NCBI GenBank assembly: GCA_964199315.1
Contig: OZ116703.1
Location: 806,001 to 870,000, forward strand
Source of the DNA: Orbicella franksi
Lineage: Eukaryota
Reading direction: 5' to 3'
Length of the DNA stretch: 64,000 nt
Shown: positions 1 through 64,000 of the stretch, piece by piece
Layout: each line of letters opens with the position of its first letter
How positions within the stretch are numbered: position 1 is the stretch's first letter
The notes under the pieces: generated by a model
The model's database searches: none
Told to the model about the DNA's origin: nothing
Seen by the model: only the letters and a program-made list of their open reading frames with translations
Translations under genes and position numbers: made by a program

Positions 1-1050
1 CCCGGGCCTCAAGGTGGAAAACAAACGGTAACATCATACGCTGTCTAGTTGCTTCAAAGTATTGATGTCAATTCACAGTCTCGGTTGGTGTGTCTACTGT
101 GATATCCCAATGACTCAGGCGTCCGTCTTGAAACGGAAGGAAAGTGTCAACTTTTTTAAAATTTCATAAACCATTGGTTAATGGCTATGTCACCTCAGAC
201 TATGTTTTATATTCATTTACGTGCTAGTTTCACGTTCTTTCGGCATTTATACTTTTTGCATACGTTGCACGTTTTCCGAAAATTTTCGGAAATTTTAAGA
301 TGGCTCTGAACCCCATGTACAATTGTTGCGTCTTATCCTGTTAATCAAGCTTCGATAGTAAGAAACTGCGGTCACCAAGCTCGTTTTTGAGTTATTAGCA
401 GTTGAAGCTGAAATTAGTAGGTCATACTGTTGCTATGGCAACTTCTTGTGTCTTGCGATTGAGCAGATTTTTGATACGATGCTTGTAGGATCTACAGGTA
501 AAGATAAATGACTCGCCAAGATGAAATTATGGAAATTGCCGAAAACTGTTTTGAGCCACCTTAATTTGACCGCGTGTTGCCATGGAGACAAGCACCAGAT
601 GTAATATTTACGAGGTCACAAAATTAGACTTCAAATTAAAGCTGATACAAACATACGTCATAAAATCAATCTTTATTTGTTATAGATAACCCCAGAATGC
701 GGTAAAACACGATCAACTTTCTTTTAGAAATAACCTTTCGACCATCAGTGCTTTTTCACTGCGTTTTAGCATCAAAGAGCACAGTTGTATTCCATTCGAA
801 TAGTTAATTTAACGTTAGTCTTTTTGGGAAGTGACCACCGTTGGCAAGGAAATGAACTACCTTAAATATTTACATGTGAATCACGTGATCAGTTAAGTTC
901 AATTAAGAAAACAGCGTAAAAATCATACTTTCTCGTTATGGTTTGGAGAAATTTGTGGATTTAAGTACAGCACAACATTTGACCTCTTGATGTAAAATTG
1001 TCATCGTCACCACTTAGGTTGAGAGTCCTTGGATATATAAAAGAGTCAGA

Positions 1051-1416
1051 AGGGAGTTCACGCAACCACAACGGCGACGCCGAGGACAACTTCCATTAAA
1101 AAAATAATTCCTACTGTACTTAATGATTTCATTTGTCCCTTGGTCTGTTCATGATATTCAGTGCCCCCATTAGTGTTGAACTATCCTCAGCGCAACATCT
1201 TTATGTAAAGCTTCATTTCCAAATTCTCCGTCGTGGTTCACGTCCTCCAGAAATCGCATGGAGGTGCGTTATTTCACATTCTTCAGTCTTTCGTGGAGGA
1301 CGGCTAAGAAATGTGCCACAATTTAAAACGCACGTGCACAGCCAGTGTGTTTCTCATTAAAGACTTTGTTTGTCAAAGTTCTCGTTGTCGCTGTCGTCAT
1401 GGTTGCGTTAACTCCG
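1051..1416. mobile_element. MITE-like element with imperfect terminal inverted repeats
   Basis: AGGGAGTTCACGCAACCACAACGGCGAC at the left end versus GTCGCTGTCGTCATGGTTGCGTTAACTCCG at the right end; no coding capacity. Confidence 0.6.
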
Positions 1417-1462
1417 TAGTGCCTCCTGCGTTTCATTGTTATAACGTTGTTGTTGATGTTTA

Positions 1463-4400
1463 CTAGACTTTCTTCGGTGGCTTCAATTTTGTCATAACAT
1501 CGTCTAGTGTTTCACCTGTGTAATATGCAAAGAAGACAAAATGATTTGAAAACGAGGTACACAATTTTTAACATTTCACGATTTATTCCCCAAGTGTTTT
1601 TTTTTTTTTGTATATTACAGTGTTCTTTTGCCAATATAAGCTAAAACTACTTAATCCTATAGATCCTATTCATAAATGGCTGCCAGTTTAAATTCTTTTG
1701 TATGCATTTGAATTAGCCCAACTAACCTCGTTTGACAATAAAAGTTATTTTGAATTATCAACTCAAAAACCAGGTTAGTTGGGCTAATTTTAATACCTAT
1801 AATATAATTTTTGATAGGTAGCCATTTATGAATAGGGTCTATCCTCTTCCATTCTTCATTAATTACTGAAGAAAATTTCAAAATTGTTTTTTCTTCTCTT
1901 TATCATTGTAACTAAGGTATTTCTCTAATGCCCTCTCTAACAAAATTCTATCTAATTCTACCTACTATGATCACAACATTTTTCTAAGTCATAAAGAGAG
2001 AGCTTTTATCCAATGGACGCGTCACTATTCAATGGATAGTTTATCCACTGTGAAACTATACCAGTATAATGGTTTCTCGTATTCAGGTGTTTTTTAACCG
2101 CAAAAAACAACAGGATCCAAGTTAAGTAAGGCCCCTTTGAAATGCCTTTTATGGTCTGGTAACCTTCTAAGCATAGCCCTGACACGCCACAACTGAGAGG
2201 TGTGTCACCTAAAGCACACTATGCAGCTTCTTGCAGTTGTTTTGGTGCTTTCTTTAATGATGCATATATGAAGTAAGAGCTAGTGTTTCATTATCTGCAA
2301 TGTTTGCTATTAGTATCAAAAAAGTAATCTAACATGCTTAGCATGAAAATGAAGGAAAATGACAAAAGGGAATTCTCGTGATAGCCTGATATAAAATTCC
2401 CTCAACGATCGCTAGAGCTGAAGGCTATTAGGAGAACGTTTATGTTGATATTGAGACATCTAATTAAATTAATTGTGCACAGTTTAGTTAAAGGACAATA
2501 AGGAACTTTGTTAAAAGATTCTCAATCTCTGAATTAATTTTGTTCCTTGAGCCTCGGCTTGTGGTCCTTTTGTTCCCTGTCATTAATTAAAAATACGTGA
2601 AATTACTTGGTTTAATTTACATTAGTGATAGTGAATTACAGGGTAAATTCACGTATTTATCGGAGTTTACAGTTTTATTAATTCCTCTTAAATGATCCCA
2701 TTAGGTTATTACTTCCTTCTTCTTTAGGGATCTTCATGGAGAAGCCACCGACGGGTGTATACGTTAAATGGAGAGTTACTGTTATGCGAGAGTTTATGTT
2801 AAGGACGTATATGTGAATATAACGTTACGTCATATGATGCATTGGTATTTTAAACGTTTTGAATGTATAATGATGATAAGCAAACATTCAAAAAATATAT
2901 GACGTGGAGAAACAAAGCAAGGACCAGGGTTAGTCAAAGTTGAAACTTTTAAAAGTTACAAGAGCACAATTGTCATTAAATGCGTTTGATCTGTTATTTA
3001 AATTTCTCCAACACATTCTGGACTAATGCTATGTTACGCAAACAGTTGAAAGAAAATTGTGCACCCATATTATCGTACATTTTTATTACAATGAAATAAT
3101 GACACTCCACTGTGTTTTTTTGCTTTCTTTTTGGGGGTTCTCCTAAAATCTCACAGAATATTGTCGTCCATTTATCTAACATCGTCATTATCATTATTTT
3201 ATTATCAATCGAATGAAACAACCGTAAATTTTCACTTGTTTATTTACATTTTCTCGTTAGTTGACACATGTCTGTTGTGTAACATAGTGAATTTACGAAA
3301 ATAACCCAGATAACAGAGACATGTCAGGTAACCATGGCAACGGAAAGTTCTCATTTTATACCTTTAGGTAGCCCTGATTTCTTTATGTTCTTGTCTGAAA
3401 GGGAACATGTCAAATGAACTCATGAAATAAATATCACTATTGGCAACTTTGGCTTCAAAATTGTCTTTATTTCCAAGACAGGATTCAAACACCTTATTCA
3501 TTAAGTATACGCGCGGCAAATACTTATTATGATTTCTTATCCTGAGTTCTTGAAACAATCTTCAAAGCATACTGAGTTATCTGTTAAACTTTTAGTCTTT
3601 AAAAAAATGAAAGAAATGACATTTTATGAGACTTAATAAATTAAATTTTATGCTTACCTTTCGTTATATAACCGACATTTTCTAATTTACTGAACTCTGA
3701 AAAAAGAACACAAAGATTTTCATGAGAAAAAAAAATCATTTCCCTTCCTCATGAGTATCTCTTTGAATTTTTTAACACTTTTCCCACAAAATAAATTTCA
3801 TAAAAAAAACTCTAAAAACATATTGCAATCTAATATTTACTTTTAACACATGCTTTGTTCTAACAACATTTTTGCTTGCTTAATTGCTTTCATACCATTG
3901 TTTTGTTTTAGTAAAGAGGTTTTCTTCGTTTTGGAAACATCTCTTCTTGTCATCTTTAATCCTGGTGTCTTTGACCTTCTATACACTGAAGTCGAAAAAA
4001 GTCACGTGGTTAAACGCAACTCCTCCTGGCGAGCATGCGCTATTATCTAACAACGTAAAGTCGTAAGGCCCTTCACTCTCAGTCAGTTTGTGCGATACAA
4101 AACCTCGCCTTCAAATTGAAGTATAAGTCTCAGAATAACTCAACTTAAGGCAGTAGAAAACAAAAAAGATATTATAATTGGATTGGTATACTACTGTAAC
4201 TACTGAAGATTTTTACCGAGTTTTAAATAAAATGAATAATGATGATGAGGAGGAGGAGGATGAGGATGATGATTTGACGATAATGAAGATGATGTAAACA
4301 AATGAGGAATAAGGATGGTTTAGATTAATTGAAGGCGACCGTGATGGATAAAGAGCAGCGAATTTGAAATATAATGCTATATGTTTTAAAATACAGCTTA

Positions 4401-7400
4401 CACGACGCAGCTCCTGTAGGTAACAAGCGTACAGTTCTAAATTCACAATCTTACCGTTCAGAATTCGCTGTGTTCTAGATGGCCTTTTAAAAAACTGGCC
4501 TCTATTCTTCAATACTCGATATCTATCGATTGTTCGAGGCCGTAGATATTGTCCTCCAATCCCATGAAACCTCAAGTCCCCTGCAGAGCAGAAAATGATT
4601 TGAATTTGGTTGATGGTTTTCGTAGACAACACAATAAGTCTAAACAGATGCTGATCATTGCAGGCAAGCTCCTATGTTCCAACGTTGCTTTGGAGTGGAG
4701 AGTAATGACATCACAGTTCAAAGTAATTTGTTTCTAGGTGGCATTATGTAACTTCAAATTTTATGACCAGAATTGTAACTGACTCACCTTCACTGGAAGG
4801 AAGAACATTTTGTTTCGCTATTGTCCTTGTTTCTAAATCAGGTGAGAGTTCTTCGTTTTCTTTTAATGAAAATGAAAACAGTTGTAGAGAAATAAGCCTC
4901 GTTAAGTAGCGTGTATTACTTAAGAAGCTTGCGCTTGAAAGGTACTTCAGCCCCTCCAAAGATAAATATATGTTTTTTAAGTTGTAGCAAGAGACGTTAT
5001 CCTGCCAAATGTTATTTCCTGTTTCCACAAAAGCAAAACTAAGGGCCTCTTATGGGTTTGGGGAGCAAGGGAACCAAATTATTCATTTCATGGCAGCAAG
5101 GGATAATGTTGGAGTATTTCATGGAACAAAGATCATCTTTGCTAGTAATGGGAACTTCCTGGGAAGATTTTAAGGAACAATTTAACTTATTCATAGGGAA
5201 AAGGGGGCAAAGTAAGGCAAAAAGGAACTTATATATCCCCGGGAGGCCACAAAAATATCCTCTGCTGTGTCTATAACTCAGTGGTTGCCTTAACAGTGAC
5301 ATCATTTAGGATTACATGGGCTGATTTTTGAAGTATTTTTGATAGACAACCTCCTTGTTGGACTCTTCCTTCGGCAACGCAGACAACAAGATTTTTAAAT
5401 AGCATCGCCTGACAAACATTAAACATACCAAGAGGTTGTTGCAATCCCCACGTATTTGACCTAAAGGGGCCACTGGTTTCCTCAGAAAAATATCTACTAC
5501 CTTCACTATCGGTAACTGTGGTAAAGAAATGAAAGAAATGTGCTAATTAGAGAACGCTTAACAGTGGGATAGCTATTTCTGATTAAAATCACTTTTTCTA
5601 TATTCGTAGGAAAATCTTCTTCTTTACTTCCGTAACCAGGAAATAAATTGTTCTTTCCCTCACAGTCATATTGTTTTCGATCCCGAATTCTTTATTTCCC
5701 CCTTCTTGTGACGTAACAAACAGAGAAATTAAGCATACCTTCAGAATCAGCCACCGTGCTCTTTTTATGTGATACTGGCACTTGAAAAAGAAAAGGAATT
5801 CAGCTTAATAACAAAATAGTGAACAAAGAAGGCACTACCTTCTCCTCCCGCCAAACCTACTCCCTTCCCCTTCCCTCACCCCACACCTTACACTCTTCAA
5901 AAGAAGAGATAGTCATTCTTAATACAGGATATGGGTATTATATGCGGCTTACCTTGCTTATGAGTGTAATAAATTGGTAATTCAGCTCCAACAGGCAAAG
6001 AGAAGAACACTGAAACATAAATTATCATAATCATAGTACATTAAACGTCAATGAAAATCATAAATTCGTGCGTATTGAGAATAAAAACAAACAAAAAATT
6101 CAAGACAGAAGATGACTTACTTTTTTGAATTAAATTTTTCTTTTTGTTTGGTTTTCTTCCTACAAATAAAAATAACTAGTTGTCGAGAAGAAAGTATTAA
6201 GCCCTCCAGGAAAGAATTTACAACGATAGCTGACACTCATGGTACAACATTGTCAGTTATTATCCGACTGCAGCGAATATCGTCCAAATAACAGTACAAA
6301 TATAGAGCGATATTGTACAGTTATTTGTACAGTAGCAAACCTGTTTGCCGGACTGGTCGGCGCGCGCACGCAAAACTGTCACACTCTTCCTCTTTCACTG
6401 ATAAATCTATTGACTACAGCAGTTGGATAATAAATCTCTTAATAGGTGTTTTGGTGTGTAGTATCGCAGTATATTTTCACTTGTTGTTTGTATTTTGACT
6501 CGTTCAAAATACGGCACAACACGTAAAAATACAGAGCGATACTACACACCAAAACATCTAATAAGATATATATATTTTCTTCCCCCAACCGTAACTACTG
6601 AAAGGCGAAGTAATTGTAACAAGCTAGCAATACCCTTATGCCTGACTGTCTCACAGCTTCAATCATAAAATATAACTCTGACAGTGAACTCACCTTGTGC
6701 TATGCTGGTACGTGGTCCAACATAGACATGTTTCACCACATGCACTCTTGGGTGCGGGTAAGGTACTGTACAAAAACAACAAAGTACCAAAGCGCGTCAA
6801 CTTCAACGACGATGTGAAACGTATTGTTATTATCTTCAACTTACTAGCTTGCTGTCGACGGTAACTCAGAGAAGTAATAGCTTTAATCAGTAAGTGTTAC
6901 TCGTTCCTTCATTCTATTAAGAATACAGCAAATGCGAAAACGTGCAACGCCCAAGTATTCCCAAATCCCATAACAGGTTTCAGCAGCAGCAAAAGCCCTT
7001 GAGTTCGTTTTCCTTGCTGTGTATTAAGGGACAGAGAACGGTTAAATTAAACACTTTGCAAATTACATAAACTTTCTATACTTACTTTCTCCTCTCTTCT
7101 TGTAAGCCGCAACATCTTCTGGTGGAGGGGTGGGGACAACTGTCACAGAGTAAAGCATAACTCAAATTTTCGAAAAAAATTAACATTATTATTCTGATTA
7201 GGAAAAAATTACTCTGATGAGCAAATGACGTTTGTAAACGTCGACTGTCAACATATGACCCATTGCCTTGTAAGCAAATCATTGCCTCATCGTAAAGGAT
7301 AGAAACTATTTTTTTTTCTTTATTTTTTGTAAACAGTTTAAAAATTTCATTTATTTCCCAAAAAAATTATCTGAAAAAAAGTTAACGTAAAACAAGATGT

Positions 7401-7678
7401 GTATTCTATGTAAGCCTACCTGATCTGTCCCTCCAAGTAGGCGAGTCTTTCCACGAGACCATTCCGTGCGCACCTTTGACGAACACTTGGACTACGAGTT
7501 AAATCACACAAATGCAAGTTTTAAGACGGAGAACATTTTCCTTTTATCCGCGTCAAAACCATTTCAACCAGAAGCAAATATGCTCCTGTTTCAGCCAGAT
7601 CTATTTATGCTTACCTGCATAACAAAACCCGCAGCTCCAAATCAAGAAGAAAGCAGCTACGTTAGAAATTCTAGCCAT
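1463..7678 (-). CDS. Gene A: orphan secreted basic protein (~289 aa) encoded by a micro-exon gene
   Basis: Manually assembled GT-AG exons: 7615-7678 (signal peptide MARISNVAAFFLIWSCGFCYA), 7420-7491, 7086-7139, 6694-6765, 6121-6159, 5953-5985, 5739-5780, 5501-5515, 4788-4859, 4455-4580, 3896-3985, 3658-3696, 3362-3394, 2713-2778 and terminal 1463-1515 (ETLDDVMTKLKPPKKV*). All 13 internal exons are multiples of 3, phase 1-1 and stop-free. Weaker symmetric candidates: 6845-6880, 3104-3142, 2164-2208. Confidence 0.72.
6439..6564. repeat. Foldback/inverted repeat in a gene A intron
   Basis: TTAATAGGTGTTTTGGTGTGTAGTATCGC versus GCGATACTACACACCAAAACATCTAATAA. Confidence 0.7.
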
Positions 7679-9616
7679 TTTGGACAGTGGGACGAGAACT
7701 ATAAAAAAATAAAAAATACAATATGTTACAAAAAGACTGCTAAACGCGAAAGCACGTATATACGCACACGTTAAACAGTAGAGCACCTTGCGTCACTACA
7801 GTGTAGAGGAAAAGACACTTTAACTCCAAATGACACACAAATTATTTTCCAACAATGCACCACTCAGCTAAGCTTCAATACTGTCACTTTAGTTGGTGGA
7901 GTAATAATCCCGTGATTATTCGCGTGTCTAAGAGAAGACAATTTATGCATTGTTTTCTTTTCCTGACTTGTATGTTTGATATCTCCAAATTAAAAAGAGG
8001 AAAATAACGTTAATCACAGCTAGACTTTCTGGAACAGTTAACAAACATGATTCCAATTAAAATTAGGTCTTCTGTAAAGTTATCAAACTCCATTCTGCTG
8101 AGATAAACAGGCATATAACAACCAGCTGATTATTTCCAAGGCCACTGCCAACATTAAACAAGAAAATTGTTACACGGTAAATACTTTCTCTCGGTGGATA
8201 CGAGAAATGTGCGACAATCTGTTAGATGAGTTTGTATTTGCAAGTGAGTCGACTGTGATCTAAATGCACGTCTTTAGCGATCTTCCACAGTCATCGCACA
8301 GGAAGATGAAATGTTTTTCAATGGCGGGCGAAACAGAGACTTTTCACTAAATTTCCCACTGTCTTTTGTATGATGGTGCTAATATATCAGGAGTTATCTA
8401 TATTCAGTCTGTCTTCATTGAATGACATTCAACTCGTGCAACGCTTCACATCCCGCAATACCACGATCATTCATGCATGAATAATGTTTGCTGGTAAAGA
8501 AAGCAACGTGAAACTTCCCGATCAATGTGGAATTTTAACAACAGGATTTCTCCAAACTAAACCTAACATCTCAAATTCTAACGTTACCTCTATAAAACAA
8601 AACTTAACAACACAGAAAAGCTCCAAAAACATTACCAAATCTTCATCGGTTTAAACAGGTTTCAGTAAGCCAAAACAAATAAACGAGAAAAAACTTTACA
8701 AAATTCCTGGTTAACATTTAAAGAGAATATATATACCTTTTGTTCAAGGTTTCTCTTTTGACTGATTCCAGTTATGCTTCGGATTTGCGGCTACGCCATG
8801 TTAATTGCCTCGTCTTTTTCCGTCGCGTTTCTCGATTTTTCGGTGAAAAACGCTTTCAAGAATGGTGACCTGTGATGTCATGTCTTCAAGTCCACTAATC
8901 CCACCTGCCCTTGAGGTCAGGTAGTTTTGATTAAAACTGTTCGGCGGTCAATAGCGACACCGGGAAACCAGTGTAGACAAAGTTGCTATGGTACCGTGAT
9001 CAAAATCAACAAAGAACACACCCTACTTCGCGAGCTGCTTATTGTGGTTTTATTTTCATTTGAACACAAAGAATTAAACCCTTAAAATATGTCTCTTGTG
9101 CACAAGAGCATTTTTAATTTAAATTAGAGATATTTATCGCGAGTAAGGATAGTCGAGATCCATTCCTTTCTAAACACAGACAGGCACGGTGGCCTGTGAA
9201 GGTTATCGCACGTGGAAATTTAGATCTGGAATGACGATTTTCGAGAACTAATTAATTTTTTTTGTTTGTTTCTTTGGTAAACACTTATTACTTTCACTCA
9301 AAGGGCATCTCTCTTCCCCAGTCTCTGAGCTCAGAGTCCAGGTACGTTGTAAGCCGCCAGCATACAAAAAACTGCTGGGAAGAATCCTAACAACTCACCA
9401 ACGATAATTCAAGTTGCTTAATTCCATGGAACTGTTCTACATCAGAGATATTATGAAAATCTCCTTTATATAACATGTCGAATTATTCTCAAATTTTGAT
9501 TGGTTGTTACTTGTGATTTATCGGAGGACAGACGCGTAGGTGACGTCAGTAACAGTTTTTGTTGTTGTTGTTGCTTTATTATATAAAAAAAATAAATAAA
9601 TAAATTACACGATTCA

Positions 9617-9722
9617 GTGCGTCTGTTCAGTAATAGATCACAGATGACGTAAAAATGTGGTAAGAACATCAGTGACATACTTGCCTGACGGCTCGTGTGC
9701 CACTTTTTTGTTCTTACCACAT
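9617..9722. repeat. Short interspersed palindromic repeat
   Basis: AAATGTGGTAAGAACA ... TGTTCTTACCACATTT inverted pair. Confidence 0.55.
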
Positions 9723-10053
9723 TTATTTGTTAAGTTCTATTTGTTAAGTTCAAAACCTAGCGCGATTTCTCTAGTGAACGTGGATTATAGTTACAAATAA
9801 GCAATAAAGAATGCTGTCTAGATTTTAGACAGATTTATGTGTTATTCTATACTGTCTATAAAATCCTGCAAGCTTCTCACTTAAACATAATGTTTTACTT
9901 TAAGTTCTAAGATACAAAACGGAACAAAAAGCATCCATTATAGAACATGTTTGCGTGTAAACCATGGTCACAAAAACAGCAGTCAAGTTTCAAGTTTAAG
10001 TTCTTCTGGTTCATTGGTTTATAAATGTTCAACAATTCATTTCCTTGCTGTTA

Positions 10054-13000
10054 TCAAACATTAGCCAACAGGTCCTTGTAAATGATCTCCGCCATACGCT
10101 CATATCCTGCCGGTTTCATGTGCAGTCCCACTTCCCACATCATTTTTCGTTCGTCAATACTCAAAGAATACCTCGGAAATTTCACCGCCAGGTCGCAAAG
10201 GATAGTAAACTCATTCGATCTGGCATAATATCTTAACTTTTCATTGATGTATTTTCTTTCCAAATGCGTGTGAAGACAAGCTGGTCTTTTAGATTCTTCG
10301 CAGTCCATTTCAGGAATGGTGACTGCTACTGTTTTCGCGCCATGACGATGTGAAGTTATGTGGAGGTTGATGATGCGCTCGACCGCTGTGTCCCAGTCCT
10401 TTCTGTAAGGAGTTTTGCTGTTATGAGCGATGTCGTTTGTACCGGCCAGGATAATAACCCAGGAGTATTTAAATTTTGCTGTTGAAACAAAAGGTAAAGG
10501 TGTTAACTAAGTCCATGCACAGTGTAAGAAAGCTATTAGGTAAAACTCATTCATCATTCCTTATTATCACAAACAGGACTGACATTTACGAGCACAAGAA
10601 AAATGTGCAAAGCTTTAATTTTGCTTAAAATTTGTCTCTGCATTTTGTTGGAATTTTTAGAAATTTTTGGCTAATATTCTGAATTACGCGCACTAAATAA
10701 ATTGCTTACATGCGCAGGTATTTTTCCAATCCGCCTCAAGTCATCCTTTTACAGGTTTGGGTCCCGTATAAAAAGAACGGGGCGGCTCGTTGTACCTTTT
10801 AGGGGTTATGAAAGCGGTTTTGGCACCTCTCAGGTGTTCACCCTCAAAAGGTCCACAGTGGGAGATTTTGAGGTATCTTTTAGGGTATTGAGCCGAAAAA
10901 ATATAACAGGATATCATGATCTGACAACTAAATTTACGAGTAGAGGCTATTCAAAGTAATCGTCTTTATCGTGTTGTTCTAGAAATGGTACCTCTTAGGG
11001 GTGAAAAAAATTCAAGGCACGCCCACAAAACAAGATTTTGGTACTTTTGACGAGTTTTTTCGAAATTTCTCACGAGTGCTCCCGTCCTTTTTATATAGTA
11101 GTTCCCCAGGGATAAAACAACATCTAACACTATTTAAAATAACATATACCATCTCGCAGATGATTTTGAAGCCTAGTGGACATTTCGGCTGCTTCAGTGC
11201 CATCTTTCGCTATTGTTGTCAAGGTATAACACCTGTGAATGTCCTTGTTTAACAGATACTCCAGTGTCTGGGCGTAAGGGGTGTGGCTCTTGTCATCACC
11301 ATGGAAACCGTTTGTGAGGCTATCACCGAAGGCGAGAATGCGGAATACCTCCACTCCTGCAAGAGGTGTTCAAAAAGACAATTTACAAAACGGTCTGCGT
11401 AAAACGAAGACTGCGGACTGCGGACTGCGGACTGCAGACTGCAGGCTCCAGACTCTAGACCGGGGGTAAAATACAGACTGCAGACTACAGACTTTTTAGT
11501 GTATATCGCTATCGCGGTAATATTTCCATTATCGGGTGCTGACCGTAAACCGGATTATTCAGGCTAATCGTAGTGAGAGTCTGCACTCCGGTTAGCCTGA
11601 ATATCACTCAGGTTAGCCTGTTTACGGTTAGCTCTAAATGATGGAAATGGTAGCACGATTCAGTTAAAAAGTCTGCAGTCTGCAGTCTGCAGTCTGCATT
11701 TTACCCTTACACTCCCCGATTTACAAAAATTAATACACTGCGTGAATTTTCATCATGAACGATAAACTAAAGAAATCATAATCGAAAACATTACCTGTTC
11801 TAATTTCACAAATATACCCAGCCTTGGGCTCACTGCATGTTACCATGTGAACGCCATCTTTGGAAAGAGCTCCGCAGTTTTTGTCACCTAGCTCATCTTT
11901 CACGTGGACGTCACGTGTGTAAGGCACGTCATCGATCCATGTCCAGTTTTCGCTCTTCTTCTTCAGGCCGATATAAAAATACTTTTTTCTTCGTTTCGAC
12001 GACGAAATCTTGCGTTGTAGAAATCTTAACTCTTTATCTGTTTTAGGCATTGCTAGCAGACCGTTTTCATCGTTACACTTTAGGGGAAATTCCTCCCATT
12101 TTCCGTTTGATTTGGGTACAAATAAATAACAAAATTCCTCGAATGGCAACCATCCAGAAGGACATTTGTCCCTGTAGTCTATAAGAAAAAAATGCCGGAA
12201 ACGAATTAAATTAAATTGAAAGCTAAGGAAACACTTAACATAGTTAAAAAAAAAAAGAGTTTTCCTCGCAAGCCTTAAAATTTGGTAAATGGCTCTGAAA
12301 CTCTTGACCCGAATGGCCAAAGCCTTATCCACGTTGACGTTCTGTTTATTCCATGTGCTCTTTGGCAGAACTACCCTTCCAGTCATAACAAGGTGACACA
12401 AACAAAACATGAATTCACAATCAACTAGGGCCATCCTTTCTTTGTTGTCCTACAACGTCTATATCTGTTTTCGTTCAGAGACCTTGATACTAAAGCATAT
12501 TTTAGATCGTAGTCTCCTCGATTCTTATACATTGAAAGATAGAAATGTACCATCGAGGATTCGGGTCGCAAAACGTTTACAGTGTAGACATTGAAAACAA
12601 ATGTGTTACCTGCTTTTCCCATTCTCTCGCATTTCTTTACTGTCTCTTTGTCTTGAGCACCAAAGATACCTGATAAGAGTTAAGTACAGTTATTGAACAC
12701 AAGGGAACAAAACAAAACAGTACGAAAAAGTCAAAGACCCCTTTTAAACTTGGTAAATTGAGATCACCTGCATGGGTCTTGTTCTTTGTTGATGGGGAAA
12801 CCTTGTGTATCTTCTTAGCATGTTTCTGTTTACCATGGCTTTCGTGTAAAGGCAGATAATTATCTCCACTTCCAGACCCTTCCCCACTACCTGAAGACGA
12901 TGACTGGTACACGTCCTGAGAACGGAATTTCCAATGAGGAATAGTCGTTCTTTTGTAGCTACTTAACGTAGTTACCTTTCGAAAATCTCGCATTTTTGTT

Positions 13001-15314
13001 GGACTGAAATACGGCGAAGGACTTACCCTTTGAGATTCAAGACTGGCATTACCATTATAGTAACCCGCACCATAGTCTTCTTTGAATTTTTGTTCGTTGT
13101 ATATGTCGTGACTTTCTTCTTCAATGTGGGACATGGCTTTGTCCTTAAACGATAAAAGCGAGACTCCAGAAGTAGCTTTGTTTAATCTCATATCAGATTG
13201 GATGGCGAGTTTTAGAGCTGCGTTAAATTTTGCATCAGAACCAAGTCCACTCTCGTTAGAATCAGATTCATCCTCTGGATGCACGAAACCTTCCAGGCCT
13301 GAGTTAGTGGTGTCGCTACTACCTCCAAATTTCTCCGACACTGTATTATAAATTTCCCCTTCTTTTAAGGCGGTTGTTGCCCCATACTTCTTCCAGCGTG
13401 GAGTTGGCCTTACAGCTAATCCAGGTTTACTGTGTATAAGTTCTGGATTGGCCAAGAAAGCATTTTCAAAATAGCTCGATTTATCTGGGGCTCCTAGCAG
13501 AAACATGTCATTAGCGTTAAATCGCGGTTCGTTTTCCATCTTGGTATTGTATCCAATTCCTTCATTTCTTTCCTTAACAATGGAAGCTTCTTGTTTTACA
13601 TCTTTCAGAGGGTATTCTCCAGTCGACGCGCTTCCCTCGCTGTGCTGACCACCAGACTCAGATTTTAAACTATTCTTCAATGTTTTCAGGCTTATCGATT
13701 TAGCTTGATTTCGGAGAGCATCTAAATCATTTATATCGTCCGATATTCCCACCAACTGTGGTCGTATGAGCGAATTCAGGAATCTGTAGCGAGAGCGAAG
13801 TTTAAGCTTTGCCCTTTGGAGTTCATGTTCTCCTTGAGTTGGAAGATAATAACGCAAGGTTCTCTGTGTATCTCCGACACTTCGATCCGGGTATTTCAGT
13901 AGTTCGGTTAATCTCGAGTCATGAGACCTCGAGGAGTTCTCCAGAAGCGATGCAGCATTCACAATCTTTGTTCCCTCCACTGAAGCTGCACCGTACTTGT
14001 CCATATTTGAGGTCTCTTTTCCAAATTCGCGATTTCCAAAACCCCTACCTTCCGCACCGGGTTTCGGTCCTTCTAGTACAAGTGCTGGTAACGATGCTTC
14101 TTCGTTCTTGTTTGAACCGTTTCTGTCACCAGGTTTGTCCTTCATTATTTCAGGATGAACAAAATACTTATCAAGGATGTGCATCCGAGTTTTCCTGGCA
14201 CCAGTCTCTTTGATCCCTTCCTTTACATTCTTCTTAGTTTCAATTCTCCCGGTCGAATCTTTTAATCTCACGTTCGCGGATCGCACCTGCGCTGATCCAT
14301 TGCGTACAAAATGGATTCTTTGTTTCGCTCGGTATTCATCTTCAAATGAATTGTCTCTTATCAAGATGTTTTGTGTCCCTGAAGTAAATCTACGATCGCT
14401 GGAATCAGATGCAACAATCTGGTCCGTTGAAAGATTGCCATTTGTTGCCAATGCAGTTCCTAAACAAGCAAAACAAAAGCACTCTCTAAAAGACAATATG
14501 GACACCGTTGTGCCACATAAATAGGTTTGTGCAGTACAAGAATGTTGAATGTTTTCGGCCAGTTGTAGAGTGAACAGAATGCACTCTGTAATTTAACGGA
14601 ATGAAGTTTTAGGTTCTTTCACCTCTAAAACTGAGTACGCTCTCTATGACAGCCAAAATGTGAATAAACAGTTTAACATTAGGTTTTTTCTCAAGCAACA
14701 CAAACTATAAATTATATGATGAGATTGCCAGCTTTCACGTGTGGTGCTTCCAAGCTGAGTGGTTTCGGCATAACCTTTTGTTTATTGTGAATATTGTTCG
14801 AATATTGGGGTTTGTCTTGATGTGAAGAGAAGGGGTTTCTTTTTCAACTGTTTTCACACTGTAAAAAAGCGTGTAAAAATCTTTAAATGGTTGCTTGGTA
14901 TTTGTCCAATGAAAATGGCAATAAAAACAAAGTGTTAAAATCTCATTTTCAAATAAAAAGAGAACGTAGTTCAGTAAAAGCGCACTCAGTATTTGTGTGC
15001 GAGTAAGTCCGTATTACAAACTTCCATTAACTATTTCTGTCACTACACCGACTCTTGGGTAAATATCGCATGCACGTGCGCAAAGTTTTTCTTTGTATTC
15101 CACTAGCTTTATGTGGTAAATTCAATCAAATACTGATCTGATTACGTATGAGATATCAAGAACTTGGAAACAAACTAGAGTGTACTGTTTTAAAAACCTC
15201 AAACGTTCAACAATCTTAATTAGAAGAGGCTTGAAATTTCTACTAACCTGCCAAAGCACTCAGCAACAGGCAAGTCATAAGAGTACTCCTTAGCAACCAG
15301 ACGTCGTGGGCCAT
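10054..15314 (-). CDS. Gene B: secreted ~924-aa protein: signal peptide + long disordered Ser/Gly/acidic stalk + C-type lectin domain + SGNH/GDSL hydrolase
   Basis: Exons 15248-15314 (MAHDVWLLRSTLMTCLLLSALA), 12768-14459, 11795-12178 (CPSGW...FCYLF...YIGL...WTWID...C...C...YICE, CTLD pattern), 11150-11356 (ILAFGDSLT, block I) and 10054-10478 (ILAGTND block III, GLH block V). All junctions are phase 1 and in frame. Confidence 0.8.
10760..11108. mobile_element. MITE-like element in a gene B intron
   Basis: Degenerate terminal inverted repeats CCCGTATAAAAAGAACGGGGCGGCTCG versus CGAGTGCTCCCGTCCTTTTTATATAG. Confidence 0.45.
11393..11706. mobile_element. MITE-like element with (GACTGCA/G)n subterminal heptamer repeats
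   Basis: GGGTAAAATACAGACTGCAGAC versus GTCTGCAGTCTGCATTTTACCC, plus an upstream GACTGCG array. Confidence 0.6.
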
Positions 15315-15825
15315 GTTCCTGATAACAATGTTATTGACTTCAACACCAGTCAATAACTCCACGGTTGGAACGGTAAATTCAAACAGTGTTTCTTAGGTTG
15401 AATAGAAAAAATATAATACCATAGATGTGACTAACGTAAACCTTTGTTGATTACATTGTCTCTCCAGTGCAAGATATAAAAGGTCTTTTCTTTCTAGTCA
15501 ATGTGCTTGAAGAAAAGATCCGAAGCTGAATTGTCAGTATATATCTTAACAAAAGTGCAGAGTCCCAACAATTCTAAATATGTCATAAAACGTTCGACAG
15601 TGGATTTTTTCTTTCTGCTCCGATGCACAAGGATTACCCTTGCAAGTTTGCGACTTCTGGTAATGCTTTTTAGAGGTAAATATTTTGTTACGAAATTTAA
15701 ACCATGTGGTTATTGGAATAAGAAACCTGCCTCCTTGAGAGAATATGGCAGGTAAATTTTGACACAGTTGTCACATGCTCGATTATGCGTGTCGACACAA
15801 GAAAGATCTAAGAGCTCTTAGATCT

Positions 15826-16423
15826 TCAAGTTGATCTAATGGCATTCTTGTAACGTATTTCGCCGCCGAGTAGTGAAGAGCAATGACAGATCACTTGTAG
15901 CGTCTGTGGTCGTTGAATCTGGGTGTAGGTTTCGCTTCGGTTTTCTTGTTTAATTTCATCTTGTAGTTTTCTGGAGAGGCCCGGTTGTTGGAACTTGGAG
16001 ATGAAGGATTCGAATCTGTTATTGTCCCTGTGTTGTGCTTTGGGGCGAGACAGATAAATAAAGGGGCACTGGTCGTACTAATTGACGAAACAACCTGGAA
16101 AACCTTCGGGGACACCCTGCGGTGACGGGCGAGGCATCCCGAGGGAGTATCTAATGATGTTCTTTTTCAGTGCTTCTACTGATGCCATAGACACAAGGCG
16201 AAATTAAGACACAGTCTTTCACTAAGCATTAATCGTAGACTGCAAGCAGCCTTCTCCAAACGTGCGGCGCGAATACTAGAATGCCTGAACTAATAAAAGC
16301 ATTGATCCAGACAATGTTCTACTATAATGACAAACTTCTGAACTAAGAATTCTGTAAAATGATAGTTAACATTACCGTTAACTCTTTTCTCACTGACGGG
16401 TGGTCCATCACTCGCATCTTTAG
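15826..16423 (-). CDS. Gene H (partial): probable 3' exons of another small orphan gene
   Basis: Symmetric 48-bp exon 16376-16423 (KDASDGPPVSEKRVN, donor GTAATG) joins in phase 1 to terminal exon 15826-16037 (QHRDNNRFESFISKF...NAIRST*). The start exon was not found. Confidence 0.35.
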
Positions 16424-18051
16424 CTGGTGATAGCATATAAATTCTTCTTATTGGTTTCCATATGATTCTTTGAGCACTAGTTGGGAGAATTTGACAGGTA
16501 CCAAGACAATTCTTATCTTCCTTTACTCTAGTAACCTGCATGGCTGACTTTGTAATTATATTTTGGGGTCAAATCAAATGTTTACCACTGTCATCGGAGA
16601 TAACGACGAGCCGAGAATTAAATCACTGGTGGGGAATTCAGGTTGCACGGAAATTTCTCTTGAACATCACCGTTAACTCTCTTTGCCATAATCCATGCAC
16701 TTCAGAATTTCAAGTGATGAAAGTTTACAACAAAAATACAAGGTTGCCTTGGACTGGGTGAGCGGCGGAGAGAAAATCTTTGGCTTAATAAAGTTCAGCA
16801 CGAAGACACCTCGTTGACTATTAACTTTGAGGCAAACGTTTTTCCGTCCATCCCGATTTTATTATAACCTTTTCTCAATCATAATTTGATTTGGGAAGTC
16901 AAGCAAAAAACTGTCTTGGGAGGCAGAAACTGTTACATCCTTAATTTGAAGCGTTTGGTCACTGTTTTTTGTTTTTTGTTTTTTTCTTTTTTTTTTTTTT
17001 TTCTTTTTCTTTTTCTCGTGAATATTTATTTCTTCTTTTCTTTATTTTCAAAAACACTCCATGTATCACAATTAAATCCCACCCCAGTCCTCTTTTATAT
17101 CAAAAGGACATCAAATCAAATTGAGCCTTTTGTTTCGACAGACATATTTATTAAATACAAGTATCAAAATTTTCCATATTTACATTTTTCTATATCTAAT
17201 TTTATCCCCTAATTTTTTTCCTCCTCAGTTAACAACCCATATTTCATCCCATTGTCAGTATTCCTAAACCACGTGATTACTTGGCAGAGTCGTGTTTCTA
17301 TCCAAGTTACCATGTAACTGATTTGTCTGGAATGCATGTTACTCGTGGTTAAATGTTACAATTATATAAATCAGTGTAAAGGAACCCTGCCTTTGGTATC
17401 CTTAATACACTAAATCACTATCCAATGGCAGTTATACATACTACATATTATGACTCTCAACTTCCCTGCTGTCGTTCGAGGAGAAAAGCGTACTTATATT
17501 TACATATTCTTCAGACAACGAAGGTCTGAAAAGGGAATATCATATTATCTGAGCTGTTCGATAAGGGACAGGAAATGACCAAGCATTTCAGTATTATATA
17601 TAGGAAGTGAATTTTTATTGTCCCATTACCAAGTCCCATTAACTTATGTCTACATAATACTGAGAGTGGTGCCAGTCATATTTTGTGGCAAATATTTTTT
17701 GTCATCTTTGTTTCCACTTAACACTGCCCCGGTTTGTTCAAATAAATGCTTAAGCGACAGACTTACCAAGATAAATAAATCTTTTACGGGTATCATTTGG
17801 TTGCTGCCTGGGAACAGGGACTGGCTTTTGCGTTGCCTAACGTTATAGTTCATAAGCAACGTTGCTTACTTGATAAGTAACTGTTGCTATAGATAGCGGT
17901 TGCTAGGCAACACAAGTGCGACCGAAGCAGGTTGTGAGCGATGTTGAGAGATAAAAGTAATTGCAAGAGCTGGTCAATCATAGAAAAAATGTTTAACTAA
18001 TCTGAGGGTAGTTTGTCCGATAATTTTCAACCTTAGTTCGCATTTCTTTTC

Positions 18052-21000
18052 TTAACTTCTCTTGATGTCTTTGTGAGTTTTCTTGTGATGTTTCGAGTTG
18101 TGTAGACTCCGCTTCCACCTTTTGGCAAATGGCTTTTTCTGTAACCTGTTGATGCTATGCTCTGTTTTGAGATATTTCAAAATATCAGCTTGAATTTTAA
18201 ACAGCTTGTCCATCTTATCAAGCATTTTAGCCATAATAAATGCGTTGGCAGAATTTTCTGGTTTTGTGGGAACATCAGCCCTCTTTGCCACAGGGAACTG
18301 ATTTCCTGAGTCGAGCTTCTTGTTGGATGAGAGCGTTTTAAAAGACGTCAATTTGTGCAACTTGCTTTCCCTTGGGTCGTCATCAGTTTTGTTGATTTTC
18401 TCAGAATTTTTCGAATGATGTAAAACAGTTTTCTGGTCTAAACTCCACCGCGACCTTTCCTCCTCGTGTTGTCTTCCCAGCCTGCCTAGACGGTTTCGTA
18501 AGAAGTGACTCGTGTCAATGCGATTCCTTGAGCCTTTGAGCCAAATATTAATTTCGTTCCTTCTACGACGTCTGATGTCATTTTCAAGATCTTCGAGGTC
18601 GCGTTTTCTAATATCATCACCATCAGCAACGCCTTCATCAGCTTTGAGCTTGTGAATTCGTTTCTTTGCTCTCTGCATAGCAGAATACTTCGCTGCTTCG
18701 ATGATGGTCAAAATTTTCTCGATCTTCTTAATCTTGTCCACCTCGAGCTTTGCGACGCTTTCTTTTTTGATGTCATTTCTCAGCTTCTGTTCATCATCTT
18801 GGATTTTCTTTTTTGCTTGAGCATCGTCTGCAAATTGGTTCTTTTCAAGGCTTTCTTTCTCCTTGGTTATCTCGGCCTTTTCTTTGCTCATGTCGTCCTC
18901 ATATCGGTTGGCTTCCATTTTAGCTTGGTTTTCAATGTCATTGATAATGTGCTTCACCGAGTTTGGTGATAGACCAATCGCTTCCTCGATCTTGGACATG
19001 GCTAGACTCGCTCTTTCCGTGTCGTGCAGTTTTCTGTACGCTTCTGCAATCAGCGGATTAACTGAAACAAACAAACTGAATTAATACAGAGGTGGAAATT
19101 CTTGCACAGGAGTTTCAAATTCTCCTTCCATAACATGTCCAAATCAACCAAAAATATTTCTTTCGTATCAATCAAACCAACATATGAATTTACTTAATAT
19201 TTTCAGCAGGTTTCAAAAATACAGAGGCTGTGCTTTTGCTCATTGTACAATACGACCGTAAGCAAATCTCGTATTTACCCGGGGCTTGATACGGTGCAGC
19301 CGGAGGATAATACATTGGAGGGCTCCAAGAATACTGTGGACTGCCGGATGAGATCGCCTGACTGTTCCATGGGTAAAACGAGTTCGTGGGGTACGCGCTT
19401 GAAAGCGCCTGTTCCCCGGAATACGCCGCTGGAGGTTGTAAGTTTGCAGGACTTGGAGGAGCTGAAACCTGGGGCTGGTCCTGCAATAACATAATTTGAG
19501 AGTAATGTTATTTTCACCATATCAGGCTAAAGTTTTCGAAACAAAGCGCAAACTATATGCAGCTGATTACTTGGAGGAAGAGTTACTGAGTTTTTTTTTG
19601 GTTGATTCTGAAAAGGTAACCCGCGATCAGAATATTGTACAACGTAAGTAAGCGCGGGGTTAGTCTGGCAGAAGCGGATCGCGTCGTGCTCGTAGTTTGA
19701 AAGCGCTGTATCATAAATATGCAAAACTAGAGCTGAAACAAATATTCGACGATACAGTACCAGGATTAATATTTCTATCTGCAATTGAAAACTGAGACAA
19801 CTTCAACACGGACAACATCCACAGAGTGTGTGCAACTGAAAAACTATACAACAAACAGGCGCGAACTACACCTCAAATTTCCTAAGAACAACTAAGGATA
19901 TTTTATAAAAACAAAGTTACAATCCCCCCTTTTAATCTTTCATCTTTTGACAAAACAGATGGCATGTACCCGCTGATACTTACATTAAAAGCAGAATAAG
20001 GTGAAACCTCCGGCTTCTCAGATGCAGGGCTCTTGGGAGCAGGTTTCTTTGGCTCTGGGTGAGGGGCAAAGTTTTGCTGGGGAGCTTGAAGTTTTGGCGG
20101 TTCATAATATGGTTGCTGTGGCAACAAGTTGGGAGAATTGGACGGTGAATCAAAGTATCTTGACATAGATGCTAAATTTGGTGCCGCGACCGCGGGGTTG
20201 TACGATGCGGTCAGCGGTGCCGACTGTGGCATTAAACCATTTGATTGGCCAACAGCGGATTCGATCGTGTGTACCGGAAGTGATACTGTTTGAGCAGGTG
20301 CGACTGGTTGGGCGGGGGCGACTGGCTGATCAGGCATGACTAGTTGAACCGGCGCTACAGGTTGAACAGGCGTGACTGGTTGAGCAGGAGCGAATGGTTG
20401 AGCTGGAGCAACTGGTTGAACCGGTGCAACTGGCTGAGCAGGAGAGACCGGTTGAGCGGGTGCCACCGGTTGAGCAGGATGCTTTGTGGTAAGACCGGTG
20501 TCTTTGCTAGGCGGCTGTGGTTTAATGTGCGCCTGTTGTGCTTTTGCTTCATTACTGCTCGAGCCGTGCGCATCGGACTGAACCTTGCCAGCACTGACTT
20601 GTGAAACTGTCGGTTTCTTTGTCGGTGGAGTGTTTTCCATATCACTGAACTCCATATCTCCTGGGCTAATATCGGTGTTATCTTCCTCTGGCGAGTAGCT
20701 TGCCACCTTGGCAGCCTCAGGTTGTACGGACTCCACGCTGTGCTGGGCACTGCTCTGGGGTGGAAAGGCTGACACGCCGGTCTGAGGTGCATTGACTGAA
20801 GGAAACGAGATACTAACGTCATTCTTTTTGAAACATTGTAAAAAATGGCTAGTTTGCTGACAACACGTCAATTAAATTTACGGTTAGGGTTCTTCATTGA
20901 AGCAACAACCGTACATATGATTTTTTCGCTTGTATGCACACGGCAATAACGGTTTTCCCCGGTTCCAAAAACATATTTAGAATTTGTGCCTTAAAATAAG

Positions 21001-23534
21001 ATTCATATACTCTTCTCATTTCAGAACAGCTTTGTTTGTTTGTCCGCCAGTCATTTTAGGAATTTTCATTTTGTCCTCCAGAAAGTCTCAGTGAATAAGA
21101 GGAAATAACATCACACACTCACTTGAGTTTATTGGCTGTAGCTCCGTATTACCCTGGTAACTGGGCTGATAAGGAGGCGTCGCGCTAGTTGGACCAGCTA
21201 AACTAGCAGGTGATAACATACTAGGTGCAGAACCCACACTGGGGGGACTCATCCCTTGGAACATTTGCGGTGGATAACTAGCCGTATATGCCGGCATCAT
21301 GGGCTGATAAGCCGGTTGCGACATTCCCCCAAAATATCCAGGTGCTTGAGGAGGGTATGTAAATGGTTGTCCAAGAACCATTTGCGGCGTTGAAGCAATT
21401 TTGTTCTTTTGAGCCGCATCGAGTTCCTCCTGAGCTCGTTCCTTCGCTAGATACTTAGCGGCTTCCAGTTTGACGATCAATTTTAAAATACTCTGGGCCT
21501 CATTGACGTCTTCATCTGCAACTTTTTCGAGTTTGACGAATTTCTGCTTCTTGTCTTTGTCGTCCGTTTGATCGGCAAGTTGTTTGAAGTTTTTCTCCTC
21601 GTCTTTGAGTTGCTTCTCTAGTTTCTCGGTTTTGTGCTCGACCGTGGAGGGATTTAATCCAAGCTGGTTTTCTATGTTACTCAGTGCTTTGGCCGCTTTG
21701 ATTGCTCGTTGTAGCTTCTCGCGGGCGATAACCACAGGGTCATCTGAAGGAGCAAAAACAACATAATATATCAGCTAAATATCTGTCTCTTTTGCTTCGG
21801 TTCAACATTTATTTTGGAGCATTATTTCTATATTTCAGTAACATTAAGGTAGCACTATTACTTTGACATGGTTTAGCAAATACGTTGCAAAGACGTGGAA
21901 TGAGAGCTCTACCCTGCCACCGGTGACATCGTTCCAATGAACGAAGTGGTCAGTGGTTTGAATTTTTGCAAGAAAACTGTCATGTAAAACTAACTTAAGT
22001 GTCTAACATGCTTTAATAGCCCATTTCCGAGTTTCCTTAAGCCTCTCTATCAAAGCGAGGCCTGCTGCACGACCATTCATACGAAAATTAGTTTCATTTG
22101 CCTGTGAATGAAATCTCGTTTTCATTTAAAAGGTGGACTCGCTTTGAGAAAGAGGTTAAAAGAAAATCGGAAATGGCCTGTTCACGACCAAACTCTCACA
22201 AGAAGTACCATAAGAAATGTAAAGGATGCAGTAAAGAGACGTTGTATGTTGAAATCAGGATAATACCTTGAAGAGGGAGCTGCCGCTTTTCGCGTGCGTC
22301 GCTTTTAAATTTCGTTGCAGAGGATGTCTTATGTGCATGCTCATTGTCTGCAAAAAAGACAGCAAGAAGTTTCTTTTAGCCACGCAGTATTTGTACGTTG
22401 AGCTTACGTACCTATTCATCATTTTCTATACGTAATGGGACTCCATGTCTAACAAGTAAGAAAGTAGTAGCTAAAGCGTTAGATGTTGGATGTTAGTAAT
22501 TAGGGTTAATTATTAGCTATTATTAGGGTTAATTATTAGCTATTATCAGGGTTAGGGTACGTGTTCCGCGCTGTTCCGCCTTGCATAATTACATTATGGA
22601 CATTTCCATCTTAAATGTGCACCTATGTCACTATAACGCTGTGTTAAATCGTGAAAACATCTTAAATCTTCATCCTCATTTCAAAAAAACAGTAACTCCC
22701 TCTTCTAAGCCATCTTAACGTGAACACACTGATATGGTGGAGCATTCCTCTTGTTGGAGGACATTCTGTACATAATTACACATTTCATACTGTATCTGCT
22801 AAAATAAATTCCTTCCTGTAACCTTGATGTTTTATTTGCCCTTTTTTGGCTTTTTGTTCTGTTTCGCTGGAATCAGCGTCTTCATTGACTTCATCCTCAT
22901 CATCATCATCCTCATCTTCCCTGGGGAACTCTTCCACGGTGGGAATGCCGTATTCCTCTAGTATTGGGTAATCAATCAAATATTCCCCTAGTAGTGGGCT
23001 GTACTGCTCGAGGTTTGCTTCATCTTCATAAAGCTCTGTGACAATTCATATACAAAAGAATATTATATTAAGTAGGCCACAAGGACAATGCAAATTTTTA
23101 GAAACTTTTGTTGGCTTTGTTCCTGTCACCTGAAATATTCCTATTTAAGACTCGTTGCGTATTTGATCGGTAGTTTAAATCACAGTTGTTTCAAAAGTTG
23201 TTAAAACAACCCCGAACACAGATATTTAAGAAATAAGTAAGTATTCTTTGAAGTGCAACAGAAGCCATATTTTATTAACTCTCTCAACGATGTCGGAGGT
23301 CGCTTTACAGAGTTTAATAAGCTGAATAATTGCAATTAAAGATTCTACAAACACAAATGGTTCTTCGCTTCCGCCAGTTAGAATTTTCAAGCGTCCACCT
23401 AGAATCTCTTACTTAACCTAGGTTTTTGGTCTAGTGATGTTGATTGTGTTTCTAGACCTACCCTGAGCAGAGCTATGTCCCAGCAGAACAAAAGCGGAGG
23501 CTAATAAGACCAGCTTCAATGAAACAGAAGCCAT
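18052..23534 (-). CDS. Gene C: orphan secreted ~976-aa multi-block protein (acidic block, two coiled-coil modules, P/Q/Y-rich and PAQPV-repeat region, basic tail)
   Basis: Exons 23462-23534 (MASVSLKLVLLASAFVLLGHSSAQ), 22823-23035, 21123-21743, 19984-20795, 19279-19480 and 18052-19061 give 2931 nt in one frame and match long ORFs in the track. The donor at 22822 (GTTACA) is weak. Confidence 0.78.
20283..20478 (-). repeat. Coding 18-bp minisatellite (~11 units) encoding P[AV]QPV[AST] hexapeptides
   Basis: Translation PAQPVAPAQPVSPAQPVAPVQPVAPAQPFAPAQPVTPVQPVAPVQLVMPDQPVAPAQPVAPAQ within gene C. Confidence 0.9.
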
Positions 23535-26500
23535 AAGATATCTGTTGACAAAATGAAGAGGGCAATTAGTATATTCATTCTTGATTTGCAAGCTGGAAAC
23601 AGCTGCTGATTCAGGGTTAAGGTTAAAGTAAAAACAACGCCACTCCCCTCCACTATGAGATATTCAAAATGCAGGAAAGGCTTTTTTACAAGACCCCTCA
23701 GGTAGTGACACACCTTTGGAGCTCGCGCTTACAACCCCTCCCACCCCTCCCTCTCTCCATAAAATAAGGAATCCGCCCCTACTTTCTCTATGAAAAATTC
23801 CTTTCGTGTTTTCGCCACAGGCATTAAGCTCATTATGCAAAGCCCGCTATGTTAACCGTCTGTGAAGAGTTTCTTCACCAAGCCATCCATAGCATTTTCC
23901 GCTCAGTGAATCGAACAATTTTGGTGATTCGCTTGATCAACCAGAAAGCTTTGCGTGTTTATCTTCTTTTAGACCGTAAATTAACAAACTGCTTGTGGAA
24001 TTCAAATAGCGGAACACTACTTGTAAAAACTTCAGATACGTTTGATTACATGCTCTTAGCTCATGTACTATGGTCACGGAAATGAATGAAGAACAAATTT
24101 CAGCTTCGTTCACAAATCGGAACAATATTACAGCCAAATTACTTTACGTCTTGCGGGAAAACTATCTTGAAAACAAGTTAAATTTCTTCTTGTTTTCGAA
24201 CAGTTAAAACTCGTATCTTATTGGTACATGTTTTTAAACTTAAAGCATAAGGGCGTGTCAAATCACTGGAACCAGAAAAACCGCGATCCTCATTGATTTT
24301 AAAATGACACTAGCACAATAACGAGGTCATGAAATAAAACAATCACAAACGTAATTGCATCTGATACGATAAAAGGCCTAAAATTCTTCGGTGAAGAGGA
24401 GATGTCATCCGAACGAGAAACCTAACCCACTGTCCAAAAGTACGTTTTGTGTTGGATCTCGTTTAGGCTATTTGAGGGTCTTACGAAATGAGATTACTGA
24501 CAAACGAAAAATGTCCTAATTGACAGCTGATAAATGGACCAAGATTTTAACTGACGAAAATTAACTCGTGCATACTGAAAACCGACAGAAGAAAAAGTTA
24601 AATATTACACGGCGACAAGATGATTGACATTAGTATTGCTCTACCTGAAGTTTTTTTTCTGCAAAATTAACCCCAATTAATTTGCGGAGCATATCGCGGG
24701 AACAATATGGTAATTGGTAAATCCCTTAGTCTGTTTTGAGGCTCCATTAGTAAATGGCTGACCTAAACAACACCTGTTTGAATTTCAGAGAAGTGTCGTC
24801 GGATAGTTCATTGCCTTGACAAGTCCATGCACTTAGCAATTTCAAAACAAAAGATCTTTCTGTAACCTACCGTTCCCAGTCCAAACAAGTTTAGCTAATT
24901 TCTGTTTCGTCAATAGAACAAACGTTCTGCAGACTTCAGAACCATAACTTTCCTTCACATGTTGGAAATTCTCTAAGTCTGTCACAATCAGACATTTAAG
25001 GGTGGATAGATTATCACTAATTCTTTTGTCAGAGAATAATTTCTACTGAAACCAATTATGAAACGATCCAAAAATTGTCTTATCCAAAATCAAAGTTGAG
25101 AGGAAATTGATCAAACGGACGGCCAATTGTTTTCAGTATATTGCTCTGTCAGGGACTACTTTGAAAACCTTTCATTGAATATGCTGGCAATGAATTACCA
25201 AGGACAGCAAGCTCCAGATAAAACATCGCAGAGTTATTAAATGGAAGTGCGAAATCGAATGCTCGACCAAGCGCACAATTTATTTCACTACAGTTTTGGA
25301 AGCGAAACCCTCCGGACTGCAGAGGCTTTTGATAAACTAGTTGGCAGAAAGTTGATGTCTGGGCTTAACAATGTGCCAGTTGTTCCGCAGCAACTAAAAT
25401 TGAGGAGCAGCACTTAAAAATACTTTATGCCTCTAAACTACGAGCATTATCAATCGAAAATCACGACGTATGGGTGAGCAACCATGATTTTGGGAACACC
25501 TCAACACTAAGACTCAATGAAGTGAAATAATCACTTACCCGTAGAAACCTCAACCGTATGTCATGTTACGACACCAACAAGTGTAAAAATACACGTTTGA
25601 ATCTCAAACCCCAAGAAAACAACCTTTGCTGCGAAGCAAAAACACGATCCCAAACGACTAGGACATTTCTCGATTCTTCGTGCTCGGGTTTTGCCTAAGG
25701 ATTCTCCATTTTGTTTCCACCTTTTGGTGTAAAAAGATGAACTCAGAATGCTATATGGGTTGAGATCATCATTCAAATTAACCAATCACAAGACGTGAGT
25801 TAAAAGAGCACTGTTTTGCTTGTTGATCCGCGGGAATTAGACCAGTCAACCAGAGGAAAACATCACACCTGTTGTTTGGATTGGAAATCATCAACAAAAA
25901 TTAAGTTTGTTTTGAGAACGTTTTCAAGCGCGTTAAACCATCATTTTAAAGAGAGTGAAACGGTCCGCGCGTTTCGACTATAGCGCAGGGCCGCAAGACA
26001 TTTATTTTAGAGCTGAATTCTCAACTCGGCACATACAAATGATTGAGGTAAATTGTAATTGAATGTTTGTTTTTTCATCCCCGATGTCAACACTTTTTGG
26101 TCTTTCCACACACACTTTTTTGACTACTAATTTGTTTGCGAGAATATCTTTTTGAAGAGGGAGGCGAGGGGCCATGGCCTACAGGTTAGCGCGCTCAATT
26201 AGGATCAAGTGGTGTAAGTTGGAGCCTTGATGGGCTCATAGCGTTGTACCAGCCAGGTGTATAGATAGGCACCGGCGAACTTAATGCTGGCTGATATCCT
26301 TGCGATGGACTAGCGTCCGATCTCGGGGAGAGTGGAAATACACCTAATCTCTTTATGCATGCTGCACGAATTCAGTGTAAGAACTAACTAAGCGCTTCAG
26401 TGACAACCGTACACCTCGAGCAGGACGATCTCCTGTCGCCATACAAGACACCACTGAAGCTATTTCAACCCTCGGAATCGTGAAAAATTATGTTTTGTAG

Positions 26501-28052
26501 TGTTGTTGCGATATGTTATAGATATAACGGTGGTTCAGCATTGTTCACTTTGACATAAATGAATCTTCCTTCTTCTACGCAAATATAATATGAACTTCCA
26601 ACTTCTAAGCTAAATTATAACATACCTCAACGTCTATCGGTGCCTGACAAACAGACAGATGTGATGTAGCGGGAAATTAACACAAGGCGGGAGTATACTT
26701 TTTTTCCGGTGGCTGATGTAACAAGTGCGCAATTGAAGTTATAAATTTAGAGCGGTTGGTGCAAAATTGATCTTCTACCTGTTAATCAGAATCGAAAACT
26801 TCGTAGAGTCAAGTCCTGCGCCACTTGCTTTTGGCAAGCGGTTTGTCACGGTAATTAGGTTGAAAAAAGCAACAACAACAGCGTTAATTTTGAGTCGAGT
26901 GGTTCTAAGTCCCGTTGTTATTGGGTTTCGGGTTACTTCTTTCGTTCACACTGTACTTTCCTCATAAGAGCCGCTATGTCAATAAGTGTTTCCATTTACA
27001 TGTAATGCGGACTGTCTTTTTAGCTTACTTTGAAATAATTCTTAACGTAGGTTTGTGTTGTTAATCGGTCAAATCAGACTAACTTAATAATCTTAAGGTG
27101 GAGGTTGAAGTCTCCCAAGCACTAAACGAATGAAGTGGCAATAAAGTCACAGTATTGATGCCGGATCAATTCTTTCAAGGAATAATTAGAAGAGAACAGA
27201 CATTCGATATACCCGGCCGGAATTTTCCAGTGTATTTCCTTTTCTGTTAAAAGTAAAATAGAGAATGGTGTCATCTGTCTGTATTCTTCTCTGACTCATT
27301 ACAAAATACCCGTCGACGGTAAAGAGAAAAGGAGTAAAGTGGGAAAGCAATAATGGAGGAGAAACACTGTTTCCCGGCTATGAAGTATTTGCCTTACAGG
27401 GACACACTTGTGCGTGGAAAGCACCTACACTGATCGACAATGGCAAAGCAGGTTGTGCAATCAGAAGAGATCACGGTTTTCGTGAAAGTGGCATCCAGTC
27501 CTTGGATTCTTATTCTAGCTCTTTTTATTCGGCGAGGAACTGGACTTTCAAAGTGGTTGCCAAGCAATATGTCCCGGCCCTAAACGCAGATAAGCTGCGC
27601 AGAAGGTGCGAAAAAGTCCTACGGGCTCGTATTTAGCCTAGTTTCTCGATCTTAGCTAATCTTTATTTATCTTTCTCGGTTATCAATTATTAACACAAAA
27701 ATAATAATAATAATCAGTAATAATAATACTTTGTTTATGTAGCACTGATTTCGTTTCTTAGCCGGCCTGCATGACCCTATTTCTCCCCCTTTTAATTCTA
27801 CTTTTTTATTAGAGGTAGGCATGTTAAACTGAAGCTACTCATCAAATAAGAATTAAATTCTATTACACACCTACTTGTAGAATTAATAAAAGTTTGTCCA
27901 TAATTTAGTTAAAGGAATTTTGAACGAAATCGTCTACAAAACACATCGTATTTTCCTTCTTTTACAAGAAACCAAGCATCTTCCGTTGTGGATACAATGC
28001 TCCAGTTTTCAAAAGTCAAAAAAAAAATTGGCTAATAGCTTATTACATTTAT

Positions 28053-29840
28053 CTATTGTCCTTGTTTTACAGGCAATAGCCCTATCTTTGTTTTAATTCT
28101 TTCGCTGTTAAGTTGGCGTTTGTTGTTGTTCTTGTCTCTGTTGTTGTATTTGCTGAGTTCCTTTTGCTGTTTTTCCACCATCCTTTTGTTTCCGAATCTG
28201 ACTTTCCTCACTTTCAAAACCAAGTTATCCAAGTTTGTTGTCATTCTGTTTCCATTCTTCAATTCCCCTATCATGTTACGTTTGTATGGTATGACAGGTT
28301 TGATGGCGTCCTCGTTGATTGTATTCAGCGGTATCTTAGGTCCCCTGGGTTGCGTTGTCAGCTGGGATGTGGGTTTCCCGCCAGGAATCAGACCGGAGAT
28401 CGCTTTTATTGCGTTCTCTCCAGCTTTTTTGAAAAATTCTATGATGTCTCTTGACTTTCGTTGTTGCGCTGAGGCTAGAAGAATAAAAAAATCATGAAAT
28501 AAGCTGCTAAAATAAGGGAATCAGAGCCCCCTCAAATTTTTGCAAATTTAGAGTGGTTCCAGACAGCTTCAGTATACGTCTTCAAGTTACGAAAAACTAT
28601 TTACCAATGTTTACCGCAATTTGGCAGTGAAAATGGGGACATCAACTTGTTTTCATTAATTGTCCATTAGTTTGAGGTTATATTGTAGAACTGACGATCA
28701 AAGAATATCATTATGAATCCATCAAAGTGCGAGATCATAGTGAAAAGTACTGAGGACTGTTATCAGTCATTCTATCGACATGAATAGGCGGCCATCATAC
28801 ACGATTACGATAAACCATTTTACAGTTGTGTGCTCAGTTACCTGGCCTATGAATGCAAGCGAGGCTGGAGGTAGCGCTGCTTTGATACAAATCTCTATGC
28901 TTTTCTTGTTAGCATTAGAACAATTTAATTTACACAACAAAAGCAGTGAGGTCTGTATCAAAACAAGGTCACCGCCAGCCTCACTGCCATTCAAAGGTCA
29001 AGTTACTGAGCAGACAACTGTAAATTAACAAAGTGACATCAGTTTTTAATGCGTCTGTCCTGTTATTGATCATGAATTTCGTCATAACATTGTCAAAGTA
29101 GTCTGCGGATCCACTCGGCTATCCACAACTACTTTGACAATGTTATGACGAAATTCATTGTCAATAACAGGACAGACGCATGAAAAACCGACGTCAATTT
29201 TTTTTTTACAATGACAAATGTTTCAAATTGTCCGCTCTCGCTCTTTGACGCATCGCATAAATAATAACTTCATGTGTCTGTCTGCATATTGACAATGAAA
29301 ATTAGCCAATGAGCGCGCAAGAATTTCTGCAGTTATCGTAAAATGGTTTATTGTAATTGTGTGTGAATCCTTCCTGGTCAAGAACTCCTACATAAGGACT
29401 ATATGCATGGCCAGACACCGCGTGACATGCGTATATCGACCCAATCAGGATCAAGCTTAAAGAACTAATTAGAAAACCGCGCCCTGCAACCTTTGATGAA
29501 TTAGCAGTTTACGAGTGTCACGTGTGAAAAACAAAATCACTCTATTGATTGTTTTGCAAGAAATAACAATGACTTCAAAGAGTCAAATTAGGAGATGAAA
29601 TTATTTTACGCTCAGCTTCATTGTCTTCTTGTCATGGCGAGCAGGTGTTACGGGTAACAACGACAAATGAACTGCCAAAGCTTCCAGGGCTCCCTTGTCA
29701 AAATATTATGAGTTCCAAAACAATTTGATGCGGTGTTTACCACGGCCCAAGCTACTAGACATAGCAAACAAAGAAAGAACAATTCTACCTTGAATATGTA
29801 GTTCCACTGACAGACCCATTAAGAGCAGAATCAGAAACAT
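28053..29840 (-). CDS. Gene F: orphan secreted ~157-aa basic precursor
   Basis: Exon 29789-29840 (MFLILLLMGLSVELHIQ, donor GTAGAA) splices in phase 1 to 28053-28474 (acceptor TTATTCTTCTAG; SAQQRKSRDIIEFFKKAG...KQGQ*). Confidence 0.62.
28819..29345. mobile_element. Two adjacent foldback/MITE-like elements in the gene F intron
   Basis: TTTACAGTTGTGTGCTCAG / CTGAGCAGACAACTGTAAA (28819-29024), then a long hairpin GCGTCTGTCCTGTTATTGA...TCAATAACAGGACAGACGC (~29050-29180). Confidence 0.6.
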
Positions 29841-31264
29841 AGCTGGCCACAAGAGGGAGAGGCTAGTAACAGGTCCAGCATGTGTTGTTCACTGTTGCAA
29901 GAATCGAAACACTTTGACTCATTGCGAGCAAATCTCTGCGCCTCCTTCAATTTCTTCAAAGGCCAAGCTAAGATTATCTCTTCTCAAAATAAACCATCTG
30001 GTAAAGTTCTTGAGTGTCGAGTGCAGTAAACATGTAAGGAAATAAGCTGCTTATTTACCTATTCACATGTAATGTGACGTCGACAGGTATAAATATTTGA
30101 CTACTGGCAAGTCACAACAGTTGTTTGCTAAGTTTAGCCAATTTAATTTTTTTTATTTAGTCCCTAAAGGGTACATAACATTGCGAGAGTTTTATAAGTT
30201 AAATTAGACATTAAATTCGAAAACTGTAATGTGACGTTAGAGAAACGAAGACTTAGAGCGGAGTGCAGATGACTTCTGGAGGTTTAAACAAACAAAATTC
30301 GAGATGAAGACCTTTTTAACCTGTCATTCGCCAACAAGAAAATGATACATGTCATGATCCCATATTGCACCGCTTGGCTGTCACTGAGACGTGCAGGATA
30401 TGAAGAGGCTAGCTACGATAGTAATCACTTCCTTGTTTTGTGTTAATGTCTGTCACAGGTTAGCAGCTGTAAGTAGGTTTTTGCTCTGATCTATTACGCA
30501 TATCTGGGTTATGGGTGTTCCACAATAATGGGAACAGAAGATCGTCAGATAGGGACTAATCTTCTGGTGTCCGGAATTGATCTATCTCAAACTCCCAACT
30601 TCCAAAATTTTTAAATCCATTTTAACCTCAGAAGAATCCCGAAAAACAGAGAGAAACTTTTAATTTTGCGATAAAATAGCTTTTATTACATAATCAGCTG
30701 CACGTTACTAATTATGGCTCATGCTTCTGTGGCGGATTACATAACTTTTTGCATGTTTTGATAGGGTTATAGTTTCTCGAAGAGTTAAAAAATAGATACT
30801 TACAATAAGCGATGATATAATTCATTGCATTGCAACTGAAGACTAGCTCGCCCGCAAAGGCTTGCAAGCATGCTGGCATATTAAATATAGAATGTAGATG
30901 AATACTCTTTGTGAAGTAAAATGTCCATACGTTACTATACTGGGTGTAGTGGGTCTGTAATCTTAGATTGCGCAGGCGCCTCCCGTCTGTCAGTTCTAGT
31001 CAGCCATTTAGCGAAAAATTTCAACGACAGTTGTAGTTGCAGTGACTCAAGATGAAAATTTTCACGCCAAAAAAACCCGCGTTTTCTGCGTTTGACGCTA
31101 GGTCCCGGCTGTCCTTCTCTGACAACAGGACCATGTCATTGCGTCTTGAATCAGCCCGAGCTATTGTTCGCCACTTTGGATCAACTCAAATCGGTTCGGC
31201 TGGCCAGACCTGACAAATGGTATGCGCCTTCTATTGCAAGTTTGAAGAATACTGTCAATTAAAG

Positions 31265-33944
31265 CTAAAACAGTTTGTTCAAAAACTGCTCCACTGCTCC
31301 TTCGGTGTGCTCTGAAGTCATCTTCTCAACATCACTTGGTTTAATCCCGAATTTCGCTCCAATAGCTTTGGCAAGAGACGCTGCCTTCTTCAGGGAAGAG
31401 TTGACCTCGTCAAACACCTGTCGAAGCCTGTTCTGAGTTTCACAATGAGCGAGTAGTGCTTGGGCCACTTTGAACTTTAATGTGTTAGTTTTCTGGATCT
31501 TTTCCTTTAAAATGTCAATCTTGCTCGCCTCAGGACTTTGCTGTTTGACCTGAGAACCTTTCTCTTGTTTTACCTCAGGCTTCTGAGGAGCATGCGCTGT
31601 TCTGACCACGTGATGTTCTGTGACCGCTAGAGCTTTCAAGATTTCTTTGGGTTTATCGTGTGCGACTGTTGAACTGTTTTGATTGATCACCTTCTTCGTT
31701 ACGTTAGGAGACATTGCTTTCAGTTGGAGTGACTCTGTATGTACTTGAGGTTTTTCTTTGGTTATCTTGATTTCATGTGTGGGCAGATCTTTATTTTCAG
31801 CTGTTTGAAGCTTTGCTGTTTTTATGGTTTCCACACTAGCGGGGCTTTTCAAGTGACTGGCGTTAACTTGCACACCTTGCGCTGGCTTATCTTTCGTATT
31901 TAAAGCTTTTTCTTTTGAGGCCTTAGTCAGCGCTGCTTGTTCAGCAGCTGCTGGTTTCAAACTAACTTTCTTTTCTGCTTCTTTTTTTGACAAGTCTTGA
32001 ACAGGAGATTTTGGGTTCTCAATAGCCTTTTTCGGAGAAGTAACGTCTTTAATATGAGGCGCGTCTTTCGACGTTTCCGCACTCTTTCCAGCATCGTTCT
32101 TCTTGATCTTATCTTCCACTTTAACAATATCTTTACTCTTTATCTTCTTTGGTAGATTCTTATGCGTGTCTTTCTGAGGTGTTGCATGCTGTTCTATTGC
32201 TGTCTTGTGACTTTGCCCCTTCTTGAAGTGAGCAGTCTCAATCTGCGTCTGTTTCGCATCATTCTTTGCTGCTTTCTGGCTCTTTAAGGAACTGTGCGGC
32301 GCTGATGGCTTTTGAGATTTCTCTGTAGTTTTATCTTTTACTATTTTCTCTGTTGCTTTATCCTTCCCTGTCATCTTTGTCGTTTCATCTTTGACCATTT
32401 TTTCTGCTTCTTTGTCTTTAACTACTTCATGCGACGAAACAGTTTGCTTGGAATTCTTTTGATGTGATTTAGCTTGTTTCTGCAACAGTCTAATTTTCTT
32501 TGGATGTGTGGAAGTTTTGGTTTTTTTGGGTGCAAGGTCCTTTAACACTTTTACAATCTTCTCATCTTTATGCGTCTTCACCTTCTCTTTAGCAATCTCT
32601 TTCTCAGCCTGTTTTCTTCGAATGTTGTCCATGACTTTCCAGTATTTGTCCAAACCTTTAAGATGGAAGTATTTACGCAAAACACTTTGAGGCATCTTCG
32701 AAAGTATTTCGAGAACACGCTTGTGCTTCTTTGTCAACTTTCTGCGAACCCCATGTTTCGCGTTCGAAGAACGCGGAAGATCTTTCCCTCCTGCTTCTTG
32801 TGGCTTGGCGATGTCAGATTTCTTGCTGCCTGTCTCGATGGTTGCCTGCTCGCTTCCAGCCATGAATTCCACAAGCGCTCTGTATGCTTTCTCGGGGACG
32901 CCAGTTTGTTCTTTGTGATCCTTTGCTCTGGCGTCACTTCCAATCAAGGCTTTGACCAGGTTTTCTTTACTTATCTCATCACTGTTTGCTTTACGCTTTG
33001 GTTTTTTATCCTGTTGCTTGGAAATTCGTTTAGCTTTCCAAGCTTTTGTCTTGTCTTGTACCTTTTTCTTTGTATTTCGTTTCTTGACATGTTTGTCTGC
33101 CTGTAACCCATGTTTCTTTGACAAATGATGTGACTCTTTACCCACCCGTACGTCTTTTCTCTTGATCTCAGGAGAATCCTTCTTTTTCTTGTGATTATCT
33201 TCATGTTTACCGGCATTTCTTCGGACGATTAATCGACCTATATCCGATACCAAGTTCGTATCCGTTCGCACATCTTCGTCGTCCTCATCGTCAGATCTTC
33301 GGGACCGGTGATGCGCTTGTTCGTCTTCCGTCACCGAAATTCCGCTCTCTTGAATCAGCCATTGGTTGATCTCGTTAGCGAGTATTTTCGATTCCCTTTC
33401 GGCTTGCTCTATAAGTTGTTCAAGTCTTCGCGTTGCATCAAGACTGCCTAGAAAATAAAAAATGCGTTGTTAAACACCTTTCAATGATTTGAAATATCAC
33501 CTGATTTTGGCTTATGTGACGTCTAGCACAGTATGGTGTTTGGGTCCCTCCTAAATTTCAAATACCAGCGTAATACTCAATTGGATGCTTTCTTTCCTCC
33601 ATCGCATTTACATCACGTGCACGTCACATGTTAACATCACGAGAGAAAGATTGTGAAAAGCACGGGAAAACAGCGCGCGAGCCTGGTGACGATTGGATTA
33701 ATTTTTTCCTTGGTCGATTCAAAATAAAGACAACAGGTTTGATTTGTAGACTGAACATGAAGCACGAGTTTGTAGATTGCGTTTATAGATTATCGATCCC
33801 GACAAACGCAAACCTAAAAACTATTTTCGATAGTGAACGTTAAAACAGTCTAAACTATTCATGCTTACCTTCAGTCAGTTGTAGAGCGGCTCCGACAAAC
33901 AAGACTAAGGTCAAGTGGAAAACTGAATTGTAGCTTGGCGTCAT
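31265..33944 (-). CDS. Gene D: orphan secreted ~752-aa lysine-rich protein with helical C-terminus
   Basis: Exon 33869-33944 (MTPSYNSVFHLTLVLFVGAALQLTE, donor GTAAGC) splices in phase 1 to exon 31265-33447, which contains the 689-aa ORF. RSRR furin-type site near the N-terminus. Confidence 0.82.
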
Positions 33945-36900
33945 GATCTTGCATGCTGCGATAACAAACAAACCAGAAAAGATAAACATGGCACTGATCG
34001 ATGGTTACTGTGGTCAGTAATAAATTCACCGCATGTTTACTCGCTATTCACCGCGTGTTATTTTGGGTTAGTAATTACCCCAGTTCTCAATTACGAGTCC
34101 TGCTTTAACTTGTGTGAGCTACAACGTAGATTGATCGATCACAAGTCCATAAAAACTATCCGATTTTTCGCCGATGTCATTACTTTCTATATGTGTGTAT
34201 ACTTTCACCGAAAGGTGACCTGCGATCAGGCGTTCTTTTGCTTTTTTTTCGGGGGAATAAAAGAACGCCTGCTCGCAAGCGGTAGTTACACCCCGTTGAA
34301 CTCTTCTGCGCAAGGTGAAATGTGAGGAAAGATGGGGAGGCTGGAGTTCCTATTCTCTTACTTGGCATCGTTACCCTTGCCGGTTAATGTCCTCTCTTAA
34401 CGTCATGAGCAATCCATTACCCAGTCCAAAGGGAACAAAATTGGCCACACCCACCATATTTAAAAATTTCAATATATACAAAATTGGCCGCACCCACCAT
34501 ATTTAAATATTTCAATGTATCAATTCTCTCTATGAATAAAAAAACTTATTAGACTGGAAATGTATAAGAAACTAACGCACCGATGTAGCAACATTTGATT
34601 TCTATCTATCAAGATGATAGATTGAATAAATATTATGAACACTGTTTACACTGGATAACGAAACTACTGTAACGGATTGTATCCAAATTTTGCTGGGTTT
34701 TTTAAGTATATAATATTTTGTTTTGGTTAGCTGCCACGATCGATAGCCAGTGCTGAAAATGTTAATCGATGTGCTTGAATGAAACGAAGAGAATATAATA
34801 ACTTCAATTCATAAGTAAATATTTAGTCATTAGGTTTTGTTAAGTGGGCGGTCAAGTATCCGCGCGGGGCGGAAAACACCCGTCGTAAGAGGTTTAACAC
34901 AGCTAAGTATTATTCTCAAAATACCTTTTGTAACAAGAAATCCAAACCATACCCATGCCCGCGCAACTAAATTAATGCCGTTCTCTGGTTAAACAAAAAC
35001 TCATGTTTTAGACTAGTTTAAGAATCGTAAATTACACAACCGAGGAACCGCGGGAGGCTCTCGATTTTAGACAACAAAAACTTCAACCAGCAAACTTTCA
35101 TAGTCACAGTCATCATAAATTTTCGTTAACACTAACTCTACATGGCAAGACACTTTGCGCAATGTGGTCCGGTGCGAGAAGTCCCATTTGAAAAAATTTC
35201 AAGCCTTGTACAACTGCTACATAAGCTTACCTCCGAGACCAGCCCTTCACTCTTTGTGCTATCACCTTTCGTACACGCACTTATGGAATAGACTTTTTCT
35301 TTCACATACCGGCAGAAATCGCAACCCCGGAACGACCCACTCTTCTACGAACAAAAGCCTTTCGATTTTTAGAGGGACTGCTGCAGTTATTGACGGAATT
35401 GTACACCAAATTTCAGGTGGAAAATCTCCTTGTTCTGCAAGATACAGTCAGGGTACCTGTTAAACGCGTGTTTAACTATTCATGTAGTCAGTGTGACATG
35501 TTTAGTGACCCGGGCTGTGTTTGTGTGTTCACTTGCCGATTGTGGATGTGATGTGTGTGTTCCATTGTTTGGTTGTGTCAAGGCCGGTCAAGGGCCCCAT
35601 TTATAGAAAACAAATGCATGCAGTTCAGCGATGATTAAGCACATTGAATGGACAAAACCTAAATTTCAATCAGGTTTTTTTTCACAATCAGGGTACTAAT
35701 AGAACGGACAGCTTTTCATAACTCGCTTGCTAACTCAGCGCATCACGTTCTTTGCAAACTAAACCCCTTATTTATTATGATTGTTATGTTGTGTTAGTGA
35801 CCGACCAGTTCCTCCCAGTTTCCTTTTTTTTTTATTTAGCTTTATCACTAATGTTCTGTGGATATAGGAAGTATAACCATCGTTTTAGACAGACAACGCC
35901 GTTAATGCTCTCGGTGTCTTTTTACGACTACTCAAATGGTTTTCCCTCACAAATCGAACTGGTGGAATAATTTGCAATATTTTCCAAGCAAACTCAGTGA
36001 ATTGTATCTGTTCAACACTTTTGTTAGTAAAGTTATCTTATGAAAACACTTGAATTTTAAGGAGAGTTTAATTTTAGTCAAAAGAAAATTTGCCTAATTT
36101 TATTTCCGTAATTTCCGTCATTGCTCGTGGTGTGAGTAGCCGAAGAGTAACAAGCGGGAAATCTGGTCGCGTTAAACTGGGGTTGAGTCGTAAGGGTTTT
36201 TCTTAGGTGTCCGCCGTACGAGGGTGGTTGCTTATTACTTTCAAATATATTTAGCTGAGTACAAACCAAAGCATTCTCAACTCAAATTAAATTAAACTTG
36301 ATATTACGAGTGCTAATAATGGGATTGGAGACATTGCAAATGTAACTTGTTATAATGGGTTATTTTTACAAATTCACCTTCATGGGAGGGGGGGAGGAAT
36401 TTTTTCAACAGGAGCTGCCCACTGTAACGTTAAACGTTGAACGTGACGCTAAGACGCATGCAATTTAAGTGAATACTGATTACCATTTCCACATTCGCTT
36501 TCAGATGAGGAGAGTTACTCTCGGAGCCCCTTCCTAGTTAACTATTGAAGCTAGTAGTCGTAGTAATGGGGTCAGTGACAGTAAAAAGTAACATTCCTAA
36601 ACACAAGATATCTATTTCTCTCCACAGGTCTCTGCTCCAGTAAACCGTCTTTAAAACCGAGAGTAGGTTAACTGAATAAGATATATAGTTTAGCCCGAAA
36701 TGTTACGGAGTTGTCTGCTTCTATGTTTCTCCACCCACTTTGAATGATTATTGTGGGGAAAAGGAAGTCAACTGACATATCAGCCTGTGCCGGAAGATTA
36801 ACAATAACCATGCAATCATGTTTAATATAACTTTCAACGTCATGTTATAACAGTCCACATTAACGTAATGTAAAAATAGATTTTGAAGCGTTTCATTGAC

Positions 36901-36968
36901 GATTGTCTCCTAGTAATCTTCTCCTGACTTAGTTTTTTTCTCTTGCAATTGGGGAAAACTTCGCCAAT

Positions 36969-38225
36969 TTACTTCTTAAAATGTACGTAATCGAGCCCCA
37001 TGTGTTCACCAGCATGTACCAAGGCGACTTCTGCTTTCCGTATAACATCTTTGACGTTATTACTACCAGTTCGTGCTTTCTTTCTCAGCTTGGCAACCTT
37101 ATCAGCCAGCGCGACATATTGCTTAGCAATTTTCAGCTTCTTTCGCGCCTTGTTCAATTTCCACTTTATTTCTTCCACTTTCGTTTTAAATTTCGGGACT
37201 TTCTCTAGCAACACGGCGGATGTCGACTCTATCTCTTTCCCAGGTTCCGCACCAGAGGCCTCGGCCTGTTGAAGCTCTGTGAGAAGTGAGCGATTGCTGT
37301 CACGTGGTTCGGGCTTTTTCTCTGAAAAGTTAAAAAGTAAATCAGAGATGGCTTAGCTAAATTACTTTCTTTCAAAATTTATTTAGGTCATTTTGCATGG
37401 CAAGGAAAATGTTCAAGCCACATGCTAGTCGATGCAAGCTGGTGAGAGGAGGCCATGCAGGAGCCAATGGCTGTTGCAAATTCTTGCAGTCCCTCGCGGA
37501 CTTCCGATCTAAATGTCCGCGTTGAAGGTTTTCAGGTAAATCTGTTGCGTCATGCTACTTAGCAACACTACTACTGAACACTGCGGGCTCGCATCAAATT
37601 CTGACAAGATTCTTTCCGAAATAAGAACTTAGCGTTTTCCTGGGGAATACAAACTCAGTTTTATGATAGCTATAGCTCCCTCTCGATCACTTTCCCACAT
37701 GGAGTTGTTAATCTTAAATTTGGACAGGGAGACTAACATTTGTCGCAAACGGGTCTGATTCAATGTCAATCCTTCTTTTTAAGAAAGCAAGTTGAGATTG
37801 AAGAAAAGTCGACAACGACAGGTGTTACATTGAAGCGGCCGTCGACAACCAGTTCTGCTGGATTCAGTCATTAAACCAAGACAGAACGTTCGGGTTATAA
37901 TATCGCCTTTGTTTGTCGTGGAAAAAAGTTCTGGGAAAACTTAAGTAAATTTCAAATCGATGTTTAGAAAAATCCCTCACTAGATCGCACTTTTCTCCAC
38001 TTGATCTATCACTTGAGAGTCATAAACACAGTAGACATTATATAGGTTACTAACAAAAGCCGAAATGTGTTCAGTCATTGGATAACAAAAGGAAACTAAA
38101 GCAACAAATCAACGGGTCGTAACATGAAAGCGCGCTCTGGTTTCACTCCTACCTTCCTTCTTTGCGGGTAATGCCGCTATCACTACTCCGAGGAAAATTA
38201 GAACTACTAGGCTGTCCAACCTCAT
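36969..38225 (-). CDS. Gene E: orphan secreted ~141-aa precursor (signal, acidic pro-region, very cationic helix)
   Basis: Exon 38153-38225 (MRLDSLVVLIFLGVVIAALPAKKE, donor GTAGGA) splices in phase 1 to 36969-37321 (acceptor TTAACTTTTCAG). Confidence 0.72.
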
Positions 38226-38589
38226 CGCGGCCGTGCCAAGACCCTCAGTGCTGTAACCTGGTTATTTTTAACTGAGCAGTGATCAGAGTTATCATAGAAA
38301 TCAAAGCCAAGAACATATACCTGTGAGATCTAATGGAGTGTGCGCAGTTGTTAAATCTTTAATATAAAGAATGAGATCCATTTAGTTTTCACAAGGAAGG
38401 CAGCAATCACCGTCAGTCGCTCAGTGACGGAGAGACAAAATCGAATCGTCTGTTATATCAGGAAAGCCAAAGAAACTGTTTTATTTCCGACTAACGATTG
38501 AACAGTCAGTCTCGTTTCCATACGGTCGAGTTTTTTTGTTTTGTTTTCGAAAGCCAGCAAATTCTTAACGAGTGGAATAAATTAAACTA

Positions 38590-39036
38590 CAGTCGAACCT
38601 CCCGTAATTGACCACCCAAAATGCCAAGCCCGGTCGCTTACGAGAGCTAAGACCAAAATTTTGCCTCATTAGCATATGAAATGGTAACTGCAGAGACTTA
38701 CCCAATGTTTTAAATGTTTCATTGATGTCAAATATCAATTTCTAGAAAAAAAAAAACTGTACTTGCCACTGAAAAATATCCGTCTCTTATACTACCCAGT
38801 ATTGCGCTAATGTTACGACAATTTATTATCCAGTTTCCGCGCTATTATACGGTCAAGTAGTCGCAAAAGAAAATTTCAAACTTTAAGCTCTAAAAGTGGT
38901 CGCGGTCGCTTACGAGAGGTGGTCGCTTACAAGAGGTTCCAAATATAGTGATTTGACTCGGAAACTTTTGGTATTTTGGAATAGTGGTGGCTGAGGATCA
39001 GGTTGCCGCTTACGATAGGTGGTCGCAACCGGAGGT
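38590..39036. mobile_element. Tc1/mariner-type MITE remnant
   Basis: TA followed by CAGTCGAACCTCC at the left end, GGAGGT at the right end, and internal GGTCGCTTA repeats. Confidence 0.45.
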
Positions 39037-39294
39037 AGATGCTCGAACCGTAATGGGGAATATTGGTCCTCGGTCATTTTTGCACGGACCTCCCCGCATA
39101 CTGCCACGACCTCGGGCCAATATTTCCCAGTACGGCCCTTGGGCTCAGTTAGTAAGAGGTTGTTATTTTGAAATATCCTAAATTTCTGCTGAGGCGGGAA
39201 GATCGTCAAATCACCCATGGGTCATGGGTTGCCTGTGCTCATTTCGTCTTTTTAGTCAGTGCTAGCCTGCGAGCAGGCTCTTAAAGCAGGCTAA

Positions 39295-39627
39295 GGGCCT
39301 GTTTACAAGGAGAGAGGGTTAATCTAGTAAGCGGGTTAACCTTAGCTGGAGGGCAAAAGATAGCCCGGGTTTACAAGCAAAATTTCACAGGTAGGGTAAC
39401 CCTACAACCCGGGACAACTTAATGCGCGGTTACACTCAAAGGTTCTGGAAACAATTAGAAAGTTAACCCGGCTAGGCGGGTTAACCCTACCTGCAGTGTT
39501 TACAAGGCAAAAAGTAGTTAACCCCCCTGCCAGGGTAACCCTAGCACGTAGATGGGGTAACCCGCCTACCCGGGTAATCCTAGCTGCCTTGTAAACACGA
39601 CGAAGGAAAGGGTAACCCGCTTGCTAG
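39295..39627 (+). mobile_element. PIF/Harbinger-type MITE, 3'-truncated copy
   Basis: TAA followed by GGGCCTGTTTACAAGG; near-collinear with the full copy at 44270-44650. Confidence 0.7.
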
Positions 39628-39717
39628 CTTACCATTTGTCAGAATGAACCAGCGCAGTTGGGATGACCGTCGAATAATGGTAAGGGTTTTTCTAAAATCA
39701 GCAAACATCTGAAACAT

Positions 39718-40680
39718 GGCGCTTTCCATTTGCAATTCGATTGTTTTCGCAGATGAGAGACTGGAAATCGGAAAATTTACCAAATGGTCTGGAAATTTTC
39801 ATCGTTCCGTTCCGAACGGAGAAGAGAATGGGCGCGTTCCATTCGACCAAAATTTCCGAAAATTCCGGTTCAAAGTCAAATGGAACAGAAATTTCCGGAA
39901 ACTCATTTCGAAAATTTCGGTCAACTTCTTGAGGTTGTCCTTTTTTCCGGAAATTTGGAAATTCCGGAAATTTTCTGTTCCATTTGACATTTCTACCCGG
40001 TATGAATCGGCCCCAGTTCCTCTAGGCGTGCCTGAAAGCTACAAGATGGCGGCGTGTCGATACTACACCGGGTGCAAAACGATCTGCCACAGTTCGAGCC
40101 TTTTATTGATTGCCTATCCTCCACAAAAACCTTAGGATCTGCTTTCCTGGAAAATTGTGGACTGGTCGTTCCGATTTTCCTGAGGGCATTTGCCCGGTTT
40201 GCATAATCTCCCGCAAGAAATGTTCGCAAGTTAATTATCTCACGAAAATAATTCTTGAGTCGGTCAGGTAAATATCTCGGAAGAGTTTACTTAAAATAGT
40301 CGCGAATGCGTGTTAAATTTCGTCGCATCAAGCAGCTTACTGCACTTACGACAGCCACTTCATGATTATTCTTCAGCATTTTGTCGAGTAAGGAACGTAG
40401 ACCTGACTCGAGAAAGCGGCGGAAATCGAGCCTAATATTGGCGGGAAATGTTCCCAAGCGGGAATAGAACGAGATGGGTCTGGCCCCTGGGCCTGGTCCG
40501 GCCTGGTGGAAAATACCGTTCCATTCGGCATACGAAAGTTTCGGTAATTCAAAGCGGATTTTTTGGTCGAATGGAACGCGCCCAAATATCTCTGGAGGTA
40601 GTCTACAATTTCCGAAAGGATTTTCCGGAAAATTACAGCTCCATTTGACTTTCAACCGAAATTTCCGGGGTTTTTGCTAA
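39718..40680. mobile_element. Nested MITEs (inner element 39830-40583 inserted into an outer TTTCCG-rich element)
   Basis: Inner terminal inverted repeats GGGCGCGTTCCATTCGACCAAAA / TTTTGGTCGAATGGAACGCGCCC; related sequence continues on both sides. Confidence 0.65.
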
Positions 40681-41097
40681 ATTGGTTCTTTTGGGCAGTA
40701 AAAGAACACGACAAGGCGGTGCTTCTGTCAATCAAAAGAAATCTTCAGCGATTAACTTTTATTGTGGATTTTAACTACAAGACAAAAGACCATTATTCCT
40801 CTTGAGCCATTCATCGTGCAGTATCTATGGAAATGCGAGATGCACATTCCAGCTCGACCAAGCGACGCAAATGATGTTCCTCCCTTCTTGGATTGCCAAA
40901 AGCACGTCGGAGCTTGACTGTTTTGACGATTCAAAGAGTAATTATTTGGAAAACCAGTAAACGTTCGTTCGAAGAAGCGAAGTGAAGTCGCATTTAAACG
41001 TTGCCGAAATTCGTACCAGCAATCTGCCAGGGACAAACTAGCGAGGAAAACCAAAGGATTCGAAACAGCTGCTCTCTGGAATGCTTCATGAACTTTG

Positions 41098-42195
41098 ATG
41101 GCCCCGCGTATGGATCCAACAGTTTCGACGACAATGCCATCAACGACAGACATTTCCGAATCAACTGCTACCGATGGAGAGGAACTGTGGCGTTCAGTTA
41201 CTAGTGTAGGAGACACGATCAATGCGATTGCATTCGGAATTTTGATTCTGTTTACAGCGTTTGGTAATCTTTTGATCCTTGCTGCCGTCTTTAAGAGCAA
41301 GAACCTTCGCTTTCGCACACACTTCTACATCGTCAGCCTTTCGCTAGCGAATTTGCTCATGGCCGGTGTAGTTATGCCTCTTCGAGTGATTAGCTTTGTG
41401 GAAAAAAGCACTTGGTTTGCTAATCCAGATCTGTGTGAAACATATGGCAGCTTCTTTGTACTGTTTTGTACAGTGACCGTCTACACACTGGCTGCAATGA
41501 GCTTGGATCGGTATTTCTCGATCTCGCGATACAAGTGGTATCAGAAATTCCTCACCAACGGACGAACATTTTGGTTCATAATTCTCTGCTGGAGCGTCGC
41601 AGTTCTCGTGTCGTTCGTATTCGCGAATTTCGACAACAATGCGGAAAAATCCATGGACTGCAAGTTGAGCAAAACATACACAACGGCATATGTTTACGTT
41701 TTTGTGGGCATAGAAGTTTTAACTCCGGTGGTCTTCATGTTGATCTTGCAATGGCAGGTCATGAAGACAGCCGTCAGCCATCTTCACACAGTGGACGTCT
41801 GCGGAAGACAGATCAAGAATCTGGACTATGCTGATTTTCCATCGATCGCCAAAGAATCGACTTGGTCGAAGATCGTGGTTCGAATCACGCTGAGTTTCGT
41901 CATCTTTTGGATTCCAAGATGCATTTTCCTTCTCTTGGACAATAGTAACACTGCAGGAATTCACGACGTCGCGGATGGCTTGACAGAAATTATGACTTAC
42001 TGTTTCCCAGCTTCATTCGCCTTGCTGTTGGGTTACTGGAGCAAGGAATTCAAAGAAGAATTCACGAATATGCTGTGTCCTTATGCTTGTTATCAGAGGA
42101 ACAAGGATATGAAGAAGTATCGCATGGGCGACTCCAATAAAGTCAAGCCATCCATGATGTACAGAAAGCACTCGAAAAACTTTCCAATCTCATGA
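41098..42195 (+). CDS. Intronless class A (rhodopsin-like) orphan GPCR, 365 aa
   Basis: Seven hydrophobic segments; GN in TM1 (FGNLLIL), C3.25 (LCET), SLDRY in TM3, W in TM4, FWIP in TM6. First ATG at 41098. Confidence 0.9.
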   Translation: MAPRMDPTVSTTMPSTTDISESTATDGEELWRSVTSVGDTINAIAFGILILFTAFGNLLILAAVFKSKNLRFRTHFYIVSLSLANLLMAGVVMPLRVISFVEKSTWFANPDLCETYGSFFVLFCTVTVYTLAAMSLDRYFSISRYKWYQKFLTNGRTFWFIILCWSVAVLVSFVFANFDNNAEKSMDCKLSKTYTTAYVYVFVGIEVLTPVVFMLILQWQVMKTAVSHLHTVDVCGRQIKNLDYADFPSIAKESTWSKIVVRITLSFVIFWIPRCIFLLLDNSNTAGIHDVADGLTEIMTYCFPASFALLLGYWSKEFKEEFTNMLCPYACYQRNKDMKKYRMGDSNKVKPSMMYRKHSKNFPIS

Positions 42196-43225
42196 ACATT
42201 GGAATAAGAATGTGGAAATTAAATGGAAAATCTGTAGTGAGGGTACCACAGACACCCCTCTGGATATAGACCCTCTCTCCACCCTTAGATCTTTGTATAG
42301 CATTGCAATTACAGCAATGTACCTTTTGAACAGGTTCCTTAGTGGAGCATAGTGTGAAAAGAAATTGACAATGGCATGTGAAGTGAGCTTAGTACGGTCT
42401 GAGCAGAAATATCTTGTGCTTGACTTTCTCCATCTGCCAATTGTTCCCTTTCTGCCCTTAACTCCACTATACTAATCGGCTAGTATTGGTGTCTATGAGC
42501 ACCAAGGTTATAAGGTGTGTGTTTCTTATTATAGTGTTGTGCAAACTGCTTACCGCCTTATACGGCTTCAAAGACCATATTCTGCTCCTCTGATTAGTCT
42601 TTGCAACACAGATCGAGTTTATAAATTTAGCCTGGTGAGGGCTTAAAACTGGATGCACAAAAGTACATGTATTATGATTCGCATTTTTGATGGTGGGCGA
42701 GGGGGAATGGGTGAGGATGAGATTAAGTATCCCTTTCATAGTTGTTGTTGAGAAAGTTATCATCTATTAATGTACGTAATAGTGAGTACAAACACTTGGT
42801 TTGCAATGTGTTGCAGAAGTTTTGAAGTAGGGTTTTTGAGATGTCCTTTTAGCTTGGGACAAGGAATAAAATGAGTATCAGATTTAAATGTGCAGTCGTG
42901 TTTAAATTATATTAACAGTACAAGGTATGCGAACTTCCAATTTTTTCTTTTTTGCTGATGTAAGTTGCCAACTATAAGATTCCTACATGTAAGTGGTAGT
43001 TTAAATTCTTTGTTACAGATTTGCATGGAATCCTGTGTGCTGTTACATGTAAAAAATAAATAAATGATACAGATAATATTTGTAGTCAGTATGTCAGTGA
43101 TGTTGTACTTAAATTCATTTGTTTTGCTTTCAATTTGATTAGGTTAAGTAATTGATTTAAGGTGAGAGTTTTATTGAACTTTGCATGGGAATCATAGTAA
43201 ACTGATTTTTAGGATTATAGTTAAG

Positions 43226-43465
43226 TAGATTGTTCACAATCCTGTGTTTTTCTGTCAGATTGTATATGTCCATCATTGAGTTTGACAGGCCGCAGTCTTG
43301 GTCTCTTGATCCGAGCGAAATGGGGGAGAGTACCAAATGTCTGTGGGTAGGGGTGGTGTACTCTCCCCAGTTTCGCTCGCATCAAGAGACCAAGATGGCG
43401 GCCTGTCGAACTCAACAATCGACATCTACGATCTCACGGAAAAATAGGGGACTGTCAACAGTCTA
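43226..43465. mobile_element. MITE-like element
   Basis: TAGATTGTTCACAATCC versus GGGACTGTCAACAGTCTA. Confidence 0.5.
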
Positions 43466-44269
43466 GTTCTTATAGAAATATTAATATAATAATTATTGTA
43501 TTGCCTCGTGCGACTCTTGCACTTCTTTCGCATTTAGCAACCTCCCGCGTGCATTCATAACTCAATAGTGCATGCTATGGCGTTTACCATTTGTTTTATA
43601 ACATAACATTGAGACATTGGAACAACAGAAGTCCTTTTATTGAGCTTCATCACAAAAAAATGTTCGTGTAGTCTTGCATGACAAGAGAAAACAAGCGCAC
43701 GGAAATTCATTCATGACAACCGACTGCACACCAGTAACTCAATAAAGTTTCTTCTTCAGACAACTGTGAAGACAATTTCGCATTTCTGGCAGAAGGAAGT
43801 CGGCCATTACTTTGGAAACAATGTCTGTCAAAAGATTTGCTTTGTAAACATTAGCACACACATCAGCAGTGTACACCCATGGGCAAATAGTAGACGCTAA
43901 ATTAACCAATCAGAGCGCACGCTTTGCTTTAGTTATATTATAAAACAAGTTGTAGATAAAATTTTGACATTACTATCTGGTACAAATTGTATCTTCTGAA
44001 TAAAAGAAATATTTGTGTTGTGATTGGTGCTGGTGATAAAAATTTGTTGTTAGAGATGAAGGCGAGCAAGGAAAAAGGAAACAGAAATGATTTGTTCAGC
44101 TACATACATTCTGGTGTCTACTAAGTGCATTGAACAGACTACCTATCCTGCAATACTGGCATATGTTGGCGAGCGAGTGCTTTTTGATCAAGCTAGCATC
44201 ATCTTGGATTCAAACTTGGAAGCGGCTTGGGGAGAGATAAAAAGGTGTGTTAGGTTGAAAGAGGAGTAA

Positions 44270-44650
44270 GGGCCTGTTTACAAGGAGGGAGGGTTACCCT
44301 AGCAAGCGGGTTAAACCTAGCTGGAGGGCAAAAGATAGCCCAGGTTTACAAGCAAAATTTCACACGTAGGGTAACCCTATTACCGGGACAACTTAATGCA
44401 CGGTTACACTCAAAGGGTCTGGAAACAATTAGAAAGTTAACCCAGGTAGGTGGGTTAACCCTACCTGGAGTGTTAAAAAAGGAAAAAGTTAACCCACCTG
44501 CCAGGGTAACCCTAGCACGCAGATAGGGTAACCCGCCTACCTGGGTAACCCCAGCTTCCTTGTAAACATGACGAAGAAAAAAAGAGGAAATGTGTGAGTG
44601 CTAGGGTAACCCGCTCTCTAGGGTAACCCTCCCTCCTTGTAAACAGGCCC
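44270..44650 (+). mobile_element. PIF/Harbinger-type (Tourist-like) MITE, full length 381 bp
   Basis: Terminal inverted repeats GGGCCTGTTTACAAGGAGGGAGGGTTACCCTAG / CTAGGGTAACCCTCCCTCCTTGTAAACAGGCCC, flanked by TAA on both sides. Confidence 0.8.
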
Positions 44651-44930
44651 TAATGGGGGAGGGAAAGAGGAAGGAAAAATTCACTCCTTCTCTTCCTTGT
44701 CCACTTTCCCTAAGCCAATATTGTGGCGAATCTTCTTGATTGCAACTTGTAATCACATGGAAAAAGTCTGCGCTGCAGGCTAGCAACTGTACCCTGTTAA
44801 GTGTACCGTCTAGGAATAAGGGATAAATTTAGTAAAAATTATAAGAATAAGAAGGTTTTTTGACAGGGCAGGGTGCATGGGAGAGAGAGAGGAAGTATTG
44901 GTTGAGGAAGTTGGACTGGCAACGAGATCG

Positions 44931-45010
44931 TAATTGGCCAATCACACTTGAGTTCTGCACCCTTTCCGGCAGCCTTGGCGTACGGCAATCGGTAAAATCC
45001 AAAATGGTGG
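44931..45010 (+). promoter_or_regulatory. TELO2 proximal promoter (overlapping ATTGG/CCAAT box, YY1-like CAAAATGG)
   Basis: TAATTGGCCAATCAC at 44931-44945 and CAAAATGGTGG at ~45000, just upstream of the ATG at 45060. Confidence 0.35.
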
Positions 45011-45059
45011 ACGAACACGTGGAAAGCAAGTAGCGCAAAAAAGGATTTATTTCGATACA

Positions 45060-46560
45060 ATGGAGACGAATTTGGATCGAGATTTGCCAGGAGAGGTTCG
45101 AAGATTTGTTCGTGAACGTCAAAACAGCCTAGCAAATGCATCCAGCTCAACTGAAGTTATCGAACCTTTGAATGACATTGCTGAACTTTTTCTGCGAGGC
45201 TCTCTGCAACCCGGGAAAGTTCCTCTAGATAAGCGTCCATCCCTGAAAGCTGAATTTGTAAACAATTACTTTTTAAGGTTCGCTGAATTTATTCTCTCTT
45301 CGCCAGTGATCGGGTTTTACGGCAGCTTCAATGAAGACCAAAGAAAAGATCTTTTTGACGTGTTTTTCCTGCGTGGTCCTTCACACGACAGTCTTCTTGT
45401 TTTAGGGGACGCGCTTTCCAAGCAGACAGCGAATTTGAAAAACACCAGGGTGGTAGTCTCTTTGCTCGAGAAGTTCTGTGCGGAAGGAAGGCTAGTTGAT
45501 GTGTTCGTACAACAATGTCGGATATCCAGGCCTTTGACAAGTGGGCCTCAAAAGTTCAATCAGTCAGAATTGGAAAGCAACCTTTGGGGACAGCTTATAA
45601 CTTTAATAGTTTCCCTCCCGCAGAGAGTGGCAAACAAGATGAGACTGAAGTGCAGTTCACAGTTTTACCCAGAGCCCTATTTCAAAATGGTTGCTGATCA
45701 GATTCTGAAAGCACTAGAGAAATTGCATGACAATCTTACAATGTCGTATGATTGTTCTTTTAAGTTCCTTGGTGAGCTTATTGGACGGATTTGCATGGCT
45801 GGGCAAGCCGAAAAAACTTTTGCTATTTTGTTGCCAGCTTTAGAGAGGTGGCTAGCGACAAGTCCACTTTGGAACAGAATATGTGCACGATTGATCACTG
45901 GGGTTCCAGATGGCACCATGGAACATGTTACAGAAGGTCTGCTCAAGGCAGCTAACAATCCCAGCTTAATCGCTAAGCTATTTGGTGATTCAATTCTGTC
46001 AAACACCAAACTCAAATACTTGCTGACCAGTAAGTTTCTACTGATAAGAAGCTATTCAAACACAAATGTTCTGTACAACATCATTGCATATTTATCTGGA
46101 TGCAAGCGGCGGCATTTATTAGTGGAAGTTTTAGGTACACTTCTTGATGTGTGGGGTGATAGAAGTGCCATTAAACACACAACATATGATCAGCATTTTT
46201 ATGTCACTTGTGCTGTTGTTCTATCCTTTGGGCACTTGAAGATGGAGGAGAAGCAATCCGAGAAACACGTGATACTTACCAAGCTGTTAGTTGGCGTTCA
46301 GAGTCATTTGGACAGTCCTTTGGAGAAGGTGCGGCGTCTTGGGATGGTGGTTGCAGAGTGTATTACATCGTCCCTCGAACCTAATGGTGAGAAACTGGTT
46401 TTCGAATATGCTGAAGATGAGGAAACTAAATTGTTGAAGTCAATGGCCAAAGGTTCAAAGGAACGGTTGAATTCAGGAAAAGGAGAAAAGGAAAGCAAGA
46501 AGCTTCACAGTGACAGAATAACAGATCCGCAGCCAAGTAGTATTCCTGGCAAAAACAAAC

Positions 46561-46591
<31 letters not shown>

Positions 46592-47609
46592 CTTGCTGCC
46601 ATATGATCTTGACGAAGATGGTGATACAAGTAGCAAGTCCAACTTGCCTAAGTTCCTACGTGATTGTATTGAGGGTCTCATAGCATCAGAAGATCCATCT
46701 AAGACTGAGGCTTCTTTAAGATCTGTGGAGCAACTTGTTTGTGCTGAGCTGGACGACCTCGAAGATGTTTGTGTAGAACTAGTGAAAGTGTTGCTTCACC
46801 TTGAAGATCGCTATTCCACTGATAAGTTTTATGAAATTCGTCACAATGCAATGGTGTCTGTGACCATCAGGTGTCCTCAGCAGATTGCTTGCTATTTGAC
46901 AGAAGAATGTTTTGCTCCTAACTACAATTTGCAACAGCGGATGGACATGCTGAATGTTCTCGCTGATGCTGCACGGCAACTCTCAGCCCCAACAGAAATT
47001 TCCAAAACAAGAGCAGTGCCAAGAAAATTTCCACTCCCACAAGCAGACTCACTTAAATCTCTACAAGCTGTTCCAGAGTGGCAAAAGATTGTTCAAGAGA
47101 GAATTGAAGGAAAAACAAAGAGGATTAGCAAAGGGCCATCCTGTCCACAGCCCAAAGGTGTTGTAAATAAGTTTGCTGGTGTGGCTGGATTTTTCTTTTT
47201 CCCTCTAATGAAGAACTTTGATGTGAAAGTGAACACATTAGACCTACTGGGAGATGACACGCTTGTCCTTGGCAGGCTTGTTTACACTCTCGGTATAATC
47301 ATGTACTCTGCTCAGGAAACACCTGTAGCAAGGAACATGGGAGTGGCCTTGTTGGAGTTTACTTGGGCCCTGAAGTATCACAAAGAACCATTTGTGCGTC
47401 AAGCACTCATCTTTGCACAGGCCATGGTTGCTGTTTCTGTTCCATCGTCGACGCTGATGAGTGATGCTCCAGGGGAACTCTTTGAGCTCCATAACTGGTT
47501 GAAGACAACTGTAGAGAGTGATACTGATGTTGACAGTGTCAAGGCGGCTTTACAGACTCTAGTTTTGTTAGAAGAAATCTTTAAGAATGAAGTTACCCTG
47601 CATGGTTGA
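45060..47609 (+). CDS. TELO2: Telomere length regulation protein TEL2 homolog (TTT complex), intronless, 849 aa
   Basis: Helical-repeat protein with recalled TELO2 hallmarks: GV..HLDSP..KVRRLGMVVAE, acidic loop followed by PYD, then DCIEGL, NYNLQQRMDML.VL..AA..LS, NKFA.VAG.FFFPL, LGRLVYTLG. Confidence 0.9.
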
Positions 47610-47790
47610 TCACAGAATATTGTTGTGATCTACTTAAAGCTACTGGTGCTACTTTCATGCACAGTTGACATGAAATTTTAAGTTGACAAGAATTGAGTTA
47701 CCAGCATATGTAGCATTGGCAATACAGCAATAGTAATGACATGATAGAAAAGCTAGCTTTTACAAATATTGAAAATACATATTCTTGAAA

Positions 47791-47964
47791 CAGGGGCGCA
47801 GCCAGGATTTTAAAAAAAAGGGGGGGGGAGGTCACACTGGGTCAAAGTGAGGGTACTCACCAGATTTTCATGTCATTCTCTCCGCCTGTTGTAGGTTGTT
47901 TGCATAAAAAAGGCTTACAAAGGGGGTATCATGGGCACCCCAGGACCCCCTAGCTATGCCCCTG
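47791..47964. mobile_element. Short MITE-like element
   Basis: CAGGGGCGCAGC / GCTATGCCCCTG termini, flanked by TGAAA direct repeats. Confidence 0.55.
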
Positions 47965-49548
47965 TGAAACACTGCTTTTTAGAAACTGTTCTAATTTGCA
48001 TCTGGTCACCTACAAATGTGACTGGGCATTTGTGCTTGATTGCTGTTAAGTTCTTATTTTAGAGGACAAAACATCTATAAGTTGATTATTGACCTGTGAA
48101 TGTTGCAATGTTGGCTGTTAGTGGCTAATTATTACATTGAAGCTGGCATAGGTGGCATGTTTTGATTGGGACACTGCAAAAGCGGGCAGCAAAGCTGTGA
48201 GGAAATTATCATGATTGGACCTCAACTTCACTGTCCTCCATTTTCGTGGTGTCTTTGCAGTTGCACACAAAATACTGCCTGCCATACAGGCTAGGCTAGC
48301 GTTGGGTTATTCTGTTTAAAAGGTTTTTTCTGCCGATGTGTTGAAGAAAAGGTCAATTGTTGTGCAATTGCAAAAAGTAAAGGAACAGACAAAATCCGTG
48401 TGTTTCTTAGCTAATTTATGTACTGCAAGAGATCTACAGAGTTTGCAATAGTTTGGCACTGCTCCAGTAAAGTTGTTCCAGGTTTGATTACTTAAGTAAA
48501 TGTCTTTGGCTGTTTGAAAGTTAATCAAGGTGGATGTGATAATATTTCTGCTAGTCCACATTGTTTTTCTTAGCATATGGCCACCAGTGTTGGCAATTGC
48601 TTAACAACTTTCGCTGCAGTAGCACATAATGATTAGAGAATTACCCTGTGTACCAGACATTTCCTTTCCTTTTCGAGGTGGGGGAGACTGAACAAGCGAC
48701 TGAACACACGAGTGTGCTTGGGGTGAACTATAATGGGGAGAAGTGGGGAGGGGGTGAGCGAGAAGAGGGAGGGGGCTGGTGTTACATTTTCTCCCAGATC
48801 AAGAGGTGATCATTTATTATGCTCACTCTCATGACATGCGTGATTAATAATATAACATGAAATAAATGGACTCATATTGATCAGTTCTGGGGTAAAATAG
48901 TGTAATTCCAAAGTCACTATCAAAATTTTCCCTTAGTATTTACAGATGGCTCTTTCATGGTATTTATTAGAGGAAATTATATAAGTTCTCGACAGAATAG
49001 AAACTACACTATGGTCAACAGGATCATTAGGGGTTGTGGGGCCAAATGTAGATCACTAAGCAAAGGGAATGAAAAGAACTGCCTCAAAGAGACATTTTGC
49101 CTTTGAATGATTTTTTTCTCCAAGTGAGTCAACTTTAATTTTTTTTATCATAGAAAATATATGAAAGAGCCCAAATTTTCTCATTATTTGTATTATTCTC
49201 CCAGACTTGTCAAAATGGAAGTTTGGGGGATACCCTCGGGATATTTGACAACAGTTGTAAATTTATTTTGTTGTTGTTGCAAATCTTAAGAACATGAAAA
49301 GGACGGAGTGAATTGAACAGGACTCATTATGGTCACCCATAGACAACTTTACAGGGTAAATCCAGAGGATTTTACAAAGGTTCAACTTTGCACAGAATCA
49401 CAGACCACGTTATTATTATTATTTTTTGTCGCTGGAAACTTCTTTTATCTCAAAAATTAGCATGATAATTCCCGTTTTCACGTCTAATGAGCGTCTGGCT
49501 ATTGAACCCCTCGAGTACATTGCCACACCTTCTGAAGTCGAGGCTGTG

Positions 49549-49579
49549 GCGCATGCGTGCATCCGAATCCAAAATGGCG
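49549..49579 (+). promoter_or_regulatory. Housekeeping-type core promoter motifs upstream of SBF (NRF1-like GCGCATGCG, YY1-like CAAAATGGCG)
   Basis: Motifs at 49549-49557 and 49570-49579, about 55-85 bp before the ATG. Confidence 0.45.
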
Positions 49580-49634
49580 TCCAAAGGAAAGGGTGTATGG
49601 ATATGGTCGCCTACATGACATTCCATCTCAAGAA

Positions 49635-64000: not shown

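Follow-up and report, generated by a model that had tools for sequence, protein, structure and literature searches.

A row of expressed genes for highly charged, Cys-free or Cys-poor secreted proteins adjoins TELO2 in Orbicella. It lies in a window of 64,000 nucleotides of Orbicella franksi (assembly GCA_964199315.1, contig OZ116703.1, positions 806,001 to 870,000 of the forward strand), to which all coordinates refer. The row is a neighbourhood of separate genes, neither one gene nor a tandem array of detectable paralogues, and it stands as a lineage-restricted secreted-gene neighbourhood, not as a demonstrated analogue of the vertebrate SCPP cluster. Stony corals have many lineage-restricted secreted proteins of open role, and skeleton, mucus and adhesion depend on such proteins. 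The locus offers four well-supported, abundantly transcribed and conserved secreted proteins that are new to description; no papers mentioning any accession or locus tag of these proteins were found.

Six signal-peptide exons on one strand

The initial annotation had placed six complete genes and a partial one, H, head-to-tail on the minus strand. We recovered E, D, F, C, B and the first exon of A in this common orientation, while H, which had been given without coordinates, was not located. The six genes are as follows, with donors written exon/intron:

36969-38225, minus strand: gene E, 141 aa; exon 1 38225-38153 (73 nt, signal peptide, phase 1, donor G/GTAGGA), exon 2 37321-36969
30139-33961, minus strand: gene D, 752 aa, Lys-rich; exon 1 CDS 33944-33869 (76 nt, donor G/GTAAGC), exon 2 CDS 33447-31265
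28053-30024, minus strand: gene F, 157 aa; exon 1 CDS 29840-29789 (52 nt, donor G/GTAGAA), exon 2 28474-28053
18052-23534, minus strand: gene C, 966 aa, six exons, splice sites placed from sequence and frame; exon 1, the signal exon, 23534-23462 (73 nt, donor G/GTAGGT)
10054-15314, minus strand: gene B; signal exon 15314-15248 (67 nt, donor G/GTTAGT), exon of a 564-aa disordered stalk 14459-12768
1463-7678, minus strand: proposed gene A; exon 1 7678-7615 checked (64 nt, donor G/GTAAGC), micro-exon body putative

All six first exons encode only the ATG and a hydrophobic signal-like peptide and end at a consensus donor in phase 1, exactly as had been described (a signal exon of 52-76 nt followed by a phase-1 intron). 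The reconstructed coding sequences of E, D, F and C are in frame with one terminal stop each, and the hydrophobic segment is N-terminal only in each protein checked. Mature E, F and C contain no Cys and mature D contains one. Each gene encodes a soluble, strongly hydrophilic secreted protein, Cys-free or Cys-poor, in which long amphipathic helices are combined with disordered stretches that are charged or P/Q-rich. Across all tested exons dN/dS was 0.03-0.48, indicating purifying selection, and no other recognisable genes were found between the members of the cluster. The models are supported by RNA junctions for D and F, by annotated orthologue models for D, E, F and C, and by conservation for B.

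The earlier description of the products also held well. They are Lys-rich, acidic or P/Q/Y-rich proteins of low complexity (D has 19% Lys and a pI of 9.9; C runs from an acidic N-terminus through a P/Q/Y/A-rich middle to a basic C-terminus), and they carry R-x-x-R or dibasic sites (RSRR in D; RRRRR and RWKR in C). The only Pfam domains recognised among them are Lectin_C and GDSL/SGNH, both in B, the one gene for which known families had been named. The word orphan fits in part: D and E carry RefSeq annotation ('trichohyalin-like' and 'uncharacterized') and E has relatives across Cnidaria.

Transcription and conservation of D and F

RNA junction mapping covered 28001-34000 of the window, and within it the predicted junctions of D and F were both confirmed exactly. 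The D junction, from 33868/33869 to 33447, was found in reads or contigs of X24, X1 and X6, and an O. faveolata RefSeq protein (P0060) reads across it. The F junction, from 29789 to 28474, was present in reads of X24 and in contigs of X1 and X6. RNA depth drops to zero across the D intron, and the F intron shows little RNA apart from a repeat at 28800-29400, which is very abundant in RNA. The 3′UTR of D extends to about 30139, with an AATAAA polyadenylation signal at about 30158, the 5′UTR of F reaches at least 30024, and the end of D lies at most 115 nt from the start of F. Both genes show similar RNA depth in X1, X6 and X24, and both are absent in X22, a sample without a housekeeping control. 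We considered D and F as one gene with alternative ends and rejected this, as no RNA joint connects exons of the two genes. Adult colonies transcribe D, F and C; D and C were detected in adult-colony RNA runs, six of which are common to both.

D corresponds to XP_020625216/XP_020625161 in RefSeq and has 59 orthologues, found in robust and complex corals. No Pfam domain was found in D, and the precomputed Pfam field is empty in 59 of the 59 orthologues. Its dN/dS is 0.23-0.26. Conserved parts are its RSRR site, a number of sequence islands and the C-terminal 85 aa, and a C-terminal helix is predicted at pLDDT >90. F is more basic (pI 10.7) and is conserved at 77% in the relative L001 and at 72% in Desmophyllum, in which a gene call of 116 aa begins exactly at the first exon of F; its dN/dS is 0.28-0.48. 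In O. faveolata, no gene model is listed at the position of F in the assembly stretch examined.

Genes C, B and A are of different make

Gene C continues after its signal exon with five exons of distinct composition:

23035-22823, minus strand: C exon 2, acidic, Tyr-rich
21743-21153, minus strand: C exon 3, helical module 1 plus a P/Q/Y/M-rich part
20795-19984, minus strand: C exon 4, PAQPVA repeats
19480-19279, minus strand: C exon 5, P/Y-rich
19061-18052, minus strand: C exon 6, helical module 2 plus a basic tail

Its intron phases are, in order, 1, 1, 1, 0 and 1. Each of exons 2-6 is conserved in both L006 and L007, and a Desmophyllum gene call of 1007 aa begins exactly at the first exon. 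The contig L005 holds exons 3, 4 and 6 and the exon 5 region; this Logan contig was considered as a spliced transcript and rejected, since it is genomic and collinear with introns. RNA runs contain 0.36-0.54 of the words of the 5.5-kb gene, the predicted exon share being 0.53. The dN/dS values range from 0.05 to 0.40. C also contains an 18-nt tandem repeat.

The domains of gene B are encoded downstream of the stalk:

12178-11795, minus strand: B C-type lectin exon (Pfam Lectin_C PF00059)
within 11356-11133 and 10478-10054, minus strand: B SGNH/GDSL hydrolase exons (Lipase_GDSL_2 PF13472)

Lectin_C scored 48.6 bits against a cut-off of 22.6 (E 1.6e-12) and Lipase_GDSL_2 35.0 bits against a cut-off of 32.9 (E 2.6e-8), with GDSLTNG and AGTND blocks visible in the exons. 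The phase-1 junctions of B are predicted and the joint of its two SGNH exons is putative. B is conserved in JGI contigs L013-L015, in one of which (L014) C lies immediately upstream; in L006 and L007 the 10 kb downstream of C contain no B. The stalk has a dN/dS of 0.33-0.38, and the CTLD together with the first SGNH exon 0.03-0.09. For gene A, we considered repeated micro-exons and rejected them, as there were no meaningful direct repeats among the putative micro-exons.

Gene E belongs to a cnidarian family probably older than its neighbours

E is a small, basic (pI 9.9), helical secreted protein, and the 141-aa model matches in length the product that RefSeq places at this position in O. faveolata. 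It has 26 orthologues, including Nematostella LOC5511498, and its dN/dS is 0.05-0.12. An E-family HMM run against 1.84 billion proteins returned 20 representatives, with E values down to 6.6e-61, and no D- or C-like proteins were among these 20 matches. On sequence grounds E is a member of a small family found throughout Cnidaria (anthozoans and a scyphozoan), with Nematostella LOC5511498 and LOC116618504, Exaiptasia AIPGENE19132 and Xenia LOC124446093 among its members. E aligns over its full length with this family, with 24 invariant columns, and the family is marked by a signal peptide followed by a domain of about 85 aa. The pattern of this domain begins P-x-F...E-[IL]-K-W-K-L-N-x-A-[RK]...A-K and continues ...[KR]-x-[IL]-I-x-K-[AT]-E...L-V-H-A-G-E-x-M-G-L-D-Y-x-H; its second invariant block, LVHAGExMGLDYxH, is found from scyphozoans to corals. 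In many relatives the C-terminus is KR or RRKR plus an acidic tail. For E, AF2 predicts a single long helix, and the models of both E and D are essentially single long helices. No cecropin Pfam match was obtained for E or for the Nematostella protein P0187 at E values up to 0.1.

One gene of a known family lies head-to-head with E:

41095-42195, plus strand: rhodopsin-type GPCR (Pfam 7tm_1, 1.8e-34)

The GPCR belongs to an ancient block, SBF-TELO2-GPCR-E, and this arrangement recurs in Nematostella, Desmophyllum, L001 and ctg29608. E defines a small family, and the place of E itself beside the GPCR has been kept since sea anemones and stony corals diverged. The order TELO2-GPCR-E-D-(F)-C is kept in four other corals, and E-D-F-C run in the same order and direction in O. 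faveolata, in a further related coral, in Desmophyllum and in a distant coral with 44% identity in D. E and D are adjacent in Oculina; no record of gene context was found for the Oculina protein P0016 or for P0003. In L001 an EGF exon was called between F and C, to which nothing in the window corresponds. In Nematostella a phosphatase gene follows SBF-TELO2-GPCR-E, and no match to D, F or C was found at this locus. Synteny of the core is borne out across distant stony corals, beside TELO2 and the GPCR, whereas the Nematostella locus keeps E only. A word-based protein search, which divergent relatives outside stony corals may have escaped, returned D and C from stony corals alone, and B follows C only in close relatives. 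Judged by this distribution, the genes differ in age, E being cnidarian-wide, D and C known from stony corals only and B-after-C from close relatives. Synteny is stable over the whole region, TELO2-GPCR-E having persisted from the anemone split onwards, so conserved order alone is no proof of functional linkage.

Shared architecture and kinship

The common layout had been taken to unite the genes. Animal secreted proteins in general show more phase-1 introns than expected where the signal peptide is cleaved (PMC1626468). Because this excess is generic, and because relatives of E elsewhere in the Nematostella and Xenia genomes share its two-exon, phase-1 layout, the layout is not a family signature. 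Duplication, by which the cluster was said to have been built, is seen only inside C, where the modules of exons 3 and 6 are homologous (E 3e-9), but no homology was found among E, D, F and C. Comparisons among E, D, F and C by BLASTP and hhalign gave nothing significant; for the modules of E, D and C, BLASTP returned E 0.1-0.45 (D-C and E-D) and hhalign probabilities of about 1%, also with a broader cnidarian E profile. A helical module common to C, D and E was accordingly rejected, only exon 3 against exon 6 of C being significant. D and C do have in common a 10-residue motif, NEINxWL after R-rich and LE-rich residues, at the N-terminus of D and in C exon 6 (hhalign E 4e-4 over 10 columns). 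Because remote homology in fast-evolving disordered proteins can escape detection, D, F and C may yet share an ancestor. In the 500 nt upstream of the six ATGs, no shared promoter k-mers rose above random-segment controls.

Origin and possible functions

As the best overall explanation we lean, with some reserve, towards a row of charged secreted proteins that grew stepwise by local gene birth under shared regulation. E, the oldest member, would have stood beside GPCR-TELO2-SBF already before sea anemones and stony corals diverged; the stony-coral lineage would then have gained D, F and C downstream of E and kept them by purifying selection, and the lectin-esterase B, perhaps with A, would have joined later or only in the Orbicella lineage. 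The common location probably reflects local gene birth and shared regulation, not descent from one ancestral gene; shared regulation is proposed because of the short gap between D and F and their similar RNA depth. The signal peptides would route the proteins into the secretory pathway, and motifs suggest that proprotein convertases may trim them at basic positions that are conserved (RSRR in D, RRRRR and KRWKRS in C, KR with an acidic tail in the relatives of E). Outside the cell they may serve as polyelectrolyte or coiled-coil parts of secretory-granule, mucus or matrix content, and would be neither enzymes nor disulfide-folded ligands.

The initial annotation had instead read the whole A-F row of 38 kb as an SCPP-like secretory-product locus, in which tandem duplication and exon shuffling would have produced genes for one cell type, whose products would co-assemble by charge into one material (skeleton matrix, mucus, adhesive or cnidocyst content). 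We consider this unlikely. Both loci are chromosomal rows encoding secreted, disordered, acidic or P/Q-rich proteins with little sequence similarity and with the signal peptide on a small exon of its own, and C has an amelogenin-like P/Q/Y-rich composition. Six co-oriented secreted-protein genes with nothing recognisable between them, symmetric 1-1 exons in C and B, the duplicated module of C, NEINxWL in both D and C, basic D, F and E adjoining C with its acidic blocks, and the similar depth and joint absence in one sample of D and F all agree with such a locus. A language-model search gave the MEPE/osteoregulin cluster as the neighbour of D, with a score (0.72) that, like that of E (0.69), is below the tool's own noise level, and these neighbours were set aside. 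SCPP genes, however, are tandem duplicates from SPARCL1 with phase-0 introns throughout and S-x-E phosphorylation motifs (FAM20C), and cnidarian genes cannot descend from SPARCL1. The coral introns are of phase 1 after the signal exon in all six genes, most coral members are basic, not acidic, and S-x-[ED] counts stay close to those of shuffled sequence (12 vs 7.8 in D, 9 vs 11.8 in C and 0 vs 0.9 in E). The analogy thus fails on its testable hallmarks, namely tandem duplicates, phase-0 introns and S-x-E enrichment. Phase-1 signal exons are moreover generic, E, D, F and C lack detectable paralogy, the members differ in age and synteny depth, and B is an ordinary lectin-hydrolase. One cell type and one material are a conjecture, and a link to mineral is hypothetical. 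We see a quite slim prospect for a related proposal, that E, D, F and C are co-expressed in one coral secretory cell type and that their basic parts (E, D, F and the tail of C) and acidic or Tyr/Pro-rich parts (head and middle of C) assemble through charge and coiled coils into one material specific to stony corals, for example at the tissue-skeleton interface. If this were true, the locus would be an independent cnidarian functional counterpart of the vertebrate SCPP cluster, arisen beside an older cnidarian gene. In sandcastle worms and mussels, oppositely charged adhesive proteins are co-secreted and coacervate. Here too Lys-rich basic proteins are encoded beside C with its acidic and Tyr-rich blocks, which makes co-assembly by charge plausible by analogy, but there is no sequence relation, and D lacks a phosphoserine- or DOPA-type composition. 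No Orbicella cell atlas with usable identifiers was found. Should cell atlases or proteomes place the products together, the locus would be a tractable case of a new material from newly born genes; should they not, it would be a clean example that shared architecture of secreted genes is no evidence of kinship.

Two other readings concern single products more than the row. It seems decidedly improbable that E, and possibly D and C fragments cut at basic sites, are prohormone- or granin-like cargo, with E as a candidate ligand of the divergent neighbouring GPCR. The head-to-head pair kept between stony corals and Nematostella, the strong constraint on E with its 24 invariant positions, the prohormone-like KR/RRKR and acidic tail of many E relatives and the conserved RSRR (D) and KRWKRS (C) sites speak for it. 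With granins these proteins have in common signal peptides, few or no Cys, charged hydrophilic sequence and conserved di- or multibasic sites. Against this reading, no GPCR adjoins the second Nematostella paralogue or the Xenia gene, and the adjacency falls within a block whose microsynteny is conserved in general. In length and abundance D and C are more like structural proteins, and no amidation or repeated peptide motifs were seen. A Cys-free helix of about 85 residues would be an unusual GPCR ligand. Granins are acidic, whereas D, E and F are strongly basic with no sequence or Pfam match to them, and both cleavage and neural or endocrine expression are hypothetical. We doubt still more strongly that the cationic, Lys-rich, amphipathic E, D and F are antimicrobial or microbe-binding parts of mucus with B as a glycan-recognising partner. 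High positive charge, amphipathic helices, the C-type lectin and esterase of B and expression in adult colony tissue are consistent with host defence, and the E stretch KWKLNKARKKLKIAK resembles the start of cecropin, the basic amphipathic helix of E beginning K-W-K-L. The E domain, however, has about 85 residues and a second invariant block, and Pfam gives no cecropin match. Immune effectors are usually far less conserved than E, whose constraint is far above what is usual for them; D and C have long conserved islands that are not amphipathic, and B lacks synteny in distant corals.

The name that RefSeq gave automatically to D points to yet another protein. A literature search for 'trichohyalin-like' with coral gave generic matches only. 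Like trichohyalin, D is long, highly charged, helix-prone and of low complexity, but D has a signal peptide and no S100/EF-hand domain, whereas trichohyalin is intracellular with an N-terminal S100 domain. The name 'trichohyalin-like' reflects the composition of D only.

Gene models and coding evidence

The initial annotation had described a row of at least six complete minus-strand genes (E, D, F, C, B and A, in order along that strand) and a partial one (H), each complete gene opening with a signal-peptide exon that ends at a phase-1 intron. We scanned the minus strand for ATG-started hydrophobic peptides followed by a GT donor. Five of the six implied first exons were recovered and the sixth was read directly off the sequence; all six end in phase 1 with donors of the G/GTRRG type, and behind each lies an open frame whose AG acceptor is pyrimidine-rich and matches in phase. 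The joined coding sequences of E, D, F and C each keep one frame to a single stop at the end, C being made of six exons with introns in phases 1, 1, 1, 0 and 1. B has an open frame of 651 codons along with one exon for a Lectin_C domain and others for GDSL/SGNH, and is conserved, signal exon included, in JGI coral contigs.

Table. Genes of the row (minus strand): first exon, product, pI, and dN/dS (Nei-Gojobori, against relatives)
E: 73 nt; 141 aa; pI 9.9; dN/dS 0.05-0.12
D: 76 nt; 752 aa; pI 9.9; dN/dS 0.23-0.26
F: 52 nt; 157 aa; pI 10.7; dN/dS 0.28-0.48
C: 73 nt; 966 aa; pI 6.6; dN/dS 0.05-0.08 (exon 6), 0.08-0.17 (exons 2 and 3), 0.23-0.40 (exon 4)
B: 67 nt; dN/dS 0.33-0.38 (stalk), 0.03-0.09 (lectin and first hydrolase exon)
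A: 64 nt

RNA was aligned over window positions 28001-34000 as raw polyA reads (run X24) and contigs (runs X1 and X6); the runs containing window sequence are labelled coral metatranscriptomes. Two joins with GT..AG on the minus strand, 29789 to 28474 and 33869 to 33447 (X24, X1, X6), coincided exactly with the predicted F and D introns. The D intron had no RNA depth and the F intron little apart from its repeat. Of the words of the C gene (5.5 kb), a share of 0.36-0.54 was present in RNA runs, in agreement with the model's exon share of 0.53. The O. faveolata RefSeq protein P0060 spans the D junction, and a 141-aa product is annotated at the E position. In Desmophyllum pertusum, genes annotated in the same order encode 140, 725, 116 and 1007 aa, and the 116-aa and 1007-aa calls begin at the predicted F and C first exons. 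The splice, RNA, orthologue and dN/dS evidence therefore indicates that E, D, F, C and B are real coding genes; of A, exon 1 alone was confirmed, and no place for H was identified.

Properties of the encoded proteins

Each protein has a single N-terminal hydrophobic segment and a strongly hydrophilic remainder. Cysteines are absent from mature E, F and C, and D has one. D contains 19% Lys. The head of C is acidic and Tyr-rich and its tail basic, with P/Q/Y/M-rich and PAQPVA-repeat regions between them. Orthologue alignments revealed conserved islands in D (RSRR then an acidic run, ENLVKALI, KLTKKHKRVL..LRKYFHLKGLDKYWKVMDNI), almost invariant last 85 residues of D, and several invariant blocks in C exon 6, indicating that D and C are not featureless. 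AlphaFold predicted one long confident helix for E, and one long helix followed by short helices for the D C-terminal domain. Basic sites are conserved in D (RSRR) and C (RRRRR and KRWKRS), and many E relatives carry KR or RRKR with an acidic tail, suggesting convertase processing. Some sea-anemone-type E relatives (P0219-P0222, Actinostola and Logan proteins) reach 235-333 aa, with N-terminal acidic repeats (EAKANEPEV) before the E domain and an RRKRS plus acidic tail at the end, which suggests a processed precursor.

The RefSeq label "trichohyalin-like" for D is compositional: D lacks an S100 domain and carries a signal peptide. The likeness of E to cecropin is limited to K-W-K-L; Pfam returned no hit, and both the conservation and the length of E are far too great.

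Relatedness among the genes

Within C, the exon 3 and exon 6 modules aligned at E 3e-9. Pairwise comparisons of D with C and of E with D were not significant (E 0.1-0.45), and profile-profile comparison of the orthologue alignments among the genes gave about 1% probability, as did a broad cnidarian E profile against the other genes. An exhaustive search of 1.84 billion representatives with the E-alignment HMM returned 20 proteins, every one of them E-like, with no protein resembling D or C among them. One short motif was found twice, the N-terminus of D reading RRLEQLIEQ...NEINQWL and exon 6 of C reading RDLEDLEND...NEINIWL:

33380-33300 (approximate), minus strand, NEIN-x-WL motif of D, LE- and R-rich before it
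18560-18470 (approximate), minus strand, NEIN-x-WL motif of C exon 6, LE- and R-rich before it

It scored E 4e-4 in hhalign (10 columns, 34% probability) and E 1.2 in BLASTP. Exon shuffling may have left it, or it may be a linear motif common to both proteins. At the level of sequence, kinship was thus detected inside C only, with this motif as one suggestive link. The proposal that the row was built by duplication is borne out for C exons 3 and 6 but not among E, D and C. Nor does the common exon layout point to kinship: phase-1 introns are in excess at the signal-peptide cleavage site of animal secreted proteins in general (Nielsen and Wernersson 2006, PMC1626468, with reference to Tordai and Patthy and to Vibranovski et al.), and E-family genes at unrelated Nematostella and Xenia loci have the same layout, which makes the argument from one architecture weak.

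Genomic setting and history of the locus

The row is flanked by the following genes, and no further recognisable gene was found between its members in the window:

41095-42195, plus strand, rhodopsin-type GPCR (Pfam 7tm_1)
45060-47609, plus strand, TELO2, single-exon open reading frame
after TELO2, SBF-like gene, so named in the initial annotation

The Nematostella counterpart of the SBF-like gene has DENN/SBF2/myotubularin domains. There the order is SBF-TELO2-GPCR-E, with GPCR and E head-to-head and a tyrosine phosphatase gene next; matches to D, F and C are absent from that locus. The SBF-TELO2-GPCR-E block is thus common to sea anemone and stony corals. The E family is small, and its members come from sea anemones (two Nematostella genes, Exaiptasia, Actinostola), octocorals (Dendronephthya, Xenia, Paramuricea) and the scyphozoan Sanderia. 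Stony corals yielded 59 full-length D relatives (lowest identity 40%, Porites) and 29 relatives of C exon 6 (lowest 34%). The order TELO2-GPCR-E-D-...-C, in a single orientation, is kept in a coral with only 44% identity in D, on a contig of 1.06 Mb; it recurs in Desmophyllum and another coral contig (L001), and D and E locus tags are adjacent in Oculina. B follows C in a relative with 86% DNA identity (L014), and in two corals that are more distant the 10 kb beyond C lack it. Synteny and distribution therefore make the row a mosaic of ages, in which E is ancient, D, F and C coral-wide and B a recent neighbour, as possibly is A.

Expression of D, F and C

Many small RNA runs from adult colonies contained D and many contained C; six contained both. 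D and F had similar depth in X1, X6 and X24, and both were at zero in X22 (about 10 million reads scanned, a comparison without housekeeping control), only a hint of joint regulation. X22, polyA and of the same species label, had no D or F reads over 28001-34000, and X24 covers both; tissue, stage or low host RNA may account for this. The D transcript ends about 20 nt past an AATAAA at ~30158 (RNA contig end 30139), and the furthest 5' point of the F 5'UTR is at least 30024. The two are at most 115 nt apart, a spacing at which the promoter of F has to overlap with the terminator of D (30024-30160). Promoter words common to the six genes did not rise above background.

Interpretation of the row

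The initial observation was largely right, and its interpretation goes beyond the evidence. The best-supported reading, at slightly better than even confidence, is that the locus is a set of independent genes, conserved as neighbours, which encode secreted polyelectrolyte proteins, cysteine-free and helical or disordered, and which came to lie one after another next to an ancient cnidarian gene. Processing of the products at their basic sites and action outside the cell are both probable, and D and F at least may be co-regulated.

That the row serves one extracellular material, like the vertebrate SCPP cluster, is doubtful. As a description the analogy holds, both being rows of dissimilar, disordered secreted proteins including a P/Q-rich member, but it fails on each defining feature examined, namely origin from a single gene, introns in phase 0 and the presence of S-x-E motifs. 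Granin/prohormone cargo and polyelectrolyte adhesives are functional analogies only. We regard a signalling role as unlikely, and one in host defence as slightly less likely still.

Other features of the locus

GPCR and E are transcribed away from each other, with 2.9 kb between them in the window (38225-41095) and 0.7 kb in Nematostella (L004:8116-11154). Neither the other E paralogue of Nematostella nor the E gene of Xenia has a GPCR beside it; the Xenia gene lies inside an intron of a gene for a pyridine-nucleotide oxidoreductase. The O. faveolata contig (GCA_002042975.1, L003) is 98.6-99.2% identical to the window in DNA; this older assembly carries a 4.85-kb tandem duplication with gene D (L003:5201-12725 against window 31383-36231), giving two RefSeq models (XP_020625216 and XP_020625161) for the one D copy of the window. 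The discrepancy is a difference in copy number or else an artefact of haplotype or assembly. Where Orbicella has B after C, two distant corals have retroelement fragments (rve, RVT_1; L006:15000-19200, L007:16780-19456). Within the F intron, 28800-29400 had word depth in the thousands in X1 and X6 RNA contigs with many loose ends, and was covered in X22, a run that has no coverage of D or F; the stretch is a dispersed repeat with high transcription. The B intron between lectin and hydrolase exons holds two heptamer microsatellites of similar units, (AGACTGC)n and (AGTCTGC)n, at 11408-11454 and 11670-11698, about 220 nt apart.

Follow-up and report, generated by a model that had tools for sequence, protein, structure and literature searches.

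An expressed coral gene joins a long disordered region, a non-canonical C-type lectin-like domain and an SGNH hydrolase domain in one predicted secreted protein

Results and discussion

Gene structure and transcription

The window, by which we mean the whole 64,000-nucleotide stretch of Orbicella franksi DNA analysed, carries an expressed gene that is single-copy in the genome of this coral. It encodes one protein of 944 amino acids, in which a putative signal peptide and a long region are followed by a non-canonical C-type lectin-like domain (CTLD) and an SGNH hydrolase domain. The most probable reading, in our view, is that the product is a secreted protein acting as an extracellular esterase tethered in mucus or matrix. 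The gene lies on the minus strand and has six exons:

5' untranslated region: to at least 15500, minus strand; upstream of the coding part of exon 1
Exon 1, coding part: 15248..15314, minus strand; start codon ATG at 15314 and putative signal peptide (MAHDVWLLRSTLMTCLLLSALA/G), with a GT donor after 15248
Exon 2: 12768..14459, minus strand; 1,692 nt, residues 23-586, the long Cys-free region, without a Pfam match
Exon 3 (mini-exon): 12610..12669, minus strand; 60 nt, residues 587-606, IFGAQDKETVKKCERMGKA, with the conserved Cys600
Exon 4: 11795..12178, minus strand; C-type lectin-like domain, residues 607-734, with a PF00059 match
Exon 5: 11150..11356, minus strand; first part of the SGNH domain, with block I and the block II region
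Exon 6: 10054..10478, minus strand; second part of the SGNH domain and stop codon, with a PF13472 match
3' untranslated region: 9722..10053, minus strand; AATAAA at 9727-9722, with the end of the RNA contig near 9731

Every exon is in phase 1, the introns run from GT to AG, and the reading frame is kept across the joins. An in-frame stop lies 27 codons upstream of the ATG at 15314, with no earlier in-frame ATG between them; the signal peptide that follows was read by eye rather than with a predictor.

A single RNA contig of 3,914 nt (run X1) carries all six exons, in blocks 9800-10478, 11150-11355, 11794-12178, 12610-12667, 12766-14458 and 15247-15500, and it extends a further 570 nt past 15500. 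In a second study (X24), raw poly(A) reads cross every junction: four reads at 10478/11150, eight at 11355/11794, three at 12178/12610, and two each at 12667/12766 and 14458/15247. Both data sets are whole-holobiont RNA. The first-pass annotation of this DNA had joined the CTLD exon in frame to the GDSL exon and the long exon as one protein of about 924 amino acids, and had pointed to the CTLD-SGNH junction (11795/11356) as the place to look for reads. The contig, the reads and the phase-1 joins bear out the single protein. The length has to be revised to 944 residues, because the sixth exon, the mini-exon at 12669-12610, had been overlooked. This exon is conserved and is present in the transcripts, which rules out the five-exon model, and no junction skipping it was reported in either the X1 contig or the X24 reads.

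Could the fusion be an artefact of prediction or assembly, with the lectin exon in one gene and the SGNH exons in another? Some database records read that way: the GenBank model from the sea anemone Actinostola holds the SGNH part only, the Exaiptasia model lacks its N-terminal part, and Logan contigs alone are no proof of a single mRNA. The junction reads essentially refute this explanation, which we consider extremely improbable. The reads come from another study than the six-exon contig, eight of them span the critical CTLD-SGNH junction, all junctions are in frame and in phase 1, and six other loci have their exons in the same order.

Conservation and selection

These six loci, which share the order of long Cys-free region, mini-exon, CTLD and split SGNH domain, comprise four from other scleractinians (L001-L004), one from the sea anemone Actinostola (L013) and one from an unplaced lineage (L014). 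Identity of the four scleractinian loci to the coral gene is 34-79% in the long exon and 70-97% in the CTLD and SGNH exons. In Exaiptasia, the RefSeq protein XP_020904325.1 has Lectin_C followed by Lipase_GDSL_2. The fusion gene is under purifying selection: dN/dS is 0.40-0.41 in the long region, 0.09-0.11 in the CTLD and 0.02-0.13 in the SGNH exons.

The long region and the mini-exon

The long region encoded by exon 2, roughly 565 amino acids, is free of Cys and mostly disordered, with conserved short motifs. A Pfam search with it gave no match, and AlphaFold2 returned a mean pLDDT of 38.8 with a few helices. Ser makes up 11.7% of the region, Thr 5.7% and Pro 3.9%, and no Pro/Thr/Ser-rich mucin tandem repeat is visible on reading the exon 2 sequence; the long regions of the anemone locus and of L014 contain more Ser, Asn, Pro and Thr than that of the coral. 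A search with the long exon found 28 homologues at 34-99% identity, and the search for annotated full-length orthologues returned only exon-sized open reading frames on coral contigs, with no named model of 900 amino acids. Conserved islands of the region are also retained in distant scleractinians. The acidic Ser-Gly cluster SSSSGSGEGSGSGD (residues 542-555, 12903-12862) is kept as SSGSGE.SGSGE in scleractinians with a long exon of just 34-46% overall identity, and it resembles a glycosaminoglycan attachment site, for which it is a candidate. In the mini-exon, the four other scleractinian loci and the Actinostola locus all retain the motif KKCxxxGK[AS] with a GT donor after it.

The lectin-like domain

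The identity of the CTLD is clear. Exon 4 (12178-11795) matches PF00059 (Lectin_C) with E=3.3e-13 and 50.7 bits (cut-off 22.6), carries the long-form set of six Cys (612, 623, 641, 708, 721 and 730), and has the core motifs YIGL, which is WIGL-like, and WTWIDD. Neither the coral CTLD nor that of any orthologue read (Exaiptasia, Actinostola and L014) has the EPN/QPD or WND motifs of Ca2+ site 2; at their positions the coral protein has VKDELGDKNC and GVHMVTC, respectively. A canonical Ca2+-dependent sugar-binding CTLD is ruled out on these motifs. The PDB sequence matches that extend over the full CTLD are NK-receptor-type CTLDs, whereas those of the Mincle and DC-SIGN/DC-SIGNR type mostly align over only the first 86-102 residues (residues 3-102). 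The protein had been read as glycan-targeted in the first-pass annotation, and on both the missing motifs and the full-length matches that description finds no support.

The SGNH domain: motifs

Exon 6 (10478-10054) matches PF13472 with E=6.5e-8 and 33.7 bits (cut-off 32.9), and the orthologues match it with E=1e-12 to 4e-14. Exon 5 (11356-11150) alone gives a weak Pfam GDSL/SGNH match at block I, and the domain obtained by joining exons 5 and 6 aligns over its full length with members of the family. Ser747 (11321-11319) in block I (FGDSLT) and Asn818 in block III (GTND) do not vary across the 50-sequence family alignment, nor in any orthologue. Block V reads WEVGLH, with Glu919, Val920 and His923; the His is likewise invariant across the family alignment and kept in all orthologues. 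The family has a catalytic Asp three residues before this His (at least 90% conserved; 203 of 245 motif matches), and that position is occupied across the clade by Val, Thr, Ser, Glu or Gly. Glu919, one residue further upstream, does not vary within the clade or within its Hydra sister clade. Block II, where the alignment is ambiguous, reads AKDGTE in scleractinians, with Ala at the first family Gly and Gly787 kept, and GKDKE in anemones, with Lys at the second family Gly and a Gly nearby. A pair of Cys in exon 6, Cys863 and Cys871, is specific to the clade.

Because the catalytic Asp of the family is Val in the coral protein, activity may be altered or lost. It is therefore conceivable that the SGNH domain is a pseudo-enzyme whose role is to bind a ligand, the whole protein being a structural matrix component or resembling a proteoglycan. 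The varied replacements of the Asp and the degenerate block II would fit such a role, as would the conserved Ser-Gly cluster with its likeness to a glycosaminoglycan attachment site, and the layout of a long modified region plus a CTLD recalls the lecticans. We nonetheless think it quite unlikely: all clade members read, from Hydra to corals, retain Ser747, Asn818, His923 and the invariant Glu, and dN/dS in the SGNH exons is as low as 0.02 and at most 0.13. Moreover, some SGNH enzymes, the Streptomyces scabies esterase being an example, lack the Asp and function with a Ser-His dyad. Block V of the coral protein is atypical, and the protein may likewise use a Ser-His dyad, or it may use the Glu.

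The SGNH domain: fold and possible substrates

The fold was predicted on an anemone orthologue, about 51% identical, as a proxy for the coral domain. The model has a pLDDT of 95.2 and SGNH structures are its top matches; in Foldseek it aligned with SGNH esterases at E~1e-9 to 1e-10, TM 0.67-0.76 and 14-23% identity. Among the top structural neighbours are the acetylxylan esterases 7ddy and 7toh, the CE3 enzyme 2vpt and PatB (7tlv), and equally good matches were obtained with IAH1, LipC and arylesterases. As these neighbours are generic, the structure did not yield a substrate assignment. When exon 6 was searched against PDB sequences, every match had E>0.3, and an NCBIfam search gave no match. 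PF03629 (SASA/SIAE) had no match at E<=1 on either SGNH exon, and none at E<=0.01 on the orthologues.

A more specific enzymatic role would be that of a glycan-targeted O-acetyl esterase, in which the CTLD would bind sugar on mucus or at the surface of microbes or symbionts while the SGNH domain would deacetylate glycans such as acetylated polysaccharides or peptidoglycan. Many of the top structural neighbours are carbohydrate acetyl-esterases or acetyl-transferases (7ddy, 7toh, 2vpt, 7tlv), the fusion protein looks secreted, and fusions to targeting modules are frequent among bacterial SGNH domains. Against this stand the loss of EPN/QPD and WND in every orthologue read, the mostly N-terminal alignments of Mincle and DC-SIGNR beside the full-length NK-receptor-type ones, the missing match to the sialate O-acetylesterase family PF03629, and the structural matches to IAH1, LipC and arylesterases, which are just as good. 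We regard this role as unlikely, though worth keeping in mind.

Origin and distribution of the fusion

The tree recovers the fusion clade with 99/97 support and places Hydra LOC100211311 as its sister. The SGNH domain nests within a cnidarian and wider eukaryotic family, with members also in a sponge, a jellyfish, Pigoraptor, an amoebozoan and a fungus. Its nearest relatives are cnidarian. JGI entries labelled 'lysophospholipase L1-like' sit on long branches that lie outside the clade. A bacterial origin of the domain had been raised earlier and a phylogeny proposed for it; since the domain nests in this way, a recent bacterial origin is unsupported and can be ruled out. The CTLD exon, symmetric in phase 1 and lying between the long region and the enzyme, fits exon shuffling.

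No CTLD was found in other proteins of the SGNH family among the best 150 of 397 representatives, and no CTLD+SGNH combination among 83 homologues of 166-528 amino acids or among large ESM Atlas clusters; other SGNH subfamilies, longer proteins and an InterPro architecture census lie outside the scope of these searches. A literature search returned no paper on the fusion and no description of the architecture in any characterised protein, and the database entries call it only 'uncharacterized'. The first-pass annotation knew of no characterised animal protein with this domain order. That stands as far as characterised proteins are concerned, but scleractinians and sea anemones conserve the order itself, and RefSeq/UniRef already contain it as an uncharacterised Exaiptasia entry. 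The GDSL mention in one coral genomics paper refers to Lipase_GDSL_3, which is unrelated.

Proposed mechanism and significance

In the mechanism that we favour, the protein would be an extracellular esterase anchored in mucus or matrix through its long region. The CTLD would bring the enzyme to a ligand via a site other than the canonical Ca2+/sugar site, and catalysis would proceed by Ser747 and His923 with an oxyanion hole including Asn818, possibly with Glu919 standing in for the usual Asp. A bolder version, which we offer as speculation with long odds against it, is that a tethered esterase secreted by the host, with an undescribed Ser-His-Glu(His-4) arrangement and a CTLD directed to a non-canonical ligand, strips acyl groups, probably acetyl, from microbial or algal surface polymers such as O-acetylated peptidoglycan, and so serves surface immunity or symbiont handling in corals and anemones.

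It is largely through secreted proteins that corals manage the microbes on their surface and their algal partners, and few of these proteins, to our knowledge, have a known biochemical activity. Here a recognition-type domain and an enzyme domain are combined in one conserved, strongly constrained protein, making it, judged from sequence, a concrete candidate for an extracellular enzyme that would act on something outside the cell and not simply bind it. CTLD and SGNH domains are individually common, and the lectin sequence gives no backing to glycan-targeting. The gene is also a clean case of domain insertion into an older cnidarian family by way of a symmetric phase-1 exon, and it points to an SGNH subfamily in which the catalytic Asp is replaced while the neighbouring Glu is conserved from Hydra to corals.

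Comparison with known systems

Among the multidomain GDSL/SGNH-type hydrolases of animals, AOAH, PLB1 and SIAE belong to the secretory pathway, and some of them carry accessory modules; the fusion differs from SIAE in that its SGNH exons do not match PF03629. The lecticans (aggrecan, versican) have a long glycosaminoglycan-bearing region and a C-terminal CTLD, together with Ig/Link, EGF and CCP modules, none of which had a Pfam match in the fusion protein, and they carry no enzyme domain. We know of none of these proteins that joins a CTLD with an SGNH domain. The CE3 acetylxylan esterases, PbeAcXE (7toh), yeast IAH1 (3mil) and B. subtilis LipC have the flavodoxin-like SGNH fold in common with the fusion, as well as blocks I, III and V; unlike it, bacterial and fungal SGNH esterases have no CTLD and no long region and generally keep the canonical Asp.

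The closest counterpart in the databases is the Exaiptasia diaphana orthologue (XP_020904325.1, UniRef100_A0A913XGD1, 'C-type lectin domain-containing protein', 302 aa), with the block V sequence WESGLHMKP and about 51% identity in the SGNH part. It is an automatic model without functional annotation, on which the literature search found no paper, and it lacks the signal peptide, long region and mini-exon because it begins inside the CTLD.

Three further cnidarian proteins, all uncharacterised and without a CTLD, have a C-terminal SGNH domain of the same family, at 39-46% identity, preceded by a Cys-poor, disordered stretch of hundreds to thousands of residues. An Orbicella paralogue on another contig (1,375 aa) repeats the layout of long region and C-terminal SGNH domain, but is intronless, with an N-terminal hydrophobic anchor and a canonical DxxH. 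Nematostella LOC5514820 (XP_032240262.2, 1,816 aa) has a Cys-poor disordered N-terminal region and a C-terminal SGNH domain, again with the canonical DxxH, unlike the fusion. Hydra vulgaris LOC100211311 (XP_012555546.2, 1,802 aa) has a signal peptide, a Cys-poor region of 1,590 aa with one or two Cys, and then an SGNH domain whose block V, E-x-G-L-H[ML]KP without the Asp, it shares with the fusion. The fusion is the coral and sea-anemone version of this cnidarian family, whose plan is a signal peptide, a long disordered region and a C-terminal SGNH domain.

Gene structure and transcription

The lectin-like and SGNH domains are encoded by a single gene of six exons, running on the minus strand from 15314 to 10054. 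Its introns are all GT..AG and its junctions all phase 1.

15314-15248, minus strand: E1, ATG and hydrophobic, signal-peptide-like start
14459-12768, minus strand: E2, long region, 1,692 nt
12669-12610, minus strand: E3, mini-exon, 60 nt
12178-11795, minus strand: E4, C-type lectin domain (CTLD)
11356-11150, minus strand: E5, first part of SGNH domain
10478-10054, minus strand: E6, second part of SGNH domain and stop codon

Joined, the exons give a reading frame of 2,835 nt and a protein of 944 aa. The frame is closed by a stop 27 codons before the ATG, and an AATAAA at 9727-9722 lies 3' of the coding region. The first-pass annotation had the CTLD and GDSL exon coordinates exactly right; its figure of ~924 aa fell short because E3 was overlooked.

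That the lectin and SGNH exons belong to separate genes was the least likely of the alternatives considered, and junction-spanning reads refute it. A single 3,914-nt contig from RNA run X1 covers 9800-10478, 11150-11355, 11794-12178, 12610-12667, 12766-14458 and 15247-15500, and its block boundaries are exactly those predicted for the exons. In another study (run X24), raw poly(A) RNA-seq reads span every junction (4, 8, 3, 2 and 2 reads), so both domains lie on one transcript, as first proposed. No junction skipping the mini-exon was reported in the X1 or X24 data. The exons are also present in runs of several studies labelled coral or coral metagenome.

The X1 contig continues for ~570 nt past 15500, an extension that represents an unusually long 5' UTR, an upstream non-coding exon or read-through. 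In all runs, introns 5 and 4 each contain a stretch (10750-11130 and 11400-11710, respectively) of very high RNA word depth, up to 643, where loose ends are numerous and joints odd. Short tandem GCAGACT/GCAGTCC motifs in inverted orientation border the intron 4 stretch. Both stretches resemble copies of interspersed repeats of MITE or SINE type, abundant and transcribed, rather than parts of the mRNA.

Conservation of the architecture

The exons of this gene recur in matching order and strand at four other scleractinian loci (L001-L004), and the gene is single-copy in the O. franksi genome.

Identity of scleractinian exons to the window
Exon; L001 and L004 (closer pair); L002 and L003 (distant pair)
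E2, long region; 72-79%; 34-35%
E4, CTLD; 92-94%; 76%
E5, SGNH; 94-97%; 70-74%
E6, SGNH; 93-94%; 78%

Relative to the two closer species, the long exon has a dN/dS of 0.40-0.41; the CTLD gives 0.09-0.11 and the SGNH exons 0.02-0.13. L001-L004 and a sea anemone all have the mini-exon, with its KKCxxxGK[AS] motif and a GT donor. In the anemone Actinostola (L013), very long low-complexity reading frames precede the mini-exon, the CTLD exon and two SGNH exons, whose intron is in the same place; in an unplaced lineage (L014) an open frame of 1,999 aa precedes the CTLD exon and then the SGNH exons. The RefSeq protein XP_020904325.1 of the sea anemone Exaiptasia, a model truncated at its N-terminus, carries Lectin_C followed directly by Lipase_GDSL_2. 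From the exon order at these loci and the dN/dS values, we conclude that the fusion is common to stony corals and sea anemones and is under purifying selection.

Directly upstream of the Actinostola mini-exon is a simple tandem repeat (L013 5295-6031; translated KEARKQGS or LLASLPPC). A minus-strand gene annotated over the repeat is the probable reason why the GenBank model of the anemone gene is confined to the SGNH part.

The long region and the lectin-like domain

E2 had no match in Pfam. Its product lacks Cys, has a high content of S, K, G and E, and was modelled by AlphaFold2 (28 homologues) with a mean pLDDT of 38.8 and only a few helices. The earlier term "stalk" is acceptable if it means a long region predicted to be mostly disordered. 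Several short motifs are nonetheless kept in scleractinians otherwise only 34-46% identical; one, the acidic Ser-Gly cluster SSSSGSGEGSGSGD (residues 542-555), resembles a glycosaminoglycan attachment site.

E4 matches Pfam Lectin_C (E=3.3e-13) and has the signature of the CTLD fold: six Cys, YIGL and WTWIDD. The stretches at the usual EPN/QPD and WND positions read VKDELGDKNC and GVHMVTC, and these motifs are absent from the orthologues too. In comparisons with PDB sequences, NK-receptor-type CTLDs (KLRB1, CLEC2D) aligned along the entire domain, whereas the alignments of Mincle, DC-SIGNR and their relatives were mostly confined to the first 86-102 residues. The missing motifs and this alignment pattern make canonical Ca2+-dependent glycan binding unlikely. 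The ligand may be a non-canonical glycan, a protein or something else.

Of the 11 Cys in the mature protein, six belong to the CTLD and four to the SGNH domain; the other is Cys600 in the mini-exon (12629-12631), conserved in both corals and anemones. With an odd number, one Cys is left free and could link two chains in a disulfide-bonded dimer or pair with Cys777.

The putative SGNH active site

E6 matches Pfam Lipase_GDSL_2 (E=6.5e-8), whose beginning is matched by E5. Every orthologue and all sequences of a 50-sequence family alignment keep Ser747 (block I), Asn818 (block III) and His923 (block V). Block II is degenerate, and the Asp at His-3, at least 90% conserved in the family, is Val in O. 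franksi, Thr or Ser in anemones, Glu in distant scleractinians and L014, and Gly in the Hydra clade. Position His-4 carries Glu throughout these groups. One alternative, second in likelihood among the rivals, is a catalytically dead binding module within a proteoglycan-like protein. The nucleophile, the oxyanion Asn, the His and this Glu are all retained from corals to Hydra; together with dN/dS values below 0.13, this speaks for a functional active site that uses either a shifted acid or a Ser-His dyad. SGNH enzymes without the Asp exist.

With the anemone orthologue as proxy for the coral protein, the SGNH domain was modelled as a confident fold (pLDDT 95.2) that resembles many SGNH esterases at TM 0.67-0.76 and only 14-23% identity. 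Its structural neighbours (acetylxylan esterases, a CE3 esterase, PatB, IAH1, LipC and arylesterases) confirm the SGNH fold in the model and point to no particular substrate. The most likely rival is the original proposal of a glycan O-acetyl esterase; its glycan-targeted part is weakened by the absent Ca2+/sugar motifs, and a non-canonical glycan would still accommodate it. The favoured mechanism is an esterase held in extracellular matrix or mucus: a secreted multidomain protein whose long flexible region, possibly glycosylated, would bear the recognition-type CTLD and SGNH esterase at its end.

Family and origin

Searched exhaustively with HMMER, 1.84 billion representatives yielded only 397 relatives of the SGNH domain at E<=0.001. 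Named members come from Nematostella, Hydra, Stylophora, Orbicella, Oculina, Actinia, the jellyfish Sanderia, the sponge Oscarella, Pigoraptor, Vermamoeba and a fungus. No other CTLD-bearing member was found among the best 150 of the 397, the 166-528-aa homologues or the large Atlas clusters. The fusion is already in public databases under automatic names, the Exaiptasia protein only as "uncharacterized" or "C-type lectin domain-containing protein". Among open-access papers and bioRxiv we found no mention of a CTLD-SGNH fusion or of the Exaiptasia protein.

The O. franksi genome holds six SGNH paralogues at 39-43% identity, two of them short and intronless (211 and 223 aa). A tandem trio of single-exon paralogues of ~266-276 aa, with an N-terminal hydrophobic segment, lies at G000:C2:37922439-37939762 (L007, L008, L011); in the member whose full sequence was examined, this segment is a hydrophobic anchor, and a Cys pair occupies the same loop as in the CTLD-SGNH protein. 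At G000:C5:20366938-20371065 (L012 4939-9066, plus strand) lies an intronless open frame of 1,375 aa, orthologous to Nematostella LOC5514820 and to AWC38_SpisGene8427 of Stylophora, all uncharacterised. Its product has a hydrophobic segment at the N-terminal end, then a disordered region that is very long and basic (rich in K, R and H), and finally an SGNH domain that keeps the canonical DxxH.

In a maximum-likelihood tree the CTLD-SGNH proteins form one clade (support 99/97), whose sister (also 99/97) contains Hydra LOC100211311. This placement and the cnidarian and other eukaryotic relatives do not support a recent bacterial origin of the SGNH domain, which had been raised for checking. In the Hydra protein (1,802 aa), a signal peptide and ~1,590 S/K/N-rich, Cys-poor residues (one or two Cys) precede the SGNH domain at the C-terminus, so the ancestral layout appears to have been a secreted long region plus SGNH. 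The coral and sea-anemone lineage appears to have gained the CTLD by way of a symmetric phase-1 exon. CTLD and SGNH domains are each common, and the theme of a long region joined to SGNH is widespread in cnidarians.

Follow-up and report, generated by a model that had tools for sequence, protein, structure and literature searches.

The nearest known counterparts of gene C, a gene of the coral Orbicella franksi, are two cnidarian proteins that carry automatic names, Nematostella vectensis XP_032236747.2 (A7S907, 'proteoglycan 4') and Hydractinia symbiolongicarpus XP_057317476.1 ('microtubule-associated protein futsch-like'). Both are true relatives of gene C and, like its product, are long proteins of secreted type in which two copies of a module are set apart by low-complexity sequence. 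Their names reflect only a proline- or lysine-rich composition: lubricin or Futsch domains were found in neither (the Pfam searches were empty), and a search of the literature by accession or automatic name returned nothing relevant on the gene C relatives, none of which is characterised. Two kinds of structure also invite comparison, namely the Schellman-type Gly C-cap/N-cap junctions of helices (alpha-alpha corners, helix-turn-helix), which are a structural motif and not a family, and the classical coiled-coil assembly domains.

The window (the whole stretch of DNA that was analysed, 64,000 nucleotides) holds genes C, D and E on its minus strand. An earlier note had proposed that a helical module with the string K-A-x-x-A-L...hydrophobic-G-hydrophobic-x-P is shared by C (twice), D and E, and the four peptides on which it relied are present as quoted, on the minus strand, in these three genes. 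Regular expressions written after the fact carry no weight as evidence, having been built from the same four segments. Gene C has the following features:

18052..23534, minus strand: gene C, 7 coding exons, introns all of phase 1; product of 1,003 aa, secreted
23534-23462, minus strand: gene C exon 1, signal peptide
23035-22823, minus strand: gene C exon 2, acidic
22347-22267, minus strand: gene C exon 3, mini-exon of 81 nt
21743-21123, minus strand: gene C exon 4
20795-19983, minus strand: gene C exon 5
19479-19279, minus strand: gene C exon 6
19061-18052, minus strand: gene C exon 7, stop codon at 18054-18052
21397..21729, minus strand: C module copy 1, aa ~127-237, conserved at 64-99% in coral orthologues
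19279..21396, minus strand: low-complexity spacer between the modules, P/Q/A-rich, ~430 aa, from translated RNA-supported exons
18631..19050, minus strand: C module copy 2, aa ~672-811, with orthologous exons in five other coral assemblies that are 67-91% identical

RNA contigs and raw poly-A reads show the six GT..AG joints of gene C, the assembled coding sequence is open across 1,003 codons, and a single RNA contig of 3,425 nt spans exons 4-7, which places both module copies in one transcript. Expression of the gene C family was observed in corals. The protein consists, in order, of the signal peptide, an acidic stretch, module 1, the P/Q-rich spacer (in which a tandem repeat finder located an 18-nt repeat of the PAQPVA type at 20285-20478), module 2 and a conserved basic tail. 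With two presumably folded, highly charged helical domains flanking a flexible proline-rich spacer, the product is probably an extracellular structural or matrix-type protein, a function that we infer from composition and architecture alone.

The two C copies are homologous. They align by BLASTP at E 5e-9 (31% identity across 131 columns), the profiles of their orthologues align by hhalign with a probability of 96% (E 3e-9, 104 columns), and exon-to-exon matches between species reach E 1e-7. Each copy gives a significant profile match across the whole module of ~110 columns, and each begins exactly at a phase-1 acceptor with an RNA joint (exon start 21743, '..DDPVV', in copy 1; exon start 19061, '..VNPLI', in copy 2). 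The junction of helix 1, turn and helix 2 is KAAKALSNIENQLGLNPSTVEH in copy 1 and RASLAMSKIEEAIGLSPNSVKH in copy 2 (the segments first noticed lie at 21634-21717 and 18949-19032, respectively, both on the minus strand). The closing motifs are LEAAKYLAKERA and IEAAKYSAMQRA, and the EAAKY motif that had been reported downstream in both copies was found at 21451-21465 and at 18685-18699. A motif-profile search of the 497 Mb genome recovered C1 (E 1.3e-18) and C2 (E 4.9e-18) and, at E<=10, nothing beyond them (only 3 first-look candidates were scored), and single-sequence and profile searches of the same genome likewise turned up no further C modules.

The C module is an undescribed domain of 110-140 residues with three predicted helices, comprising a short helix 1, a G-hydrophobic-x-P turn, a long charged helix 2 and a long helix 3 that closes with [IL]E[AV]AK[YF]xAxx[RK]A. 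In the AF2 model of copy 2 the helices extend over H2-24, H29-72 and H77-139 (mean pLDDT 81, pTM 0.30), and the K-A-x-x-A-L...G-hydrophobic-x-P string is the predicted junction of helices 1 and 2; the motif stands at the start of the domain, and the 85-110 helical residues after it end in EAAK[YF]xAxxRA. The name 'coiled coil' that had been considered for the module is not supported for C, the helices of which show no heptad periodicity (p 0.13-0.87, from a simple contrast of registers with 2,000 composition shuffles as control) and, with core hydrophobic residues at 17-25%, are unlike those of classical coiled-coil assembly domains. A charged helical domain, or single-helix segments, would seem a better description of the C module than a coiled coil.

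That the module is helical and unnamed, as had been suggested, agrees with all database searches. Pfam-A contained no family reaching its gathering threshold for the window proteins or for the Nematostella, Hydractinia, Oculina and Actinia orthologues (best E-values 0.03-0.8, and 10-15 bits against gathering cut-offs of 21-40 bits), and no species examined gave a Pfam match. Sequence and profile searches of the PDB returned only chance helical matches (HA2, flagellin, zipper-fused constructs), all with profile E>=0.005, and Foldseek searches of AFDB clusters and the PDB, with the models of C and D as queries, returned nothing at E<=0.001, although both models are extended helices with pTM 0.30-0.39, so that fold searches carry little information. 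In the ESM Atlas feature search, no usable match was obtained for C2, E or the C-terminus of D.

The C-module family, for which we use no name and which is defined by alignments A3/A5 and the library matches, is represented by 34 of 1.84 billion library proteins at E<=1e-3 (hmmsearch of its members, E 1e-42 to 1e-4), and it spans corals, sea anemones and hydroids. Two modules each are present in Nematostella XP_032236747 and in P0128, the cluster representative of Hydractinia XP_057317476, and in the phylogenetic tree the module-1 copies of corals, Nematostella and P0128 formed one clade (support 95/92). The duplication of the C module therefore predates the split of anthozoans and hydrozoans. 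The exon duplication that the earlier note had read from the two C copies stands in so far as they are homologous and start at phase-1 exon boundaries, but a recent origin does not, since two copies occur already in both the Nematostella and the Hydractinia protein. What stands is an undescribed, Pfam-less helical domain that defines a family of large secreted proteins across the Cnidaria, a modest but real result: annotators gain a domain definition where the current automatic names mislead, and experimenters working on Nematostella or Hydractinia gain a few extracellular genes that are both conserved and lineage-specific.

The other two genes that had been assigned to the module are as follows:

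31265..33944, minus strand: gene D, 752 aa, secreted, lysine-rich
33944-33869, minus strand: gene D exon 1, signal peptide, phase-1 donor (splice sites and phases read from the sequence)
33447-31265, minus strand: gene D exon 2 (splice sites read from the sequence)
31268..31525, minus strand: conserved C-terminal domain of D, ~86 aa, holding SLKKAASLAKAIGAKFGIKPSDVEK at 31322-31396
36969..38225, minus strand: gene E, 141 aa, secreted
38225-38153, minus strand: gene E exon 1, signal peptide, phase-1 donor (splice sites read from the sequence)
37321-36969, minus strand: gene E exon 2 (splice sites read from the sequence)

The model of gene D is consistent with full-length RefSeq orthologues from Oculina and Stylophora, and its 69 orthologue clusters range from stony corals to sea anemones. 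Its C-terminal domain has a mean column identity of 80% over 26 orthologues, anemones included, and was modelled by AF2 as H12-72, H77-86 and H89-99, with the motif placed after the 61-residue helix and 25 residues before the C-terminus. This long helix has heptad periodicity (p 0.005) and in its a/d pattern is like classical coiled-coil assembly domains, so D would be the better candidate for oligomerisation through a coiled coil, the signal in E being borderline (p 0.05-0.07). Sequence and profile searches found no further copies of the D domain in its own genome, where it is single-copy. Gene E has 26 orthologue clusters (Nematostella LOC5511498 among them) and is also single-copy in the genome, weak E-like matches being other lysine-rich helical ORFs. 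The segment of E noticed earlier, VIRKAEVALVHAGEHMGLD, lies at 36990-37046 on the minus strand, and the motif stands 6 residues before the end of the protein (after G-L-D). In D and E alike, the motif is deep in the last exon, with no intron nearby.

We consider it probable that the earlier finding merged one real domain family, that of C, with two look-alikes in D and E. Of the module claimed for C (twice), D and E, the two C copies held up as homologues, D is marginal and E is unsupported; profile-profile, HMMER, whole-genome and exhaustive-library tests place neither D nor E in the family, and the paralogy of the three genes through the module was not supported. Profile-profile comparison gave the C1-C2 pair its probability of 96%; in shuffle controls, the C-D score was reached by 2-3 shuffles per 100-300 and the C-E score by 29/100.

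The resemblance of C and D is limited to 26-27 columns (KAASLAKAIGAKFGIKPSDVEKMTSE versus KAAKALSNIENQLGLNPSTVEHKTEK). BLASTP gave E 0.043 and hhalign P 0.012 (probability 3.5%), or P 0.008 (probability 4.8%) with a C profile of 39 rows, and the observed score was reached by 2/100 and 3/200 column shuffles. Of the 1,630 window ORFs scored by HMMER, D ranks highest outside C, at 5.0 bits (E 2.2), next to random ORFs at 4.3 and 4.2 bits. The C2-D comparison by hhalign gave no alignment at the motif, and full-length profile comparisons added nothing to a link of C with D or E. As a whole, the D segment (31268-31567) has a short profile match and no closing EAAKY-type helix, and the C-D match stops short of the strongly conserved flanking helices of either family. 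Counter to our main reading, the C-D match at the junction cannot be put down entirely to noise (P ~0.01, slightly better with a more diverse C profile), and the AF2 models have low pTM (0.30-0.39). One could propose that E is unrelated and that only D shares diverged ancestry with the C module, at the junction of helix 1, turn and helix 2, perhaps as a shuffled or partially retained fragment. The alignment does fall on the same 26-27 columns whatever the profiles, its score has z ~3.5 against shuffles, and D adjoins C, with only X28 between them, in the coral and in Nematostella; yet the HH probability is below 5%, HMMER scores D at background level, the match is absent from the conserved flanking helices of both families, and the nominal P of 0.01 needs a discount for multiple looks, several genes having been compared by eye. 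We regard such a fragment as unlikely.

For E, no program (BLASTP, hhalign, HMMER) aligned the motif to C. The best C-E alignments fall elsewhere (P 0.08-0.2, HH probability <1%), and their scores were equalled by 29/100 and 32/300 shuffles; the E segment (36972-37196) shows no match at the motif and no closing [IL]E[AV]AK[YF]xAxx[RK]A helix. Moreover, 32 C-module proteins were newly retrieved, and a D or E domain occurred in none of them, even at E<=10. These comparisons bear on the wider proposal that a single ancestral helical module gave rise to both C copies and to the segments of D and E, that the genes are paralogues diverged almost beyond recognition, and that the module mediates their assembly. 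C, D and E are neighbours and the order D-X28-C is kept to Nematostella, which makes ancient tandem paralogy more likely a priori; all three are secreted, with a phase-1 signal-peptide exon, in a conserved block, the C-D junction similarity has P ~0.01, and, across window ORFs equivalent to 75 kb, the post-hoc patterns match just the four segments (a circular test). Phase-1 signal-peptide exons are, however, generic to secreted proteins. The E motif was never recovered against C, C2 and D remained unaligned at the motif, D and E are without the hallmark EAAK[YF]xAxxRA helix, the position of the motif in the domain differs among C, D and E, no intron marks it in D or E, and the exhaustive search with the C profile brought back no D-like or E-like protein. 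A common ancestor of all three is, on this evidence, very improbable. The same slight chance applies to the version in which E and the C-terminal domain of D are related by ancient paralogy and, together with the C module, make up a superfamily of secreted helix-junction-helix domains that is specific to cnidarians and whose products assemble with one another extracellularly; if true, it would reveal a lineage-restricted extracellular assembly system in a block kept since before the split of corals and sea anemones.

D and E may be weakly related to each other, as judged from their sequences. In the form of this relationship that we evaluated, their C-terminal domains are distant paralogues, E being in effect a short D C-terminus, and neither is related to C. 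The pairing of D with E in the earlier note would then hold, as part of a longer collinear alignment of ~60 residues (LK[FW]K..A ... [KR]KA..a....G...G-hydrophobic), for which hhalign gave P 0.025-0.03 over 45 columns at its defaults and, with relaxed gap penalties, 60 columns including the motif (score 24.2, nominal E 5e-4, probability 32%). With the relaxed settings, 0/300 column shuffles reached the score (mean 11.7, sd 3.0; the reversed profile scored 14.3), as did 0/150 (7-column), 0/150 (11-column) and 4/150 (15-column) of the block shuffles that keep the heptad phase; in corals the two genes lie next to each other, and each encodes a secreted protein that carries the domain C-terminally. 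The relaxed gap settings were, however, picked after the data were seen, and the HH probability at defaults is just 1.6-2%. HMMER gave 7.6 bits (E 0.84 among 3,253 ORFs) against a background of 7.1-10.0 bits, D was not among the top HMMER matches of the E profile, E lies ~47 kb from D in Nematostella and is not adjacent to it, and no bridging paralogues were found in this genome. Paralogy of D and E is a tentative alternative, to which we give clearly less weight than to the reading of D and E as look-alikes.

On that preferred reading, D and E would have their own, separately conserved C-terminal helical domains with a junction of this kind, rather than being demonstrable members of the C-module family. 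The conserved letters of the junction (small Ala-rich helix faces, a C-cap Gly, a hydrophobic staple, and Pro plus a Ser/Thr/Asp-x-x-Glu N-cap) would correspond to what is needed to terminate a helix and to restart it, so that unrelated helical proteins could converge on such a motif. Convergence through helix capping is a matter of general structural knowledge. The letters shared here (an Ala-rich helix end, hydrophobic-Gly-hydrophobic, Pro, Ser/Thr/Asp, a hydrophobic residue and Glu) match predicted helix breaks in the C and D models, and their likeness to Schellman-type junctions, drawn from established structural knowledge, serves as a lead. The claimed assembly-domain family of three genes is thereby reduced to an internal duplication in one gene, and a helix-junction pattern of 20-25 residues rich in Ala, Gly and Pro, seen by eye, is insufficient to infer paralogy.

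The gene order D, X28, C and lectin/SGNH gene is kept between the coral and Nematostella. In the latter, the homologue of gene C has the same flanks on OW051990.1, with D and X28 just upstream and a C-type lectin and GDSL/SGNH gene downstream. These secreted genes are uncharacterised, and as a block they have kept their order since the divergence of corals and sea anemones.

The earlier note had described a helical segment, K-A-x-x-A-L...hydrophobic-G-hydrophobic-x-P, in three genes of this stony coral (497-Mb assembly), twice in gene C and once each in genes D and E. The four quoted peptides were located as placed:

21634-21717, minus strand: C repeat 1 segment
18949-19032, minus strand: C repeat 2 segment
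31322-31396, minus strand: D segment
36990-37046, minus strand: E segment

The coding sequence of gene C was assembled as 1,003 codons in seven exons, with all introns in phase 1. Six GT..AG joints were recovered from RNA contigs and raw poly-A reads, and exons 4-7 are spanned by a single RNA contig of 3,425 nt. Its parts are, in order:

first protein part: signal peptide
after the signal peptide: acidic stretch
22267-22347, minus strand: mini-exon, 81 nt, phase 1-1, 27 aa with a KR site
from 21743, minus strand: module 1 (C1), opening exon 4 ('DDPVV...')
between the modules: spacer of ~430 aa, P/Q/A-rich, with an 18-nt tandem repeat
from 19061, minus strand: module 2 (C2), opening exon 7 ('VNPLI...')
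18055-18630, minus strand: conserved basic tail of ~190 aa, after module 2

As claimed, both copies start at phase-1 acceptors with a D/N-P motif, and EAAKY is present downstream of each. Judged by sequence comparison, C1 and C2 are related (BLASTP E 5e-9 over 131 columns; orthologue profiles in hhalign, probability 96%, E 3e-9, 104 columns), and the cross-match was seen again in other corals. The relatedness of C to D appears marginal: the alignment is confined to the 26-27 columns of the motif (hhalign P 0.012, probability 3.5%; P 0.008, probability 4.8% with a 39-row profile to which anemone and hydrozoan members were added), its score was equalled by column shuffles (2/100 and 3/200), and HMMER gave the D open reading frame 5.0 bits (E 2.2 among 1,630 window ORFs) while random ORFs reached 4.3 and 4.2 bits. 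The motif of E was not aligned to C by any method used, and shuffles matched the C-E score in 29 of 100 and 32 of 300 cases; on these comparisons C and E are not related. Full-length profiles brought no gain in the relatedness of C to D or E, and a motif-region profile matched only C1 and C2 in the whole genome. Neither D nor E was significant against the shuffled controls, a comparison set beforehand as a refutation, and a three-gene module family that makes C, D and E paralogues is unsupported. The observation is partly confirmed and its interpretation partly supported.

What is actually new is the domain of gene C and the cnidarian family that it forms. The module has no match in Pfam or among PDB sequences or folds. 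When 1.84 billion representatives were searched exhaustively with the profile, 34 proteins passed E<=1e-3. Of these, 32 were newly retrieved, and a D or E domain was absent from all 32 even with the cut-off relaxed to E<=10. The members that carry names are "proteoglycan 4" of Nematostella (XP_032236747, A7S907) and "futsch-like" of Hydractinia (XP_057317476), with two modules each. In the ML tree, module 1 of corals, of Nematostella and of the Hydractinia-cluster protein formed one clade (95/92 support) with module-2 copies outside, so the duplication in C is older than the anthozoan-hydrozoan split; a recent exon duplication is ruled out.

The family signature has a proximal part, [KR]-A-[AS]-x-A-[LV]-[ST]-x-[IL]-E-x-x-hydrophobic-G-hydrophobic-[DNS]-P, and a distal part, [IL]E[AV]AK[YF]xAxx[RK]A, the latter absent from D and E. 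AlphaFold2 modelled three helices (H2-24, H29-72 and H77-139; mean pLDDT 81, pTM 0.30), with the motif spanning the close of helix 1, the G-L-x-P turn and the helix 2 N-cap. Heptad periodicity was absent from the C helices, and their core hydrophobic residues were few; the proposed label "coiled coil" therefore appears unfit for C. Gene C is expressed, and its secreted-type protein has a low-complexity spacer flanked by two conserved helical domains. It may be an extracellular structural or matrix-type protein, in which the charged helical domains would serve as folded end-pieces.

The mini-exon is spliced on both sides in two RNA runs and is missing from P0014, a spliced transcript of another coral; one RNA contig (22267-22690) extends from it into the intron upstream. 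Cassette splicing of this exon or retention of the intron is the probable explanation. Within 22013-22064, inside intron 3, a stretch of ~41 nt (22023-22063) had RNA depth far above neighbouring gene C bins (~193 vs 26 in run X1, 69 vs ~10 in run X2). Its loose ends lead on both sides into many different sequences, and 41 letters were skipped as repeats in read mapping; the pattern suggests a short repeat that many other transcripts share. The basic tail is conserved at ~70% between corals, equal to the module, and is alignable into Nematostella as far as about aa 855. It has five arginines in a row (RRRRR) as well as several KR/KK sites (RRRRRNEINIWLKGSRNRIDTSHFLRN; NAFIMAKMLDKMDKLFKIQADILKYLK), and may undergo convertase processing or be a second uncharacterised domain.

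D and E are two separate conserved families, both with a signal peptide and a phase-1 first intron:

33944-33869 and 33447-31265, minus strand: gene D, two coding exons, 752 aa
38225-38153 and 37321-36969, minus strand: gene E, two coding exons, 141 aa

The D model is consistent with RefSeq orthologues. Averaged over 26 orthologues, which range from stony corals to Actinia and Actinostola, identity in the last ~86 residues of D is 80%; the remainder is lysine-rich and weakly conserved. In the AlphaFold2 model of this C-terminus, a helix of 61 residues leads through a G-I-K-P turn to two short helices. Heptad periodicity was seen along the 61-residue helix (p 0.005), and D may oligomerise through it. 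E is conserved as far as Nematostella (LOC5511498), with a near-invariant C-terminus (AKQYVALA...VLVHAGExMGLDYVH). In C the motif opens the domain; in D it lies near the end, and in E at the very end. From structural knowledge, its common letters would be those expected where one helix is C-capped and the next is N-capped.

That D and E are paralogues of each other is a lead, though less likely than not. Default hhalign aligned D 15-60 with E 5-49 (P about 0.03), collinear with the D-E motif, and relaxed gap penalties extended this to 60 columns (score 24.2, probability 32%), but these settings were picked after seeing the data and HMMER scores were at background only. The relaxed-gap score, post hoc as it is, was reached by 0/300 column shuffles (reversed profile, 14.3) and by 0/150, 0/150 and 4/150 heptad-phase-keeping block shuffles of 7, 11 and 15 columns.

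The conserved N-terminal helix of D (RLEQLIEQAERESKILANEINQWLIQESG; window 33350-33447) is doubled in the Actinia tenebrosa orthologue P0089 (KLEHIIGDLKGESDKVANEIYAWIDKH and VEKLIKTIKGESDHLANEIYAWINKH, residues ~30-60 and ~90-120). D may be proteolytically processed, because it has many RxRR and KR sites. For E, five near-identical weak matches (368-aa open frame, one TAA) lie on contig C10 of the coral's own genome (28,637,962-28,943,526; loci L007-L011, L013), at 28684704, 28749407, 28814158, 28878907 and 28943230; the ~64.7-kb spacing points to a large array of tandem repeats, each ~65 kb long.

The gene order of the window recurs in Nematostella: D (460 aa), X28 (240 aa), C (1,343 aa), a 532-aa gene and a C-type lectin + GDSL gene, with E on the same chromosome ~47 kb off. 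The C-to-lectin linkage was likewise found in coral contigs. The block is a deep microsynteny of uncharacterised secreted genes, which makes ancient tandem paralogy more plausible a priori without demonstrating it. X28, between D and C (28056-28520, minus strand; ORF start ...ILLASAQQRKSRDIIEFFKKAGENAIKAISGLIPGGK), has no Pfam match; its Nematostella counterpart, in the same place (L023:5913-7323), is 45% identical. The lectin gene downstream of C (10054-15314) is syntenic in other corals and Nematostella (L019:19404-19958, L020:13353-13835, L023:22651-25547), and the Nematostella version also carries a GDSL/SGNH lipase.
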